64,000 nt of DNA from an uncultured Aliarcobacter sp. (GCA_963664305.2 CAXXLV010000001.1:128001-192000), one strand, 5' to 3'. Shown: positions 1-64,000, counted from the first letter of the stretch. A program made the numbers and translations. Notes: generated by a model not told the origin, from the letters alone.

Positions 1-456
1 TGGATTTTTATAACAAAATGCACAAACATATCTATTTTTCTTTATTAACTCAACACTATCACCTAAATTTTTTCTCAATGATGGATTGTTTTCATAATAA
101 TCATACATAGCTTCTAGATTATTTGCTATATCATTATCTTTGATAAATACCACACTGTCTTGCATAAATTCAATAACATTATCTTCATCACTTACTATAT
201 TTAAAAATGCTTCTTTTACATCTTCAAATCTCATATCAAATTTTGCACCAACTAAAAGTACTTCTTGTAAATTTGTTATATCATTTTTTTGAAAATAGTA
301 TTGTAATAAAAGATTTAAATAGTGTTCTTGTACATCACTATCATAATCTTCTAAAACTTTAAAAATCTCATTTGCATCATTTATTTTGCCATTTTCTATT
401 ACACTATTGTGTAAAACACCTATTTGTCCAATAATCTCATGTAATCTATCACTCAT
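1..456 (-). CDS. Hypothetical protein, 3' end runs off window (MSDRLHEIIGQIGVLH...)
   Basis: Read manually: ATG at 456 with AAGGGA RBS; frame open to the window edge (152 codons); not in ORF track. Confidence 0.7.
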   Translation of the reverse strand, partial: MSDRLHEIIGQIGVLHNSVIENGKINDANEIFKVLEDYDSDVQEHYLNLLLQYYFQKNDITNLQEVLLVGAKFDMRFEDVKEAFLNIVSDEDNVIEFMQDSVVFIKDNDIANNLEAMYDYYENNPSLRKNLGDSVELIKKNRYVCAFCYKNP

Positions 457-571
457 AGATTCCCTTTTGTAATTTTATATATTGTATCCAAAATAGATTT
501 TAATATTATTATAAAATATGCTATCATAAGTAATTAAATAATTAAATTACAAATTAAAACAAGAAAATCAA

Positions 572-3500
572 ATGCAAAAATTAATGAAACTACTATTTTT
601 ATCTATCCTATTTTTAACTTCAACACTTCATGCTCAATTAGAAAAAGTATCTTTACAACTAGAATGGAAACATCAATTTGAATTTGCAGGATTTTATACG
701 GCATTAGAAAAAGGTTACTATAAAGATATTGGATTAGATGTAGAGATAAAAGAGTTTCAAGATGGAATAAATATAAGTCAAGATGTACTTGATGGAAAAT
801 CTACTTTTGGGATTTCCTCTTCTGCTTTGATTTTAGAAAAATTAAAAAATAAACCTGTTGTTTTAATTGCTTCTTATTTTAAACAAAATGCTTTAGCAAT
901 AGTTACAAAACCAGATATAAAAACTCCAGCTGATTTAAAAAACAAAAAAATCATGGCTTTAGATTGGGAAATGGGACATACAAGTTTAGGAGTTATGTTA
1001 AAAGATTATGAAATCTCTTCTGATGATTATACTTTAATACCTCATGATTTTAAAATTGATAAATTTATAAACAATGAAGTTGATGCTATGAGTATTTTCA
1101 TAACTTCTCAACCTTTTGAATTAGATAAATTAGGAATTGAATACAATATTCTAAATCCTGCAAATTTTGGTATTTATTCTTATGATGTTGAACTTTTTAC
1201 AAGTGAAAATATAATAAATAAAAATCCAAAATTAGTTGAAAACTTTGTCGAAGCAACAAATAAAGGTTGGGAATACGCCTTTAAAAATAAAGAAGAGATT
1301 GTTGATTTGATTTATAACAAATATACTAAAAGAAAAACAAAAGAATCTTTATTATTTGAAGCTAATAAAACAGAAGAAATATTTAAAACAAATATATTTA
1401 AAATAGGTGCTGTTGCTCCTGAACTTATAAAATTAAATGCTGATTTATATACAAGATTAGGTTTAGTTGATAAAAATTTCAATATTACTTCTCTTTTAAA
1501 TTCTTATTATATTTTAAATAAAAATAAAGATTTAATATCTTTTACTGAGGAAGAAAAAGCTTACTTACAAACTTATCCAACAATAAAAGTTCACAATGAA
1601 ATGAATTGGCCACCTTTTAATTATAATATAATTGGAACACCAACTGGATTTTCAATTGATTATATGAATCTTTTAGCTTCTAAATTAAAAATAAATGTTG
1701 AATATATTTCTGGTTTTACTTGGAATGAATACATTGAAAAATTAAAAAAACAAGAAATTGACGTCATGTTAAATATGGCGAAAACAAAAGATAGAGAAAA
1801 AGATTTTATATTTACAACAAATTATGCAAAAGCAATAGATACTATTTTTACTAAAAAAAATAGCAATTTAAAAAAGATTGAAGATTTTGAAGGAAAAACA
1901 CTTGCAGTTATAAAAGGTTTTTATGAAGAAGAACTTTTAAAAAGATATTATCCAAATATAAAACTATTACTTGTAAATGATTCAATTGAGGCGTTAGAAA
2001 AAGTTGCTTTTGGTGAAGCTGATGGTTCAATTGATAATTTTGCAGTTGGTAATTATCATATAGAAAATCGTCATATTTCAAATTTAAAACCTGCTTTTTC
2101 TATAAATGACGAAAGATTTAATTTGGATATGTTTATTGCAACAAATAAAAACAATGAAATATTAAGAAATATTTTAGAAAAAGGTAAAGAAAAAATAAGT
2201 GAAGAAGAACTTTTAGAATTAAAAAGAAAATGGATTAATCCTAAAGAAAATGACAAAAACTCAACTGTTTATTTAAATCAAGAAGAAAAAGCTTATCTAA
2301 ATAATAAAAAAGTAATTACAATGTGTGTTGACCCAGATTGGGAACCTTTTGAAAGAATCAATAAAAAAGGTGAACATGAAGGAATTGCAGCTGATATTAT
2401 AAAAATCATCTCTGAAAAACTAAACATTGAATTTAAATTAATTCCGACAAAAAATTGGGAAGAGAGTATAAAATTCTCTCAAGATAAAAAATGTGATATT
2501 ATGAGTTTTTTAAATGAAACACCAAAAAGAAAAGAGTGGCTAGATTTTACTGAACCAATTTTTGAAGACCCAAACGTAATCGTTGGAAGGCTTGAGAATG
2601 ATGATATAAAAGATTTATCAAAGATAAAAGCCTCTATTGCTTTACCAAAGGGTACAGCAATGTCAGAATTATTTGCAAAAGATTTTCCAAATTTAGTAAT
2701 AGTTCCAACAGATTCTGAAGATGAAGCTTTTAAATTAGTTGAGAATAAAAAAGCTGATTTAACTATGCGTTCATTGATTATTACTGCATATACAATTAAA
2801 AAAGACAATCTATTTAATCTTAAAATTGTTAATCAACCAAAAGGTTATGAAAATTACTTAAGAATTGGTGTAGAAAAAAACAACTCTACTCTTTTAAGTA
2901 TTTTAAATAAAGTAATTTCAAATTTAGATAAAAAAGATATTGAAAATATCGTAACTAAATGGGTTGTAATAAAATATGAAAAAGTTGAAGACTATACATA
3001 TTTTTGGATACTTTTAATTATCATTTCTATTCTATCTATTTTCTTTTTATATAGACAATATTTACTAAAACATACAAATAAATATTTACAAGCTGAAATT
3101 ATAAAAAGAACTCAACAACTAGAAGATTCAAATCAAATCTTAGCAGAGAAAAAAGATGAACTTTATAATCTAAACCAAAATCTTGAAATTAGAGTTAAAG
3201 AAGAAGTAGAAAAAAATAAATTGATTCAAGAAAAACTTTTTAAATCTGATAAATTGGCTTCAATGGGAGAAATGATAAGTAATATTGCTCATCAATGGAG
3301 ACAACCTTTATCAATCATATCTACAATAGCAACTGGAGTAAAACTACAAAAAGAGTTAAACTTGCTTAATGATCAAGATTTATTAAAAGATATGGAGTTA
3401 ATAAATAAAAATGCACAATATTTATCTGAAACAATAGATGATTTCAGAAATTTTATAAAAGGTGATAGAAAAATTCAACTTTATAATCTTAGTGATACAA

Positions 3501-3958
3501 TTAATCAATTTCTTCATATTATTGATGCTTCTATAAAGAATTCAAATATAAATTTAGTTATAAATCTAAAGAAAAATATTTTAATTGAAGGTTATCCTAA
3601 TGAACTAATTCAATGTCTAATTAATATTTTCAATAATTCAAAAGATGCGTTTTATGAAATAAAACAAAGTAATCCACTTTTTTTCATAGAAACAAAAGAG
3701 GAAAATGGTTTTGCTATAATAAATTTAAAAGATAATGGTGGTGGAATTGAAGAAAACATCATCTCAAAAATTTATGACCCATATTTTACAACTAAACACA
3801 AATCGCAAGGTACAGGACTTGGTTTAAATATGACTTATAAATTAATAACAGAAAGTGCTCATGGAAAAATTGATGCATCAAATGTTACTTATAAATTTGA
3901 AAATAATACCTATAAAGGTGTAGAGTTTAAAATCACTCTGGAAATTAAAAAAAATTAA
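572..3958 (+). CDS. Sensor histidine kinase with NMT1/THI5-like and two periplasmic binding (PBPb) domains
   Basis: Signal peptide; LQLEWKHQFEFAGFY start typical of NMT1-like sensors; two PBP repeats (NWPPFNY, DPDWEPFE); TM; H-box IAHQWRQPL; DNGGG and GTGLGL boxes. Confidence 0.9.
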   Translation: MQKLMKLLFLSILFLTSTLHAQLEKVSLQLEWKHQFEFAGFYTALEKGYYKDIGLDVEIKEFQDGINISQDVLDGKSTFGISSSALILEKLKNKPVVLIASYFKQNALAIVTKPDIKTPADLKNKKIMALDWEMGHTSLGVMLKDYEISSDDYTLIPHDFKIDKFINNEVDAMSIFITSQPFELDKLGIEYNILNPANFGIYSYDVELFTSENIINKNPKLVENFVEATNKGWEYAFKNKEEIVDLIYNKYTKRKTKESLLFEANKTEEIFKTNIFKIGAVAPELIKLNADLYTRLGLVDKNFNITSLLNSYYILNKNKDLISFTEEEKAYLQTYPTIKVHNEMNWPPFNYNIIGTPTGFSIDYMNLLASKLKINVEYISGFTWNEYIEKLKKQEIDVMLNMAKTKDREKDFIFTTNYAKAIDTIFTKKNSNLKKIEDFEGKTLAVIKGFYEEELLKRYYPNIKLLLVNDSIEALEKVAFGEADGSIDNFAVGNYHIENRHISNLKPAFSINDERFNLDMFIATNKNNEILRNILEKGKEKISEEELLELKRKWINPKENDKNSTVYLNQEEKAYLNNKKVITMCVDPDWEPFERINKKGEHEGIAADIIKIISEKLNIEFKLIPTKNWEESIKFSQDKKCDIMSFLNETPKRKEWLDFTEPIFEDPNVIVGRLENDDIKDLSKIKASIALPKGTAMSELFAKDFPNLVIVPTDSEDEAFKLVENKKADLTMRSLIITAYTIKKDNLFNLKIVNQPKGYENYLRIGVEKNNSTLLSILNKVISNLDKKDIENIVTKWVVIKYEKVEDYTYFWILLIIISILSIFFLYRQYLLKHTNKYLQAEIIKRTQQLEDSNQILAEKKDELYNLNQNLEIRVKEEVEKNKLIQEKLFKSDKLASMGEMISNIAHQWRQPLSIISTIATGVKLQKELNLLNDQDLLKDMELINKNAQYLSETIDDFRNFIKGDRKIQLYNLSDTINQFLHIIDASIKNSNINLVINLKKNILIEGYPNELIQCLINIFNNSKDAFYEIKQSNPLFFIETKEENGFAIINLKDNGGGIEENIISKIYDPYFTTKHKSQGTGLGLNMTYKLITESAHGKIDASNVTYKFENNTYKGVEFKITLEIKKN

Positions 3959-3977
3959 ATATTTTAGGAATTAACTA

Positions 3978-4661
3978 ATGAATTTTTCTAAACAAAATCT
4001 TTTAATCATTGAAGATGAAAAAGATACTTTAGAGCTTATGATAGAGATATTTGAATCAAAATTCTCTTTAGTTTATAGTGCTAGTGATGGATATAATGCA
4101 ATTGAAGTTTTTAGAAAAAACCATATTAATGCTATTTTATGTGATATAAATATTCCTAAATTAAATGGATTAGATTTTATAACAAAAATAAGAGAGATTA
4201 ACTATCTAATCCCTATTATTATAATTTCAGCCTATTCAGATACAAAAATTCTATTACAAGCAAGTAATTGTAATATTCAAGGTTACATTACAAAACCCTT
4301 AACTTCAGATGATGTAGCTACCATTTTTAAAAAAATTTATTATCATCAGAACCATGAATTTATAGATAAATTAATTCAATTAAGTGAGACTGTAAGCTTT
4401 GATTTAATCAATTCACAAATTATAAAAGATAACAAAATTATAAAACTCACAAATAAAGAGACTGGATTTTTAAAATTACTATTACAAAAAAAAGGACAAT
4501 TAGTTCCTTATAAAACTATTGAAGAAATTATTTGGTACGATGAAAATAAATTGATGTCAAGTACAAGTTTACGTACACTTGTGAAAAACATAAGAAAAAA
4601 ACTTTCAGAAGATATTATTGAAAATGTCCCAAAAATGGGTTATAGATTAAATATTATTTAA
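3978..4661 (+). CDS. OmpR-family response regulator
   Basis: REC motifs (LIIEDE, CDINIPKLNG, KP) plus C-terminal winged helix (LRTLVKNIRKK, GYRL). Confidence 0.9.
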   Translation: MNFSKQNLLIIEDEKDTLELMIEIFESKFSLVYSASDGYNAIEVFRKNHINAILCDINIPKLNGLDFITKIREINYLIPIIIISAYSDTKILLQASNCNIQGYITKPLTSDDVATIFKKIYYHQNHEFIDKLIQLSETVSFDLINSQIIKDNKIIKLTNKETGFLKLLLQKKGQLVPYKTIEEIIWYDENKLMSSTSLRTLVKNIRKKLSEDIIENVPKMGYRLNII

Positions 4662-4693
4662 ATTAATATTTAAAAACTTTCAAGGTTTCTAAA

Positions 4694-5884
4694 ATGCAAA
4701 AAGCAGAAAATGCAAAAATCAAATCTATTGAAAAAAATGATTCTTTAAGAGCCATTTTAGATAGTTCACTCGATGGAATAATGGCATTTGAAAGTTATTA
4801 TGATGAAAATGGTCAAATCATTGACTTTATATTTACACTTGCAAACAAAGAAGCTTGTAATATTATTAATATGAAAGAAGAAGATTTACTTGGAAAACCT
4901 CTATCAAAAACTCTTTCAGGTAATTTTATACCTTTAGCTTCACTAAATAATCAAACACTTTTTGAAAATTATAAAGAAGTTGTTTTAACTGGAAAATCTA
5001 AAACATTAGAGTTTTATTTTGATAATAATGGAATAAAAGATTGGTTTAAAAATAAATCTGTGAAATTAAATGATGGTTTCGTATGTACTTTTGCAATTGT
5101 TACAAAAGAGAAATACTTTCAAGAAAAATTAAAAGAAGAAGTAGAAACACAAATACAAAAACAAACTAAACAAGAACAAATTATTATCCAACAATCCAAA
5201 ATGGCTGCACTAGGAGAGATGATAGGAGCAATTGCACATAATTGGAGACAACCACTAAATACAGTATCTCTTTTAACTGTTACTATTACTGAAAAATTAA
5301 AAGCTATTAAACTTTCAAAAGAGCAAAAAGAGTATTTTGAAAGATGGGTTGCAAAAGTAAATAAACAATTAAAATTTATGTCTCAAACAATCGATGATTT
5401 TAAAAATTTTTATAAACCAAATGAGAACTATAAAGAAATAGAATTAAAGAATGTTATAAAAAAACTTGTGTCATTAATTGAGCTCCAATTTAATATTTAT
5501 GATATAAAAATAAAAATTGATATCCCAAATGATATTTCATTTATTTGTTTAGAAAACCAATTACTACAAGCTCTACTAAATATACTATTAAATTCAAAAG
5601 ATGCAATTTTAAGTAATAGTATTGAAAATGGACAAGTAATTATTAGTGCAAAAAAACAAGATTCTTTTATCTGTCTTCATATAAAAGATAATGGAGGAGG
5701 AATAAAAGACAATTCTATACTAGAAAGAATATTTGAACCATATTTCACAACAAAAACTCATGATAATGGAACAGGAATTGGTTTATATATGACTAAAATT
5801 ATTATTGAGCAAAATCTTGGAGGTTCAATAGAAGTACAAAATATAGAAGAAGGTCTAGAATTTATAATCTGCTTACCTTTATAA
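4694..5884 (+). CDS. Cytoplasmic PAS-domain histidine kinase
   Basis: N-terminal PAS-like region, no TM; IAHNWRQPL H-box; DNGGG, GTGIGLY. Confidence 0.88.
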   Translation: MQKAENAKIKSIEKNDSLRAILDSSLDGIMAFESYYDENGQIIDFIFTLANKEACNIINMKEEDLLGKPLSKTLSGNFIPLASLNNQTLFENYKEVVLTGKSKTLEFYFDNNGIKDWFKNKSVKLNDGFVCTFAIVTKEKYFQEKLKEEVETQIQKQTKQEQIIIQQSKMAALGEMIGAIAHNWRQPLNTVSLLTVTITEKLKAIKLSKEQKEYFERWVAKVNKQLKFMSQTIDDFKNFYKPNENYKEIELKNVIKKLVSLIELQFNIYDIKIKIDIPNDISFICLENQLLQALLNILLNSKDAILSNSIENGQVIISAKKQDSFICLHIKDNGGGIKDNSILERIFEPYFTTKTHDNGTGIGLYMTKIIIEQNLGGSIEVQNIEEGLEFIICLPL

Positions 5885-6066
5885 TTTAATTATTAAACAA
5901 TAAAAAAATTATTTTCTTAAAAACTCACAAAAAAACCACACTTTTTATATACAATAATCCTTCGTTAAATTATGAAAAAGAGTTAATATTACAAATTAAC
6001 ATTTTATAGCTACTAAAAAACTTTTTCATGAGTTATTATCTTAGATTATTAAAAAAAGGGAGTTTT

Positions 6067-7302
6067 ATGTTCGGAGCAATTTCAAATAAAGAGTTAGAAC
6101 TAATTGATAACTATTTTAAACAATTTATCAAATTTATCTCTTATGAAAAAAGTGAATTTGATTATATAGAATCAACAGGAAACAAAAAACTTGATGATAT
6201 TTTAAGAAAATGGAATGAAGAAATAAAAGTCTTTGATAAAAGAAACAAAGATGATATGAGAGTTTTAGGAGAAATTGTATTAACTGCTGATAAAGTAGAA
6301 CAAGGTTTATTTAACTGTAGAATAAAATCAGAGAGTTCAAATCCAACAATTTCTACATTAAAAAACACTCTTAATAAAATGCTTGCAAGTATAAATGACT
6401 CAAATTCAAGAATTTTAAGAGTAATTAATAGCTACACAAATAATGATTTTACTGATAACATAAAAGTTATAGATAAATACAAAGATGATATGAAATTATT
6501 AATGGAAAATATTAATAAATTGGGTAAAGCTTTAGAAGTTAATGCAAGAAATAATTTTGAAAATGGTGAAACATTACAACGCAACTCTTCAATTATGACA
6601 TCATCTATGAATAATTTAGCCTCAAAAGCAAATGAACAAGCAGCTTCTTTAGAACAAACAGCAGCAGCAGTTGAAGAAATAACAAGTATTACAAGAAATA
6701 ATGCTGAGAATGCTTCTAAAATGGCTGCATTAGGACAAATAGTAAGAAAATCTGTTTCTACGGGTGAACAATTAGCAAGTAAAACTGCTATCTCAATGGA
6801 TGAAATAAATGAAAAAGTAAAAGCAATAAATGAAGCTATAACAGTGATTGACCAAATTGCTTTTCAAACGAATATTTTATCTTTAAATGCTGCCGTAGAA
6901 GCTGCAACTGCTGGAGAAGCTGGAAAAGGATTTGCAGTTGTTGCGCAAGAAGTAAGAAATCTAGCAAGTAGAAGTGCTGAAGCAGCTAAAGAGATAAAAA
7001 ATCTAGTTGAAGAAGCAACATCAAAAGCAAATGATGGAAAAACTGTTTCAGGAGATATGATAGAAGGTTATAAAGAATTAAATAAAAATATTTCTGAAAC
7101 AATTCATATTATTGAAGATGTATCAAAAGCTTCAAAAGAACAAATGACTGGAATTGAACAAATAAATGATGCTGTAAATATGTTAGATAGAGTTACTCAA
7201 GAAAATGCATCTGAATCAAATCAAGTAAAATCAATTGCACAAGATGTATCACAATTAGCAAATGAATTATTAGCAGATGCAAAAACTAAAAAGTTTAACT
7301 AA
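6067..7302 (+). CDS. Methyl-accepting chemotaxis protein, apparently soluble
   Basis: MCP hairpin tip [34 protein letters not shown]; start moved to ATG 6067 after AAGGGAG RBS; no hydrophobic TM segment. Confidence 0.9.
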
Positions 7303-7313
7303 AGGGATTTAAA

Positions 7314-7712
7314 ATGGCAAATGATAAAGAAACGGTTTTAGATAAAAATGCATTTTTAGTAAGTGAAACAGATGTTAAAGGTATAATAAGATTTGCAAAT
7401 GAGGATTTTTGTAAAGTTGCAGAATATTCTTTAGATGAATTATTGGGAAAGCCTCATAGTATGGTAAGACATAAAGATATGCCAAAAAAAGCATTTAAAT
7501 CTTTATGGGATACTGTTCAAAGAGGAGAAATTTGGACAGGTTATGTAAAAAATGCAACAAAATCTGGAGGATATTATTGGGTTTTTGCAACAGTTTATCC
7601 ATTTGAGAGTTGTGATGGAACAAAAGGATATTTATCTTGTAGAAGAAAACCAACAAGAGAAGAAATAGAAAAAGCTGAAAAACTTTATAGGGAATGGAAC
7701 TCAGAACATTAA
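7314..7712 (+). CDS. Stand-alone Aer/CetB-like PAS protein
   Basis: SETDVKGII-ANEDF-HSMVRHKDMP-LW-W.GYVKN-YYWV motifs of FAD-binding Aer PAS. Confidence 0.88.
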   Translation: MANDKETVLDKNAFLVSETDVKGIIRFANEDFCKVAEYSLDELLGKPHSMVRHKDMPKKAFKSLWDTVQRGEIWTGYVKNATKSGGYYWVFATVYPFESCDGTKGYLSCRRKPTREEIEKAEKLYREWNSEH

Positions 7713-7713
7713 T

Positions 7714-9906
7714 ATGAGTAATCTCAATTGTCTTAGTAAATTTAATTTTATCCCTAGTGATTACAATATTTTAATTGTTGAAGATTCAACTTCAATGATT
7801 AAAATCATAAACAACGTTTTTATAACTCAAGGTTTTAACACTTTTTTAAGTTCAACAATAAAAGAGGCAAAAGAGATAATCAATAAAAACAAGATTGATT
7901 ATATAATCTTAGATATGAATCTCCCTGATGGTCATGGTTATGAAATAATACAACATGTATCAACATCAATTAAAATCATTGTTTTAACTTCAATAACTGA
8001 TTCTCAAGTAAAAGAGGTTTCCTATCGAAAAGGTGTTATTGATTTTATAAATAAAGATAAAAACTTTTTATATAAAATATCTGAAATACCTACTTTGATA
8101 AAACAAATAGAAAAGAATAAATCAAAAACTATTTTAATAATTGAAGATTCATTTGTAGTTAGAGAACAATTAAAAGATATATTAATTAACAGAAATTACA
8201 ATATTTTAGAAGCAAAAGATGAAAATCAAGCATTCGCAACTCTTGGTTCAAATAAGATTGATTTAATTTTATTAGATTTAGAACTAGAAAAATCAAATGG
8301 TTATGATTTTTTAATAAAAAATAAAAAATTAATTCTTGAACAATTAAATATAAAAGTAGTGATTATTACAGGAAATATTTCATCAAATCTTATAAGAGAC
8401 TCTTTTAGATTAGGTGTAAAAGAGATTATCAAAAAACCTTTTTCTATAGAAGAACTTATTTTAAAAACAGATATGTTCATAAATGAAAAAGATGTTGAAG
8501 ATGAAATGATTTGCTCAAAAAGACTTCTTGAACAATATAAAAATACAGTTGATAGAAGTTCAATAGTTTCAAAAACCGATGCAAAAGGAATTATTACTTA
8601 TGTAAACGAAGCTTTCTGTAAAATTTCTGGTTATAAAGAAGAAGAATTGATTGGAAAATCTCACAATATTGTTAGACATCCAGATATGAATTTTTCAACA
8701 TTTAAAGAGATTTGGAAAACAATAAAAGATGAAAAGAAACCTTGGACTGGAAAAATAAAAAATAGGAAAAAAGATGGTAGTACATATTGGGTACAAACTA
8801 TTATAAATCCTATTTTAGATGAAAAGAACAATGTTATTGAATATATTGGAATTAGGACAGATATAACTGAAATTGAAGAGACTAAAAGATACCTAAAAAA
8901 TCAATATAATATTTCTCAAAATAATTTTAATGAAATAAGAAACCTTTCTAAATTATATGAAAATGCAATTGAAGAAAGTAATATAATTCTTAGAGTAAAT
9001 ACAGATAAAATTATCACTTATGCAAACGAACAATTTTATAAAATAAGTGGTTACACAAAAGAAGAGTTAATTGGAAAACCTTATGACTATTTAGATAGTG
9101 TTATTTTATTTGAGAATAAAGAAGAGGATTCTTTATGGGAAACGTTAAAAAATAAAAAAATTTGGAAAGGACAAATAAGTAATATATTTAAAGGTAATAA
9201 AATTCATCATTTCTTAGCTACTGTTGTTCCTATTATAAATCTAAATGGAAAAATATTAGAATACATGAGTATTAGAAAAGAAATTACTGAAGTTATTGAA
9301 TTACATAAAGAAATTGAAAATACACAAAGAGAAATCATCTACAAAATGGGAGAAATTGCTGAAAGTAGAAGTAATGAAACAGGAAATCATGTAAGAAGAG
9401 TTGCAGAGTATTCAAAACTTCTTGCAAAATTATATGGTTTAGAAGATAAAGAGTGTGATATTTTATTTACAGCTAGCCCAATGCACGATATTGGAAAAGT
9501 TGCGATTCCCGATTCAATATTAAATAAACCAGGAAAACTAACTGAAGATGAATGGAAAATTATGAGAAAACATACTGTTGTTGGCTATAATATTTTAAAA
9601 AACTCAAAGAGAGAAATTTTAAAAGCAGCAGCAATAGTTGCACGTGACCATCATGAAAAATGGGATGGGACAGGATATCCACAAAAAATAAAAGAAGAAG
9701 AAATTCATATTTATGGAAGAATTACCGCAATTGCTGATGTTTTTGATGCTTTAGGAAGTAATAGATGTTATAAAAAAGCTTGGGTAGATGAAGATATATT
9801 CAAACTTTTTAAAAAAGAAAAAGGAAAACATTTTGATCCTAAACTAGTTGATTTATTTTTTGAAAATATCGACAAATTTAAACAAATTAGAGATAAATAT
9901 AAATAA
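7714..9906 (+). CDS. REC-REC-PAS-PAS-HD-GYP c-di-GMP phosphodiesterase
   Basis: Two REC domains with acceptor Asp; two PAS; ETGNHVRRV, MHDIGK, HHEKWDGTGYP, IADVFDAL. Confidence 0.92.
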   Translation: MSNLNCLSKFNFIPSDYNILIVEDSTSMIKIINNVFITQGFNTFLSSTIKEAKEIINKNKIDYIILDMNLPDGHGYEIIQHVSTSIKIIVLTSITDSQVKEVSYRKGVIDFINKDKNFLYKISEIPTLIKQIEKNKSKTILIIEDSFVVREQLKDILINRNYNILEAKDENQAFATLGSNKIDLILLDLELEKSNGYDFLIKNKKLILEQLNIKVVIITGNISSNLIRDSFRLGVKEIIKKPFSIEELILKTDMFINEKDVEDEMICSKRLLEQYKNTVDRSSIVSKTDAKGIITYVNEAFCKISGYKEEELIGKSHNIVRHPDMNFSTFKEIWKTIKDEKKPWTGKIKNRKKDGSTYWVQTIINPILDEKNNVIEYIGIRTDITEIEETKRYLKNQYNISQNNFNEIRNLSKLYENAIEESNIILRVNTDKIITYANEQFYKISGYTKEELIGKPYDYLDSVILFENKEEDSLWETLKNKKIWKGQISNIFKGNKIHHFLATVVPIINLNGKILEYMSIRKEITEVIELHKEIENTQREIIYKMGEIAESRSNETGNHVRRVAEYSKLLAKLYGLEDKECDILFTASPMHDIGKVAIPDSILNKPGKLTEDEWKIMRKHTVVGYNILKNSKREILKAAAIVARDHHEKWDGTGYPQKIKEEEIHIYGRITAIADVFDALGSNRCYKKAWVDEDIFKLFKKEKGKHFDPKLVDLFFENIDKFKQIRDKYK

Positions 9907-9921
9907 CAAATAGGATTTTTC

Positions 9922-11391
9922 ATGAAAACAAGATATATAAAAACAAATATATTCTTTTTTATCATTTCTTATATACTATTGTTATCTTTTATGTTTTTTA
10001 CAAGTTATAAATTTTTTTTAACTAATTTTATAACTTTAGAAAAAATACAAAATGATAATAATATAAAAACATTTTTAACTACAATAGATAGTGAATTAAA
10101 AAATTTAAAAAATACAACAAATGATTATTCAAATTGGGATGATACCTATGAATTTATTCATGATGAAAATAAAGATTATCTATATGAAAACTTTAGAGAA
10201 GGTTCACAAACATTAGCCAATTTAGATATTGATGGAATAATCTATGTAAATGATAAAAATAGAGTTATTTATTCTATATATGAAAACAATGAAATAAAAG
10301 AGAATAAAGACAAGTTTGAAAAACTTGTTCTTAATGATTTTACAGATAAAAAAGATTTAAATACAGTTATAAATTTTAATTCTAAATTCATCTATTTTTC
10401 AAAAAGTCAAATTTTAAGAAGTGATTTAAAAGGTGATTATAGAGGATATATTGTCACTGTAAAATTTTTAAATAATGAGTTTATTGATAATAATCCAATA
10501 TTTCATACTTTTGAAATATCAAATAAAAAACTATCAAGTTATGACGATGATTTAAAACTTTCTACTTTTGAAAATATAAAAATAAAAACAGAAACAACTC
10601 TTGATGATATTATAAACACAATCTCTTTTTTTAATTATGATAAAAATTTTATTATTTCAATAATTACATCAAATAAAAGAGACTTAGTTAAAAGTGGTGA
10701 AGAAACTATCTTTATATTCAATTTTATCGTATCAATTGTTCTTTTTTTGATTTTCTTTTTTATATATAAAAATCAATGGCTTATTCAAAATCAAAATGAA
10801 ATGTTAAATAAAGAAGTAGAAAAAAGAACAAAACAATTAGACAAAGCATTTAGAAAATTAAAAAATAAAAATAGAGAACTTTATAATCTTGCACATATTG
10901 ATGCTCTAACAAAGATTAGAAATCGAAGAAGTTTTTTTATAGATAGTATTGAAGCTTTAGAAAACTCAATAAAAAAGAATAAAGAGTTTTGCGTTCTATT
11001 AATTGACCTTGACCATTTCAAATCAATTAATGATACATATGGTCATGCATCAGGAGACAGAGTTTTAATTGAATTTTGTAATATCATAAATGAAATTATT
11101 GATGAAAAAGCAATTTTTGGAAGAATTGGTGGAGAAGAGTTCTGTATAACATTTATAAATAAAAGTATTGACGAAATAACTAATATTGCTGAAACTATAA
11201 GAAATAACTGTGCTAATACAAAAATTATCCTAGAAGATAATAAGATTTTAACTTTTACCGTTTCAATGGGATTAAGTTGTAGAGATGGTTTAGATGATAT
11301 TGATAAAATATTACATAAATCGGATGAACTACTTTATGAAGCGAAAAAAACAGGAAGAAATCGTTTAATAAGGAACTACAATCCAATTTAG
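9922..11391 (+). CDS. Membrane diguanylate cyclase (CHASE4-like sensor + GGDEF)
   Basis: Two TMs; DYSNWDDTYEF CHASE4-like motif; DLDHFKSINDTYGH, GRIGGEEF. Confidence 0.9.
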   Translation: MKTRYIKTNIFFFIISYILLLSFMFFTSYKFFLTNFITLEKIQNDNNIKTFLTTIDSELKNLKNTTNDYSNWDDTYEFIHDENKDYLYENFREGSQTLANLDIDGIIYVNDKNRVIYSIYENNEIKENKDKFEKLVLNDFTDKKDLNTVINFNSKFIYFSKSQILRSDLKGDYRGYIVTVKFLNNEFIDNNPIFHTFEISNKKLSSYDDDLKLSTFENIKIKTETTLDDIINTISFFNYDKNFIISIITSNKRDLVKSGEETIFIFNFIVSIVLFLIFFFIYKNQWLIQNQNEMLNKEVEKRTKQLDKAFRKLKNKNRELYNLAHIDALTKIRNRRSFFIDSIEALENSIKKNKEFCVLLIDLDHFKSINDTYGHASGDRVLIEFCNIINEIIDEKAIFGRIGGEEFCITFINKSIDEITNIAETIRNNCANTKIILEDNKILTFTVSMGLSCRDGLDDIDKILHKSDELLYEAKKTGRNRLIRNYNPI

Positions 11392-11402
11392 AAATTATTA
11401 AT

Positions 11403-11434
11403 CTTATGTAATTACTTTAAAGTGATTATATAAG
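11403..11434. terminator. Hairpin between convergent GGDEF gene and tRNA operon
   Basis: CTTATGTAATTACTTT/AAAGTGATTATATAAG imperfect inverted repeat. Confidence 0.5.
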
Positions 11435-11481
11435 TTCTAACAGAAAAACAAATAAAAATGATTTTAAATATGATTAAAAAG

Positions 11482-11556
11482 TGGATGGGGTAGAAGGATT
11501 CGAACCTTCGAATGACGGTACCAAAAACCGTTGCCTTACCGCTTGGCGATACCCCA
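11482..11556 (-). tRNA. tRNA-Gln(TTG)
   Basis: Cloverleaf, GGTTCGAATCC T-arm, anticodon TTG, encoded CCA. Confidence 0.97.
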
Positions 11557-11575
11557 ATAAAAGGTGATTAAAGAA

Positions 11576-11652
11576 TGGAGCTGGTGAAGGGAGTCGAACC
11601 CCCGACCTGCTGATTACAAATCAGCTGCTCTAGCCAACTGAGCTACACCAGC
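11576..11652 (-). tRNA. tRNA-Thr(TGT)
   Basis: Cloverleaf, anticodon TGT, encoded CCA. Confidence 0.97.
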
Positions 11653-11667
11653 ATTCTTTATTATAAA

Positions 11668-11744
11668 TGGTGTCAAGAGAGGGACTCGAACCCTCGACCT
11701 CCGGCTTATGAGACCAGCGCTCTAACCAGCTGAGCTACCTTGAC
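11668..11744 (-). tRNA. tRNA with CAT anticodon, probably elongator tRNA-Met
   Basis: Cloverleaf, CTCATAA loop, paired G1-C72; elongator assignment by exclusion. Confidence 0.9.
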
Positions 11745-11751
11745 ACAAAAT

Positions 11752-11828
<77 letters not shown>

Positions 11829-11864
11829 ATATATAAAAGAACTATCTTAACTTTAAAAGTTAAG

Positions 11865-11941
11865 TGGAGCGGGAGACGAGACTCGAACTCGCGACAGTCT
11901 GCTTGGAAGGCAGAAGCTCTAGCCAACTGAGCTACTCCCGC
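11865..11941 (-). tRNA. tRNA-Gly(TCC)
   Basis: Cloverleaf, anticodon TCC, encoded CCA. Confidence 0.97.
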
Positions 11942-11970
11942 ATAAACTTTAAAAACTCTTTATTTTTAAA

Positions 11971-11984
11971 GGACTGAAATTATA
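11971..11984 (-). promoter_or_regulatory. Sigma70 -10 (TATAAT) of the Gly-fMet-Met-Thr-Gln tRNA operon
   Basis: TATAAT followed by a GTCC-containing element; same layout upstream of tRNA-Ser at 58134-58147. Confidence 0.55.
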
Positions 11985-12028
11985 ATCGAATTATTATTAA
12001 AAAACACTTAATTAAAACTCTTATTACA

Positions 12029-12061
12029 AATAGATTATTAAAAAAATTTTAATAATCTATT
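12029..12061 (-). terminator. Hairpin downstream of dehydrogenase gene
   Basis: AATAGATTATTAAAA-AAA-TTTTAATAATCTATT perfect 15-bp arms just after the stop at 12074. Confidence 0.65.
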
Positions 12062-12073
12062 ATATTTGATATG

Positions 12074-13318
12074 TTATAACCTTGCATCAGCCTTTGGTAA
12101 AATTGATTTTATATCAAATACTACTTTATTATCAGTTGATATCTCTAATCCTCTATATTTCTCATGTCCTACAGCTACTATTATTGCTTTATAATCATTT
12201 AAATCATAATTTTCTATTAAATCTAAATCATATTCATGTTTTACTTCATTTTTATCTGCCCAATAATCTGCAACTTCAACAACACATCCATATTCTTGCA
12301 TTTCATGAATTATATCCACAACTTTTGTGTTTCTTACATCTGGGCAGTTTTCTTTAAATGTCATTCCTAGAACTAATACTTTTGAATCTTTTATTTGAAG
12401 ACCTTTTTTTATCATTAGTTTTATTGTTCTTTCTGCTATATATTTAGCCATTCCATTATTTATTTGTCTTGCACCTAAAATAAGGTTTGGTTTATATCCT
12501 AACTCTTCTGCTTTATAAGTTAAGTAATATGGGTCAACACCAATACAATGACCACCAACTAATCCTGGAGTTAGTTTAATAAAATTCCATTTAGTTGCTG
12601 CTGCTTCAATTACTTCATTTGTACTAATATTCATTGTATTAAAAATAAGTGATAATTCATTTATAAGAGCAATATTTACATCTCTTTGAGTATTCTCAAT
12701 AACTTTTGAAGCTTCTGCTACTTTAATTGAGCTTGCTTTGTGAGTACCTGCTATTATTATTGATTTATAAAGTTCATCTACAACATCTGCAATTTCAGGT
12801 GTACTTCCTGATGTTACTTTTAATATTTTTGTTACTGTATGTTCTTTATCTCCTGGATTTATTCTTTCAGGAGAATAACCACAATAAAAATCAGAATTAA
12901 ATTTTAATCCAGAAGTTTTTTCTAATTCAGGAACACATACTTCTTCTGTAACACCAGGATAAACTGTTGATTCATAGATTACTATATCATCTTTTTTTAA
13001 AACAAGTCCAACAGTTTGAGAAGATTTAATTAAAGGAGTTAAATCTGGTTTATTATTTTTATCAATAGGAGTTGGAACAGTTACTATGAATACATTACAA
13101 TCTTTAATATCATTTATATCTAAAGAAAATTTCATACCATTTTTAATTGCTTCATTCACTTGTATTTCATTTAATTCTTCTGTTCTATCAAATCCATTAT
13201 TTAATTCTTCTATTCTTTTTGCATTTATATCAAAGCCTACCACTTGATATTTTGAAGAAAAGGCATGAGCTAATGGTAAACCTACATATCCTAATCCTAT
13301 TACACAGATTTTTTTCAT
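12074..13318 (-). CDS. wbpO: UDP-N-acetylhexosamine 6-dehydrogenase (WbpO/TviB family), copy outside the island
   Basis: [41 protein letters not shown]; paralogue of 51175-52422. Confidence 0.88.
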   Translation of the reverse strand: MKKICVIGLGYVGLPLAHAFSSKYQVVGFDINAKRIEELNNGFDRTEELNEIQVNEAIKNGMKFSLDINDIKDCNVFIVTVPTPIDKNNKPDLTPLIKSSQTVGLVLKKDDIVIYESTVYPGVTEEVCVPELEKTSGLKFNSDFYCGYSPERINPGDKEHTVTKILKVTSGSTPEIADVVDELYKSIIIAGTHKASSIKVAEASKVIENTQRDVNIALINELSLIFNTMNISTNEVIEAAATKWNFIKLTPGLVGGHCIGVDPYYLTYKAEELGYKPNLILGARQINNGMAKYIAERTIKLMIKKGLQIKDSKVLVLGMTFKENCPDVRNTKVVDIIHEMQEYGCVVEVADYWADKNEVKHEYDLDLIENYDLNDYKAIIVAVGHEKYRGLEISTDNKVVFDIKSILPKADARL

Positions 13319-13490
13319 CTATTTTCTCTCTTATGTCTAATATAACTTTCTAAAATGATTTTATTTCATCTTAATATCAATTAATTCTTTAAATTATTCT
13401 CTTAATCAAATAAATTTTATACTATTTTTAAAATTATTTTAATCTAATCATATATAATTTATATGGAGTTTATGTTTTTGATTATATTTG

Positions 13491-13548
13491 AATTAATCTA
13501 ATAATCTTATTAGATTAATTTTATGATAACTAATGAGTTTTCATAAAA
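13491..13548. terminator. Two adjacent hairpins downstream of the pglF remnant
   Basis: AATTAATCTAATAA-TC-TTATTAGATTAATT (perfect 14-bp arms) and TTTTATGATAAC...GTTTTCATAAAA. Confidence 0.55.
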
Positions 13549-13558
13549 TATTTAGATA

Positions 13559-13714
13559 CTAGTTTAGCTGATGATTAAATTCAGGAACTATCTCTTTTAA
13601 TTTTGCTATTTTATCTTCACAAACTAATAACTCATCAATTTTTTGATTTAATTCATTTATATCAAAATAAGTTGGACTAGCAACTGTAATTGATTCATAT
13701 TTTGTTTTTTCGTC
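13559..13714 (-). pseudogene. pglF: 3' remnant (51 aa + stop) of a second pglF/wbpM-type dehydratase gene
   Basis: Translates DEKTKYESITVASPTYFDINELNQKIDELLVCEDKIAKLKEIVPEFNHQLN*; 12 mismatches in 153 nt versus 14096-14248 (manual count); no start codon or upstream part. Confidence 0.9.
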
Positions 13715-13715
13715 C

Positions 13716-13728
13716 TCATGAAGGACTC
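13716..13728 (-). repeat. att-core-like copy of tRNA 3' segment (TCATGAAGGACTC), left island boundary
   Basis: 13-nt exact match to 57764-57776 and 57935-57947, same orientation; lies 1 nt from the pglF breakpoint. Confidence 0.72.
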
Positions 13729-13773
13729 AAGGTTACGTTCAATACCCATTTTTACGATGTCTTTAGATTTTTC

Positions 13774-13920
13774 AGTACCGTCATAGTACCGCAAAAACTG
13801 TACATTTCGTAAAATCGTGCTTCTTTTATCATGATGCCAATAATAGGACTCAAAGATAGCCTAAAAATCGTTATTTTAAAGACTTTTTTATTTTTTTGTA
13901 CCGCAAACCATACCGTAAAA
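13774..13920 (+). repeat. Two pairs of (G/A)TACCG direct repeats, integrase arm-site-like
   Basis: AGTACCGTCA/AGTACCGCAA at 13774/13785; GTACCGCAAA/ATACCGTAAA at 13898/13910. Confidence 0.6.
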
Positions 13921-14089
13921 AATAAAAAGAACAATAATTAAATATTTTTTATATATTTACTCAAATAATTATTAAAATATGAATTATACAATTAACAAGT
14001 TATCCAAATAGCTTTTTACTTATAAAATAAAATTAAAGCCCATAAAATGGACTTATCCAGTTATCTTAGTTATCCAAGCGAATATATAT

Positions 14090-15859
14090 CTACAAATTCA
14101 GCTGATGGTTAAATTCTGGAACTATCTCTTTTAATTTTGCTATTTTATTTTCACAAACTAATAACTCTTCAATTTTTTGATTTAATTCATTTATATCAAA
14201 ATTAGTAGAACTTGCAACCGTAATTGATTCATATTTTGTTTTTTGGTCACTATCATTTATCAATAACTCTTCATATAGTTTTTCACCTGGTCTTAACCCA
14301 CAAAACTCTATATTTATTTCACTTCTTCCACTTAGTTCTATCATTTTCTTAGCTAAATCAACTATCTTTATAGGTTCACCCATATCAAGAATAAATATCT
14401 CTCCACCTTTTCCAATACTTGCTGCTTGAAGCACAAGTTCGCAGGCTTCTGGAATTAACATAAAATATCTAGTAATATCTGGATGTGTTACAGTTATTGG
14501 TCCACCTGCTTCTATTTGAGCTTTAAACTTTGGAATAACACTTCCACTACTTCCTAGAACATTTCCAAATCTAACAGCAACTATTTCTGTATTTTCTGAA
14601 TCTACATTCTGAGCATATAATTCACAAACTCTTTTTGTAGTCCCCATTACGTTTGTTGGACGAACAGCTTTATCTGTTGAGATTAAAACAAATTTTTCAA
14701 CTTTGTACCTTATAGATAAATCTATACAATTTTTAGTTCCAATTATATTATTTGAAATACCTTCTAAAATATTGTGTTCAACTAAAGGTACATGTTTATA
14801 AGCAGCTGCATGAATAACTATTTGTGGTTTATATTTTTCAAAGGTTCTTTCTAAAAACTCTGTTTTTCTAACTGTTTGCATAACTGGAATTACATTTTCA
14901 TCTTTTAATTCTTCCATTATAGAATAAAGATTAAACTCACTGTGATCTAAAAGTATTAATTGTTTTGCACCATAAGATTTACATTGTCTACTTATTTCAC
15001 TTCCAATACTTCCACCAGCACCAGTTATTAGAACTACTTTATCTTTAATAAAATTTTCTATTTGATTTTTATCTAAATCTTTTGGATGCCTTGCAAGTAA
15101 ATCTTCAACTCCTATATCTTTTAACTCTTTTTTATCATTTGAAGAAGAGAGTGTATTTATTATTTTTATATCTGAAATATTTAAAGCATTTAATTTTTCA
15201 TAAATATTTATTAACTCTTTTTGAGAATAATCTTTTGAAATAATTGCTGCTTCAATACTTTTTGTTTTTATAACTTTTTTTAAATCCTCAAAATCATAAA
15301 CTTTTAGATCAAAAATATATGTATTTTTTAATATTTTACTTTCATCAATTATAGCAACAGGTGTATAATGAAAATTTTTTTTATCACAAAGTAAATTCTT
15401 AACAGTAGAATTCGCTCCAATAATCAAAGTATTTTTATATTTTGTACTTCCAGCACTTTCTAAAATAATTCTTTTTGAAAGACGTAATAGTGTAATAAAA
15501 ACTAAAGAGAGCATAAAATCTATTATTATTATACTTCTAGCAAGTGGTTGCATATTTTCTTTAAAAATCAAAAATATTATAAAAAATATAGTATAAACAA
15601 TAATATGTGCCAATAGTATCTTTTTTACTTCATGTAAAGAAAAAAATCTCCAAGCAGTTCTATAAAGCCTAAAATAGACAAAAACTAAAATTTTCATTGA
15701 AAAAAGTATTATAAAAATTGAGAAAAAATTATCGATAAAATTTGATGGTATTTGAAAATTAAATCTTAGATTATATGCTAAATAGAGCGTAAAAAGTGAA
15801 ATAATAATATCACTTAACAAAAAAAATGCTATTCTTTTTAATGGAGATGGCTTTAGCAC
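14090..15859 (-). CDS. pglF: Membrane-anchored UDP-GlcNAc 4,6-dehydratase (PglF/WbpM/CapD)
   Basis: Four N-terminal TMs; TGAGGSIGSE, HAAAYKHVP, STDKAVRPTNVMG, RFGNVLGSSGSV, GLRPGEKLYEEL. Confidence 0.93.
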   Translation of the reverse strand: MLKPSPLKRIAFFLLSDIIISLFTLYLAYNLRFNFQIPSNFIDNFFSIFIILFSMKILVFVYFRLYRTAWRFFSLHEVKKILLAHIIVYTIFFIIFLIFKENMQPLARSIIIIDFMLSLVFITLLRLSKRIILESAGSTKYKNTLIIGANSTVKNLLCDKKNFHYTPVAIIDESKILKNTYIFDLKVYDFEDLKKVIKTKSIEAAIISKDYSQKELINIYEKLNALNISDIKIINTLSSSNDKKELKDIGVEDLLARHPKDLDKNQIENFIKDKVVLITGAGGSIGSEISRQCKSYGAKQLILLDHSEFNLYSIMEELKDENVIPVMQTVRKTEFLERTFEKYKPQIVIHAAAYKHVPLVEHNILEGISNNIIGTKNCIDLSIRYKVEKFVLISTDKAVRPTNVMGTTKRVCELYAQNVDSENTEIVAVRFGNVLGSSGSVIPKFKAQIEAGGPITVTHPDITRYFMLIPEACELVLQAASIGKGGEIFILDMGEPIKIVDLAKKMIELSGRSEINIEFCGLRPGEKLYEELLINDSDQKTKYESITVASSTNFDINELNQKIEELLVCENKIAKLKEIVPEFNHQLNL

Positions 15860-15873
15860 AAAACTGTCCTTAG

Positions 15874-16446
15874 TTAATAAAGTTTTGCATTATAATCAAA
15901 AGGTGATGAAATATCATTAAAATTTAATAATTTTTTATCAGCACTAGAGAGAATTACACAGTCTTTAGGTATTTTCCAATCAATATTCAAATATTTATCA
16001 TCATATTTTATTCCAATACTTTGGTCTGGTGCAAAATATCTATCTATTTTTATATTTACAATTGCATCATTACTCAAAACTGAAAAACCATGTAAAAATC
16101 CTCTTGGAATAAATAACTGTTTTTTGTTTTCACTACTTAATTCTATTGAAATATATTTTCCAAAAGTTGGACTCCCAACTCTAAAATCAACAGCAACATC
16201 TAAGATTTTACCTTGCAAAACACTAACAAGTTTTGATTGTACATAGTTTAAAGTGTTTGTATGTAGTCCTCGTATAACTCCATATTTACTATATGAAATA
16301 TTATCTTGACAAAAATCTATACTAAAACCTAAAAGATTTTCAAAAGACTCTTTTTTATAAGATTCATATACAAAACCTCTATCATCAGAATGAATTATTG
16401 GTTCACAAACTATAATTTCTGGAATTTGAGTTCTTTTATAGTTCAT
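15874..16446 (-). CDS. rmlC: RmlC-like nucleotide-sugar epimerase (cupin)
   Basis: DDRGF, QDNIS, IRGLH, KLV, DVAVDFRVGSPTFG, GFLHGF. Confidence 0.82.
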   Translation of the reverse strand: MNYKRTQIPEIIVCEPIIHSDDRGFVYESYKKESFENLLGFSIDFCQDNISYSKYGVIRGLHTNTLNYVQSKLVSVLQGKILDVAVDFRVGSPTFGKYISIELSSENKKQLFIPRGFLHGFSVLSNDAIVNIKIDRYFAPDQSIGIKYDDKYLNIDWKIPKDCVILSSADKKLLNFNDISSPFDYNAKLY

Positions 16447-17408
16447 TATTCAAATCTTTTTTTGCTATCTACAAACTTCATACTTAATATTAGTAAAATC
16501 ATGGATAAAATAAAAGCCACAAAAATATTTGATACAAAATAAACTATTAAAAATAGTATCAAATTTAACCCAATAGAATAATTTGTAACTTTATAATGAC
16601 TCCAACCTGCTTGTGTTAATCTTTGATAAGCATGTTTTTTATGAGCTTGTGATAATCTTTCACCATTTAATTTTCTTCTAATCAAAGTCAGAGTGGCATC
16701 AAACCAATAAACTCCAAATAATATAATCCATATCCAAAAGTTTGTTGATTCTTTATTTGCATAATATATTGTGAAAATTGCTATGTTATATCCAAGAAGA
16801 GTACTTCCAACATCTCCCATAAATATTTTAGCTTTATTCCAATTCCAATATAAAAATCCTAAAACAGCAACAGATAAAACTAAAAAGTAATTTCCACCAA
16901 ATAAAACAAATCCAGCAAAAGCTAAAAATACAGCTTCACTTCCTGCATAACCATTTATTCCATCTAAAAAGTTATAAAGATTTATAAACCAAATAATCAT
17001 AAAAAATGCAAAGATATTTGTAAATATTTGATTTGATATATCAAAAACACCAAAAGTAAAAGTTTCAAATCCACCTAAAAAGTATAATCCACTAATTGCT
17101 ACTAGAGATTGGATTATTAACCTTAACTTTGGACTTAATTCATATATATCATCAAAAAAACTTATTATAGAAATAATTGCACCACATAATAATGCATAAA
17201 AAAAATTTTGCTCAATTTGATTTGTAAAAAATAGATATATTAATCCAATAAACCAAGTAAATGATATAGCTATTCCTCCACCATGTGGTGTTGGTATTGT
17301 ATGAGAACTTCTTTCATTTACTGTGGCTACTAATGATTTTTTTATCATATAGTTTTTTATAAAATATGTAAGTGAAAATGAGACTAGAAGTAGCATGATG
17401 TAAATCAT
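16446..17408 (-). CDS. MraY/WecA/WbpL-family undecaprenyl-P HexNAc-1-P transferase
   Basis: RSSH.IPTPHGGG, DD, NLYNFLDGING, IFMGDVGS, AHKKHAYQRL; polytopic. Confidence 0.9.
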   Translation of the reverse strand: MIYIMLLLVSFSLTYFIKNYMIKKSLVATVNERSSHTIPTPHGGGIAISFTWFIGLIYLFFTNQIEQNFFYALLCGAIISIISFFDDIYELSPKLRLIIQSLVAISGLYFLGGFETFTFGVFDISNQIFTNIFAFFMIIWFINLYNFLDGINGYAGSEAVFLAFAGFVLFGGNYFLVLSVAVLGFLYWNWNKAKIFMGDVGSTLLGYNIAIFTIYYANKESTNFWIWIILFGVYWFDATLTLIRRKLNGERLSQAHKKHAYQRLTQAGWSHYKVTNYSIGLNLILFLIVYFVSNIFVAFILSMILLILSMKFVDSKKRFE

Positions 17409-18607
17409 AAATTATCCATAATATTTTTTAATTTTTCTTGTATTTTATCTTCCATAAAATTGTCTTCAACAAACTTTCTACCTTTATTTGAATACTTTTC
17501 ATAAAGTTTACTATCTTCTTTTAATTTCAAAATAGCCTTTTTTAATACTTCTTCATTATCACACTTTACAACAATGCCATTATCTGATAAAGAAACCAAG
17601 TCATTTTTTATATTCGTTGCATTTATGATAGGTTTATTAGAATACAAATATTCGACTAACTTCACCGATCCTATTCCATACTTATATATTTCTATGTTAG
17701 GATTACCTTTGTACAATACGTCACATTGTGACATTAAATACATAGTTTTATTTTTTTCTAATTTACCAAAAAAATTTATATTTTTTATATTATTTTTTTG
17801 TGTAAATTCTTTTAACTCATCTAATTGTGGTCCATCTCCAACCATCAAAAAAAAGATATCTGTATTTTCTTTTAGTAAATTAGCGGCTTTTATTAAATTT
17901 ATCACACTATTTGAGTGACCAATACTACCAATATATCCTACAATAAACTTATTTTTTGGTAAATCTATATCAAATTTTTCAAGCACAAATGGAACAAATG
18001 GCTGAGGAAGATACTCTATTTTTTTATTTTTATATCCACTTTTATCTACAAATTCTTTTAAGTTATCAAGAGGAGTTATTATCAAATCACTTTGTTTATA
18101 TGCTTGAAGTTGCAAATATCTAAATACTATACTCAAAGGATTATATTTACTAACACCATTTAGTATTTGTAAAGTAAGTGGCCAAATATCTCTTTCTTCA
18201 AAAATAAATTTGCTTTTAAAATAATTTTTTATTTTTATACCATTGTATATACTAAAAGGCTGAGGAGAAGAAACCCAAATAATATCAGGCTTAACATCAA
18301 AATCTTTATAGATATTATTCAAATTCTTTGAAAATTCAAATATATTTTTTATTCTATCTAATCCATTAGCTTGATATTCTTGTGTTTTTACCCAAATATA
18401 TTTTATATCATTATGAAATTCTTCTTTATAAATATCTCTTACTTCAACTTCTTTTAGTTTTAAATGATTAAAAGAAGAAGCAAAAATTGTAACTTCATAG
18501 CCTAAATTTTTTAACATTTTTGCTATTGTATGTTGTCGAGTATGAAATCCATATCCATATGGAAAAGCGTAGTGATTTATAATCCAAATTTTTTTTTTAT
18601 TTTCCAT
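17405..18607 (-). CDS. GT4 glycosyltransferase (WbuB-like)
   Basis: WIINHYA, SSPQPF, EERDIWP, VGDGP, KLVEY; start placed at ATG 18607. Confidence 0.85.
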   Translation of the reverse strand: MENKKKIWIINHYAFPYGYGFHTRQHTIAKMLKNLGYEVTIFASSFNHLKLKEVEVRDIYKEEFHNDIKYIWVKTQEYQANGLDRIKNIFEFSKNLNNIYKDFDVKPDIIWVSSPQPFSIYNGIKIKNYFKSKFIFEERDIWPLTLQILNGVSKYNPLSIVFRYLQLQAYKQSDLIITPLDNLKEFVDKSGYKNKKIEYLPQPFVPFVLEKFDIDLPKNKFIVGYIGSIGHSNSVINLIKAANLLKENTDIFFLMVGDGPQLDELKEFTQKNNIKNINFFGKLEKNKTMYLMSQCDVLYKGNPNIEIYKYGIGSVKLVEYLYSNKPIINATNIKNDLVSLSDNGIVVKCDNEEVLKKAILKLKEDSKLYEKYSNKGRKFVEDNFMEDKIQEKLKNIMDNL

Positions 18608-19505
18608 ATTCAATTCTCTTTTTTACTTTGAGTAAATTTCTCAAATCTAAGCTCTCTAATCCCATAATTTTTTTATTATCTTCAACATCTCCTATAATTA
18701 TGGTACCAATCCCAATAGTTACATAATTTCCTATTTTAACTTTTTGAATAATACTAGAATTTGGACCAATCCAACAATTTTGTCCAATCGTTACAGAACC
18801 ACTTATCTCTACACATGCTGTTATAATGGTATTTTTACCAATTTTACAATTATGAGCTATATGAACTTGATCATCAGTTTTTACATTATTTTCAATTATT
18901 GTTGTCCCTAATGTAGCTCTTGCTATTGTATTTTTTGCCCCTATCTCTACATTATTTCCTATTATTACATTACCAATATGAGGAATTCTAACAGGAGTAC
19001 CATTTTCTTCAAAATCAAATCCAAATCCATCTTCACCTATAATTGTACCTGACTTTATATAACAACTTTTACCTATAACTGTGTTATCATAAATCACTAC
19101 ATTATTGTTCAGTACTGTACCTTCAGCTATTTTTACACTATCACCTATAATACAGTTAGATCCGATAGAAACATTTTTGGCAATCTCACAATTTTTACCT
19201 ATTTTCACACTGCTATCTATATTATAATCTATTTTTTTTATAAAAAATTCATTAACAACCTTTGCAAAGCTAAGTCTAGGATTATCAACACATATATATG
19301 AAAAAGACACATTATCATACTTTGTATCTTTTGGAAGTAAAATGAGTGATTCTACCTCTATTTTTACATTTTTAGTTTTTGAAAAACTAAAAGAATAATG
19401 TTCCAAATCATTTAATGGCTTCACATATTTTAAAACTATATTCTCACCAACTAATTCTTCATTTAAAAAGTCAGCTATCTCTTTTGCTTCTACTCGATAA
19501 CCCAT
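18597..19505 (-). CDS. LpxD-like hexapeptide N-acyltransferase
   Basis: NPRLSF, IGEDGFGF, GNVIIGNNVEIGA, VHIAHNCKIG; left-handed beta-helix repeats. Confidence 0.82.
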   Translation of the reverse strand: MGYRVEAKEIADFLNEELVGENIVLKYVKPLNDLEHYSFSFSKTKNVKIEVESLILLPKDTKYDNVSFSYICVDNPRLSFAKVVNEFFIKKIDYNIDSSVKIGKNCEIAKNVSIGSNCIIGDSVKIAEGTVLNNNVVIYDNTVIGKSCYIKSGTIIGEDGFGFDFEENGTPVRIPHIGNVIIGNNVEIGAKNTIARATLGTTIIENNVKTDDQVHIAHNCKIGKNTIITACVEISGSVTIGQNCWIGPNSSIIQKVKIGNYVTIGIGTIIIGDVEDNKKIMGLESLDLRNLLKVKKRIEYGK

Positions 19506-20128
19506 CTAATTACCTCAAAACTTTCTGCATAATGGGTACCTATTTGTATACCTCTAGTTCTAGCAAGAGAAAATATAAACTCTTCACTCATATAATCTCT
19601 TTGACCTTGTGATTTATACTCTTTTAAAGCATCACTCTTTGATTGAATATGCTTTTTGTCAAGTTTTATAAATGTTGTAGTATCAAAAGTAAGATTATTC
19701 CATATAAGTTCATATCCTAATATTGTAGTATTCTTAAAAGCTCTCAAGCCCTCTTGCGCTATTGTACTGTGGTCTTGATGTATATCGTTTAATGATGGCA
19801 TAAGTACTAAATCAGGCTTTAAATTTTTTCTATGCTTTATCAGATCTTCAAGTATCTCTTGCCTAGCATAGTTAAGCTTTCTTACTTCATAATTGTAAAT
19901 AATTACATTTTCTTTTTTAATACCTAATTTTGTTGTAGCATTTACTACTTCAATTTTAAGTATATCTTTTGGAAAACCTTCTGGTACTGAGGTTTCCGCC
20001 GTAGAAAATGCAAAATAATAAACATTTGCACCTAATTCTATAAGTTTATTTATAGTTCCACCTGCACCTAATTCTCCATCATCTGTATGGGGTGCTAATA
20101 CATATACATTTTTAAACTTATTTAACAT
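19490..20128 (-). CDS. PIG-L/LmbE family N-deacetylase
   Basis: APHTDDGELGAGG and HQDH metal-binding motifs. Confidence 0.88.
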   Translation of the reverse strand: MLNKFKNVYVLAPHTDDGELGAGGTINKLIELGANVYYFAFSTAETSVPEGFPKDILKIEVVNATTKLGIKKENVIIYNYEVRKLNYARQEILEDLIKHRKNLKPDLVLMPSLNDIHQDHSTIAQEGLRAFKNTTILGYELIWNNLTFDTTTFIKLDKKHIQSKSDALKEYKSQGQRDYMSEEFIFSLARTRGIQIGTHYAESFEVIRWVIE

Positions 20129-21185
20129 TTAATAACTCTTTTATAATATTTTCACTAGCTTTACCACCACCATATAAATCTAATTTTGAATTTTCTTTAT
20201 TAAATTCAATATTATTCTTATAAGCTTCTAATATTTTTTCTTTATCTGCCCCAATCAATGTATTTGCTCCACACTCTACCAGTTCAACCCATTCTGTTTC
20301 ATCTCTTAGAGTTATACATTGTTTTTCAAAAAAATATGCCTCTTTTTGAAGTCCTCCACTATCTGTCATCACAAAATCACAATTATCTATCAGCCATACC
20401 ATTTCAAGATAACCAATAGGTTCAATAATAGTAAGATTTTGTATATTTAATTTTAAATTTTCTAATGTTTTTTTAGTTCGTGGATGAAGTGGTAAAACCA
20501 CTTGTTTTTCTTTAGCTATTTCTTCTAATGCTTCAAATATACTTTTTAATCTAGTTTCATCTTCTGTATTTTCTGCTCTATGAATTGTACAAAGTATAAA
20601 ACTATTTTTTATTTCAATATTTGGTTTTACTGCTAGATTTTTATAAAAAATTGCTCCATCTTGCATAACATCACCACTTTTTACTATCTTACAATCAAGA
20701 TTTTCATATCCTTCATCTTTAAGATTTTGTATAGCAGTGTCTGTTGGACAAAATAACATATTACTTACTCTATCTGTAAGTATTCTATTTACTTCTTCAG
20801 GCATTTTCATATTAAAACTTCTAAGCCCTGCTTCTATGTGAGCTAGTTTTATATGAAGTTTACTTGCTACTATCGCACCAGATAATGTAGAGTTTGTATC
20901 TCCATACACCATAATCCAATCAGGTTTTTCTTTGAGTGCCACTTCTTCTATCTTTTCTATCATCTGTCCAGTCATGGCACCGTGTGATTTTCCACCAATA
21001 CCTAAAAAATAGTTTGGTTTTGGTATTTGCATCTCATCAAAAAATATATCACTCATATTTGCATCATAGTGCTGTCCCGTATGAACGATAATCTCTTCTA
21101 TCTCTTCATATTTTGCTATCTCACGACTTACGCTTCCTGCTTTTATAAATTGCGGTCTTGCACCTAGTATTGTTAGTATTTTCAT
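20118..21185 (-). CDS. wbpI: Non-hydrolysing UDP-N-acetylhexosamine(uronate) 2-epimerase (WbpI/WecB)
   Basis: [40 protein letters not shown]; wbpB/D/E in the same locus. Confidence 0.85.
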
Positions 21186-22294
21186 TTTGTCAACTCCTCA
21201 TACACTTCAAACAACTTCTTCTCTTCAACTTGCCAATTATACTTTGTAAGAACAGCTTTCTTCCCATTTTTTCCCATCTCTTCTGCTTCTTTTGGATGCA
21301 ACATAATATACTCAATAGCTTCAGATATCTCTTTTGGTTCAAGTGGGTTTACACATATACCACAACTATTCCCTTCTACTATCTCTTTCCATAGTGGAAA
21401 ATCAGAAGTGATTATAGGCAATCCTGCACTCATATATTCAAACATTTTATTTGGTTGTGCATCTATATGATTTGGTAAAGGATGAAAAGTAACTATTCCA
21501 GCTTTTGACCGACTCATCACATTTGCCACGTCATCTCTTCCTAAAAAACCAAGTTCATCTACTTTTTGCCACCCACTGTAGGCTTTTACTTCTTCTTCTA
21601 CTGATTTTTCAGAAAAAGCACCTACAAGATTGAGTTTTGTTTCACCTGTGAACTCCATGGCATGTACGACTTCTTTAATACCACGTATGTGAGCTATTCC
21701 ACCCACATAACAAACTTCATCTTTTTTCTCACTCCAAAGTGTTTCATTTGAAAGTTCATCCAAGATTGGAAAGTTATTTATATCTGTACTATTTTTATTT
21801 ATTTTTAAAAATTTATCTCTAATGTATGGTGTAGCAGTAACGATATAATCAAATTTTTTACAAGCATATTTTTCATATATTTCAAAACTATATGAGAGTG
21901 TTATTTTTGCAGGTTTATTTAAATATGGTTTTCCAAGCAACTGTTTTGGCAAATCTTCATGGGCATCAAATATCACTTTTTTACCCAACTTTTTAAGCTT
22001 CAATCCTATAGGTATAAGCTCTGGGTCATGAAGATGATATATATCGCTATCTAGCTCTTTTGCTTTTTCAAAAACCTTTTTAACAGTTTTTGTCATACGA
22101 AAAATTCTTCCACCAGTTTTTGCACCTATATCAAAAATATCTATACTATTTTTAGATTCTTCCCCTTTTCCATCTGCTACAACGAGACTAACTTTATGAT
22201 TCCCATTTTTAGCTAAAGATGTACACATTTTTAAAAATATTCTTGTATCATATCTACTATGTGCTGATGTTAGGTGTGTTATTTTAATTTGCAT
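21182..22294 (-). CDS. GT4 glycosyltransferase
   Basis: [35 protein letters not shown]. Confidence 0.88.
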
Positions 22295-22317
22295 GTATTG
22301 TCCTACTATATAAATAT

Positions 22318-23601
22318 TTATTTTTTTCTAAATTCAATTTTATTATTCTGAATATTTAATGTAATTATAACTATTATAATTATAAACAAACCATGAGTAA
22401 GTAATGTTGTAGATAAATCTGAACTAATAAAAAATGTAAATACGGATAAAAAAGCTAAACTAATTTTAATAAATTTCTCCTCTTCATTGAATATAAAATT
22501 ATTAATAATATTTAAAATAATTGTTGCAATAAGTGTATAAAGTACAATGCCTAATAATTTTGCATGTACGAATGCCATTGGAATAAATCCAATATTTAGT
22601 GAATTACCAGATATTTTTAAATAATCACCCATTAATAATGAAACTTCTTTATTAAAAGGATATGTAAAAAATGATTTTAATATTCCATTTGACCAATAAA
22701 TACTATCGATAAAGGAAAAGAAATCAAAATATGCAAAATTTAATACTGAAGGAAGGAAAACTAATCTTCTTATTAAAAAGGACATAATCCAAATATCTCT
22801 TGTCAATAAATGAATCAAAATAATACTAAAAAAAAACATTATTATTCCAAATAGTATAATTATCCTATTCCAATTGAACCTATATATAATATAAATAAAA
22901 ATTACTAAAAACATACTAAGAAAAATACTTTTGTATCCTGTAAATAAGTAAAATATTAGAAATATTGATATTGAGAATAACATCATATAATAATTCTTTT
23001 TTAATAGTGCCCATGAAAAAACAAACACCATAAAAACTTTAAAAACCCAATTATTTATATAACCAAAAATTCCTTTATTAGTAAGATCACTAAATTTTTC
23101 TCTAAAATCATATACTTCTCTTATATCAACTACAAAATTACCTTTGGTAACATATATTATATGTATTAAAACAACAATTATAATTATAAAACTAAATAAT
23201 AATATATATTTTGGAGATATTTTTATTTTAACTAACTTGTTTATATCATAGTTTTTAGTAAAAACTAGTATCAAAATATAAGGTATTAACAAATAAAATA
23301 AATATTTTATACTTATATTAGTATAACTAAAATATACAATATTTGGTAAGATATATAAAAAATATAAAAATACAAAAATAGTAAATATCCTCAAATCTTT
23401 TTTATATAATAAAATCATATAAATACCTAAAGCTAAAATCCATCCTAAAATGTAATCTATTAAATTAAAATTTATTTTATAGAGATTACTGATGTTAATT
23501 CTTATAGATATTAAGTAGTAGGCATATTCAAAAATCAGCTTTAATATTATAACCAAAAATACTTCATAAATTTTTGATATTTGTAAATTACTAATTTTCA
23601 T
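22318..23601 (-). CDS. wzy: Polytopic membrane protein, probable Wzy polymerase
   Basis: About 10-12 hydrophobic segments, extremely AT-rich, adjacent to flippase. Confidence 0.6.
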
Positions 23602-24874
23602 AATTATCTGCTTTATAAACTACAGAAAAGATTATATATAAATATATCATATATAATAAAAATTGATGTATAGTATAATACTTAAGAAATAAATATAATT
23701 CAAATTTATTATAATAAGATATAGAAAAAAAAACAATACTAGTACACAAATATAAATATTGCCAAATTGCTAATAATTTAAGTTTATTATAACTTACTAA
23801 AGAAATACTGATTGTTGATACTACAAAAGTGACAAAAAAACTTATTGCTAAATACTTGCTTATTTCACCAGATATAATCCAATTTTCCCCAAAAATAATT
23901 TCAAAAGTAATAGGTGCAAATAAATAAATTGCTATCGATATAGGTAAAGATATAATTATTAACTTTTTAAATGTACTTATAAGGAGGGGTAAATTCTTTT
24001 TATTATTTTTTATATTCTGAGATACTTCATGAAAAAAAACTTGTGATATTGAATTTGCCATTAAAGAACTTGGTAAATATACAATTCTTTGAGCAAAAAA
24101 GAAATAACCAGAAATTGATAAATCAAATATTTTTGGTATCATAAAAAATGGTATTTGAGTAGTTATATTATTTGATAAAGTAGAAAATAAATTATATCTT
24201 GGAAAATTTTTATATTTCTTTGCTAAAATTATAATCTTTATTATTGATATTTTGGAAATTAAAACTCTATCTTTTAATATATTTTTTAAAAGCTTCATAT
24301 TTGCAAACATATTTGAAAACAATTGACCTAAAATAAGTCCACTAGCTCCTAGTTTTATAAATCCAATACTTAATTGAAAGATAGCTAAAACAATAGATTT
24401 TAAAATAGTTGCATTTCTTAAATCTTTATAATTCTTTTTTCTATTATTAAAATAGTTTAAAATATTATACAGACCACTAAAAAATATAGCAATAGGTATA
24501 AAATATAACCAAAAACTTATTTCTGTATTTCCCAAAATAGAAGAAAAATAATCATTAAATATTAGAATAATAATAAATAGAAAAATAGATATAACACAAG
24601 TTATAATGAAACCTAAAGCAAATATATTTATAGCATCTTCATCTTTTTTTGGTAACATAATAGCTAATTCATATCTTCCATTAACAATATTTCCCAACAT
24701 AGATATAATTGCTATAAATAATGCAAATATTCCAAAATCTTCTGGTGTATATATTCTTGCAAGTATTGGACTAATCGCTATTGGTATTGCTTGAGCAATA
24801 GCCGTACCTGTCATAAGAGTAACTATATTTTTACTAAATTCTGATTTAATTTTTATCATTTGTTCTTTGTTCAT
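23591..24874 (-). CDS. wzx: Wzx oligosaccharide flippase
   Basis: GTAIAQAIPIAISPILARIYTPEDFG, RYELAI, KYKNFP; about 12 TMs; start could be 24859. Confidence 0.88.
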   Translation of the reverse strand: MNKEQMIKIKSEFSKNIVTLMTGTAIAQAIPIAISPILARIYTPEDFGIFALFIAIISMLGNIVNGRYELAIMLPKKDEDAINIFALGFIITCVISIFLFIIILIFNDYFSSILGNTEISFWLYFIPIAIFFSGLYNILNYFNNRKKNYKDLRNATILKSIVLAIFQLSIGFIKLGASGLILGQLFSNMFANMKLLKNILKDRVLISKISIIKIIILAKKYKNFPRYNLFSTLSNNITTQIPFFMIPKIFDLSISGYFFFAQRIVYLPSSLMANSISQVFFHEVSQNIKNNKKNLPLLISTFKKLIIISLPISIAIYLFAPITFEIIFGENWIISGEISKYLAISFFVTFVVSTISISLVSYNKLKLLAIWQYLYLCTSIVFFSISYYNKFELYLFLKYYTIHQFLLYMIYLYIIFSVVYKADNYEN

Positions 24875-26012
24875 CTATAACATAAAGATGCATTACTGTT
24901 AAAACAAACCAAATATATGAATATGTATAGCTATGAAATAATAATATATTAATAAACATATAGAAACCTAAATAAAATATAAAATCAGAATTTTTATTAT
25001 GCTTTTTCCAAGGCTTATATACTTTTATTAATCTTGAAAAATAAAAAATTGTGAATACCATAAAAAATATAATTCCAAACTGTCTTAAAAAAGAAAGCCA
25101 ATTATGCATATAACTACCTAATCCACTTTTGTAAACACTATCAGAATGAATAATTGTTTGTCCTAAATATTGTCCAAAAAAATAATTATTTTTAATTGCA
25201 TCTAAACCATATTTAAATTGTTCCATTCTTTCACTAAAAGAACTATCTTTTCTAATAACTGTAAATCCAAACATCCTTGTATCAATTCTGATAATATCAA
25301 AAGAATACAAAAGCAAAAAAAATATAATAAAAAACAAAAATAAATAAAAGAAATTTTTAAATCCTATTTCTTTGATTAAAAATATTAAATATACAATAAA
25401 GAATGAATAAAAACTTGCTCTAGACTTAATAATAAATAATAAAAGTAATATAAAAGTCATAATTAAAATTTTTAAATATTTTTTTTCAATTAAAAAAACT
25501 ATATATAATCCAATTATTGGTAAAACAGCCCCTATTAATTGATGTCTTAATTTATATTTTAATAAATTATAATCAATATTCAATAAAATAAACCAGACAA
25601 GTATAAAAAAACTAATATACATTAAAACATAAAAATATTTTTTATTTATATTTTTATAAAAAATTACACCTAACATAATATTAAACACTGAATATAAAAT
25701 AACTTTAAATTGAAACCATATACCTGCATCTGTAATATATTCCATTCTATAAAAATGATAATATATTAAATAAATTATCATATATGTTATCAAAAAAAAG
25801 AACCAAATAAAGTGTTTATAATTCTTTTTAAAATAATTTGATAAAGAAATTATTAATATTGAAAATGATAGAATCAATACAATTATAGATAATAAACTTT
25901 GTTCTTTTTGTGTATTAAAAGACTGAATCATTATATAAATAACAAAATAATAGAGTAAAACAATTATAGAAATACTATTTAAATAATTTTTACTAATTAC
26001 CATTAAATTCAC
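24846..26012 (-). CDS. O-antigen ligase/polymerase-like (Wzy_C/WaaL) membrane protein
   Basis: KSRAS, DSSFSER, FFGQ, YMHN motifs within a polytopic protein. Confidence 0.7.
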   Translation of the reverse strand: MNLMVISKNYLNSISIIVLLYYFVIYIMIQSFNTQKEQSLLSIIVLILSFSILIISLSNYFKKNYKHFIWFFFLITYMIIYLIYYHFYRMEYITDAGIWFQFKVILYSVFNIMLGVIFYKNINKKYFYVLMYISFFILVWFILLNIDYNLLKYKLRHQLIGAVLPIIGLYIVFLIEKKYLKILIMTFILLLLFIIKSRASFYSFFIVYLIFLIKEIGFKNFFYLFLFFIIFFLLLYSFDIIRIDTRMFGFTVIRKDSSFSERMEQFKYGLDAIKNNYFFGQYLGQTIIHSDSVYKSGLGSYMHNWLSFLRQFGIIFFMVFTIFYFSRLIKVYKPWKKHNKNSDFIFYLGFYMFINILLFHSYTYSYIWFVLTVMHLYVIDEQRTNDKN

Positions 26013-27004
26013 TTTAAATTTTTAGTTGTTAATAAGAGGTAGAATAACACAAAAAGCATCATGAAAACACCTAAAATATAAATATCATCTCTAACTTTAA
26101 ATCCTAAACCAATATAAACAAAAATCAATTGTAAAAGTATTAGAATTGTTGATGTTTTTCTTACATTTTTATGCTGTTGAAATAAAATTACATGATGAAT
26201 ATGCGTATTGTCTGCTTTAAATGGATTTTTCTTTTGGCTAATTCTTCGTACCATCACAATTAAAGTATCTAAAATAGGAACAGCAGCAAGAAGTAGTATT
26301 GAAACTGCACTCACATAATTTTGATTTATTGAATATATAGATAAAACTACAATCACAAAACCTAAAGAAAGGCTTCCAGTATCTCCCATAAAAATTTTTG
26401 AAGGATACCAATTAAAAATTAAAAATCCTAATAAAGAAAATATTAAAGTTATAGAAATATAAAATAAAAAATTATCACTATATTTAAAACCAATATATGA
26501 GAATGAAACTAATATAACTATTCCTATTCCTGCAGAAAGTCCATCCAAGCCATCTATTAAATTCATAGCATTAATAAAACCTACAACTGCAAAAAGTAGA
26601 AATATATAAGATACAAAAGGTGACATAATAAAATCAATTTTTGCAAAAACACCAATTGAATGTATGAAATATCCATCAAAATATAAAAAAGTAGCAGATA
26701 TAATAATCCAAAAGAATTTAATTTTAGAAGAAATATTTTTTACATCATCGTATACACCAAGGAAAAAAATAATAAAAAAAGCCAAAATTAAATATAAAGA
26801 AAGTTCTACATTAAAAAAAAACAAACCTATAATAAAAGATATAACTATAGCTATTCCACCAGCTCTTGATTTTTCAATTAAATGCAAACTTCTACTGTTT
26901 GGTTTATCTATTAATCTTAATTTATAAGAATAACGTATTAAAAACTTATTAATTAATATTGAGATAAAAAAAACAGCTATTAATATAAATATATTAAGAT
27001 TCAA
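26009..27004 (-). CDS. Second MraY/WecA-family HexNAc-1-P transferase
   Basis: DKPNSRSLH, GGIAI, GVYDD, NAMNLIDGLDGL, IFMGDTGS, HIHH. Confidence 0.9.
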   Translation of the reverse strand: MNLNIFILIAVFFISILINKFLIRYSYKLRLIDKPNSRSLHLIEKSRAGGIAIVISFIIGLFFFNVELSLYLILAFFIIFFLGVYDDVKNISSKIKFFWIIISATFLYFDGYFIHSIGVFAKIDFIMSPFVSYIFLLFAVVGFINAMNLIDGLDGLSAGIGIVILVSFSYIGFKYSDNFLFYISITLIFSLLGFLIFNWYPSKIFMGDTGSLSLGFVIVVLSIYSINQNYVSAVSILLLAAVPILDTLIVMVRRISQKKNPFKADNTHIHHVILFQQHKNVRKTSTILILLQLIFVYIGLGFKVRDDIYILGVFMMLFVLFYLLLTTKNLK

Positions 27005-27060
27005 ATTTCTCCCTTATTTACTAAAAGATTTAATTATATAACAAATAGGCTTTTAATAAT

Positions 27061-28167
27061 TTAAATTTTGTTTATTTCAAATAAATACTTACGTATAACA
27101 ATTCTTTCATCATATTCTTCAACAATTTTTTTTCTTCCTGCTATTCCCATTCTATTGCGAATATTTTCATCTAATAAAAACATTCTTTTCATTGTATTTT
27201 CTAAACTTTTACTATTTTTTACATCGCATAAGAAACCATTTATTTCATCATCTACAACATCTTTACAGCCTACCGTGTTTGTTGTAATGAGAGGCTTAGC
27301 CATACTTGCACTTTCTAAAAGAGTTCTTGGAGTACCTTCCCTATATGATGGCAAAACAATACAATCTGCTTGCTTTATAATTTCTTGAACATTATCAGAA
27401 GTTCCTAAATAATTTATAATTCCTTCATCTATCCATTGATTCATTTGTTCTTTAGGTACTGATGTATTATTAACAGCATCTAAAGAACCTAGAATCTGAA
27501 ACTCTACATTACTATATTTAATTTTTAAACTTTTAGCTGCTTCTACATATTCTCCTATTCCTTTATCCCAAAGAATCCTAGCAATAAGTAGAAATCTAAA
27601 AATATTATCTCTCTTTCTATATAATATAGGAGAAAATCTATTTACATCCACTCCACTTCCAGGAAGGATATCTGACTGTTTATTAGAAACAATCTTATAT
27701 TTCATAAACAATTCTTTATCATCACTATTTTGAAAAAAAACTTTTGATGAGTTTTTTAATGACAATTTATATAAAAGCTTTACTATCTTAGTAACTATAC
27801 TTTCTTTTATGAAAACAGTACCTAATCCAGAAATATTATTTATCGTTTTAATTCCTAGTAAATGACAAGCAATATTTCCATATATATTAGGTTTTATTGT
27901 ATAGTTTAAAACTATTTCTGGTTTTATTTCTTTATATAATTTATAAAACTGCCACAAGGTTTTAATATCTTCTTTTGGATTTGTTCCTTTATTACTTATA
28001 TAAATATCATAAAACTCAAACTCTTCTTTTAATTTTTTACTATAACTATCAGTAGGAGCTACTAAAATTACTTGATAACCTTCTTTTTTCAATGCCCGAG
28101 CTAAATTTAATCGAAAATTATAAATATTCCATGAAGTATTAACACAAATTACTATTTTTTTATTCAA
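27061..28167 (-). CDS. GT4 glycosyltransferase, PglA/WbnE-like
   Basis: YNFR, YTIKPNIYG, ISGLG, PGSGVD, LPSYREGTPRTLLE. Confidence 0.88.
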   Translation of the reverse strand: MNKKIVICVNTSWNIYNFRLNLARALKKEGYQVILVAPTDSYSKKLKEEFEFYDIYISNKGTNPKEDIKTLWQFYKLYKEIKPEIVLNYTIKPNIYGNIACHLLGIKTINNISGLGTVFIKESIVTKIVKLLYKLSLKNSSKVFFQNSDDKELFMKYKIVSNKQSDILPGSGVDVNRFSPILYRKRDNIFRFLLIARILWDKGIGEYVEAAKSLKIKYSNVEFQILGSLDAVNNTSVPKEQMNQWIDEGIINYLGTSDNVQEIIKQADCIVLPSYREGTPRTLLESASMAKPLITTNTVGCKDVVDDEINGFLCDVKNSKSLENTMKRMFLLDENIRNRMGIAGRKKIVEEYDERIVIRKYLFEINKI

Positions 28168-29284
28168 TATCTAGAACCTTCTTAAATTTATTAATTATTT
28201 TATCTATTTTAAACTCTGTTACTCTTTGTAAGTTATCATTTTTTATTTTATTTATATCAATATTCCCATATAAATAGTATCTAATCTTTTTAATTAATAA
28301 ATCTTCATTACCTACAGGATAAAGTAAACCATATCTTTCATTGTCTAAAATCTCTCTTGGCCCACTTTTACAATCACTTGAAATAACAGGTAATCCACAA
28401 GCTAAAGCTTCAACTAATACATTAGGAAAACCTTCTGTTTCTGAATTTAATACAAATAAGTTAGAGTTATTTAAATAATAAAAAGGATTTTTAACATTTC
28501 CTAAAAAGTGAATTTTTTTTGAAAGTCCTAATTTTTTAGACAAATCTATTAATTTATCTTTTAATATCCCATCACCTAAGAAAATCAATTCTAGATTATT
28601 ATCTTCTTTTTGAAGTTTAAAAAAAACATTTATTAAATCATTATTTCTTTTTAAAGGAATAAGTCTTCCTACAGAGATAATGTATTTTTTATTTTTATCA
28701 AAAAAGAATTCACAATCATCACAAGTTTCTTTTCTTTTCTCAACATACTCTAAATCTATAGGATTATTTATTACTTCTGTAGAAGTAGTTATTTTCATAA
28801 GTGATTTCAAGTCATTATCTACACCTTGTGAGTTTGAAATGATCAAATCAGCTTTATTAAATAACAATTTAATTAAAAATAAATTTATTTTCCCACTTAA
28901 ACCTTCATTTTTATATCTTGAAGTAGTACTTCTTATATTTATAATAGTTTTGTGTTTTACTCCAAAAAGCTTAGATAAAATATTTATATAATTTGCACGG
29001 TATAAAAAAGACATTATAGTATCAATATTATTTTGCTTAATATATTTTGCAAGTTTAAATGAGAAGAAAGGAATAGTTAAAAACTTAGAAATTGAAGTGC
29101 TTGTTTTTAATGAAAAAATCTTTAGATTTATATTATTTGGTATTTCATATTGAATACCATCTTCAAGTAAAATAAGATGTACTTTTATTGAATTATCTTT
29201 TTCTAATTCTTTTAAAAGTAAAGATACAACTCTTTCTGCACCACCAATATTTAAATTATTTATAACTATTAAAATATTTTTCAT
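28160..29284 (-). CDS. GT4 glycosyltransferase, PglJ-like
   Basis: GGAERV, SVGRL, EGFPNVLVEALACG, DCKSGPREIL. Confidence 0.88.
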   Translation of the reverse strand: MKNILIVINNLNIGGAERVVSLLLKELEKDNSIKVHLILLEDGIQYEIPNNINLKIFSLKTSTSISKFLTIPFFSFKLAKYIKQNNIDTIMSFLYRANYINILSKLFGVKHKTIINIRSTTSRYKNEGLSGKINLFLIKLLFNKADLIISNSQGVDNDLKSLMKITTSTEVINNPIDLEYVEKRKETCDDCEFFFDKNKKYIISVGRLIPLKRNNDLINVFFKLQKEDNNLELIFLGDGILKDKLIDLSKKLGLSKKIHFLGNVKNPFYYLNNSNLFVLNSETEGFPNVLVEALACGLPVISSDCKSGPREILDNERYGLLYPVGNEDLLIKKIRYYLYGNIDINKIKNDNLQRVTEFKIDKIINKFKKVLDIE

Positions 29285-31290
29285 CTTTTATTAATAAGCT
29301 CCAAAAGTTCTGTCTTAAAACCTTCAATTACTTCAATTGAACCATATTTACTTAAATGATGAGAATCGGAATAAATAAGATGTCTTTTTTTATCAAGATT
29401 ATTACAAATATCATCTTTACATAAAACTTTTGAAGGATCAAAGAAAATAAACTTTTTAGTTCTATTTGATGCCTCTTCTAAATAATTATTAAACTCTTTT
29501 ATCTCAGTTGTTAAAGAAGAAGTAAAGTTTTTTTCTAAGTCTTTATTATTACTAAAAATTGGATTAGGTCTACTAAAAATATCATATAAATTTTTACCTG
29601 CTTCTGGTACTTGTCCTATTATAATTAATTTTCTATCTCCAATCATTTCTTTTAATTTATAGATACCTTCTAATATATCATCATAAGTAACTTTTTTATT
29701 TAACCTAACTTTATTTTCATCTAATAAATCTGCTCTATTAATTTGGCTTAACCACTTAGAAGAGAGAATTAAAACACTACTTTTTGTACCATTCTCTAAA
29801 AACTCAATACCTTGCTTTAAAGCTTTTGAACATATTTCATCCCAATCAATGCCCTTTGTTGTTCTAGTAAAGTTTGGAAGCATAATACAACTTGTTCCTG
29901 AACTACTATATAAATTTAAATTATATGGTTTTGCAATAACTTTGTAAAAACCTTCTAAATAGTGTCTTGCATGAGAATCACCTATTACTACTATATCTGC
30001 TTTGTTTTTGGTTTGAACAGCTCCTGTATAAGGATAACCTTCACCACCATAAAACTTTTTATGAAAATTTTTTGTATCACCTACATTTTCAAAATTTACA
30101 ATACTATTAACTCTCCAACTCCAGCCATTAAAATAATACATACTAAACCCAATTATATTTATAAATAAAAATAGTGATATTAAAATATTTTTTATACTTT
30201 TTTTACTCATATCGACTGTTTTATTTCTAAAAGGTTGTTCTACATACTTATAACTAAGAGTTGCAAAAAATAGACATAAAAAAGTGATAATTAAATTATC
30301 ATATATTGTTACGCTATCTGATATATAATTCCAAATTACAATTATAGGCCAATGAACAAGATATAAAGAATAACTAATCAATCCAATATTTACAAATAGC
30401 TTATTTTCTAAAATAAAACTAAATCTACTATTAATAGATGAATATATAATAAAAGCTGTTCCTAAAATAGGAAGTATAGCACTATAATAAGGGAAAATCA
30501 TATTTTCATCAAAATATAAAATTGAATATAAAATAAAACCTAAGCTTATTAAAAAAAGAATATCATAATAAACTTTTTTTGATAACTTATAATGAATAAA
30601 CCAAACTAAAACTGCACCAAATAAAAACTCAAAAAATCTAAAAGGAAGTAAAAAGAATATTGTTGATTTGCCATCTGAAAATAAATCTTTTGCAAAAGGA
30701 AGAAAATGGTTAATTAATGTAATATTTCCATCTTTAAAAATATATGTAAGTAAAAAAGTGATTAAAAGTACACTAATAAATAAAATAAAAAGTACTGATT
30801 TTCTTTTTATTTTTACTAAAAAGAGTAAAGTAATCGGCCAAATTAAATAAAATTGTTCTTCTATACTTAAAGTCCAAGTATGAAGTAAAGGTTTAACTTT
30901 AGATGAAACATCAAAATAATCAGACTCTACCCAGAAAAAAAAGTTTGAGATACTCAATAAAGAAGTAACTAATGATCCTCCATAACTACTTAAATGAGTT
31001 GGAGAAAAAATAAAACTAACTACAATTGTAGTTATAAATAAAGTAACAAATAGGGCAGGAAACAATCTTCTTATTCTACGAATATAAAAATTCTTAAAAT
31101 TAAAAGAAGAAGTTTCTTCTATCTCTTTTTTAATAATGCTCGTAATGAGAAAACCACTTATTACAAAAAATATATCAACACCTACAAAACCACCACTAAG
31201 ATATTTTGCATCCAAATGAAAAATTAAAACACTTAGAATTGCAATAGCTCTTAAACCATCTATATCTGCTCTATATTTTATATTATTCAA
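29281..31290 (-). CDS. Acyltransferase-3/SGNH O-acyltransferase (OafA-like)
   Basis: YRADIDGLRAIA, GVDIFFVISGFLIT, HTWTLSIEEQFY, GDSHA, DSHH. Confidence 0.9.
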   Translation of the reverse strand: MNNIKYRADIDGLRAIAILSVLIFHLDAKYLSGGFVGVDIFFVISGFLITSIIKKEIEETSSFNFKNFYIRRIRRLFPALFVTLFITTIVVSFIFSPTHLSSYGGSLVTSLLSISNFFFWVESDYFDVSSKVKPLLHTWTLSIEEQFYLIWPITLLFLVKIKRKSVLFILFISVLLITFLLTYIFKDGNITLINHFLPFAKDLFSDGKSTIFFLLPFRFFEFLFGAVLVWFIHYKLSKKVYYDILFLISLGFILYSILYFDENMIFPYYSAILPILGTAFIIYSSINSRFSFILENKLFVNIGLISYSLYLVHWPIIVIWNYISDSVTIYDNLIITFLCLFFATLSYKYVEQPFRNKTVDMSKKSIKNILISLFLFINIIGFSMYYFNGWSWRVNSIVNFENVGDTKNFHKKFYGGEGYPYTGAVQTKNKADIVVIGDSHARHYLEGFYKVIAKPYNLNLYSSSGTSCIMLPNFTRTTKGIDWDEICSKALKQGIEFLENGTKSSVLILSSKWLSQINRADLLDENKVRLNKKVTYDDILEGIYKLKEMIGDRKLIIIGQVPEAGKNLYDIFSRPNPIFSNNKDLEKNFTSSLTTEIKEFNNYLEEASNRTKKFIFFDPSKVLCKDDICNNLDKKRHLIYSDSHHLSKYGSIEVIEGFKTELLELINKR

Positions 31291-31309
31291 TCATTTTCCT
31301 ATTTTAAAC

Positions 31310-32422
31310 TTAATTAATTATATAGTCTAAATATTTATCACCAATTGTCTGCACACTAAACTTTTTTGCATATTCAATTAATTCTAATTTTTTTTCAGAG
31401 CTATTCTCTTTTTTTAACTCTAATATCAATGTTTCAATATATGCTTTTTTATTATTTAATTCTACTAGTTTTCCGTATTTACCATTTTCAAGTATCATTT
31501 TAGGTCCTCCTGGACAATTTGTTGATACTACGGGTGTTCCAGCACTTAATGCTTCAACTAAAACATTACCAAAACCTTCCCATTGAGAAGATAAGGCAAA
31601 TAAAGTTGCTTCACGATAAAAGGGAAAAATATTTTCTTGGAATTCTTCTATTTTAATAAAATTATTCAAATTTAATTCTTCTATTTTTTTTTCTAATTTA
31701 GCTTTTTCACTTCCTTCACCAATTATTACTAATCGTGCATTATTAATTTTTTTAACTACTTCTGCAAAACATTCAATTAAGAAAGTAAAATGTTTTAATT
31801 TATGTAATCTTCCAACAGAAACTACTGTTTTATAATTCTTATTTAAAAGCCATTTATTTGTACACTTCTTTTCTAAAAGTTCCTTATAATCTAAGGGAAG
31901 GACAGGATTTCCTATAACTTTTATTTTATCTTCTTTTATAATATTCTCATTAATTAAGTCCATTTTCGTATCATATGAGTTTGCAATTAAATTCTTTGCT
32001 TTTAAATAAGATATTTTCATAAGATACTTATAAATTAATTTTTGAAAAAGAGGTAGTTTCTTCATTCCTGATAAAGTACTTGCTTCTCTAAATGTAATGT
32101 ATTCTATTTTTAATCCATATGCTGAAATACCTATTAAAATATTAACATCTCTAATTACAGAAAGGATACATGAATTAGTATTATCCTTTAAATATTTTCT
32201 TAATTTAAAAACAACATATCTACTTCTTGAAATATTTAAATCAATGATATTTACACCTGAGTGTACAAGATTTAAATAACTACCTTTTTTTTTAAAAAGA
32301 ACTAAATCAACTTCATGACCAATTGAATTATAATAATTTGCTAAATTAACTGCTACTTTTTCAGCACCCCCACCATTTAAACTAGGAGATATAATTGAAA
32401 TTTTTTGGTTATTTTTTTTCAT
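31310..32422 (-). CDS. GT4 glycosyltransferase
   Basis: GGGAEKV, SVGRL, WEGFGNVLVEAL, CPGGP. Confidence 0.88.
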   Translation of the reverse strand: MKKNNQKISIISPSLNGGGAEKVAVNLANYYNSIGHEVDLVLFKKKGSYLNLVHSGVNIIDLNISRSRYVVFKLRKYLKDNTNSCILSVIRDVNILIGISAYGLKIEYITFREASTLSGMKKLPLFQKLIYKYLMKISYLKAKNLIANSYDTKMDLINENIIKEDKIKVIGNPVLPLDYKELLEKKCTNKWLLNKNYKTVVSVGRLHKLKHFTFLIECFAEVVKKINNARLVIIGEGSEKAKLEKKIEELNLNNFIKIEEFQENIFPFYREATLFALSSQWEGFGNVLVEALSAGTPVVSTNCPGGPKMILENGKYGKLVELNNKKAYIETLILELKKENSSEKKLELIEYAKKFSVQTIGDKYLDYIIN

Positions 32423-33639
32423 TTTAATAACTTTTCAACTTGTTGTATTAGCTTTTTTATATTAAACTCCTCAAAATTAACTACAAAACCTTTTGTATTT
32501 TTTTGAATTTGCTCAATTGCTTTTATAGTACTTTCAATTGTATAATTTGAAACAATTTGATTATTGTTTTCTAATAACTCAAAAAGTTCTCCACCATCTG
32601 AAATATGCCAAATAGTCTTTTTTAAAGCCATATAATCAAAAATTTTAGAACCAAAAGCATGGGAATTATCTAAAGAATTAATAGAAAGGCAAATATCACA
32701 CTGACTTATCTTATTATATATCTCTGATTGAGAGACTAAAGCATTAAATTCAAAATATTTTTCAATTGTTTTATAATATTTACTATTGCTAAACTTATTT
32801 AGATTGATATTTGAATATAGGACAACTTTTAAATTACTAAAAGAATTTTTTTCTAATGTTTCAGCAATTAGTTCTAAAGCTTTCATTCTTGACTGAGCAA
32901 GTCTTCCTGCATATAAAATAATAATTTCATCTTTAGAATTTATTGATGCAGTAGTTGAATAGTCATCTACATCATATCCATTATAAATAGTATTTATTTT
33001 ATTTGCACTTTCAGGATATAAATTTTGTAAATTTTTTGTCATATCTTCTGTAACACAGAGAATTTGATTTGATAATTTTACAACTTCTGTTTCTTTTTTA
33101 AGAGATGATTCCTTTGCTTTAAAAGAAGATAATGCTTTTAAGGTATAGGTTAAATTATAATTCCAAGGATCACGATAATCTACAATCATATTCAAAAAAG
33201 GATTTTCACTTTTTAATATTGCGGCAGAGTATAAAAAAGAGTGTGGAGGACCAGTAACAATAAGATTTTTAATACTGTTTTCTCTTATTAATTTATTTGC
33301 TTTTTCAAAAAAATCATCACTATTATTATCTGCAATATCTAATTTATTTAATATTTTATTTCTAAAAATAGTAACTACTTTACAAAATACTTTTTCTAAA
33401 AAAGTTTTATTTGTTTTTAGACATTTAGTAGGATATGAATCTTCAAAATAACTAATCTTTATATTCTCATGTTTTACATCATGATTCCAATTTACTAAAT
33501 CCTTATAAGGATATTTACGAGCTAATACAAATACCTCATAACCAGATAAAGCTAAATACTTTGAAAATTTTGCCCATCTTCTTGTCCCAATATTTCCCAT
33601 AGGTGGAAATTTATAAGCTACGATTAATACTTTCTTCAT
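32419..33639 (-). CDS. GT4-like glycosyltransferase
   Basis: AYKFPP, TGPPHS, DYRDPW, IYNGYD, SKIFDY. Confidence 0.8.
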   Translation of the reverse strand: MKKVLIVAYKFPPMGNIGTRRWAKFSKYLALSGYEVFVLARKYPYKDLVNWNHDVKHENIKISYFEDSYPTKCLKTNKTFLEKVFCKVVTIFRNKILNKLDIADNNSDDFFEKANKLIRENSIKNLIVTGPPHSFLYSAAILKSENPFLNMIVDYRDPWNYNLTYTLKALSSFKAKESSLKKETEVVKLSNQILCVTEDMTKNLQNLYPESANKINTIYNGYDVDDYSTTASINSKDEIIILYAGRLAQSRMKALELIAETLEKNSFSNLKVVLYSNINLNKFSNSKYYKTIEKYFEFNALVSQSEIYNKISQCDICLSINSLDNSHAFGSKIFDYMALKKTIWHISDGGELFELLENNNQIVSNYTIESTIKAIEQIQKNTKGFVVNFEEFNIKKLIQQVEKLLK

Positions 33640-35480
33640 ATCTCTTCTTTAAAAAATATTTTTTTAAACTGATTTTTATTCATATATCTAATTAACTGTT
33701 TAATTGATAAACTCATATCTAAAACTTTTGGATTGGTCTTTAAATCATTTTTGTCCATATTTGAAAGGAACCAATTTTTCAGATTACCTCTAAACCAGTA
33801 ATCCTCTGGCAATAACCACCCCATTTTATCTTTTCTCCAAACAATATTATCTGGTAATTTATTCTTAAAAGCGAGTCTTGCTATATATTTTGTCCAACCA
33901 TTATGCATTTTATAACAAGAAGGTATACTTGCTAGAAACTCTACTAAACGATAATCCATAAAAGGCATTCTTGATTCAATTGAAAATGCCATTGATGTAT
34001 GGTCAGCATAGTGAATTAATGTTACTAAAGATGAATGTAGATCAAAAGCAAGTTGTTCATTTAAATTTCTAAAAGGATACTTCTTCTTTAAAATGTTAGA
34101 TACTGTAAAAATAGTTAGTTTCTTTCCAATAATATTACTTAATAGTCCAACAAAAAAACTAACTAAAATTGTTCTTTTTGAAAAAGGCATTTTCAAAAAA
34201 GCATATGTTTCTTTAAATAAATCTATAAAACTTAAAGAGATAAAATAGTTTTTTAAATATCTACTATATCCTGCTAATTGTTCATCTGCTCCTTGTCCAT
34301 CTAATGTTACTTTAACATTAGTAGAAGATACAAGTTTAAAAGTATGCCAGCTTGACATAAGAGTTGTTTCTGGTGGATTTTCCATCATATATATAACTTT
34401 TTTATATTCAGAAGGGATATTTTTTTCTAATGGTTCTATTTGATTAGAATTTACATTTAAAAATTCTGCGATTTCATTTATAAACTCACTTTCATCACAA
34501 TGTTGAGTTCCTGAAGTATGATATATGCTTGAAAAAGTTTCTTGAAGTTCCTCATTCCCTTGCTCTTTTAATAGCTTGTTTACTAAATAAACTATTGAAC
34601 TACTATCTAATCCTCCAGATAAAGCAGAACCAATTTTAACATCTGCTCTTAATCTTACTCTAACTGCATCTTCTAGTAAAAGATAATACTTTTCAGCATA
34701 TTCTTTTGCTTTTTCTAAACTAAACTTTTCTACTGAAAGGTTAGGTTTAATTTCCCAAAACTTTTTTATTTGGAAATTAAAAAATAGTTCATCAATTGTT
34801 CCTAAAAAATAAGATGAGAAATCAAAACGATATATATTTTTAAAAGCTGTTTCTTTTAAATATTCTTTAGGACCTTCTTTTATATAACTATTTAAATAAG
34901 ATTCATTTTCTCTTTTTAAAACTGAAGGATGCTCTAAAATTGACTTTATCTCAGAAGCAAAAATAAAGTTATTTTCATCTTTATAATAATATAAAGGTTT
35001 TATTCCAAACCTATCTCTTGATATAAAAAATTTCTCTTCTAAAGTATCATAAAGAACAAAAGACCACATTCCATTAAATTTATTAAGACAATCTTCTTTC
35101 CATGCATCATAAGAAGCAATTATTACTTCTGTATCTGTATTATTAGAGAAATCATATCCTAAAGAGACAAGTTCTGATTTTAATTCTAAGAAATTGTATA
35201 TTTCTCCATTATATACAATCCAATATCTATCTTGATAACTCATAGGCTGATGTCCAGCAGTTGATAAATCTTGAATAGATAATCTTCTATGTGCAAAAGA
35301 AAAGTTTATATTAGATTCGATAAATTCTATTTTATCAGAAGATATATTATTAGTACAATTTCCTGCAATTAAATAACCTTCATCATTAGGACCTCTATGA
35401 TGAATTTTATCATTCATTTTTTTTATAGTATTTATATCTATTAATTCATTTCTTTGAATAATCCCTACTATTCCACACAT
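33636..35480 (-). CDS. asnB: Asparagine synthase-like amidotransferase (sugar amidation, WbpS-like)
   Basis: N-terminal MCGI, HRGPND, HRRLSI, NGEIYN, LSGGLDSS, GQGADE. Confidence 0.9.
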   Translation of the reverse strand: MCGIVGIIQRNELIDINTIKKMNDKIHHRGPNDEGYLIAGNCTNNISSDKIEFIESNINFSFAHRRLSIQDLSTAGHQPMSYQDRYWIVYNGEIYNFLELKSELVSLGYDFSNNTDTEVIIASYDAWKEDCLNKFNGMWSFVLYDTLEEKFFISRDRFGIKPLYYYKDENNFIFASEIKSILEHPSVLKRENESYLNSYIKEGPKEYLKETAFKNIYRFDFSSYFLGTIDELFFNFQIKKFWEIKPNLSVEKFSLEKAKEYAEKYYLLLEDAVRVRLRADVKIGSALSGGLDSSSIVYLVNKLLKEQGNEELQETFSSIYHTSGTQHCDESEFINEIAEFLNVNSNQIEPLEKNIPSEYKKVIYMMENPPETTLMSSWHTFKLVSSTNVKVTLDGQGADEQLAGYSRYLKNYFISLSFIDLFKETYAFLKMPFSKRTILVSFFVGLLSNIIGKKLTIFTVSNILKKKYPFRNLNEQLAFDLHSSLVTLIHYADHTSMAFSIESRMPFMDYRLVEFLASIPSCYKMHNGWTKYIARLAFKNKLPDNIVWRKDKMGWLLPEDYWFRGNLKNWFLSNMDKNDLKTNPKVLDMSLSIKQLIRYMNKNQFKKIFFKEEI

Positions 35481-36739
35481 TAAATACTTTCCTTAATATT
35501 TTTTACCTTGATATCAAACTTTATGTTTAATTTATTTTCTAACTCTTCCATATTTGAATAAGAAAACTTTCCATATTCAGCTAAAATTTTTTTTCTATAA
35601 AAATATTTTAACTCTTTTTTATCATTTTCATTAAAATAAAAATAGGTCTCATAATCTTGATTCAATCTATCATAAAAAGTAGAAGAAGCATAGGTAACTG
35701 CTACTTCTGCTTCACTTAAACTTGAAACATTTTCATCACTTGTAGGACAATGGATATACTCACTACTTTCATAGTAAGGAGGTATTATTTGATAATTATT
35801 AAATAATTTCTTTTCAAAAGGATGAAGATATACACATAAATGTAACTTATTTAATGTTGCGTAACTTTTTAAAAATGTGATAATTTCATTTATCTTTTTC
35901 CATCTACTATTATCAATATATTTACTTTCTTTAATTCCTTCAATATCATTTGTCTGTTTTAGTCCATCTATTCTTGCCCACTCTCCTGAAGAATAAAATG
36001 CTAAATCATATTTAAAATTACTAACATTTTTATATTCAATATTCATTTCATTTCCCCATAATTGGACAGAAGTATTTTCCAATTTCAACCATTTTATTTT
36101 TTTGTAATATTCAAATTCTTTTAATTGTCCTTTACTACATAATATAATTGTAGTATTTCTATAACAATCATATCTACATGTATTATAAACATAAGAACTA
36201 GACCAACAATAAAAAAAGTTAATACTTTTATCTCTTAATGTAACATACAATAGTAGTAATATATGTTCTAATTTTTGAACATTAAATAGATATACATTTT
36301 TTCTTTTTGAATTAAATAAATTAAAGGTATTCATTGAAAATGAAATTAAAAAATTAAAATTTATTTTCTGACTAAAATACAAAAGCAGAAAAGGAATAAT
36401 TAGCCATAAAGAAAAATAGATTAAAATAAATATAAAAAAACTATAAAAAGAGTTTATTAATATACCTTGAGTATAAACAATATTATCAATTTCTAAAGGT
36501 TCATCTATATATTTATTGATAAATTGACTTCTTTCAATACCTTTTTTATCGATATAAATATTTTCATTTTTATTAAATTGTTTAAATTTTACATATTTCA
36601 AAGTAATAAAAAGAACATAAATATATCTTAAAATATTAAACTGTTTTTTAGGAATAGATTTTGTCAAAATAATCTTGTATAACCTGACTTTATTTATACC
36701 AAATAATTTTTTAATCAATATTTGTACTATTTTATTCAA
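35480..36739 (-). CDS. Hypothetical protein, candidate nonulosonic acid transferase
   Basis: Directly follows the Pse genes; YLHP and YASST motifs reminiscent of GT-B sialyltransferases; one hydrophobic segment. Confidence 0.45.
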   Translation of the reverse strand: MNKIVQILIKKLFGINKVRLYKIILTKSIPKKQFNILRYIYVLFITLKYVKFKQFNKNENIYIDKKGIERSQFINKYIDEPLEIDNIVYTQGILINSFYSFFIFILIYFSLWLIIPFLLLYFSQKINFNFLISFSMNTFNLFNSKRKNVYLFNVQKLEHILLLLYVTLRDKSINFFYCWSSSYVYNTCRYDCYRNTTIILCSKGQLKEFEYYKKIKWLKLENTSVQLWGNEMNIEYKNVSNFKYDLAFYSSGEWARIDGLKQTNDIEGIKESKYIDNSRWKKINEIITFLKSYATLNKLHLCVYLHPFEKKLFNNYQIIPPYYESSEYIHCPTSDENVSSLSEAEVAVTYASSTFYDRLNQDYETYFYFNENDKKELKYFYRKKILAEYGKFSYSNMEELENKLNIKFDIKVKNIKESI

Positions 36740-36772
36740 AAACTTTCCTATTTAATCTTGATAAGTAATTTT

Positions 36773-36816
36773 ATTTAAAAATAAGTTTATTTTAATACCC
36801 AAACTTATTTTTAAAT
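36773..36816 (-). terminator. Hairpin closing the Pse block
   Basis: ATTTAAAAATAAGTTT / AAACTTATTTTTAAAT perfect 16-bp arms. Confidence 0.6.
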
Positions 36817-36831
36817 TAATGTAGCATAGAA

Positions 36832-37455
36832 TTAACTCTTTTTCTTTAGTAAGAACCATGTAATATCATCTTGGGGGAAGTTATTATCTCTATGATATAC
36901 AAATCCATAATCAACTAGCTCTAAATCATTATATTTTTCTAACATTTCGCCTGCAAAATCTCTTTTAAATAATTTATTACTATGTCCTCTATAACCTATT
37001 GTTACAGGACTTGGATTATAATACTCAGCAATTAAAATATACTTATTTGAAGTTTCATATAATTTTTCATACACTGTTTGTAAAAAATCGGGATTTATAT
37101 GAATTAATACACCTTTTATAAAAACAAAATCTCTTTTTCTATCAGGTTCAAAGTTTAAAATAGACTCATGGTAAATTTTATTAATGAAATCATGTTTTTC
37201 TAACTCTGCAACTGCATTTTTATTAATTTCAATTGCTGAAATATCTATTGAATTAAATAATTTACTTATTGCATGTAAATTCAATCCAATATTAGAACCA
37301 AATTCGATTACACTCTTAACATCATCACATTTTTTAAATATACTACTAAATAAAGGAATATTATTTTTTATTAAATCCTTATTATTTCTTGCTATATATT
37401 CATTTCCCCATTCTTCTGATGCCCAAAATTCTTCTTGTTCTGTTTTATACTTCAC
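36832..37455 (-). CDS. Pseudaminic acid biosynthesis-associated methyltransferase
   Basis: YKTEQEEFW, EFGSNIGLNL SAM motif, KGVLIHINP, YRGH...LFKRDFAGE. Confidence 0.85.
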   Translation of the reverse strand: MKYKTEQEEFWASEEWGNEYIARNNKDLIKNNIPLFSSIFKKCDDVKSVIEFGSNIGLNLHAISKLFNSIDISAIEINKNAVAELEKHDFINKIYHESILNFEPDRKRDFVFIKGVLIHINPDFLQTVYEKLYETSNKYILIAEYYNPSPVTIGYRGHSNKLFKRDFAGEMLEKYNDLELVDYGFVYHRDNNFPQDDITWFLLKKKS

Positions 37456-38491
37456 TATTTTCTCCTATTAAATTTAATCTATCTGCGAATTTATAATCTT
37501 TCTCTGCTTTTTTACCTAAAATAGTTTTTAGATATTTCGGAGGTAAACCATAACCAGGTCTTACACTTTTTATATTATCTTCAGTAAAGACTTCACCTTT
37601 TTTTATATCTTTAGAGACATATAAACTTCTTGCGAATTGTCTTGAGTTTTTCTTTTTTTCAGTTAAAGTATAATCTACTTTTCCTATCAGCTTTTCTGCT
37701 TGTCTTACTGCTGCTATCATCTCTTTAAATTCTTCTTTATCTAAAGAAAAGTCACAATCAGGACCACCAATAGATTTATCCAAAATAAAATGTTTTTCAA
37801 TCACTTTAGCACCTAAAGTAGTTGCTACAATAGGAGCAGTAATACCTAAAGTATGATCAGAAAAACCTGCTATTACACCAAATGTTTCTTTAAGATTAGG
37901 AATCATTGCTAAGTTTGCATCTTCTAGTAAAGCAGGATAAGCACTGGTACATTTTAATAAAACAATATTATTATTTCCTACTTTTCTACAAATATTTACC
38001 ACATCTTGTATTTCATCAATTGTTGCTATCCCTGTCGAAATAATTATAGGCTTTCCTTTTGATGCGGTATATTCAATAAGGTTATAATCAGTTATTTCAA
38101 ATGAGGCAATTTTATATGCGATAGGATTAAATTGTTCTAAAAAATCTACTGCTATTTTATCAAAAGGAGATGAAAAAATATCAATATCAATACTTTTTGC
38201 ATAATCAAAAAGCTCTTTATGCCATTCCCAAGGAGTTAAAGCTTCACTATAAAGTTCATACATAGATTTATTATCCCAAAGTGTTCCACCTTTTATAATA
38301 AAATCATCTCTTTTACTATTTAATGTTAAAGTATCAGCTGTATATGTTTGAAGTTTAATTGCATTTGCACCAATATCTTTTGCTGCTTTTATTGTTTCTT
38401 TAGCTAAATCAATATTACCACCATGATTAGCACTAAGCTCTGCAATAATATAAGTAGAACTACTTGATAAATCAAAGTTACCAATTTTCAT
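37445..38491 (-). CDS. pseI: Pseudaminic acid synthase
   Basis: IAELSANH, IKLQTYTADTLT, KIASFEITD, SDHTLG, IEKHF, C-terminal SAF (RPGYGL). Confidence 0.9.
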   Translation of the reverse strand: MKIGNFDLSSSSTYIIAELSANHGGNIDLAKETIKAAKDIGANAIKLQTYTADTLTLNSKRDDFIIKGGTLWDNKSMYELYSEALTPWEWHKELFDYAKSIDIDIFSSPFDKIAVDFLEQFNPIAYKIASFEITDYNLIEYTASKGKPIIISTGIATIDEIQDVVNICRKVGNNNIVLLKCTSAYPALLEDANLAMIPNLKETFGVIAGFSDHTLGITAPIVATTLGAKVIEKHFILDKSIGGPDCDFSLDKEEFKEMIAAVRQAEKLIGKVDYTLTEKKKNSRQFARSLYVSKDIKKGEVFTEDNIKSVRPGYGLPPKYLKTILGKKAEKDYKFADRLNLIGENSEV

Positions 38492-39117
38492 TTACTTGCC
38501 TCTTCTATTTTTAAAATATATTTTTTCCCTTCTTTATAAAAAAAAGCAGGATAACTGTCATTATCAACTATTCTTAAAAGATTAAATTGTTGATCAATAC
38601 TTTTATGTATATCTAATTCACTATCTTTACTATCTCTTTTTTCATAAAAAGTTTCAATACCTTCTTGTTTTACAGGTTTTTTATATTCATCATATTTATC
38701 TAAAAAATCTATGCACATCTCTATTATAAAACTTGCTTGCTTTCTTCTTAGTTCTTCATTTAACTCAAAACCTGTTAAAGAAAGAGTTTTTTTCATATAA
38801 ATATCTCCGTTATCCACTCCAGAAGAAGCTTCAAACATAGAAAAAACAATATTGTTTTTTCCTTCTAAAATTTGCCAAAACATAGGAGCCCAACCTTTAC
38901 CTAACGGTAAATCACTAGCGTGAATCACAATATTATGTTTGGATAATAGATATTCTTTTGGTATTATTCTATGATAACTTAAGATAAATATTACATCATA
39001 TGAAGACTCTATTTCTTCATGCCTAAAAAACAAGCTTGCATTTTTAAGTATATTCTGTAACTCTTTAGCATAATCAATAAACCATTGATTTTCTGAAGTT
39101 AAAATAGCAACTTTCAA
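38488..39117 (-). CDS. Formyltransferase-family protein (probable sugar N-formyltransferase)
   Basis: IHASDLP.GKGWAP..WQIL, VDNGDIY, FNLLRIVDN..YPAFF; Fmt-like fold. Confidence 0.78.
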   Translation of the reverse strand: MKVAILTSENQWFIDYAKELQNILKNASLFFRHEEIESSYDVIFILSYHRIIPKEYLLSKHNIVIHASDLPLGKGWAPMFWQILEGKNNIVFSMFEASSGVDNGDIYMKKTLSLTGFELNEELRRKQASFIIEMCIDFLDKYDEYKKPVKQEGIETFYEKRDSKDSELDIHKSIDQQFNLLRIVDNDSYPAFFYKEGKKYILKIEEASK

Positions 39118-39119
39118 TA

Positions 39120-39833
39120 TTATTCCTTATTTTCTATTAATGATAAAATTTCTTTTGCAATAAAAAAATGACCTATTTCATTAATATGCATTCCATCAGC
39201 TAATAATGCATCTTGATTTGATTTTGTAAATTCATATAAATCTATAATATATATATTCTCATAATCTTTTTTTAATTTATTAAATATTTCATTGTATTTA
39301 TCTATATTATATAATATATTTGTATATTCATTTTGAACAGTTAATGAAGGGTATGCTATATTAATAAAAAATATTTTTTCACAATTTGAAGTTTTGTTTA
39401 TATTATCAATAATTTTTTTTAAATTTTTTTCAAATTCATCTATTTCAACCATAACATTTTTACGAATTTTTGTTAGGAACTTTCTTTTTTTTCCTAAATA
39501 AGATACAAACTTCTGAACAATTTTTCCTACTAAAGGAAAAAAAGTTAAAAATTCAAATATTTTTTTCTCATATTTATTAAAAATTCTAGGTGCACAATCT
39601 ACTATACCCAATTGAATAATATAAACATTAGCATTTGTAGCTAAAATATGATTATTTATTGCACTTGAAGAAGAACAAGTTCTTGATGTATTAGAAGGTG
39701 TTCCATAATTAATAACATATACATTATCTAATGAATTTTGTAAAAAATACTGATATATATTTTCTAATTGTATATTCTCTAAAAATCTTATTTGACTTAG
39801 AGAATCACCTATAATAACAACTTTTTTATTCAA
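39120..39833 (-). CDS. SGNH/GDSL hydrolase-family protein
   Basis: IIGDSLS block I, QLGIVD, DGMH block V. Confidence 0.78.
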   Translation of the reverse strand: MNKKVVIIGDSLSQIRFLENIQLENIYQYFLQNSLDNVYVINYGTPSNTSRTCSSSSAINNHILATNANVYIIQLGIVDCAPRIFNKYEKKIFEFLTFFPLVGKIVQKFVSYLGKKRKFLTKIRKNVMVEIDEFEKNLKKIIDNINKTSNCEKIFFINIAYPSLTVQNEYTNILYNIDKYNEIFNKLKKDYENIYIIDLYEFTKSNQDALLADGMHINEIGHFFIAKEILSLIENKE

Positions 39834-39891
39834 CTAATCCCCCGTATAAATTTATATAATAACATAAACTCTATTAAAATTTATTATTATT

Positions 39892-40830
39892 TTAGTTTTT
39901 GAACCTAAATACTTTTCTATGATTTTTTTTATTAATAATTAATTTTTTTATATAAAGAGATAATTTATTTCTATTAAACCTTTTTATTGCAAAAAAATTC
40001 TTTTTTCTTACATAGTTAAATATTTCTTTTTGATTATCTGCTGTTTTAATGGCTATAAAAGGTATTTCTAAAAAGAAAACTTCGTTTAATATTACACTTG
40101 GAGTTACAATTGCAATATGACTTTTTTTTATAATTTTTGCAATCTGATTTGAATTTACATATAAATTAATCCATTTTTTATTCTTACAATATTGTATCAA
40201 TTCATTTAGATTTTTATTTGCATTAGTTGTTACAAGATTAACTTCTATCTTTTTAAATTTACTTAATACTTCTAATATTTTAATATTAATATTACTATGA
40301 TCTGCACCACCCATTCCAATAAATACTTCAATATTAGTACTTTTATAGATTTTCTTTTTTTCTGAAATAAATTCTTCTCTTAAAAGAGTATATTTACTTC
40401 CACACCTGAGTTCACAATTTGGAGGTACTAAATTCTTATATTTACTTTCTTTTGCATTTATATTATGATTTAATAAAATATCACAATAGTGTTTTTCATA
40501 AGTATCATCAAAAGAGAGTATTATTAAATGTGGAAAAATAAGTTTTAATTCTTTTTCAAAGTTAAAATCAATTCCATAATGGTCAATTATAAGTAAATCA
40601 ATTTTCAATTCAATAATTAAATCTTTTAATTTAGAAAAACTATTATCTTCTAAAACTTTTAAGATATAACCTTCTTTTATAATTTTATAATTTAAATTTC
40701 CAATTAAATCACATGCCGCAAAAAAAATAGTATTATTTTCTGTTTTATATTTAGAAGCTAATACTAAATCTCTCATTAAATGTCCAGACCCAATATAAGA
40801 AGAGGAATCTGAACGAAAAAGAATATTCAT
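39892..40830 (-). CDS. pseG: UDP-sugar hydrolase PseG
   Basis: FRSDSS..IGSGHLMRDL, IDHY, MGGAD, ADNQ. Confidence 0.88.
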   Translation of the reverse strand: MNILFRSDSSSYIGSGHLMRDLVLASKYKTENNTIFFAACDLIGNLNYKIIKEGYILKVLEDNSFSKLKDLIIELKIDLLIIDHYGIDFNFEKELKLIFPHLIILSFDDTYEKHYCDILLNHNINAKESKYKNLVPPNCELRCGSKYTLLREEFISEKKKIYKSTNIEVFIGMGGADHSNINIKILEVLSKFKKIEVNLVTTNANKNLNELIQYCKNKKWINLYVNSNQIAKIIKKSHIAIVTPSVILNEVFFLEIPFIAIKTADNQKEIFNYVRKKNFFAIKRFNRNKLSLYIKKLIINKKNHRKVFRFKN

Positions 40831-40831
40831 C

Positions 40832-42607
40832 CTACTTTTCTTTAATTTTTGTGTATAAATTTAAATCATTTATTAATTTTTCATCAGTTTTATATTTTAA
40901 AGTAAGATGAGAATTTAAACTTGAGATTTCATTATTTTTATCTAAAAAATCAAAAAGTCTTTCTAATGAAAACTCTAAATTATTTTCACTAAAATACTCT
41001 TCTATTTTATTAAACATAAGTAAATCTTCATCATAATCTAGAGTTAGTCTGTAATCTCTAACTAAATTACTTGGTAACTCAACAAAATTTAAATGGAAAT
41101 ACTCTGCATTATTTTGAAAATACCATGTCATATATTCTGAATACTTTGCATTAGGAAAATATTTTTTAACTTTTTTTAGTGCACTTGTATTAATAATTTC
41201 TAGATTTGTTCCTACTGCTGCATCTTTTGCCGTTGTATAATCTGCTCCTAATTTAAAATGTTCTGCTAATAGAAAATCAAAAATCTCTGAACTTATATAA
41301 GGCATATCTGCTGTAATTCTTACAATTACATCTATTTTTAAAGTATCAATTACATCTAAATATCTTTTGATTACATCGTCTGGATCACCTGTATGGAAAA
41401 CCACACTACTATTGTATGTATAGTTTGATAATTCTTTATCTTGTTCATTATCTGAAGTAGCTAAAATTACATGATTTAAGTTATCAAACTTCATTGTATT
41501 TTTTAAACACAATTCAACTGAAGATAAATCTCCAATTTTTAAAAGTGCTTTTTGAGGTAATCTTGTTGACTTTAAACGACAAGCAATTACTGCTGCAATA
41601 TTAGCTTTTTTAAAATCTTCTTTCTTTAAAGTTTCATTTTCACTTTTATCAGTATTTAAAATATGATATGTTTTTAATAACTCTTTTATTTCATGAGATA
41701 ATAAACCTTTTTTATTTGTTCTTCTAAAAATAATATCTTCATCAAAATTAATTAAACTATATTTTTCTTTTTTTGATTTTAAAATAGGAACTTGATAAGT
41801 TGTATTAATATAGTTTTTTTCTGCTTCATTTAAAAAAGGGCTATCTAATAAACTATAATATTTTTTTTGTTTTCCAATCAAATTTTTATAATCAGAAATT
41901 ACAACACTAGAAAAATGATCATATTTTGTTTCTAATTGACTATGCATAATATGTTTCTCAATATAATTTGCACCATTCATCATTGCAATTAAAGGTAAAA
42001 GAATTGCATCTTCGTCTTTTCCATTTATATGGTCTGCAAAAACAATTTTATTAGCGTAGTTTTCTTTTAAGTAGCTGATTTTTGATAAACCTGAGTCTTC
42101 TAATTTTGTAGGATAAGCTTGAAAACCTACTTCAAGAAGAATTTCATTTGAGTTTAAAGAATTAAATCTATTTAAAATACTATCAATATCTTCTTTTTCT
42201 CTACCAGCTATATTAATAATTAATTTCTGAGAAGATAAATCTATTTTTTGTAATTCTTTAAAAATAATATTATTATCTAAAATAGATGTTTGTAACTTAA
42301 TTCCCTTTACTTTACTTAAGTTCTCTTTTATTATTTCAATACCATATTCATCAAATAGATCAATCCATACATCTTTTGTTTCAAAAGCTTTGTCAATTAT
42401 TTTTTTCCACTCATCTTTATTAAAAAACAATTCTGTATATACCTGATACCATTCATAATCTTCAGTTGCGATAGTGTTATATTTAAATGGCTGAAATTTT
42501 ATTCCAAAGTTATCTTCTTTTTTAAATTCTTCATACTCTTTTAATAAAGAAAATAAATAGTTTATATCTCCTGCATGAGTATTTGCTACTTCTAAAATAT
42601 TATACAT
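40832..42607 (-). CDS. Fusion of divergent NeuB-family synthase (+SAF) and SpsF/PseF-type cytidylyltransferase
   Basis: N-half EVANTHAGD, IKFQ, AYPT, FADH, IEKH; C-half IACRLKSTRLPQK, RITADMP, RLTLDYDED. Confidence 0.8.
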   Translation of the reverse strand: MYNILEVANTHAGDINYLFSLLKEYEEFKKEDNFGIKFQPFKYNTIATEDYEWYQVYTELFFNKDEWKKIIDKAFETKDVWIDLFDEYGIEIIKENLSKVKGIKLQTSILDNNIIFKELQKIDLSSQKLIINIAGREKEDIDSILNRFNSLNSNEILLEVGFQAYPTKLEDSGLSKISYLKENYANKIVFADHINGKDEDAILLPLIAMMNGANYIEKHIMHSQLETKYDHFSSVVISDYKNLIGKQKKYYSLLDSPFLNEAEKNYINTTYQVPILKSKKEKYSLINFDEDIIFRRTNKKGLLSHEIKELLKTYHILNTDKSENETLKKEDFKKANIAAVIACRLKSTRLPQKALLKIGDLSSVELCLKNTMKFDNLNHVILATSDNEQDKELSNYTYNSSVVFHTGDPDDVIKRYLDVIDTLKIDVIVRITADMPYISSEIFDFLLAEHFKLGADYTTAKDAAVGTNLEIINTSALKKVKKYFPNAKYSEYMTWYFQNNAEYFHLNFVELPSNLVRDYRLTLDYDEDLLMFNKIEEYFSENNLEFSLERLFDFLDKNNEISSLNSHLTLKYKTDEKLINDLNLYTKIKEK

Positions 42608-43733
42608 TGATTATTTCCTTTAAAGTTTTAATTACAAATTCTTGCTCTGTATCACTTAATAAAGGATAAAGAGGTAAAGAAAAACATTGTTCATAGTATT
42701 CATCCATAATAGGTGTTATTTCATTACCATAACCTAAAGATTTATAATAAGGTTGTTTATTTATAGGTATATAATGAACTTGTATTCCAATATTCTTTTC
42801 TCTTAATTTAAAAAATAATTCTTCTTTTGTAGTATTACTTTTTGAGAAATCTACTTTTACTACATAAAGATGATATGAAGATTTATTATCAAAGAAGTAT
42901 AAAGGATTAATATTTGTGTTTTTAAAGGCTTCATCATACTTTTGTGCAAGTTTTTTTCTTCGTTCTATAAAACTATCAAGCTTTTTAAGTTGAGACAAAC
43001 CTAAAGCACACTGAATATCTGTTATTCTATAGTTATAGCCTAATTCTACCATTTGATATTCCCAAGGTTTCATATCCTCAGTTTTTGACATTCCATGAGA
43101 TCTTAATAAAAGAAGTTTTTCATAAATTTCTTTACTATTAGTTGTAATAGCACCACCTTCTGCAGTAGTAAGATGTTTAACTGGATGAAAAGATAATATA
43201 CTACAATCACTATTTGTACAACTACCTGCCTTAATATTATTATCAATTGCCCCTATAGAATGAGCACAATCTTCTAAAACTTTTATATTATAAGTTTCTC
43301 TAAGATATTTTAATTTTTCCTGATTTATAGGGTTCCCTGAGAAATGTACTGCATAAATAGCTTTAATTTTAGGATCATCTTTCAGTTTTTCTTCACACAA
43401 ATCTAAATCAATATTACCATCAGAACATATATCTACAAATATCGGTTTTGCTTGTGCATATAAAATTGAGTTTGAAGTAGCTAAAAAAGAGTTTGGTGTT
43501 GTTAAAACTTTATCTTCTTTTTCTAATAAACATAATGAAGCAATATGTAAAGCAGCTGTTCCATTAGCAACTGCAACACAATATTTTGCTTCACAATAAG
43601 AAGCTATAGCTTCTTCAAATTGTTTTATTATTGGTCCTGTTGTTAAATAATCTGATTTTAGAGTATTCACAACTTCTAAAATATCATTTTCATCTATATA
43701 TTGTTTACCATAAGGAATAAAACTATTATTCAT
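42600..43733 (-). CDS. pseC: Aminotransferase PseC
   Basis: IPYGKQ, LTTGP, EDCAH, SFHPVKHLTTAEGG, QVHYIP. Confidence 0.92.
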   Translation of the reverse strand: MNNSFIPYGKQYIDENDILEVVNTLKSDYLTTGPIIKQFEEAIASYCEAKYCVAVANGTAALHIASLCLLEKEDKVLTTPNSFLATSNSILYAQAKPIFVDICSDGNIDLDLCEEKLKDDPKIKAIYAVHFSGNPINQEKLKYLRETYNIKVLEDCAHSIGAIDNNIKAGSCTNSDCSILSFHPVKHLTTAEGGAITTNSKEIYEKLLLLRSHGMSKTEDMKPWEYQMVELGYNYRITDIQCALGLSQLKKLDSFIERRKKLAQKYDEAFKNTNINPLYFFDNKSSYHLYVVKVDFSKSNTTKEELFFKLREKNIGIQVHYIPINKQPYYKSLGYGNEITPIMDEYYEQCFSLPLYPLLSDTEQEFVIKTLKEIINV

Positions 43734-43734
43734 T

Positions 43735-46466
<2,732 letters not shown>

Positions 46467-46517
46467 TTAAAATTAAACCTTATTTGAGATATTAGAAATG
46501 AATTTATCATTTTTATT

Positions 46518-48533
46518 TTATTTACCATTATTAATTCCACCAAAAATTAAATTATCTATAAAATAACTTGCTTGTTCCAAACTTCCATCTAAACTATGAT
46601 GGTCATCATCTGCATAAAGCATTTTATCATCTTTTATAGCATAGCAATATTTATCATCACAATATAAATCTTTTGGGTCAAGAATATTTATATTTTTATA
46701 CTTCTTAGATAAATTATAAATGAAGTTTCTATATTCTCCTGCCCTATTTAAATATGAATCTAAAGTCAATCTACAATTATTTGGAAACAAATTAAAAGGT
46801 CTTATCATACAATTCTTTGGAGAAAATCCAAGTTCTGGATTTTCCATAAGATAATAAAACTTTACTTTCTTATTATTCTCAAAATATGAAAAAGTTTTTT
46901 CTACTACTTCAAAAAAGTTCTGCTTTTGATTATAATCTTTTAGATTATCAAAAAAGTCTTCATAATGGTAATTCCAATTTTTTCCACCTCTTTCAATAAC
47001 TCCAAAACCTACATCATACATATAACCCATTCTAGTTGTCAGAATAACTTTTTGAATATTCAAGTTAGTATTTATTAACGCATAAACAGTTTCGATTTTT
47101 TTCCTACATTGGTTTAAATCAGCAATACTTTTACCCATAGGTCCATTTAAGTAAGTAGGGCAAGATGAATTTGCTAAAAGTATAGTTTCATATCCATACT
47201 TTTTAAATTCTTCAGCAAATCCATGATATGAAGTATGAGCATGGCTATCTCCTATGATTAAAACATATTTTTTATATACTTCATCTGAAGTTGATTTTAT
47301 ATAGTCATTTAATGGTTTGTATCCTAAAGTTTTCGTAAGTAAAGATACCCCTAATTCATTCTGTGCTGGAGTTCTAATAAACTGTTTTACAAACTTTTCA
47401 TTTAATTCAAGATGAGTTCTATTTGGTAATCCATCTTTTTTTGCAATATAATTTCCCAAAATACTAATAATCAAAACTATTATAATCAAAATAAATGCAA
47501 ACGAGTAACTGCTTTTTGCTCTTGCATAAATTTCAATATACCTATATGTAAAATATGCTAACAATATAGATAAAAATATAAGTATTAATCCCATATTTAT
47601 ATCTATTTCAAATCCAAATATATGTGCAAAACTTATTATTACATAATGCCATAAATATAAAGGAAAACTAATAAGTCCTATAAACACTAAAATACTATTA
47701 GAAAATATTGTTTTTGTTTTATCATAAGATAAGCTTAAAATTAATATAGCACTAAAAAAGACTATTATAAATGTTTTATAAGTATTAAAAGAAATATTAT
47801 TGTATGAAATTATAATTGAAATGAAAAATGATATATATATTAAAGTCTTATATTTATTCAATATCTCAAAAACATTTTTATGTTTATAAGAAATTATAAA
47901 TACTAATCCGCCAAGAGCTAATTCCCAAACACGAGATAAAGTGTGATAGAATTTATCAAATTCACCTACTAAGGATAAAGCAAAAAGTATCAAAAATAGT
48001 ATTGTTAATGAATGAACTATATTTAATCTTATTTTATATAAAAGTATTAAAACAATTGGCCAAAATATATAAAATTGTTCCTCAATAGCTAAAGACCAAA
48101 AATGTAAAAGTGGTTTTAAAATTGCAGATTGATCCCAATATCCTACTTCTTTAATTAATCTAAAATTTTCATAAAACAATGCTGATGATTTTATATGTGC
48201 CCCAAGTTGTTTTAATTCACTTGGAAACATAAATAAGTAGCCAACAGCCAATGTTATAATAAGCACTACAATTAAAGTTGGAAAGATTCTTCTTACACGG
48301 TTTCTATAAAATTCTTTTAAAGAAAAAACATTTGACTCTAATTTTGTATATATTATTTGTGTAATCAAATATCCTGACAATACAAAAAAAACATCAACGC
48401 CAACATAGCCAAAAGAAAAACTCTCTGGCCATATATGAAATAAAAGGACTAGAGATATTGCAATACCTCTTAATCCATCAATAGAAGGATTATATTTTAA
48501 ACTATGATTAACTACTGGAATAAATGTTCTCAA
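46518..48533 (-). CDS. Second acyltransferase-3/SGNH O-acyltransferase
   Basis: IDGLRGIA, GVDVFFVLSGYLIT, HFWSLAIEEQFY, GDSHA, DDHH. Confidence 0.9.
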   Translation of the reverse strand: MRTFIPVVNHSLKYNPSIDGLRGIAISLVLLFHIWPESFSFGYVGVDVFFVLSGYLITQIIYTKLESNVFSLKEFYRNRVRRIFPTLIVVLIITLAVGYLFMFPSELKQLGAHIKSSALFYENFRLIKEVGYWDQSAILKPLLHFWSLAIEEQFYIFWPIVLILLYKIRLNIVHSLTILFLILFALSLVGEFDKFYHTLSRVWELALGGLVFIISYKHKNVFEILNKYKTLIYISFFISIIISYNNISFNTYKTFIIVFFSAILILSLSYDKTKTIFSNSILVFIGLISFPLYLWHYVIISFAHIFGFEIDINMGLILIFLSILLAYFTYRYIEIYARAKSSYSFAFILIIIVLIISILGNYIAKKDGLPNRTHLELNEKFVKQFIRTPAQNELGVSLLTKTLGYKPLNDYIKSTSDEVYKKYVLIIGDSHAHTSYHGFAEEFKKYGYETILLANSSCPTYLNGPMGKSIADLNQCRKKIETVYALINTNLNIQKVILTTRMGYMYDVGFGVIERGGKNWNYHYEDFFDNLKDYNQKQNFFEVVEKTFSYFENNKKVKFYYLMENPELGFSPKNCMIRPFNLFPNNCRLTLDSYLNRAGEYRNFIYNLSKKYKNINILDPKDLYCDDKYCYAIKDDKMLYADDDHHSLDGSLEQASYFIDNLIFGGINNGK

Positions 48534-48535
48534 CT

Positions 48536-49630
48536 TTATAAATTCTCAACAATATATTCTATTTCCTCATCTGTTAAATAAGGATTCATAGGTAAACTCA
48601 TGATTTCGTTTGACACATCTTCAGAAATTGGGAAATCACCTTTTTTATAGCCAAGATATTCAAAACACTCTTGTAAATGTAATGGCATTGGATAATGCAC
48701 TGCTGTTGGAATCTCAGCAAGTTTTAATTTTTCTTGTAAATTATCTCTATTTTTTAATCTTACAGAGTATTGAGCCCAAGCAGATGTAGCCTTTTCATCT
48801 ACAAATGGAAGTACTAAATTTGCTTTAGATTCTAATGCTTTTGTATATTTAGAAGCTACTTCTTGTCTTAAAGCCAAATCTTTTGGATAATATTTTAGTT
48901 TTACATTTAAAACAGCTGCTTGTATAGTATCAAGCCTTCCACCCATTCCTATATATTTATGATGGTATCTTTTTGATTGACCATGAAGTCTCAAACTTTT
49001 CATTTTAATTGCTATTTCTTCATCATTTGTAAAAACAGCTCCTCCATCTCCATAGCACCCAAGAGGTTTTGCAGGGAAAAATGAAGTTGTTGATATATCA
49101 CCTAAATTAGAATCCATAATTCCACCATAAGTACTTCCAAAACTTTGAGCACCATCTATTATTACTTTTAAGTTGTGTTTTTTAGCAATTTCACTTATTT
49201 TATCTATACCAGCTGGTTGCCCGTAAAGTGATACAGGAATTATTGCTTTTGTTTTAGGTGTTATTTTTTCTTCTATTAAATCAGGATTTATATTGTAAGT
49301 TTTCTCATCAATATCAACAAATACAGGAGTTGCTCCTAAAAATGCTATTGTTTCAGCAGTTGCAATAAAGGTAAATGGTGTAGTTATTACTTCATCTCCT
49401 GGTTTTATATCAAGTGCCATCATAGCAAGTAATAATGCATCTGTACCATTACTACAAGATACAGCATATTTTACACCTGTAAATTCTTCAAGATTCTTTT
49501 CTAACTCTTGAACTTCATTTCCCATAATAAAGTTACAATTTCTAGCAACTTTTAAAATTGCTTCTTCTATCTCATCTTTATATAATTCATGTTGATAGTG
49601 TAAGTTTGCAAAATCAATCTTCATTTTCAC
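48536..49630 (-). CDS. wbpE: DegT/DnrJ aminotransferase WbpE/WlbC
   Basis: [28 protein letters not shown]; follows wbpB-wbpD. Confidence 0.88.
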
Positions 49631-50205
49631 TCTTCTATTAAAATTAAATTATCATTTTCTATTTTATATTTACTATTATCAAAGCTATCAATAGCAATAT
49701 TACTTTCATCAAATTTTAAAGTATTTCCAGCTTTTGAAACCCAACCAATTTGACGTGCAGGAACTCCTACCATAAGGGCATATGGCTTAACATCTTTATT
49801 TACAACTGTTCCACTTCCAATAAGAGCATATTCACCAATAGTTACACCACAAACAATAGTTGCATTTGCTCCAATAGAACATCCTTTTTTAAGAATTGTT
49901 TTTTTAAACTCTTCACGTCTAACAATAAATGCTCTTGGATTTGTAACGTTCGTAAAAACCATTGAAGGTCCTAAAAATACATCATCTTCTACTTTTACAC
50001 CTTCGTAAATAGATATATTGTTCTGAACCTTTACACCATTTCCAATATTTACTTTAGGTCCAACAACGCAGTTTTGTCCAAAAGAACAATTACTTCCAAT
50101 ATTTGAACCACTTAAAATATGTGAAAAATGCCATATTTTAGTATCATCCCCAATAATTACATTATCATCTACATAAGATGACTCGTGAGCAAAATAAGAA
50201 GCCAT
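49627..50205 (-). CDS. wbpD: Hexapeptide N-acetyltransferase WbpD/WlbB
   Basis: [29 protein letters not shown]. Confidence 0.9.
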
Positions 50206-51173
50206 TAGATTAATACCTTTTTACAGAAAGGATGATATTCCCCATTTAATCCAAGAGGAGTTAGTTTTCTAATAACTGAAACAATATTTATAGAATTTCT
50301 AGCTTCCTCAAGTCCGAATCCACCACCATTTAAGATATGTTCATAAGATCTTGTATGTAAATCTGTAAATCCTTCTGAGAATTCAAACTCTTCACCATCA
50401 ACTGTTATACTTCTAAAAGTTGTTTTTCCACTAGCTTTTATATCTTCTGGAATATAATTGTAATTTACACTTAAAAACCATCTTACATTTGCATTTTTAA
50501 GTTTCATAAATCCTGCATTTGCATCTGCTTCTTTTAAATGAACAATATTTTCCTCTATAGGTCCAAATATCCAAGATAACATATCAAAAAAGTGAACACC
50601 AATATTTGATGCAATTCCACCTGATTTTGCTTCATCACCTTTCCAAGAAACAAAGTACCATTTTCCTCTACTTGTAAGATAAGTTAAATCTATATCATAA
50701 ACTTTATTTGGATTTTGTTCTAATTCTTTTGCTATTTTTTCTTTTAATGCAATGATTGAATCATGAAGTCTTAGTTGTAAAATATTATAAACCTTTTTAC
50801 CAGTTTCTTCTTCTATTATTTTTAATTGATCGATATTATGTGGATTTAAAACTAATGGTTTCTCACATATTGCATGAGCACCATTTTTAAGTGCAAATCT
50901 TATATGAGAATCATGTAAATAATTTGGAGTTGTAATTCCAATATATTCTATTTTTTTATTACCATCTCTATGCCATTTATCAACAAATCTATCAAATCTT
51001 TCAAACTCAGTAAAAAAATGAGCTTGTGGAAAGTTACTATCCATTATTCCAATACCATCATAAGGATCAAGAGCAGCAACTAAATCATTCCCTGTTTCTT
51101 TTATCGCTTTCATATGTCTTGGTGCAATATATCCTGATGCACCTATAAGTGCAAAATTCTTTTTATTTGGCAT
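50205..51173 (-). CDS. wbpB: UDP-GlcNAcA 3-dehydrogenase WbpB/WlbA
   Basis: [42 protein letters not shown]; start at 51173 after GGGAG. Confidence 0.9.
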
Positions 51174-51174
51174 T

Positions 51175-52422
51175 TTATAATCTCCCATCGCTATCTTTTA
51201 AAATACCTTTGATATCATAAATAACTTGATTTTCATTTTCAAAAGTTAAAGTTTTATATTTATCATGTGATACTGCCATCACAACTGCTTCATAATCATC
51301 GAAATTAACATCATTATCTAAATTTAAATTATATTCATGTCTTACTTCTTCTTTATCTGCCCAATAATCTGACACAGTAATATCACATCCAAATTCTTTC
51401 AATTCTTCTATTACATCAATTACTCTACTATTTCTTATATCAGGACAATTTTCTTTAAAAGTAATTCCAAGAACCAATACCTTTGAACCTTCTATCTTAT
51501 GACCTTTTTTTATCATAAGTTTTATAACCTGATTTGCTACATAAATTCCCATATTATCATTTAATCGTCTTCCAGCTAGAATAATTTCAGGGTTATAACC
51601 TATACTTTGAGCTTTATGAGTTAAATAGTATGGATCAACACCAATACAGTGTCCTCCTACAAGACCTGGTCTAAATGGTAAAAAGTTCCATTTTGTTCCA
51701 GCAGCTGCTAACACATCATTTGTATTGATTCCAAGTTTATTAAAAATGATTGCTAATTCATTTACAAAGGCTATATTTATATCTCTTTGAGAGTTCTCTA
51801 TAACTTTTGCAGCTTCTGCAACTTTTATAGTAGGTGCTAAATGAGTACCTGCTGTTATAATACTAGCATATAGTTCATTCACTTTTTTACCAATTTCAGG
51901 GGTACTTCCTGATGTTACTTTAAGTATTTTAGTTACAGTATGTTCTTTGTCTCCTGGATTAATTCTTTCTGGACTATATCCACAGAAGAAATCAATATTA
52001 AAAGTCAATCCTGAAAATTTCTCTAGAACGGGAACACAGTCTTCTTCTGTAGCTCCTGGATAAACAGTTGATTCGTAGATAACAATATCATCTTTTTTAA
52101 GCACTTTTCCTATCGTTTCACTAGCTTTTATAAGAGGAGTTAAATCTGGTCTTTTATTTTTATCTATTGGTGTTGGAACGGTTACTATGTAAATATTACA
52201 GTCTTCTATATCTTTTGTATCAAGAGTAAATTTCATACCATTTTTTATAGCTTCTTTTACTTGATTTTCTGATAATTCTAAAGTTCTATCATAACCACTC
52301 GACAATTCATCAATTCTCCATTTTGATATATCAAATCCTACTACTTGATATTTTGAAGAAAATGCATGAGCTAGAGGAAGCCCAACATATCCAAGACCTA
52401 TTACACAAATTTTATTTCCCAT
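51175..52422 (-). CDS. wbpO: UDP-N-acetylhexosamine 6-dehydrogenase (WbpO/TviB)
   Basis: Same motifs as 12074-13318; start at 52422 after AAGGAG. Confidence 0.9.
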
Positions 52423-52423
52423 T

Positions 52424-53458
52424 TTATTTAACTCCTTTAATATCATTTATATACCAATTCAAAGATTCTTTTAATCCATCTTCTAAACAATGCGTAGGTT
52501 CATATCCTAAAAGCTTTTTTGCTTGATCTATATTTGCATTCGAATGCCTTATATCTCCAACTCTAAAATCTCTATAAATCGCATCCTTGATTTTTAATTC
52601 TGGTAATTTTTCTTCTAAACCTTTTTTTATTGCACTAAAAAGATTATTTAAAGTTTCTCTGCCACCTGCAGCTATATTATAGGCTTTCGCAAAAGCTTCA
52701 GTATTTGTTGTGATTCCGGCTAATATATTTGCCTGAACAACATTATCAATATATGTAAAATCTCTACTTGTCTCACCATCTCCATTTATAAAAACATCTT
52801 CATTGTTTAACATAGAAGATATCCACTTTGGCATTACAGCAGCATACGCACCATTTGGATCCTGTCTTTTTCCAAAAACATTAAAATATCTAAGTCCTAT
52901 TGATTCAAATCCATAACACTTATAAAAAACACCCATATAAAGTTCATTTACATATTTGGTAACTGCATAAGGAGATAATAAATTTCCAGTTTTATTTTCT
53001 ATTTTCGGTAATTCTAAACTATCTCCATAAACTGAAGAGCTAGAAGCGTAAACAAATCTTTTTACGCCATTATCTTTAGAAGCTGTAAGCATATTTAAAA
53101 ATCCACTTACATTTGAAGCATTCGAATTTATTGGATTATCTATTGATCTAGGAACAGAACCAAGTGCTGCTTGATGAAGGACAATATCTATATTCTTTGT
53201 TATTTCAACACAAGTGTTATAATTTGTAATGTCACCTTCTAGAAAATTAAAATTATTCCATTGTTCTTTTGATATAGAATTTTTTACATGTTCTAAATTG
53301 TGTTTATATCCAGTCGAAAAATTATCAAGCCCAACTACTTTTTGATTTAATTGTAAAAGTGTTTCAATTAAATTCGAACCAATAAATCCCGCACAACCTG
53401 TAATTAACCATGTTTGTGGATTTTCTACTAGTTTTTGTTTTATCTCATTATATCTCAT
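52424..53458 (-). CDS. wbpP: UDP-GlcNAc(A) 4-epimerase (WbpP/TviC)
   Basis: [42 protein letters not shown]. Confidence 0.9.
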
Positions 53459-53469
53459 TATATCTCATT
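53441..53469. repeat. 10-bp tandem repeat x3 (TATCTCATTA) at the galE/wbpP junction
   Basis: Directly visible; third copy ends in C instead of A. Confidence 0.9.
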
Positions 53470-54495
53470 CTTCTTACTTTTATACCCATCTGGATTATTG
53501 CTTTGCCATCTATAGCTATCAACACACATATCTTCCAAACTTCTTTCTGCTTTCCATCCAAGTACTTCTTTTGCATAAGATGGATTTGCATAACAAGTTG
53601 CTATATCTCCTGCTCTTCTATCTACTATTTTATATGGAATTTTTTTTTCACTTACTTTTTCAAAAGTTTTTACCATATCAAGTACACTATAACCTATTCC
53701 TGTTCCTAAATTTACTATTAATGGTTTCATTATATCTTTTGAGTTTAAATAATCTATTGCTTTTACATGTCCATTTGCCAAATCAACTACATGGATATAA
53801 TCTCTCACACCTGTTCCATCATGTGTATCATAATCTGTTCCTAAAATATTTAAATATTCTCTTTTTCCAACAGCTACTTGAGAAATATATGGCATTAGAT
53901 TATTTGGTATTCCATTTGGCTCTTCACCTATCAGTCCACTTTCATGTGCTCCAACTGGATTAAAGTATCTTAAAATTACAATTTTAAAAGAGTTATCTGA
54001 AAGATATAAATCTTTTAAAATTCTTTCTATCATATATTTACTTGTACCATATGGATTTGTTGTATTTCCTATTGGAAAATCTTCTTTTATAGGATTAGAT
54101 TTAGGATTTCCATATACAGTTGCTGAACTTGAAAAAACTATTTTTTTACAATTAAATTCTTTCATAACTTCAAGAAGTCTAATAGTTCCAACAATATTAT
54201 TATCATAATATTCTAAAGGTTTTTCTACTGATTCTCCAACAGCTTTTAATCCAGCAAAGTGGATAACAGAATCTATATCATATTTCTCAAATACTTTTTT
54301 TAAAAGTTCTTTATCTCTTATATCACCCTCTTCTAAAGAAATAGATTTATTTATAATTTTTTCTACTCTTTTAATACTTTCTTTTGAAGAATTTGATAAA
54401 TTATCATACACTACAAAATCATAACTCGCTTCACTTAAAGCAATAAGAGTATGAGAACCTATATATCCAGCTCCACCTGTTATTAATATAGACAT
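53458..54495 (-). CDS. galE: UDP-glucose 4-epimerase
   Basis: [43 protein letters not shown]. Confidence 0.95.
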
Positions 54496-54549
54496 TTATT
54501 TAACTCTTTATTTTGCAATGTATTTTCCTAATTAAAATTTTAGTTGGAT

Positions 54550-54558
54550 ATTATATCA
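54550..54558 (-). promoter_or_regulatory. Extended -10 promoter (TGATATAAT) of the glycan operon
   Basis: TGnTATAAT about 55 nt upstream of galE. Confidence 0.6.
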
Positions 54559-55076
54559 AATCAAATTACTCTTTTTTGACTTTTTTTAATCAAAAAAGTA
54601 ATTCAGATCTAAATCTCAATTAAATCTTATTTATTGTGTATTTTTGTAACTTTTGTGATTTATAGTTAATATTGTATTCAAATAATGCTGATAATTTGGT
54701 TATTTTTTATATTTATCTCAGACTTTATAAAAATAAAATTAGAGATAAATAGCTAATTATAATTACAATAAAAATTCAATGTAATATATCAAATTCCATT
54801 TTCATAGATTTATTTATCCTACAATAAAATATAATAATATAACACAAAAGACTCATAAAAGACTTTCTTTTCATTTTTTATATGAGATTAAATAAAAATT
54901 TTATCCAATAATTGTTACTTGTTTCACAAAAAAAGTTATTTATCAATCATTTTGTAGTTATAATTTAACTTTAATGACTCAAAAAATGGAGAAATGCAAC
55001 ATAAAAAGATGGAATATGAAACTATAAAAAACCCTAAAACTCCACAAAAAAGACTATAAAAAAATCACCTCAATTT

Positions 55077-56786
55077 TTAATTCCTCCTTATCCTATATTC
55101 ACTTTTTTTCTCAATTCCACTAGAATAAACAATACTGTTTTCATAAATCCCCTCACAAACCTCAATAGCCTCTTTAGTACTTAAATTCAATTCTCTTTGT
55201 AAAAAATCAATTACATTTTTTGGTTTTTGTTTATTTGTAGTGTTATCTATTTTATTATCTTCTGTTATTATAAAATTTGAAATATCAAGTTTATAATTAT
55301 CTTTTGCAAATTCAAGGATTAAATTTGCATCAAGTTTTTCTTTTAGTTCTTGCAAATTTATTTTAGAAGTTAAATCTTCATTTTGCAAATTTACCTTTTG
55401 TTGTTGAATTGGTGATTTTGCTCTTTTAATTTCTATTTGATTTTCTTTTTTATTTTTTAAAATTAAAGCAGCAATTTGTCTATTTGCTTCAGTTACAAAC
55501 TCTTCATTTCCACTTGGTTTTATATTTTCTAGTTTCCAGTTTTTTGCAAGGGCTATTTCAATCATAATTTTTACTTCTTCTTGTATGTTATTTGAATTAA
55601 AATTAGAGATTATTTGATCTTCTAAATCAACAATTTTAATATTTTTTGAGAAGTTAGTAATAATTACTTGATTATCTATTTTTTTAATATAATAGCCTTG
55701 TAGTTTATCTTTAATTAGATAATCATAGTGTTTATAAAAAAGTTTTTGTTGATATGATTGATAAGTAAAAGAGTTTATATTATCAGTAGTTTTTTGATTT
55801 TCACAAGTATAAATATCTTGCAATAGTTCTTTTGATTTTTTACTTTTTCTTTTATAGATATTTTCAATTCTAGTTTCATAATAGCTTAGTAAAATATCTT
55901 CTAACTCTTTTTTTGATTTATGTCTTGGAAATATTCTATTTTTATCATCATTTAGAATAAATCTTGAAAAATCTTTACCATTTAGATTTAATGAGTTTGA
56001 TTTTTTATTTCTTTCTTGTAGGTTTAATATTTTTATATATTTATATGTTTTACTTCCAGCTATTTTAAAATCTATATTTTCTTTTAGCTGTAGGTTATTT
56101 TGTAAAAAGTATAAAAGTTCATCTGGTGTTTTTATATCTTTTAAAAGTTCTATCCAATTAGCTCTAGTAATTGCTATTTTACTTATTATTTTATCTTCAA
56201 GATTATTTTCATCTTGGATATTTGAATTAGTATTAGTTTCATCATTTTCATCTTTTCTAGGAATTTCAAAGTTATATTTTTTACAAACATAGCTTTGTAA
56301 AACATCATCTAAAAAAGAGTTATTAAAAAATGGTGTTCTTAATTGAGTATCATCAACTGGATTATATTTAGCAATTGCAATATGAATATGTGGAAATCTT
56401 TTTTTATTTTTTTCATTTATTTGAATTTTTGGCAAGTGAGCTTCAGCATATGCTATTACTTCGTTTTCTAAATCATAGCCACTTGTGTGATGTTTTAAAT
56501 ATATTAAAACTAGTTCTTTAAAAAGTTCATCTCTTTTTTTATCATCATCTATTTTATTTAATTTATCTATATCTTTTTGAGAAAAAGATAGTGTTATATG
56601 AATATAGTTATCTTTATAGTTTTTATATTTATTTAGATATTTTTCTGTTTGTTTAAAAGTTTGAAGATTTCCATACAGTGGAACTACTTTATCTTTTTGA
56701 TCTCTTGAGTAGATACTATCTTTTCTAGCACCTGTTATTAAATAATCTGCAAATCCTTCTTTGGCTCTTGAAATTCTAGCTATCAT
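55077..56786 (-). CDS. HUH relaxase/mobilisation nuclease with LPD7-like domain
   Basis: N-terminal DYL tyrosine, HITLSF, AEAHLPK...PHIHIAI His motif; C-terminal ALAKNW...SGNEEF..EA; directly after mobC. Confidence 0.8.
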   Translation of the reverse strand: MIARISRAKEGFADYLITGARKDSIYSRDQKDKVVPLYGNLQTFKQTEKYLNKYKNYKDNYIHITLSFSQKDIDKLNKIDDDKKRDELFKELVLIYLKHHTSGYDLENEVIAYAEAHLPKIQINEKNKKRFPHIHIAIAKYNPVDDTQLRTPFFNNSFLDDVLQSYVCKKYNFEIPRKDENDETNTNSNIQDENNLEDKIISKIAITRANWIELLKDIKTPDELLYFLQNNLQLKENIDFKIAGSKTYKYIKILNLQERNKKSNSLNLNGKDFSRFILNDDKNRIFPRHKSKKELEDILLSYYETRIENIYKRKSKKSKELLQDIYTCENQKTTDNINSFTYQSYQQKLFYKHYDYLIKDKLQGYYIKKIDNQVIITNFSKNIKIVDLEDQIISNFNSNNIQEEVKIMIEIALAKNWKLENIKPSGNEEFVTEANRQIAALILKNKKENQIEIKRAKSPIQQQKVNLQNEDLTSKINLQELKEKLDANLILEFAKDNYKLDISNFIITEDNKIDNTTNKQKPKNVIDFLQRELNLSTKEAIEVCEGIYENSIVYSSGIEKKSEYRIRRN

Positions 56787-57116
56787 TTAAAACTCTTTAT
56801 CTAAAATTGGATCTAATTGATTTTCAATAATGATAAGTTTATTGATTAGATTTTTATAGTTATAAGAATCAAGTTTTTTTAATTGGATTGAATAATTTAA
56901 TCCATGAGTTAATTGATTAATGTTTGTACCAATTTTATTTATATTCCAAATTAACTCTTTTATATCTTTTTTATTTGATGGTTTTACATTAATATTTGAA
57001 GATTCAATATATTTAATTAAAAACTGTGTGCTATTCATATTAAGAGCTTTTGCTTTAAAATCAAGTAATTGTTTTTGTTGTTGTGATAATCTAAATTTAA
57101 ACATTTTATCTTGCAT
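56787..57116 (-). CDS. mobC: MobC ribbon-helix-helix relaxosome accessory protein
   Basis: FKFRLS...KAKALNMNSTQFL RHH; INKIGTNINQL signature. Confidence 0.88.
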   Translation of the reverse strand: MQDKMFKFRLSQQQKQLLDFKAKALNMNSTQFLIKYIESSNINVKPSNKKDIKELIWNINKIGTNINQLTHGLNYSIQLKKLDSYNYKNLINKLIIIENQLDPILDKEF

Positions 57117-57258
57117 TAAAATCCTTTACACATTTGAAAGTTAGTAAGACCCTCAAAGACCAACTGATTTGGTTTAAGACCTAGACACAACTTACTTAAG
57201 ATTCCATATGTCTTGATTGTCCATTTTTTGTCTTATTTTTGATACATTCTTCTTCCTT
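57117..57258. other. Candidate oriT
   Basis: Non-coding, immediately upstream of mobC; phased AAGACC repeats, inverted TGTCTT copies and an ACCAA/TTGGT hairpin. Confidence 0.5.
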
Positions 57259-57528
57259 TTATTTTAAATCTAAAAGTTCCTTTGCTTTATCTGTTGAGAT
57301 TACCTCACCTGTTTCTAATCTAGCTACTAAACCATCTTCTTCTAGTTTCTTAACAAATCTAGACACAACTGGCTGTGCTAAAGTTAATCCAAAACTTATC
57401 TCTGTGATTTTCTTAGCTCCATGGTCTATTAAATAACACATAATAGCTATATCTCTTACTGTTGCTCTTGGGTCATACTCTTTATCTAGTCTCTGACATA
57501 AAACTAATAACTCCCTTGCCTTCATCAT
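57259..57528 (-). CDS. Small MarR-like winged-helix DNA-binding protein
   Basis: ITEISFGLTLAQPVVSRFVKKLEEDGLVAR HTH-wing pattern; AAGGAG RBS. Confidence 0.78.
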   Translation of the reverse strand: MMKARELLVLCQRLDKEYDPRATVRDIAIMCYLIDHGAKKITEISFGLTLAQPVVSRFVKKLEEDGLVARLETGEVISTDKAKELLDLK

Positions 57529-57692
57529 AATATTCTCCTTTATTATAAAAATGAAAGTAATATTAAAAAATAGTGACTTAAAATTAAATAGAAAAGGATT
57601 GTTTTTGTATTTAAGGGAATTCGGTAATTGTTAAAAAGATTGTATTTTAATATTAAAAAGTTATTGTTTTTGGAAATAAGCTCTGATTGATT

Positions 57693-57712
57693 TTTGTACT
57701 CGCATTTGTACT
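57693..57712 (+). repeat. TTTGTACT x2 (12-bp period), arm-site-like
   Basis: Directly visible about 50 bp inside the att copy. Confidence 0.55.
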
Positions 57713-57757
57713 TTCGGATTTTCCGTTTTAGAAAAACCTTCAAGAAGCTCGATTTTA

Positions 57758-57803
57758 TGGTGGTCATGAAGGACTCGAACCTTCGACCACTCGGTTATGA
57801 GCC
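57758..57803 (-). repeat. 46-bp duplicate of the tRNA 3' half (att site)
   Basis: Identical to 57928-57974 except one deleted G; spans anticodon loop to CCA. Confidence 0.93.
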
Positions 57804-57866
57804 AGTCTTAAAAATAGGCTTGTTATCGTACTTTTAATAAACAATTGAAAGACATAAAAATATCAT

Positions 57867-57887
57867 AATGTACCTTCCAATGTACCT
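57867..57887 (+). repeat. AATGTACCT x2 (12-bp period), arm-site-like
   Basis: Directly visible in the 124-bp spacer between att copy and tRNA. Confidence 0.6.
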
Positions 57888-57927
57888 AAAATTAAATAAT
57901 ACTTGTTGTTGATTGTTCATAATTAAG

Positions 57928-58004
57928 TGGTGGGTCATGAAGGACTCGAACCTTCGACCACTCGGTTATGAGCCGAGTGCTCTAACCAGCTGAGCTAATG
58001 ACCC
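57928..58004 (-). tRNA. tRNA with CAT anticodon, probably tRNA-Ile2 (lysidine)
   Basis: Cloverleaf GGGTCATTAGCTCAG...CTCATAA...CCA; fMet and another CAT tRNA already present at 11.7 kb; Ile2 identity is inference. Confidence 0.9.
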
Positions 58005-58010
58005 ACTTAA

Positions 58011-58101
58011 TGGCGGACAGTGAGGGATTTGAACCCTCGGTACCGTTGCCAGTACGTCTCCTTAGCAGGGAGGTGGTTTCAGCCAGCTCACCCAACTGTC
58101 C
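58011..58101 (-). tRNA. tRNA-Ser(GCT)
   Basis: Long variable arm, anticodon GCT, G73 discriminator, CCA. Confidence 0.96.
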
Positions 58102-58191
58102 GTTGTTGAGATGATTTTATTATCATAAAATCAGGACGGTGATTATAATAGTATGTCACTTAAAACATTCTTAAAATTTAAAGAAGAGAAA

Positions 58192-58878
58192 TTAAATATT
58201 TTTCAATATCTCTTCTACAACTTTTTTAGGATTATCTGACTTATAAATTGGTCTTCCAACAACAATAAAATCTACTAAATTTTCTTTTGCATATGGAATA
58301 TCAGCTACTCTTTTTTGGTCTCCACTATCTTCACCAAAAGGACGAATTCCAGGGCAAAGAGTAATAAACTCTTTTGAAGTATTATTTTTGATATCTAAAC
58401 TTTCAAATGCTGAACAAACAACTCCATCTATTCCTGATTCAAATGTATCAATTGCAAATTGTGTTGCTTTTGTACTTATATCTTCGTTGTAGATTGCTTT
58501 AAAACTATCATTATCAAAAGATGTAAGCGCTGTTACAGCTAATACTAAAGGTTTATTAGGGATATCTTTTATTCTATTTATAACTGTTTTCATAGCTTCA
58601 ACACCTGAACTTGCGTGAACATTAAACATATCTACAAGTCCAAAATTAGCTATTTCTTCTGCAGCATCAGCCATAGTATTTGGAATATCATAAAGTTTCA
58701 AATCTAAAAAGATTTTAAAATTTGGATTTATAGCTTTTAAATCTTCTAAAAATTTTTTACCATCTCTTATATAACTTCTAAATCCTACTTTTAGCCAAAC
58801 ATCGAAATCTTTTATTTGTTTAACTAATTCAAGATTTTGTTCAGCTGTTGCTAAATCTAAAGAAACACATAATTTCAT
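58192..58878 (-). CDS. pyrF: Orotidine-5'-phosphate decarboxylase
   Basis: FLDLKLYDIPNT, PGIRP, DQKRV, VVGRPI. Confidence 0.97.
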   Translation of the reverse strand: MKLCVSLDLATAEQNLELVKQIKDFDVWLKVGFRSYIRDGKKFLEDLKAINPNFKIFLDLKLYDIPNTMADAAEEIANFGLVDMFNVHASSGVEAMKTVINRIKDIPNKPLVLAVTALTSFDNDSFKAIYNEDISTKATQFAIDTFESGIDGVVCSAFESLDIKNNTSKEFITLCPGIRPFGEDSGDQKRVADIPYAKENLVDFIVVGRPIYKSDNPKKVVEEILKNI

Positions 58879-58880
58879 AT

Positions 58881-59276
58881 TTAAGCCTTCACAACTTTAT
58901 CAAGTAATCCATTTACAAATTTTGGAGCACCATCACTTGCTAATTTTTTTGATAATTCAATTGCTTCATTTATAACAACTGCTTTTGGTAAATCTTCAAA
59001 TAAAATTTCAAAAATTGCTAATCTTAAAATTGATTTTTCAACAGAACCTATATCTTCTAAAGTTCCTTGATTTAAATGACTAATTATTTCAGCATTAATT
59101 TTTTCTAAATTTTCTATAGTTCCATTAAATAATCTTAAAGCAAACTCTTTTTGGTTATTTCTTATTTTTTTCTCTTCTAAAATTTCATCAAGAAATTTTG
59201 CAATTCCTTCATTTCCTAAATCATAAGCGTACAATAAACCAATTACAGACTCTCTTGCTTGTGTTCTAGTTGCCAA
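58881..59276 (-). CDS. nusB: Transcription antitermination factor NusB
   Basis: TRTQARE, EKSILRL, VINEAIELSK, FVNGLLD. Confidence 0.96.
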   Translation of the reverse strand: MATRTQARESVIGLLYAYDLGNEGIAKFLDEILEEKKIRNNQKEFALRLFNGTIENLEKINAEIISHLNQGTLEDIGSVEKSILRLAIFEILFEDLPKAVVINEAIELSKKLASDGAPKFVNGLLDKVVKA

Positions 59277-59278
59277 AT

Positions 59279-59749
59279 CTATTTCCCCATTTCATTATAT
59301 AAGTCTAACATTTCAATGATTGTAACCATTGCTTCTGCACCTTTATTTCCAACTTTTGAACCAGCTCTTTCAATTGCTTGTTCAATTGTATCTGTTGTTA
59401 AAACTCCATTAGAAACAGGTTTTCCATATTTTAAACCAACAGTTGCAATTCCTTTTGTAGCTTCTGCAGAAATATAATCAAAATGAGGTGTTGCACCACG
59501 AATAACTGCACCAACACAACATACTGCATCATATTTTCCACTTGATAATGCTTTTTCTAAAGCAAATGGAATCTCAAAAGCACCAGGAACTAAAATTAAA
59601 TCTAAATTATCTACATTTCCACCATGTCTTTTGAAAGCATCTTGTGCACCTTCTACTAATCTATCAGTAATTATATGGTTAAATCTACCATTTATAATTG
59701 CAATTTTCTCTGTCCCTTTTAATCTTAAAACACCTTCAATTACTTTCAT
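59279..59749 (-). CDS. ribH: Lumazine synthase
   Basis: [27 protein letters not shown]. Confidence 0.97.
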
Positions 59750-59778
59750 CTAATTCTCCAAATTTTTCTAAATAGTTA

Positions 59779-60579
59779 TTAATTATACCCTAAAGCATCT
59801 TGTATTGCAAAAATGTCACCAACAAGCTTATACATATCATCTACTTTAAGCATATTTGGTCCATCACTAAGTGCTACTGATGGATCAATATGTGTTTCAA
59901 AGAAGAAACCATCAACACCTACAGCGGCTGCTGCTTTTGCCATTGTTGGAACAAATGCAGAATTTCCTCCAGTAGTTCCACCCGTACTTGGGATTTGAAC
60001 AGAGTGTGTTGCATCAAAAATAACTGGTGCATATTGTTTTAATAAAACTAAATTTCTCATATCAACTACTAAAGCACCATATCCAAAAGTATTTCCTCTT
60101 TCACAAAGCCATACTCCAGCTTTTTCAGAGTTTTCATAACTTACTTCTGTTATTCCTCTTGTATTTAAGATTTTTTCAACAGGATGTTTCATAGCGTCTG
60201 CTGCTAAGAATTGTCCTTTTTTAATATTTATTTTTGCCGGCGTTTTTGCAGCAGCAACTAATAAATCAGTTTGTCTACATAAAAAAGCAGGGATTTGTAA
60301 AATATCAATAACTTCACCAGCTGGTGCTGCCTGATATGATTCATGAATATCTGTTACAACTTTATATCCAAATTGTTTTTTTATTTCTTCAAATATTTTT
60401 AATCCCTCATCAAGTCCTGGTCCTCTAAATGAACTTATACTTGTTCTATTTGCTTTATCAAATGAAGCTTTAAAATAAAATTCAACTCTTTTATCTTCAC
60501 TCAATGGTTTTAATTTTTCAGCAATTCTCATTACTGTATCTCTATCTTCAAGTACACAAGGTCCCGTTAAAATTTTCAT
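59779..60579 (-). CDS. kdsA: KDO8P synthase
   Basis: GPCVLE, KASFDKANRTS, PAFLCRQTDL, KKGQF, DATHSVQ, SDG. Confidence 0.97.
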   Translation of the reverse strand: MKILTGPCVLEDRDTVMRIAEKLKPLSEDKRVEFYFKASFDKANRTSISSFRGPGLDEGLKIFEEIKKQFGYKVVTDIHESYQAAPAGEVIDILQIPAFLCRQTDLLVAAAKTPAKINIKKGQFLAADAMKHPVEKILNTRGITEVSYENSEKAGVWLCERGNTFGYGALVVDMRNLVLLKQYAPVIFDATHSVQIPSTGGTTGGNSAFVPTMAKAAAAVGVDGFFFETHIDPSVALSDGPNMLKVDDMYKLVGDIFAIQDALGYN

Positions 60580-62264
60580 AAAATTCCTTTTAAAATTGTT
60601 TGTTTTTCTTTACCTGTTAATGCATAATAAAATTCATAAATATTTTTACAGATATATTCAATATCATTTTTTGCGTGTTCATCACAAGCAAGTAAGATTT
60701 TATCGCCTATTTTTATCTCTGTTTCCCATTCAGGGAGAAGCATTATATCATTTTCTCGTTGAAGTAACAAAGGCACAACATTATTTCTTAACTCTTTATT
60801 ATGTAATGAAATACCAAACAGACTTAAAAAAAGTGATTGATTTTTCAATAAATAGTTGTAAACCTCAGGAGCATAAAGCTCTGAAATTTCAAATTCAATT
60901 AACAATGGTTTTTCATCTATTTCTCTTACTAATCTACTTACTAATTTTGATGCCCATTCATTATCTTTCTTAATTATTAATCTCAAAAACTTATCACTTA
61001 ACGGCATAACTAAAGCATTTGTAATTTTATTTACTAAGATTTTTGATGGAGTAAAAATATGATTTATATTTGCATTTCTAAATAAAAAATCATCTATCAT
61101 CTCATTTTCTCTAACAATAGTTACAATATGTGGATTTAATTTCTTTGCAGTTGCTAAAATAGATAAGTTTGTAGTATCATCATCAGTAACAGCTGCAATT
61201 GCAACAGCTTCTTTTATACCAATATTTAACAATAACTCTTTATCATCTGCATTTCCATAAACAATATTTGAAATCTCATCTTTTGAATATTCAACATTTT
61301 TATTTTTGTCAATTTCAATTAATTTAACACCAATATCATTTTCATTTAATTTTTCAAAAATCTTTCTTCCCATTCTTCCATAACCGCAAACAATATATAG
61401 TCCTTTGGGGAAAATTGGTAAAGATGCATTTAAATTATCAATTCCATAAAGCCATTTTTCAAGTTTGAATAGATTTGGAGACCAAAGAGCGAGATTTATT
61501 TCAGAAGAAATAATTGAAAAAGGATTTACAACAATCTCAGCATCTAAATCTTTTAGATTTTCTGTATGATTAGTTGTTGTTGATTTAACTGCCACTTTTA
61601 TATTTTTATTTAAAGCTTTTGCAATAAGTGTAATTTTTAAATTTAAAGCATCATCTTCAAATAAAGAAACAATAGCTTTACAATTTCTTTTTTTTAATCC
61701 AGCAATTTCCAAAACTTTTACAGAATAACTTTCACTATATAAAACAGGAACTGTTGGAGTAAAATTTTCCAATATTAAATTATGAATTTTTATTTTATCT
61801 TTTTCAATTACAACTGTTCTAAGACCCTGTTCCATTGCTTTCATGATTATTTTTCTAGTAATTTGGTTATAACCTAAAACTACAATAAACTTTTCATTTA
61901 AGTTCTTCACTTGTCTTAAAAACTTTGCTTTTTCAATCTCTTGCAAAAACTGTTTGTCTTGAAATAAAGAGATTAAAGAACCAATACTATAAAACCAACC
62001 AAGAACAGTTAAATAAATAGAAAACGTAACCCAAATTCTTTGAGGATAAGAGAAAGTAAAAGGTGTTTCTCCAAATCCTATTGTTGTTGCTGTATAAGAA
62101 ATAAAATAAAAAGCATCAAATATTGTCATTTTATAAGGATTCCCATTTGCATCAACACCATCTATTAGTATTAATCCTAAAATAGAAATTGTATAAGTAA
62201 TTAAAATTACTAAAAAAGGTCTCCTCATTTTTTGTAAAATGATAAATAATGAATTATTTCTCAA
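60576..62264 (-). CDS. Potassium channel protein with RCK/TrkA domains
   Basis: Two TMs around TATTIGFGE filter; two Rossmann-like RCK domains (CGYGRMG). Confidence 0.88.
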   Translation of the reverse strand: MRNNSLFIILQKMRRPFLVILITYTISILGLILIDGVDANGNPYKMTIFDAFYFISYTATTIGFGETPFTFSYPQRIWVTFSIYLTVLGWFYSIGSLISLFQDKQFLQEIEKAKFLRQVKNLNEKFIVVLGYNQITRKIIMKAMEQGLRTVVIEKDKIKIHNLILENFTPTVPVLYSESYSVKVLEIAGLKKRNCKAIVSLFEDDALNLKITLIAKALNKNIKVAVKSTTTNHTENLKDLDAEIVVNPFSIISSEINLALWSPNLFKLEKWLYGIDNLNASLPIFPKGLYIVCGYGRMGRKIFEKLNENDIGVKLIEIDKNKNVEYSKDEISNIVYGNADDKELLLNIGIKEAVAIAAVTDDDTTNLSILATAKKLNPHIVTIVRENEMIDDFLFRNANINHIFTPSKILVNKITNALVMPLSDKFLRLIIKKDNEWASKLVSRLVREIDEKPLLIEFEISELYAPEVYNYLLKNQSLFLSLFGISLHNKELRNNVVPLLLQRENDIMLLPEWETEIKIGDKILLACDEHAKNDIEYICKNIYEFYYALTGKEKQTILKGIL

Positions 62265-62274
62265 AATTTAATCT

Positions 62275-62652
62275 TTATCTTTTTGATTTTAATGTATCGC
62301 CAACATAAAGTGCAACTGAAGTAATATTTGCCAACAATGCACCACCAGATAAAGAAACTATTCCAGCCATTATTTCTGGATTCATACCTGTTGTGTAAAC
62401 TGCAATTGTCCAAACAACAGCAGCTGCAATCAGCTGAATATCTGCAACTAAAGAAGTTGCAAGTAAAACTGAACCTAATTGAGTTTTATCACCTAATTTT
62501 AAAATCGTTGCTATTAGATTTATAACAATTGCTGCAAATAATTCATATTTACTATGACTTTCTATTACGTGAATTTCTCCATAAAAAAATCCAAAATTTA
62601 GCGTCATTGCTAAAATTATAAAAAATCCTGAAATAACCTTATCTAAGTTCAT
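62275..62652 (-). CDS. Conserved small membrane protein
   Basis: Four hydrophobic segments; start at 62652 after GGAGG; between FMN enzyme and K+ channel. Confidence 0.7.
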   Translation of the reverse strand: MNLDKVISGFFIILAMTLNFGFFYGEIHVIESHSKYELFAAIVINLIATILKLGDKTQLGSVLLATSLVADIQLIAAAVVWTIAVYTTGMNPEIMAGIVSLSGGALLANITSVALYVGDTLKSKR

Positions 62653-64000
62653 GATATTCATCCTCCATATCTTTTCCAATTTTTAACTTTCTTTTAAATA
62701 CCTCATCCATATTATCAAATACTCTTGAGTTTTTATCTACAAAAATTAATCTATGTTTATTTAATTGGCTTATCTTTTTTAATCCCATAATTGCTAATAA
62801 ACCTTTTACATTTTTTAGTAAATTTTTATGATAATTTGATACATAATTTGCATGTTTAAATACAAAATATTTTCTTCTTTTTTTTATATTTTGTGTTGCC
62901 AAACCAACTGGACACTCTCGTCCTGTTGTTCCAGAACAATATCTTGCTCTAATGCACCCTGCACTCATCATAAAACCACGAGCAATTTGAACAAAATCTG
63001 CTCCTAAACTCATAATTATAACTATATCATCAGGTGTTAATATTTTACCACTTGCTATAATTTTTATTTTATCTCTTATTCCATAATCACTTAAAACTTT
63101 ATCTACTAAATAAATAGAATCTCTTATTTCAAGACCAACTCTTTCCATCATTTCAAGAGGTGCAGTGGCACTTCCTCCACTTCCTCCATCAATAGTGATA
63201 AAATCAGGATAAGCATCATTTCCTAAGTCTATTCTTCTTTTTATCTCTTTTGCATATGGTTCAATATTTTCTAAATCTGAAATTACGATTTTCATACCTA
63301 CAGGTTTTTCTGAAAGTTTTTGTAATTCACCTATAAAATCAAACAACTCTTCTATTGAATTTCCATAAGGAAATCTATTTGGAGAAAAAACATCTTTATA
63401 AGCTTCAACATTTCTATAATATGCAACAGCAGGTGTTACTTTGTGGCCTGCAAGTTTTCCCCCTGTTTGTTTTGCACCTTGAGCTATTTTGATTTCTGTC
63501 ATTCGACAAAATCTCATAACTTTTTGATATCTTAAAGGATCAAAATTACCTTGTTTATCTCTAGCACCATATAATCCTGAACTTATTTGAAACACAATAT
63601 CAGGCATATCAGATGGAACATCTTTTGGAAAGTTTTCTAAAGGAGCTTCCCAATTTGGTCTAAAAAATTGTTTTTTCTTTAAATCTAAAATATATGTTTC
63701 AGCTTCTGGGTCATTTTTAAAAACCAATTTTCTATATACTTCAGCTGCTAAAGCTCCATTAAAAAAGAATTTTGCAATTTTTTTGAAAGTTTTATTTAAT
63801 GAAGAACTATCAACAACTGTCATAAATGATGAATCATAACTCTCATATGTAGTAAAGAAATTTGATGTAACTCCACCCTCACCTGAATTTATAGGAAAAC
63901 CTCCTAAATATGCACCTTGAACAAATGCTCGTGTACCTTCAGGAGAAATAGAACCATCACTCATGGCAGACCTTGCAATAATACTTTTTGCTTTAAAAGG
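62639..64000 (-). CDS. FMN-binding glutamate synthase family protein, 5' end outside window
   Basis: SAMSDGSIS, NSGEGG, EIKIAQGAK, DGGSGGS, Cys cluster CIRARYC...CPVG; frame stays open to 64000. Confidence 0.9.
   Translation of the reverse strand, partial: PFKAKSIIARSAMSDGSISPEGTRAFVQGAYLGGFPINSGEGGVTSNFFTTYESYDSSFMTVVDSSSLNKTFKKIAKFFFNGALAAEVYRKLVFKNDPEAETYILDLKKKQFFRPNWEAPLENFPKDVPSDMPDIVFQISSGLYGARDKQGNFDPLRYQKVMRFCRMTEIKIAQGAKQTGGKLAGHKVTPAVAYYRNVEAYKDVFSPNRFPYGNSIEELFDFIGELQKLSEKPVGMKIVISDLENIEPYAKEIKRRIDLGNDAYPDFITIDGGSGGSATAPLEMMERVGLEIRDSIYLVDKVLSDYGIRDKIKIIASGKILTPDDIVIIMSLGADFVQIARGFMMSAGCIRARYCSGTTGRECPVGLATQNIKKRRKYFVFKHANYVSNYHKNLLKNVKGLLAIMGLKKISQLNKHRLIFVDKNSRVFDNMDEVFKRKLKIGKDMEDEYHELR

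Follow-up and report, generated by a model that had tools for sequence, protein, structure and literature searches.

A probable composite of decayed genomic islands enclosing a surface-glycan locus at a tRNA-Met gene in an uncultured Aliarcobacter sp.

We analyzed a window of 64,000 nucleotides from the Arcobacter-type genome of an uncultured Aliarcobacter sp. (G000; 2,780,884 bases) and compared it with 43 congeners (44 genus genomes in total, one genome per species). Our preferred reading of the 46 kb that separates tRNA-Gly from tRNA-Met is a decayed, composite array of genomic islands located at a tRNA-Met hot spot (probability of about 0.65). One layer would be an island of the P4-integrase type, whose far end survives as an attachment core plus P' arm (13716-13811). 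Its cargo would be a glycan locus together with the relaxase/MobC stump of a mobilizable-element backbone. A second layer would comprise a fragment (the MarR gene with its terminus), plus a 171-bp scar (47-nt repeat and 124 bp), from another element family aimed at the same tRNA-Met. The elements may have accreted via successive integration into the tRNA 3' end, with later deletions in the G000 lineage taking the integrase, backbone genes, and the probable oriT. The features are listed in Table 1.

Table 1. Features of the tRNA-Gly to tRNA-Met interval and its flanks (window coordinates)
Feature	Position	Strand	Basis
tRNA cluster Gln-Thr-Met-Met-Gly, left chromosomal anchor	11482..11941	-	ARAGORN
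Native tRNA-Gly/tRNA-Met spacer, ~70 nt, beside tRNA-Gly	11942..12013	.	Homologous to empty-site genomes, e.g., G014
Second wbpO, intact TviB/WbpO-like UDP-GlcNAc 6-dehydrogenase gene, outside left att site	12074..13318	-	Pfam, NCBIfam
pglF 3' stump, last ~54 codons only	13553..13714	-	Alignment to 14090-14257
13-mer att core, T-stem/acceptor part of tRNA-Met	13716..13728	+	Same place in G011
P'-type arm with arm-type repeats CAGTACCGTCATAGTACCGCAAAAAC (13773-13798)	13729..13811	+	Core-to-arm spacing
pglF downstream tail with second GTACCGCAA at 13898	13812..14089	+	Shared with G011, G038
O-antigen/LOS-type glycan locus, 35 genes	14090..54495	-	ORFs, Pfam
Glycan promoter region, joined directly to relaxase gene 3' end	54496..55076	.	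Conservation in G011, G038
Putative relaxase, 569 aa	55077..56786	-	Conserved residues, fold match
NikA/MobC-like relaxosome accessory gene	56787..57116	-	PF21983, E 2.2e-9
Orphan segment: 89-aa MarR/ArsR-like gene (57259-57528), degenerate GTAC repeats (57692-57716)	57128..57756	-	
47-nt copy of tRNA-Met 3' end, holds second 13-mer	57757..57803	+	
124-bp spacer, probable scar of an otherwise deleted element	57804..57927	.	Likeness to G016, G039
tRNA-Met(CAT), integration target	57928-58004	-	ARAGORN
tRNA-Ser; with tRNA-Met, right chromosomal anchor	58011-58101	-	ARAGORN

The tRNA-Met insertion site

tRNA-Gly directly adjoins tRNA-Met in 19 of the 43 congeners, where the left cluster is followed by tRNA-Met, tRNA-Ser, and pyrF. 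This argues that the 46 kb separating the two tRNAs in G000 was inserted, with tRNA-Met serving as an integration hot spot, in line with the insertion at a tRNA originally predicted. The same anchors bracket a 22- to 44-kb insert in 5 congeners and lie >80 kb apart in 6, with 13 unclassed. Over these 43 genomes, the presence/absence polymorphism falls exactly at the tRNA 3' end, as in tRNA islands; 11 junctions were read at the sequence level. The right flank (tRNA-Met/tRNA-Ser) is kept in 42 of the 44 genus genomes, G000 among them, and the ~70-nt spacer remnant beside tRNA-Gly is also kept in every genome with an insertion at this site. GC content has no step across the island region of the window.

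The second wbpO and the pglF stump do lie just outside the left site. They had been taken for the remains of a resident glycan locus that the island replaced, but both are inside the 46 kb, so that the "resident" locus is itself in inserted DNA, and the commoner home of the glycan locus in the genus is elsewhere on the chromosome (see below). The two parts are contiguous in none of the 43 congeners and always match separately. The second wbpO shares 91% identity with an orphan wbpO located elsewhere on the G011 chromosome; its identity to the island's own wbpO is 75%. The stump, which is covered by no ORF, aligns with the 3' end of the full-length pglF at ~93% identity, and this homology breaks at 13714/13715, one base ahead of the 13-mer. 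The junction was compared for a pseudo-att site or microhomology (pglF, TTTTGTTTTTTGGTC; G011, AAAAGTTTTTAGGTC); illegitimate or pseudo-site recombination may have truncated the pglF of another cassette here. Among metagenome contigs, which are no test of excision, one spans the 13715/13716 junction, another matches 13716-14064 and then diverges leftward for 18 nt, and one weak joint (shorter side, 26 nt) connects 12013 to 14095.

Two unlike ends

The 13-mer TCATGAAGGACTC occurs at 13716, 57764, and 57935, always on the plus strand. These three copies, all predicted, are the only ones in the whole G000 genome on either strand, so it is not a word common genome-wide. With one mismatch allowed, 0.02 matches are expected, and three were reached in 0 of 100 shuffles. 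Across the genus, TCRTGAAGGACTC is present in 29 of 44 genomes, as a single copy (the tRNA) in 21 and as multiple copies in 8; the reversed-pattern control gave 4 matches over all 44 genomes.

We read the left 13-mer and its GTACCG repeats as a genuine P4-type integrase attachment site, canonical for the int1 family. In both G000 and G011, the CAGTACCGT repeats begin 44 nt past the core. The order in G009, at the far end of an island that bears an integrase, is a tRNA-end copy, 43 nt, and then CAGTACCGT repeats; arm-type repeats thus lie at a fixed distance from the core in all three genomes, as in tRNA islands. In G011, the 13-mer and an arm of full length (87% identity) lie about 100 nt away from tRNA-Gly. 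In the G000 genome, the arm motif cluster is found only at 13786/13898. An arm doublet scan of genome contigs returned three loci, namely, two Arcobacter integrase arms and one unrelated Lacrimispora match. The canonical far end in G009 retains ~22 nt of the tRNA end, including TGGTGG. In G000 and G011, the 13-nt identity is kept but the acceptor-end bases (TGGTGGG in the tRNA) are replaced by TCGKCC (TCGTCC in G000 and TCGGCC in G011), so simple displacement of a tRNA end does not describe the left site. Paired GTAC repeats had been reported inside both ends. Both words exist, TTTTGTACCGCA at 13894 and TTTTGTACTCGCA at 57692 (each unique in the G000 genome), and the left end has a real att arm, whereas the right repeats are degenerate.

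At the right end, the predicted 46-bp tRNA duplicate is an exact copy over 42 nt (57762-57803); counted from 57757, and allowing for one missing G, it measures 47 nt. Copies of about 47 nt bound islands at tRNA-Met in G039 and G007, and second copies are present in G015 and G016. Together with the initial ~55 nt of the spacer, the repeat aligns at 80 to 81% with the end of the G016 and G039 elements that lies next to the repeat, and the last ~17 nt of the orphan segment resemble the tRNA-proximal terminus of a G039-type element. For the orphan segment as a whole, there was no DNA match among the matches listed for 184 family genomes, and its MarR protein has only three homologues, all on metagenome contigs. 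The right site has a core with only degenerate GTAC repeats 40 to 65 nt off, in the orphan segment, and no canonical P arm. A second element family, unrelated to the first and producing repeats of roughly 47 to 49 bp, seems to have left the MarR segment, the 47-nt copy, and the 124-bp spacer behind. Because of this resemblance, the 13-mers at 13716 and 57764, predicted to be the ends of one element, are probably noncognate.

Glycan locus and mobilization module

Between these two 13-mers lie, as described originally, a MarR-like gene, mobC, a putative relaxase gene, and a 35-gene glycan locus; no integrase, T4SS, or Rep Pfam domain was found among the ORFs. The glycan locus contains pglF, an rmlC-like gene, two genes for GT4-family initiating transferases, Wzx-like and Wzy-like genes, many glycosyltransferase genes, nonulosonic-acid genes, an ABC exporter, WbpA/B/D/E-like genes, and galE. 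Polysacc_synt_3 and Glycos_transf_4 (two copies) exceed the Pfam cutoff, and the Wzy_C match is weak (26.2 bits, under the cutoff of 31.7). With a flippase, a polymerase-like protein, an initiating transferase, and sugar-nucleotide genes in an operon-like block, the locus has the predicted makeup of a Wzx/Wzy-type cluster. We take the region to function today simply as the cell's O-antigen/LOS-type locus.

This locus occupies alternative chromosomal sites across the genus. The commoner home is S2, a tRNA-free intergenic site that a pglF-terminated locus adjoins with precise borders in 8 genomes and that is empty in G000. At two of the alternative sites, a tRNA gene lies directly upstream. In G002 and G006, the locus is at the tRNA-Gly junction without any att remnant, so the att site could be a bystander rather than the vehicle of the glycan locus. 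In G038, the locus is beside tRNA-Leu; no tRNA-Leu direct repeats flank it. The pglF tail accompanies pglF there and in G011. Of the promoter region, 54505-54974 is conserved in G011, and G038 keeps 54505-54715 only, without mob genes there.

The expectation that relatives carry different cassettes between the same ends was borne out in part by G011. It has the same left end and shares the galE-promoter-relaxase-MobC junction with G000 (81 to 89% identity), and its glycan center is unrelated. Conserved end genes (the pglF side and galE) around an unrelated center are the classical pattern of homologous replacement, and the cassette variation looks like just that; the G000 and G011 centers would have diverged through such exchange between the conserved end genes. 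The island segments of the two genomes are 81 to 93% identical and the flanking core is 92% identical, which fits the presence of the island before the species split.

The putative relaxase had no relaxase match in Pfam or NCBIfam, and its family profile had 0 matches against PDB sequences. Tyr15 and a His117/His133/His135 cluster are invariant over 22 homologues. The AlphaFold2 model of residues 1 to 260 has a pLDDT of 83, and its best 11 Foldseek PDB matches are all relaxase domains (top E value of 1.3e-3, none at or below 1e-3). Support for a predicted HUH-type relaxase fold with a catalytic Tyr/His motif, one of the components of an IME, is moderate because Pfam, NCBIfam, and PDB sequences gave no match. 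For MobC, nothing was found in NCBIfam. In a relaxase-based locus search of genome contigs, 0 of 296 pattern matches were confirmed.

The homology of G000 to the mob backbones of G011, G010, and G009 ends at the mobC start codon. The hairpin region upstream of mobC that these three share, a probable oriT, has no match anywhere in the G000 genome, which leaves G000 without this candidate oriT in cis. The three backbones retain genes for a ParA-like protein and a DnaB-like helicase, as well as an integrase in G011; in G010 and G009, the same relaxase backbone carries defense genes, not glycan genes. We read the G000 relaxase/MobC pair as the stump of such a larger backbone.

G011 has two P4-type integrases, one adjoining tRNA-Met with six GTACYGCAA-type repeats, three per strand. 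The island of G000 contains no integrase of its own, unlike its G011 counterpart, and probably no cognate att pair. The searches of G000 for the missing genes covered its readable genome, all but 8 kb (contig 1, 80001-88000); there, Arm-DNA-bind_3 (PF13356) had 0 matches, and VirB4 (PF03135) and the coupling protein (PF02534) had none. Three G011 integrases gave no tblastn match in G000, and a homologue of int1, present in 32 of 43 congeners, is absent from its readable sequence. The tyrosine integrase beside matching GTACY repeats that was expected somewhere in G000 did not turn up: there was neither a P4-type integrase nor a matching arm-repeat cluster elsewhere. With these and VirB4 and the coupling protein lacking from the readable genome, G000 has no helper on hand. 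The island in G000 thus resembles a fossil, and excision or transfer from this genome is not expected; it should be annotated as a decayed island array rather than an active element, a more ordinary result.

G011 might be different. We consider it possible, but unlikely, that a complete O-antigen-type locus became the cargo of a relaxase-bearing P4-integrase island in the G000/G011 lineage and that in G011, where an integrase and the att sequences of both sides are intact, excision and mobilization of the entire ~44-kb interval can still occur. In that event, a serotype cassette would move as a single site-specific unit, which would have let the older S2 locus be lost. If the G011 version were excisable, the Campylobacterota would offer a clear example of a complete serotype cassette on an integrative mobilizable platform; keyword literature searches found no report of an O-antigen locus on a mobilizable island in Arcobacter.

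Alternative readings and known systems

The glycan locus may never have been mobile cargo, having moved by transformation and recombination, with the att site, mob genes, and repeats being debris of unrelated elements. The precise S2 borders, the att-free junctions of G002 and G006, and the defense genes on the backbone in G010 and G009 all agree with such a history, as does the 278-nt tail (13812-14089), which belongs to pglF and not to the att site, since G038 has it without the core. We nevertheless regard this account as doubtful. Where flanking homology is lacking, a locus of 25 to 45 kb can reach a new site only by a nonhomologous mechanism, two of the alternative sites immediately follow tRNA genes, and G000 and G011 show no element boundary between the att arm and pglF or between the relaxase gene and the glycan promoter.

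The original prediction, that 13716-57776 is one nonautonomous, integrase-less element with an att site at each end, equipped with a relaxase and an oriT and still excised and mobilized by helpers in trans so as to swap serotype cassettes, now seems improbable. It accounts for same-orientation 13-mers found nowhere else in G000, the genuine att core and arm at the left end, the relaxase-fold protein with its NikA/MobC-like partner, and the other glycan genes of G011 between the same left end and mob junction; att-flanked elements without an integrase that are carried along by an incoming relative are known. It is at odds with a right end that lacks a canonical P arm and whose repeat and MarR segment resemble a different element family. 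The probable oriT region upstream of mobC is missing, no cognate integrase, VirB4, or coupling protein was found in the readable G000 genome, the island seems older than the G000/G011 split, and a metagenome scan gave 0 further copies of the left-end pattern.

It is very improbable that the 13-mer at 13716 matches by chance and that the GTAC words are AT-rich noise, and this reading was rejected: the match is only 13 nt and the bases on either side differ from the tRNA, but the genome has no other copy apart from those in the tRNA and its duplicate, G011 conserves the 13-mer along with the arm, and it sits at the stump break and has the core-to-arm spacing of a canonical site, and the reversed control produced just the 4 matches in 44 genomes.

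The composite array resembles known P4-type tRNA islands, among them arrays that grew by tandem accretion and decayed through deletions, in its tRNA 3' insertion, putative short tRNA-end direct repeat, arm-type repeats near the core, probable stacking of several elements at one tRNA, and probable loss of the integrase by deletion. It differs from them in a repeat of only 13 nt without the acceptor-end part, in having no integrase, in a cargo that is a whole glycan locus, and in ends seemingly from different families. In Aliarcobacter butzleri RM4018, small islands with terminal integrases are described, one of them at a tRNA-Leu gene 3' end (PMC2147049). IMEs are defined in an ICE review (PMC5812530), where studies of accretion and cis-mobilization appear as references. 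Like IMEs and integrase-less att-flanked cis-mobilizable elements, G000 has a relaxase and an accessory protein and no T4SS; unlike them, it has only relaxase and MobC left, the probable oriT and integrase being gone and the right att site probably noncognate. A complete set of the parts that define either class is lacking.

SPI-7 of Salmonella enterica is a member of the ICE family (PMC5812530). As in G000, a surface-polysaccharide locus including a TviB-type dehydrogenase lies inside an integrative element at a tRNA gene; SPI-7 differs in having its own integrase and conjugation genes and is unrelated in sequence and host. The SPI-7 locus is that of the Vi capsule, and the element is integrated at a tRNA.

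O-antigen and capsule cassettes are replaced by homologous recombination between conserved flanking genes, e.g., wbpM/pglF-type ends. The comparison of G000 with G011 fits this in its conserved pglF-side genes and galE, its unrelated center, and the precise S2 borders; it departs from it in that the locus shifts chromosomal position between species and the interval is att bounded in two of them. Serotype, phage sensitivity, and immune recognition all depend on surface-glycan loci, whose changes are generally attributed to homologous replacement at one fixed place on the chromosome. In this genus, one locus type is found at several alternative sites and, in two species, is att bounded and beside mobilization genes.

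Insertions at the tRNA-Gly/tRNA-Met junction

By sequence comparison, the region is a real array of islands at a tRNA-Met hot spot, and in the genome under study (G000, an uncultured Aliarcobacter sp.) it probably combines pieces of two or more element families. A window scan for the 13-mer TCATGAAGGACTC, a short sequence from the 3' part of tRNA-Met(CAT), returned three copies, all on the plus strand (see the table of features). With up to one mismatch allowed, 0.02 matches were expected, and three copies were reached in 0 of 100 shuffles. These copies are the only ones in the 2.78-Mb genome. Extra copies occur in only 8 of the 44 genus genomes, and those sharing the tRNA's contig always lie on the tRNA's strand. 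The middle copy falls within a repeat of the tRNA 3' end, which is identical over 42 nt and extends to 47 nt if one missing G is allowed, and the left copy starts one base past the point where the homology of a pglF 3' remnant (the stump) to full-length pglF ends. Between the 13-mers, ORF calling and Pfam searches gave 35 glycan ORFs on the minus strand, a NikA/MobC-like protein, an 89-aa MarR/ArsR-like protein and a 569-aa protein whose only match, to LPD7, was weak; Pfam found no integrase, T4SS or Rep domains there. GC content does not change across the region. The original prediction had thus described the repeats, the stump, the second wbpO-like gene (wbpO#2) and the ORF content accurately.

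Features of the region (window coordinates)
Feature	Position	Strand	Remark
Signalling genes	572-11391		left of tRNA cluster
wbpO#2	12074-13318		TviB/WbpO-like dehydrogenase gene
pglF stump	ends 13714		aligned to full pglF
13-mer, left copy	13716	+	
Glycan locus	14090-54495		
Full pglF	14090-15859		
GT4-family initiating transferase gene	16446-17408		
GT4-family initiating transferase gene	26009-27004		
ABC exporter	44721-46466		
mobC start codon	57126/57127		end of backbone homology
MarR segment	57128-57756		
GTAC words	57692-57716		
13-mer, middle copy	57764	+	in tRNA 3'-end duplicate
tRNA-Met-tRNA-Ser-pyrF-nusB-ribH block	57924-59766		
tRNA-Met(CAT)	57928-58004	-	
13-mer, right copy	57935	+	in tRNA-Met(CAT)

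The comparison set for G000 was 43 further genomes of the genus, each from a different species. The tRNA cluster directly abuts tRNA-Met-tRNA-Ser-pyrF in 19 of them, 5 carry 22 to 44 kb at the tRNA-Gly/tRNA-Met junction (G011, G013, G003, G002 and G006), the anchors are more than 80 kb apart in 6, and the junction is split over contigs or missing in 13. At the 11 junctions read as sequence, the spacer is as short as 4 nt (G010) and reaches about 80 nt. As the site is empty in many relatives, all 46 kb between the two tRNAs in G000 is inserted DNA. This includes the stump and wbpO#2, which had been taken for the remains of a resident locus; both lie inside DNA that empty-site congeners lack.

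The inserts differ in content. The G011 insertion is the counterpart of the G000 island. In G013 (L028/L029), 22 kb encode a two-component system, an RND efflux pump, a Cu-type P-ATPase, FeoB and an ABC transporter, with neither an integrase nor a tRNA-end repeat; the insert at this junction in G003 (L030/L031) is about as large. G002 and G006 carry a glycan locus there without any attachment remnant. In these two genomes (L032-L035), the tRNA-Met-tRNA-Ser-pyrF-nusB-ribH block is inverted relative to the tRNA-Gly cluster, and in G002 also relative to kdsA.

Ends of the island and recombination functions

The left end at 13716 appears to be a genuine attachment site, as originally proposed, and a chance match is excluded there. 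The 361 nt following the 13-mer are unique within G000 but recur in G011 at full length (87% identity), preceded by the 13-mer and about 100 nt from tRNA-Gly; in G038 they recur from position 84 onward only. At the opposite end of the G011 interval, a 403-aa P4-type integrase (Arm-DNA-bind_3, central and catalytic domains) directly adjoins tRNA-Met, with six GTACYGCAA-type repeats, three per strand, between the two. Integrases 56 to 57% identical to it lie beside the same tRNA in G009 and G040. At the left site of both G000 and G011, the 13-mer is followed after 44 nt by the arm doublet CAGTACCGT(C/T)ATAGTACCGCAAAAAC, which is also found upstream of integrase genes in G009 and an Arcobacter MAG. 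At the far end of the G009 island, the tRNA-end copy is followed after 43 nt by CAGTACCGT repeats. Directly left of the 13-mer, G000 reads TCGTCC and G011 reads TCGGCC where the tRNA acceptor end has TGGTGGG, so the site is not a plain displaced tRNA end.

G011 (L041 and L011) has a separate 17.5-kb island between tRNA-Thr and the first tRNA-Met, which splits the tRNA cluster. This island has a 15-nt repeat of the 3' end of that tRNA-Met (TGGTGTCAAGAGAGG), with the arm doublet CCGTACTGCTACTGGTACTGCT lying about 70 nt further in, and a 361-aa ORF adjoins the tRNA.

Contrary to the original proposal, the right and left ends are probably not the two ends of one element. Second tRNA-end copies of a length similar to that in G000 occur in G039, G007, G015 and G016, and flank islands of 47 kb in G039 and 19 kb in G007. 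In G039, an integrase that lacks an arm-binding domain occupies the repeat-distal end of the island, which also carries restriction, Abi, Rep and ParA genes. Together with the ~55 nt that open the 124-bp spacer, the repeat of G000 matches the repeat-adjacent end of the elements in G016 and G039 at 80 to 81%. The ~17 nt on the left side of the repeat are similar to the tRNA-proximal terminus of the element in G039, a short and weak match. The GTAC words near the right end are degenerate, and their distance from the core is smaller than that of canonical arm sites. For the MarR segment, none of the ~150 listed DNA matches in 184 family genomes applies, as these cover the tRNA-derived part only; the three homologues of the segment's protein all come from metagenome contigs. 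We read the repeat and the 124 bp as a probable scar of a deleted element of this second (G039/G016-type) family, and the MarR segment as a likely fragment of another such element.

The proposed helper integrase and conjugation functions were not found in G000, where searches covered all but contig 1, 80001-88000 (8 kb, ~40 kb upstream of the window). There were eight tyrosine-recombinase matches, none inside the window, and no match to Arm-DNA-bind_3, the VirB4 family or the coupling-protein family; nor was there a second arm-motif cluster. A homologue of the G011 integrase is likewise absent, while 32 of the 43 congeners have one. What stands of the predicted element is a real island with a left attachment site; the G000 copy seems to be chimeric and would have lost its integrase, most of its mobilization backbone and probably its oriT.

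The putative relaxase and its backbone

We assign the 569-aa protein to the relaxases with moderate confidence. Its 139 homologues, which carry the organism names Arcobacter or Aliarcobacter, are mostly named hypothetical and twice relaxase-domain protein. Across an alignment of 22 sequences, Tyr15 and the residues of a His117/His133/His135 cluster never vary. An AlphaFold2 model of residues 1 to 260 (mean pLDDT of 83) had relaxase domains (MobM, MobA, TrwC and TraI) as all of its 11 best Foldseek matches in the PDB, the best E value being 1.3e-3 and none reaching 1e-3; a sequence profile search of the PDB with the family found nothing.

Close copies are present in 12 of the 184 family genomes, G000 included. 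In G010, the neighbours of the relaxase/MobC pair are BREX, AbiE and arsenic-type genes; in G009, where the pair is found downstream of tRNA-Leu, they are restriction and helicase genes. Small conserved genes, one of them ParA-like, accompany the pair in G010, G009 and G011, and a DnaB-like helicase gene goes with the backbone in G009 and G011. The homology of G000 to these three backbones ends at the mobC start codon. Upstream of mobC, at a distance of ~0.5 kb in G011, the three have in common a hairpin-forming region without a match anywhere in G000, whose mob module is probably the stump of a larger backbone. This conserved region of ~85 nt with two hairpins (G011 L013:3494-3578; also G010, L067, and G009, L071) is 92% identical between G011 and G009, and we infer that it is a candidate oriT of the relaxase family.

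The glycan locus and its alternative sites

G000 and G011 share the pglF-side genes (87 to 93% identity) and galE with its promoter (81 to 87%), whereas the centres (G000, 36 kb; G011, 16 kb) have nothing in common. Shared ends around unlike centres are the usual pattern of homologous cassette replacement. The G000 locus has Wzx/Wzy-like genes plus the ABC exporter, and two initiating transferase genes; two pathways may have been joined end to end in it.

The pglF 3' end adjoins a tRNA-free intergenic site, S2, in eight genomes. Its borders are precise, and the equivalent position in G000 is contig 2, 1223442/1223443 (L088 position 1144).

Occupancy of S2 and of the tRNA-Gly/tRNA-Met junction
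Genomes	S2	Junction
G010, G033, G042, G001, G030	pglF locus	empty
G003, G013	pglF locus	22-kb insert (metal/efflux genes, G013)
G019	pglF locus	not scorable
G000, G002, G006	contiguous (empty)	pglF locus
G011	orphan wbpO only	pglF locus
G038	contiguous (empty)	empty; locus just downstream of tRNA-Leu(gag)

The orphan wbpO of G011 is 91% identical to wbpO#2. For the locus that was replaced in the G000/G011 lineage, S2 is the more plausible position, and the stump and wbpO#2 beside the attachment site are probably a fragment of another cassette; the two are contiguous in none of the 43 congeners. S2 inserts ending in pglF measure 21 to 42 kb in six complete genomes, and their border comes directly behind the stop codon that ends the last gene of the cassette. 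The G010 insert (25.5 kb, with galE and pglF) is the sole one read through.

In G011, a pglF 3' duplicate of ~170 nt ends at the same pglF position as the G000 stump and is joined to different DNA. G011 also has an AAA_14 ATPase gene (L011:16905-18095) between a pglF 3' duplicate and full pglF. A direct duplication of ~220 nt, made up of a 48-nt tail and 174 nt of pglF, flanks this gene, the arrangement expected of a Campbell-type insertion.

Identity between G000 and G011 is 81 to 93% in the island and 92% in the flanks, and this similarity fits a residence of the island predating the split of the two species. That the glycan locus arrived as cargo of a P4-type island has about even odds. The parts of the A. 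butzleri genome paper that we consulted (PMC2147049) describe a hypervariable O-antigen region and, without linking it to them, small islands that bear integrases, among them one located at a tRNA-Leu 3' end; keyword searches listed no report linking the two.

A wbpO-like gene lies 18 to 39 kb left of the tRNA cluster in nine congeners (G001, G010, G022, G023, G029, G032, G033, G038 and G042), which suggests a further glycan locus there; G000 holds signalling genes at this place. tRNA-Leu(gag) is another hot spot, with a defence island and relaxase backbone downstream of it in G009 (L069-L071) and a glycan locus in G038 (L015).
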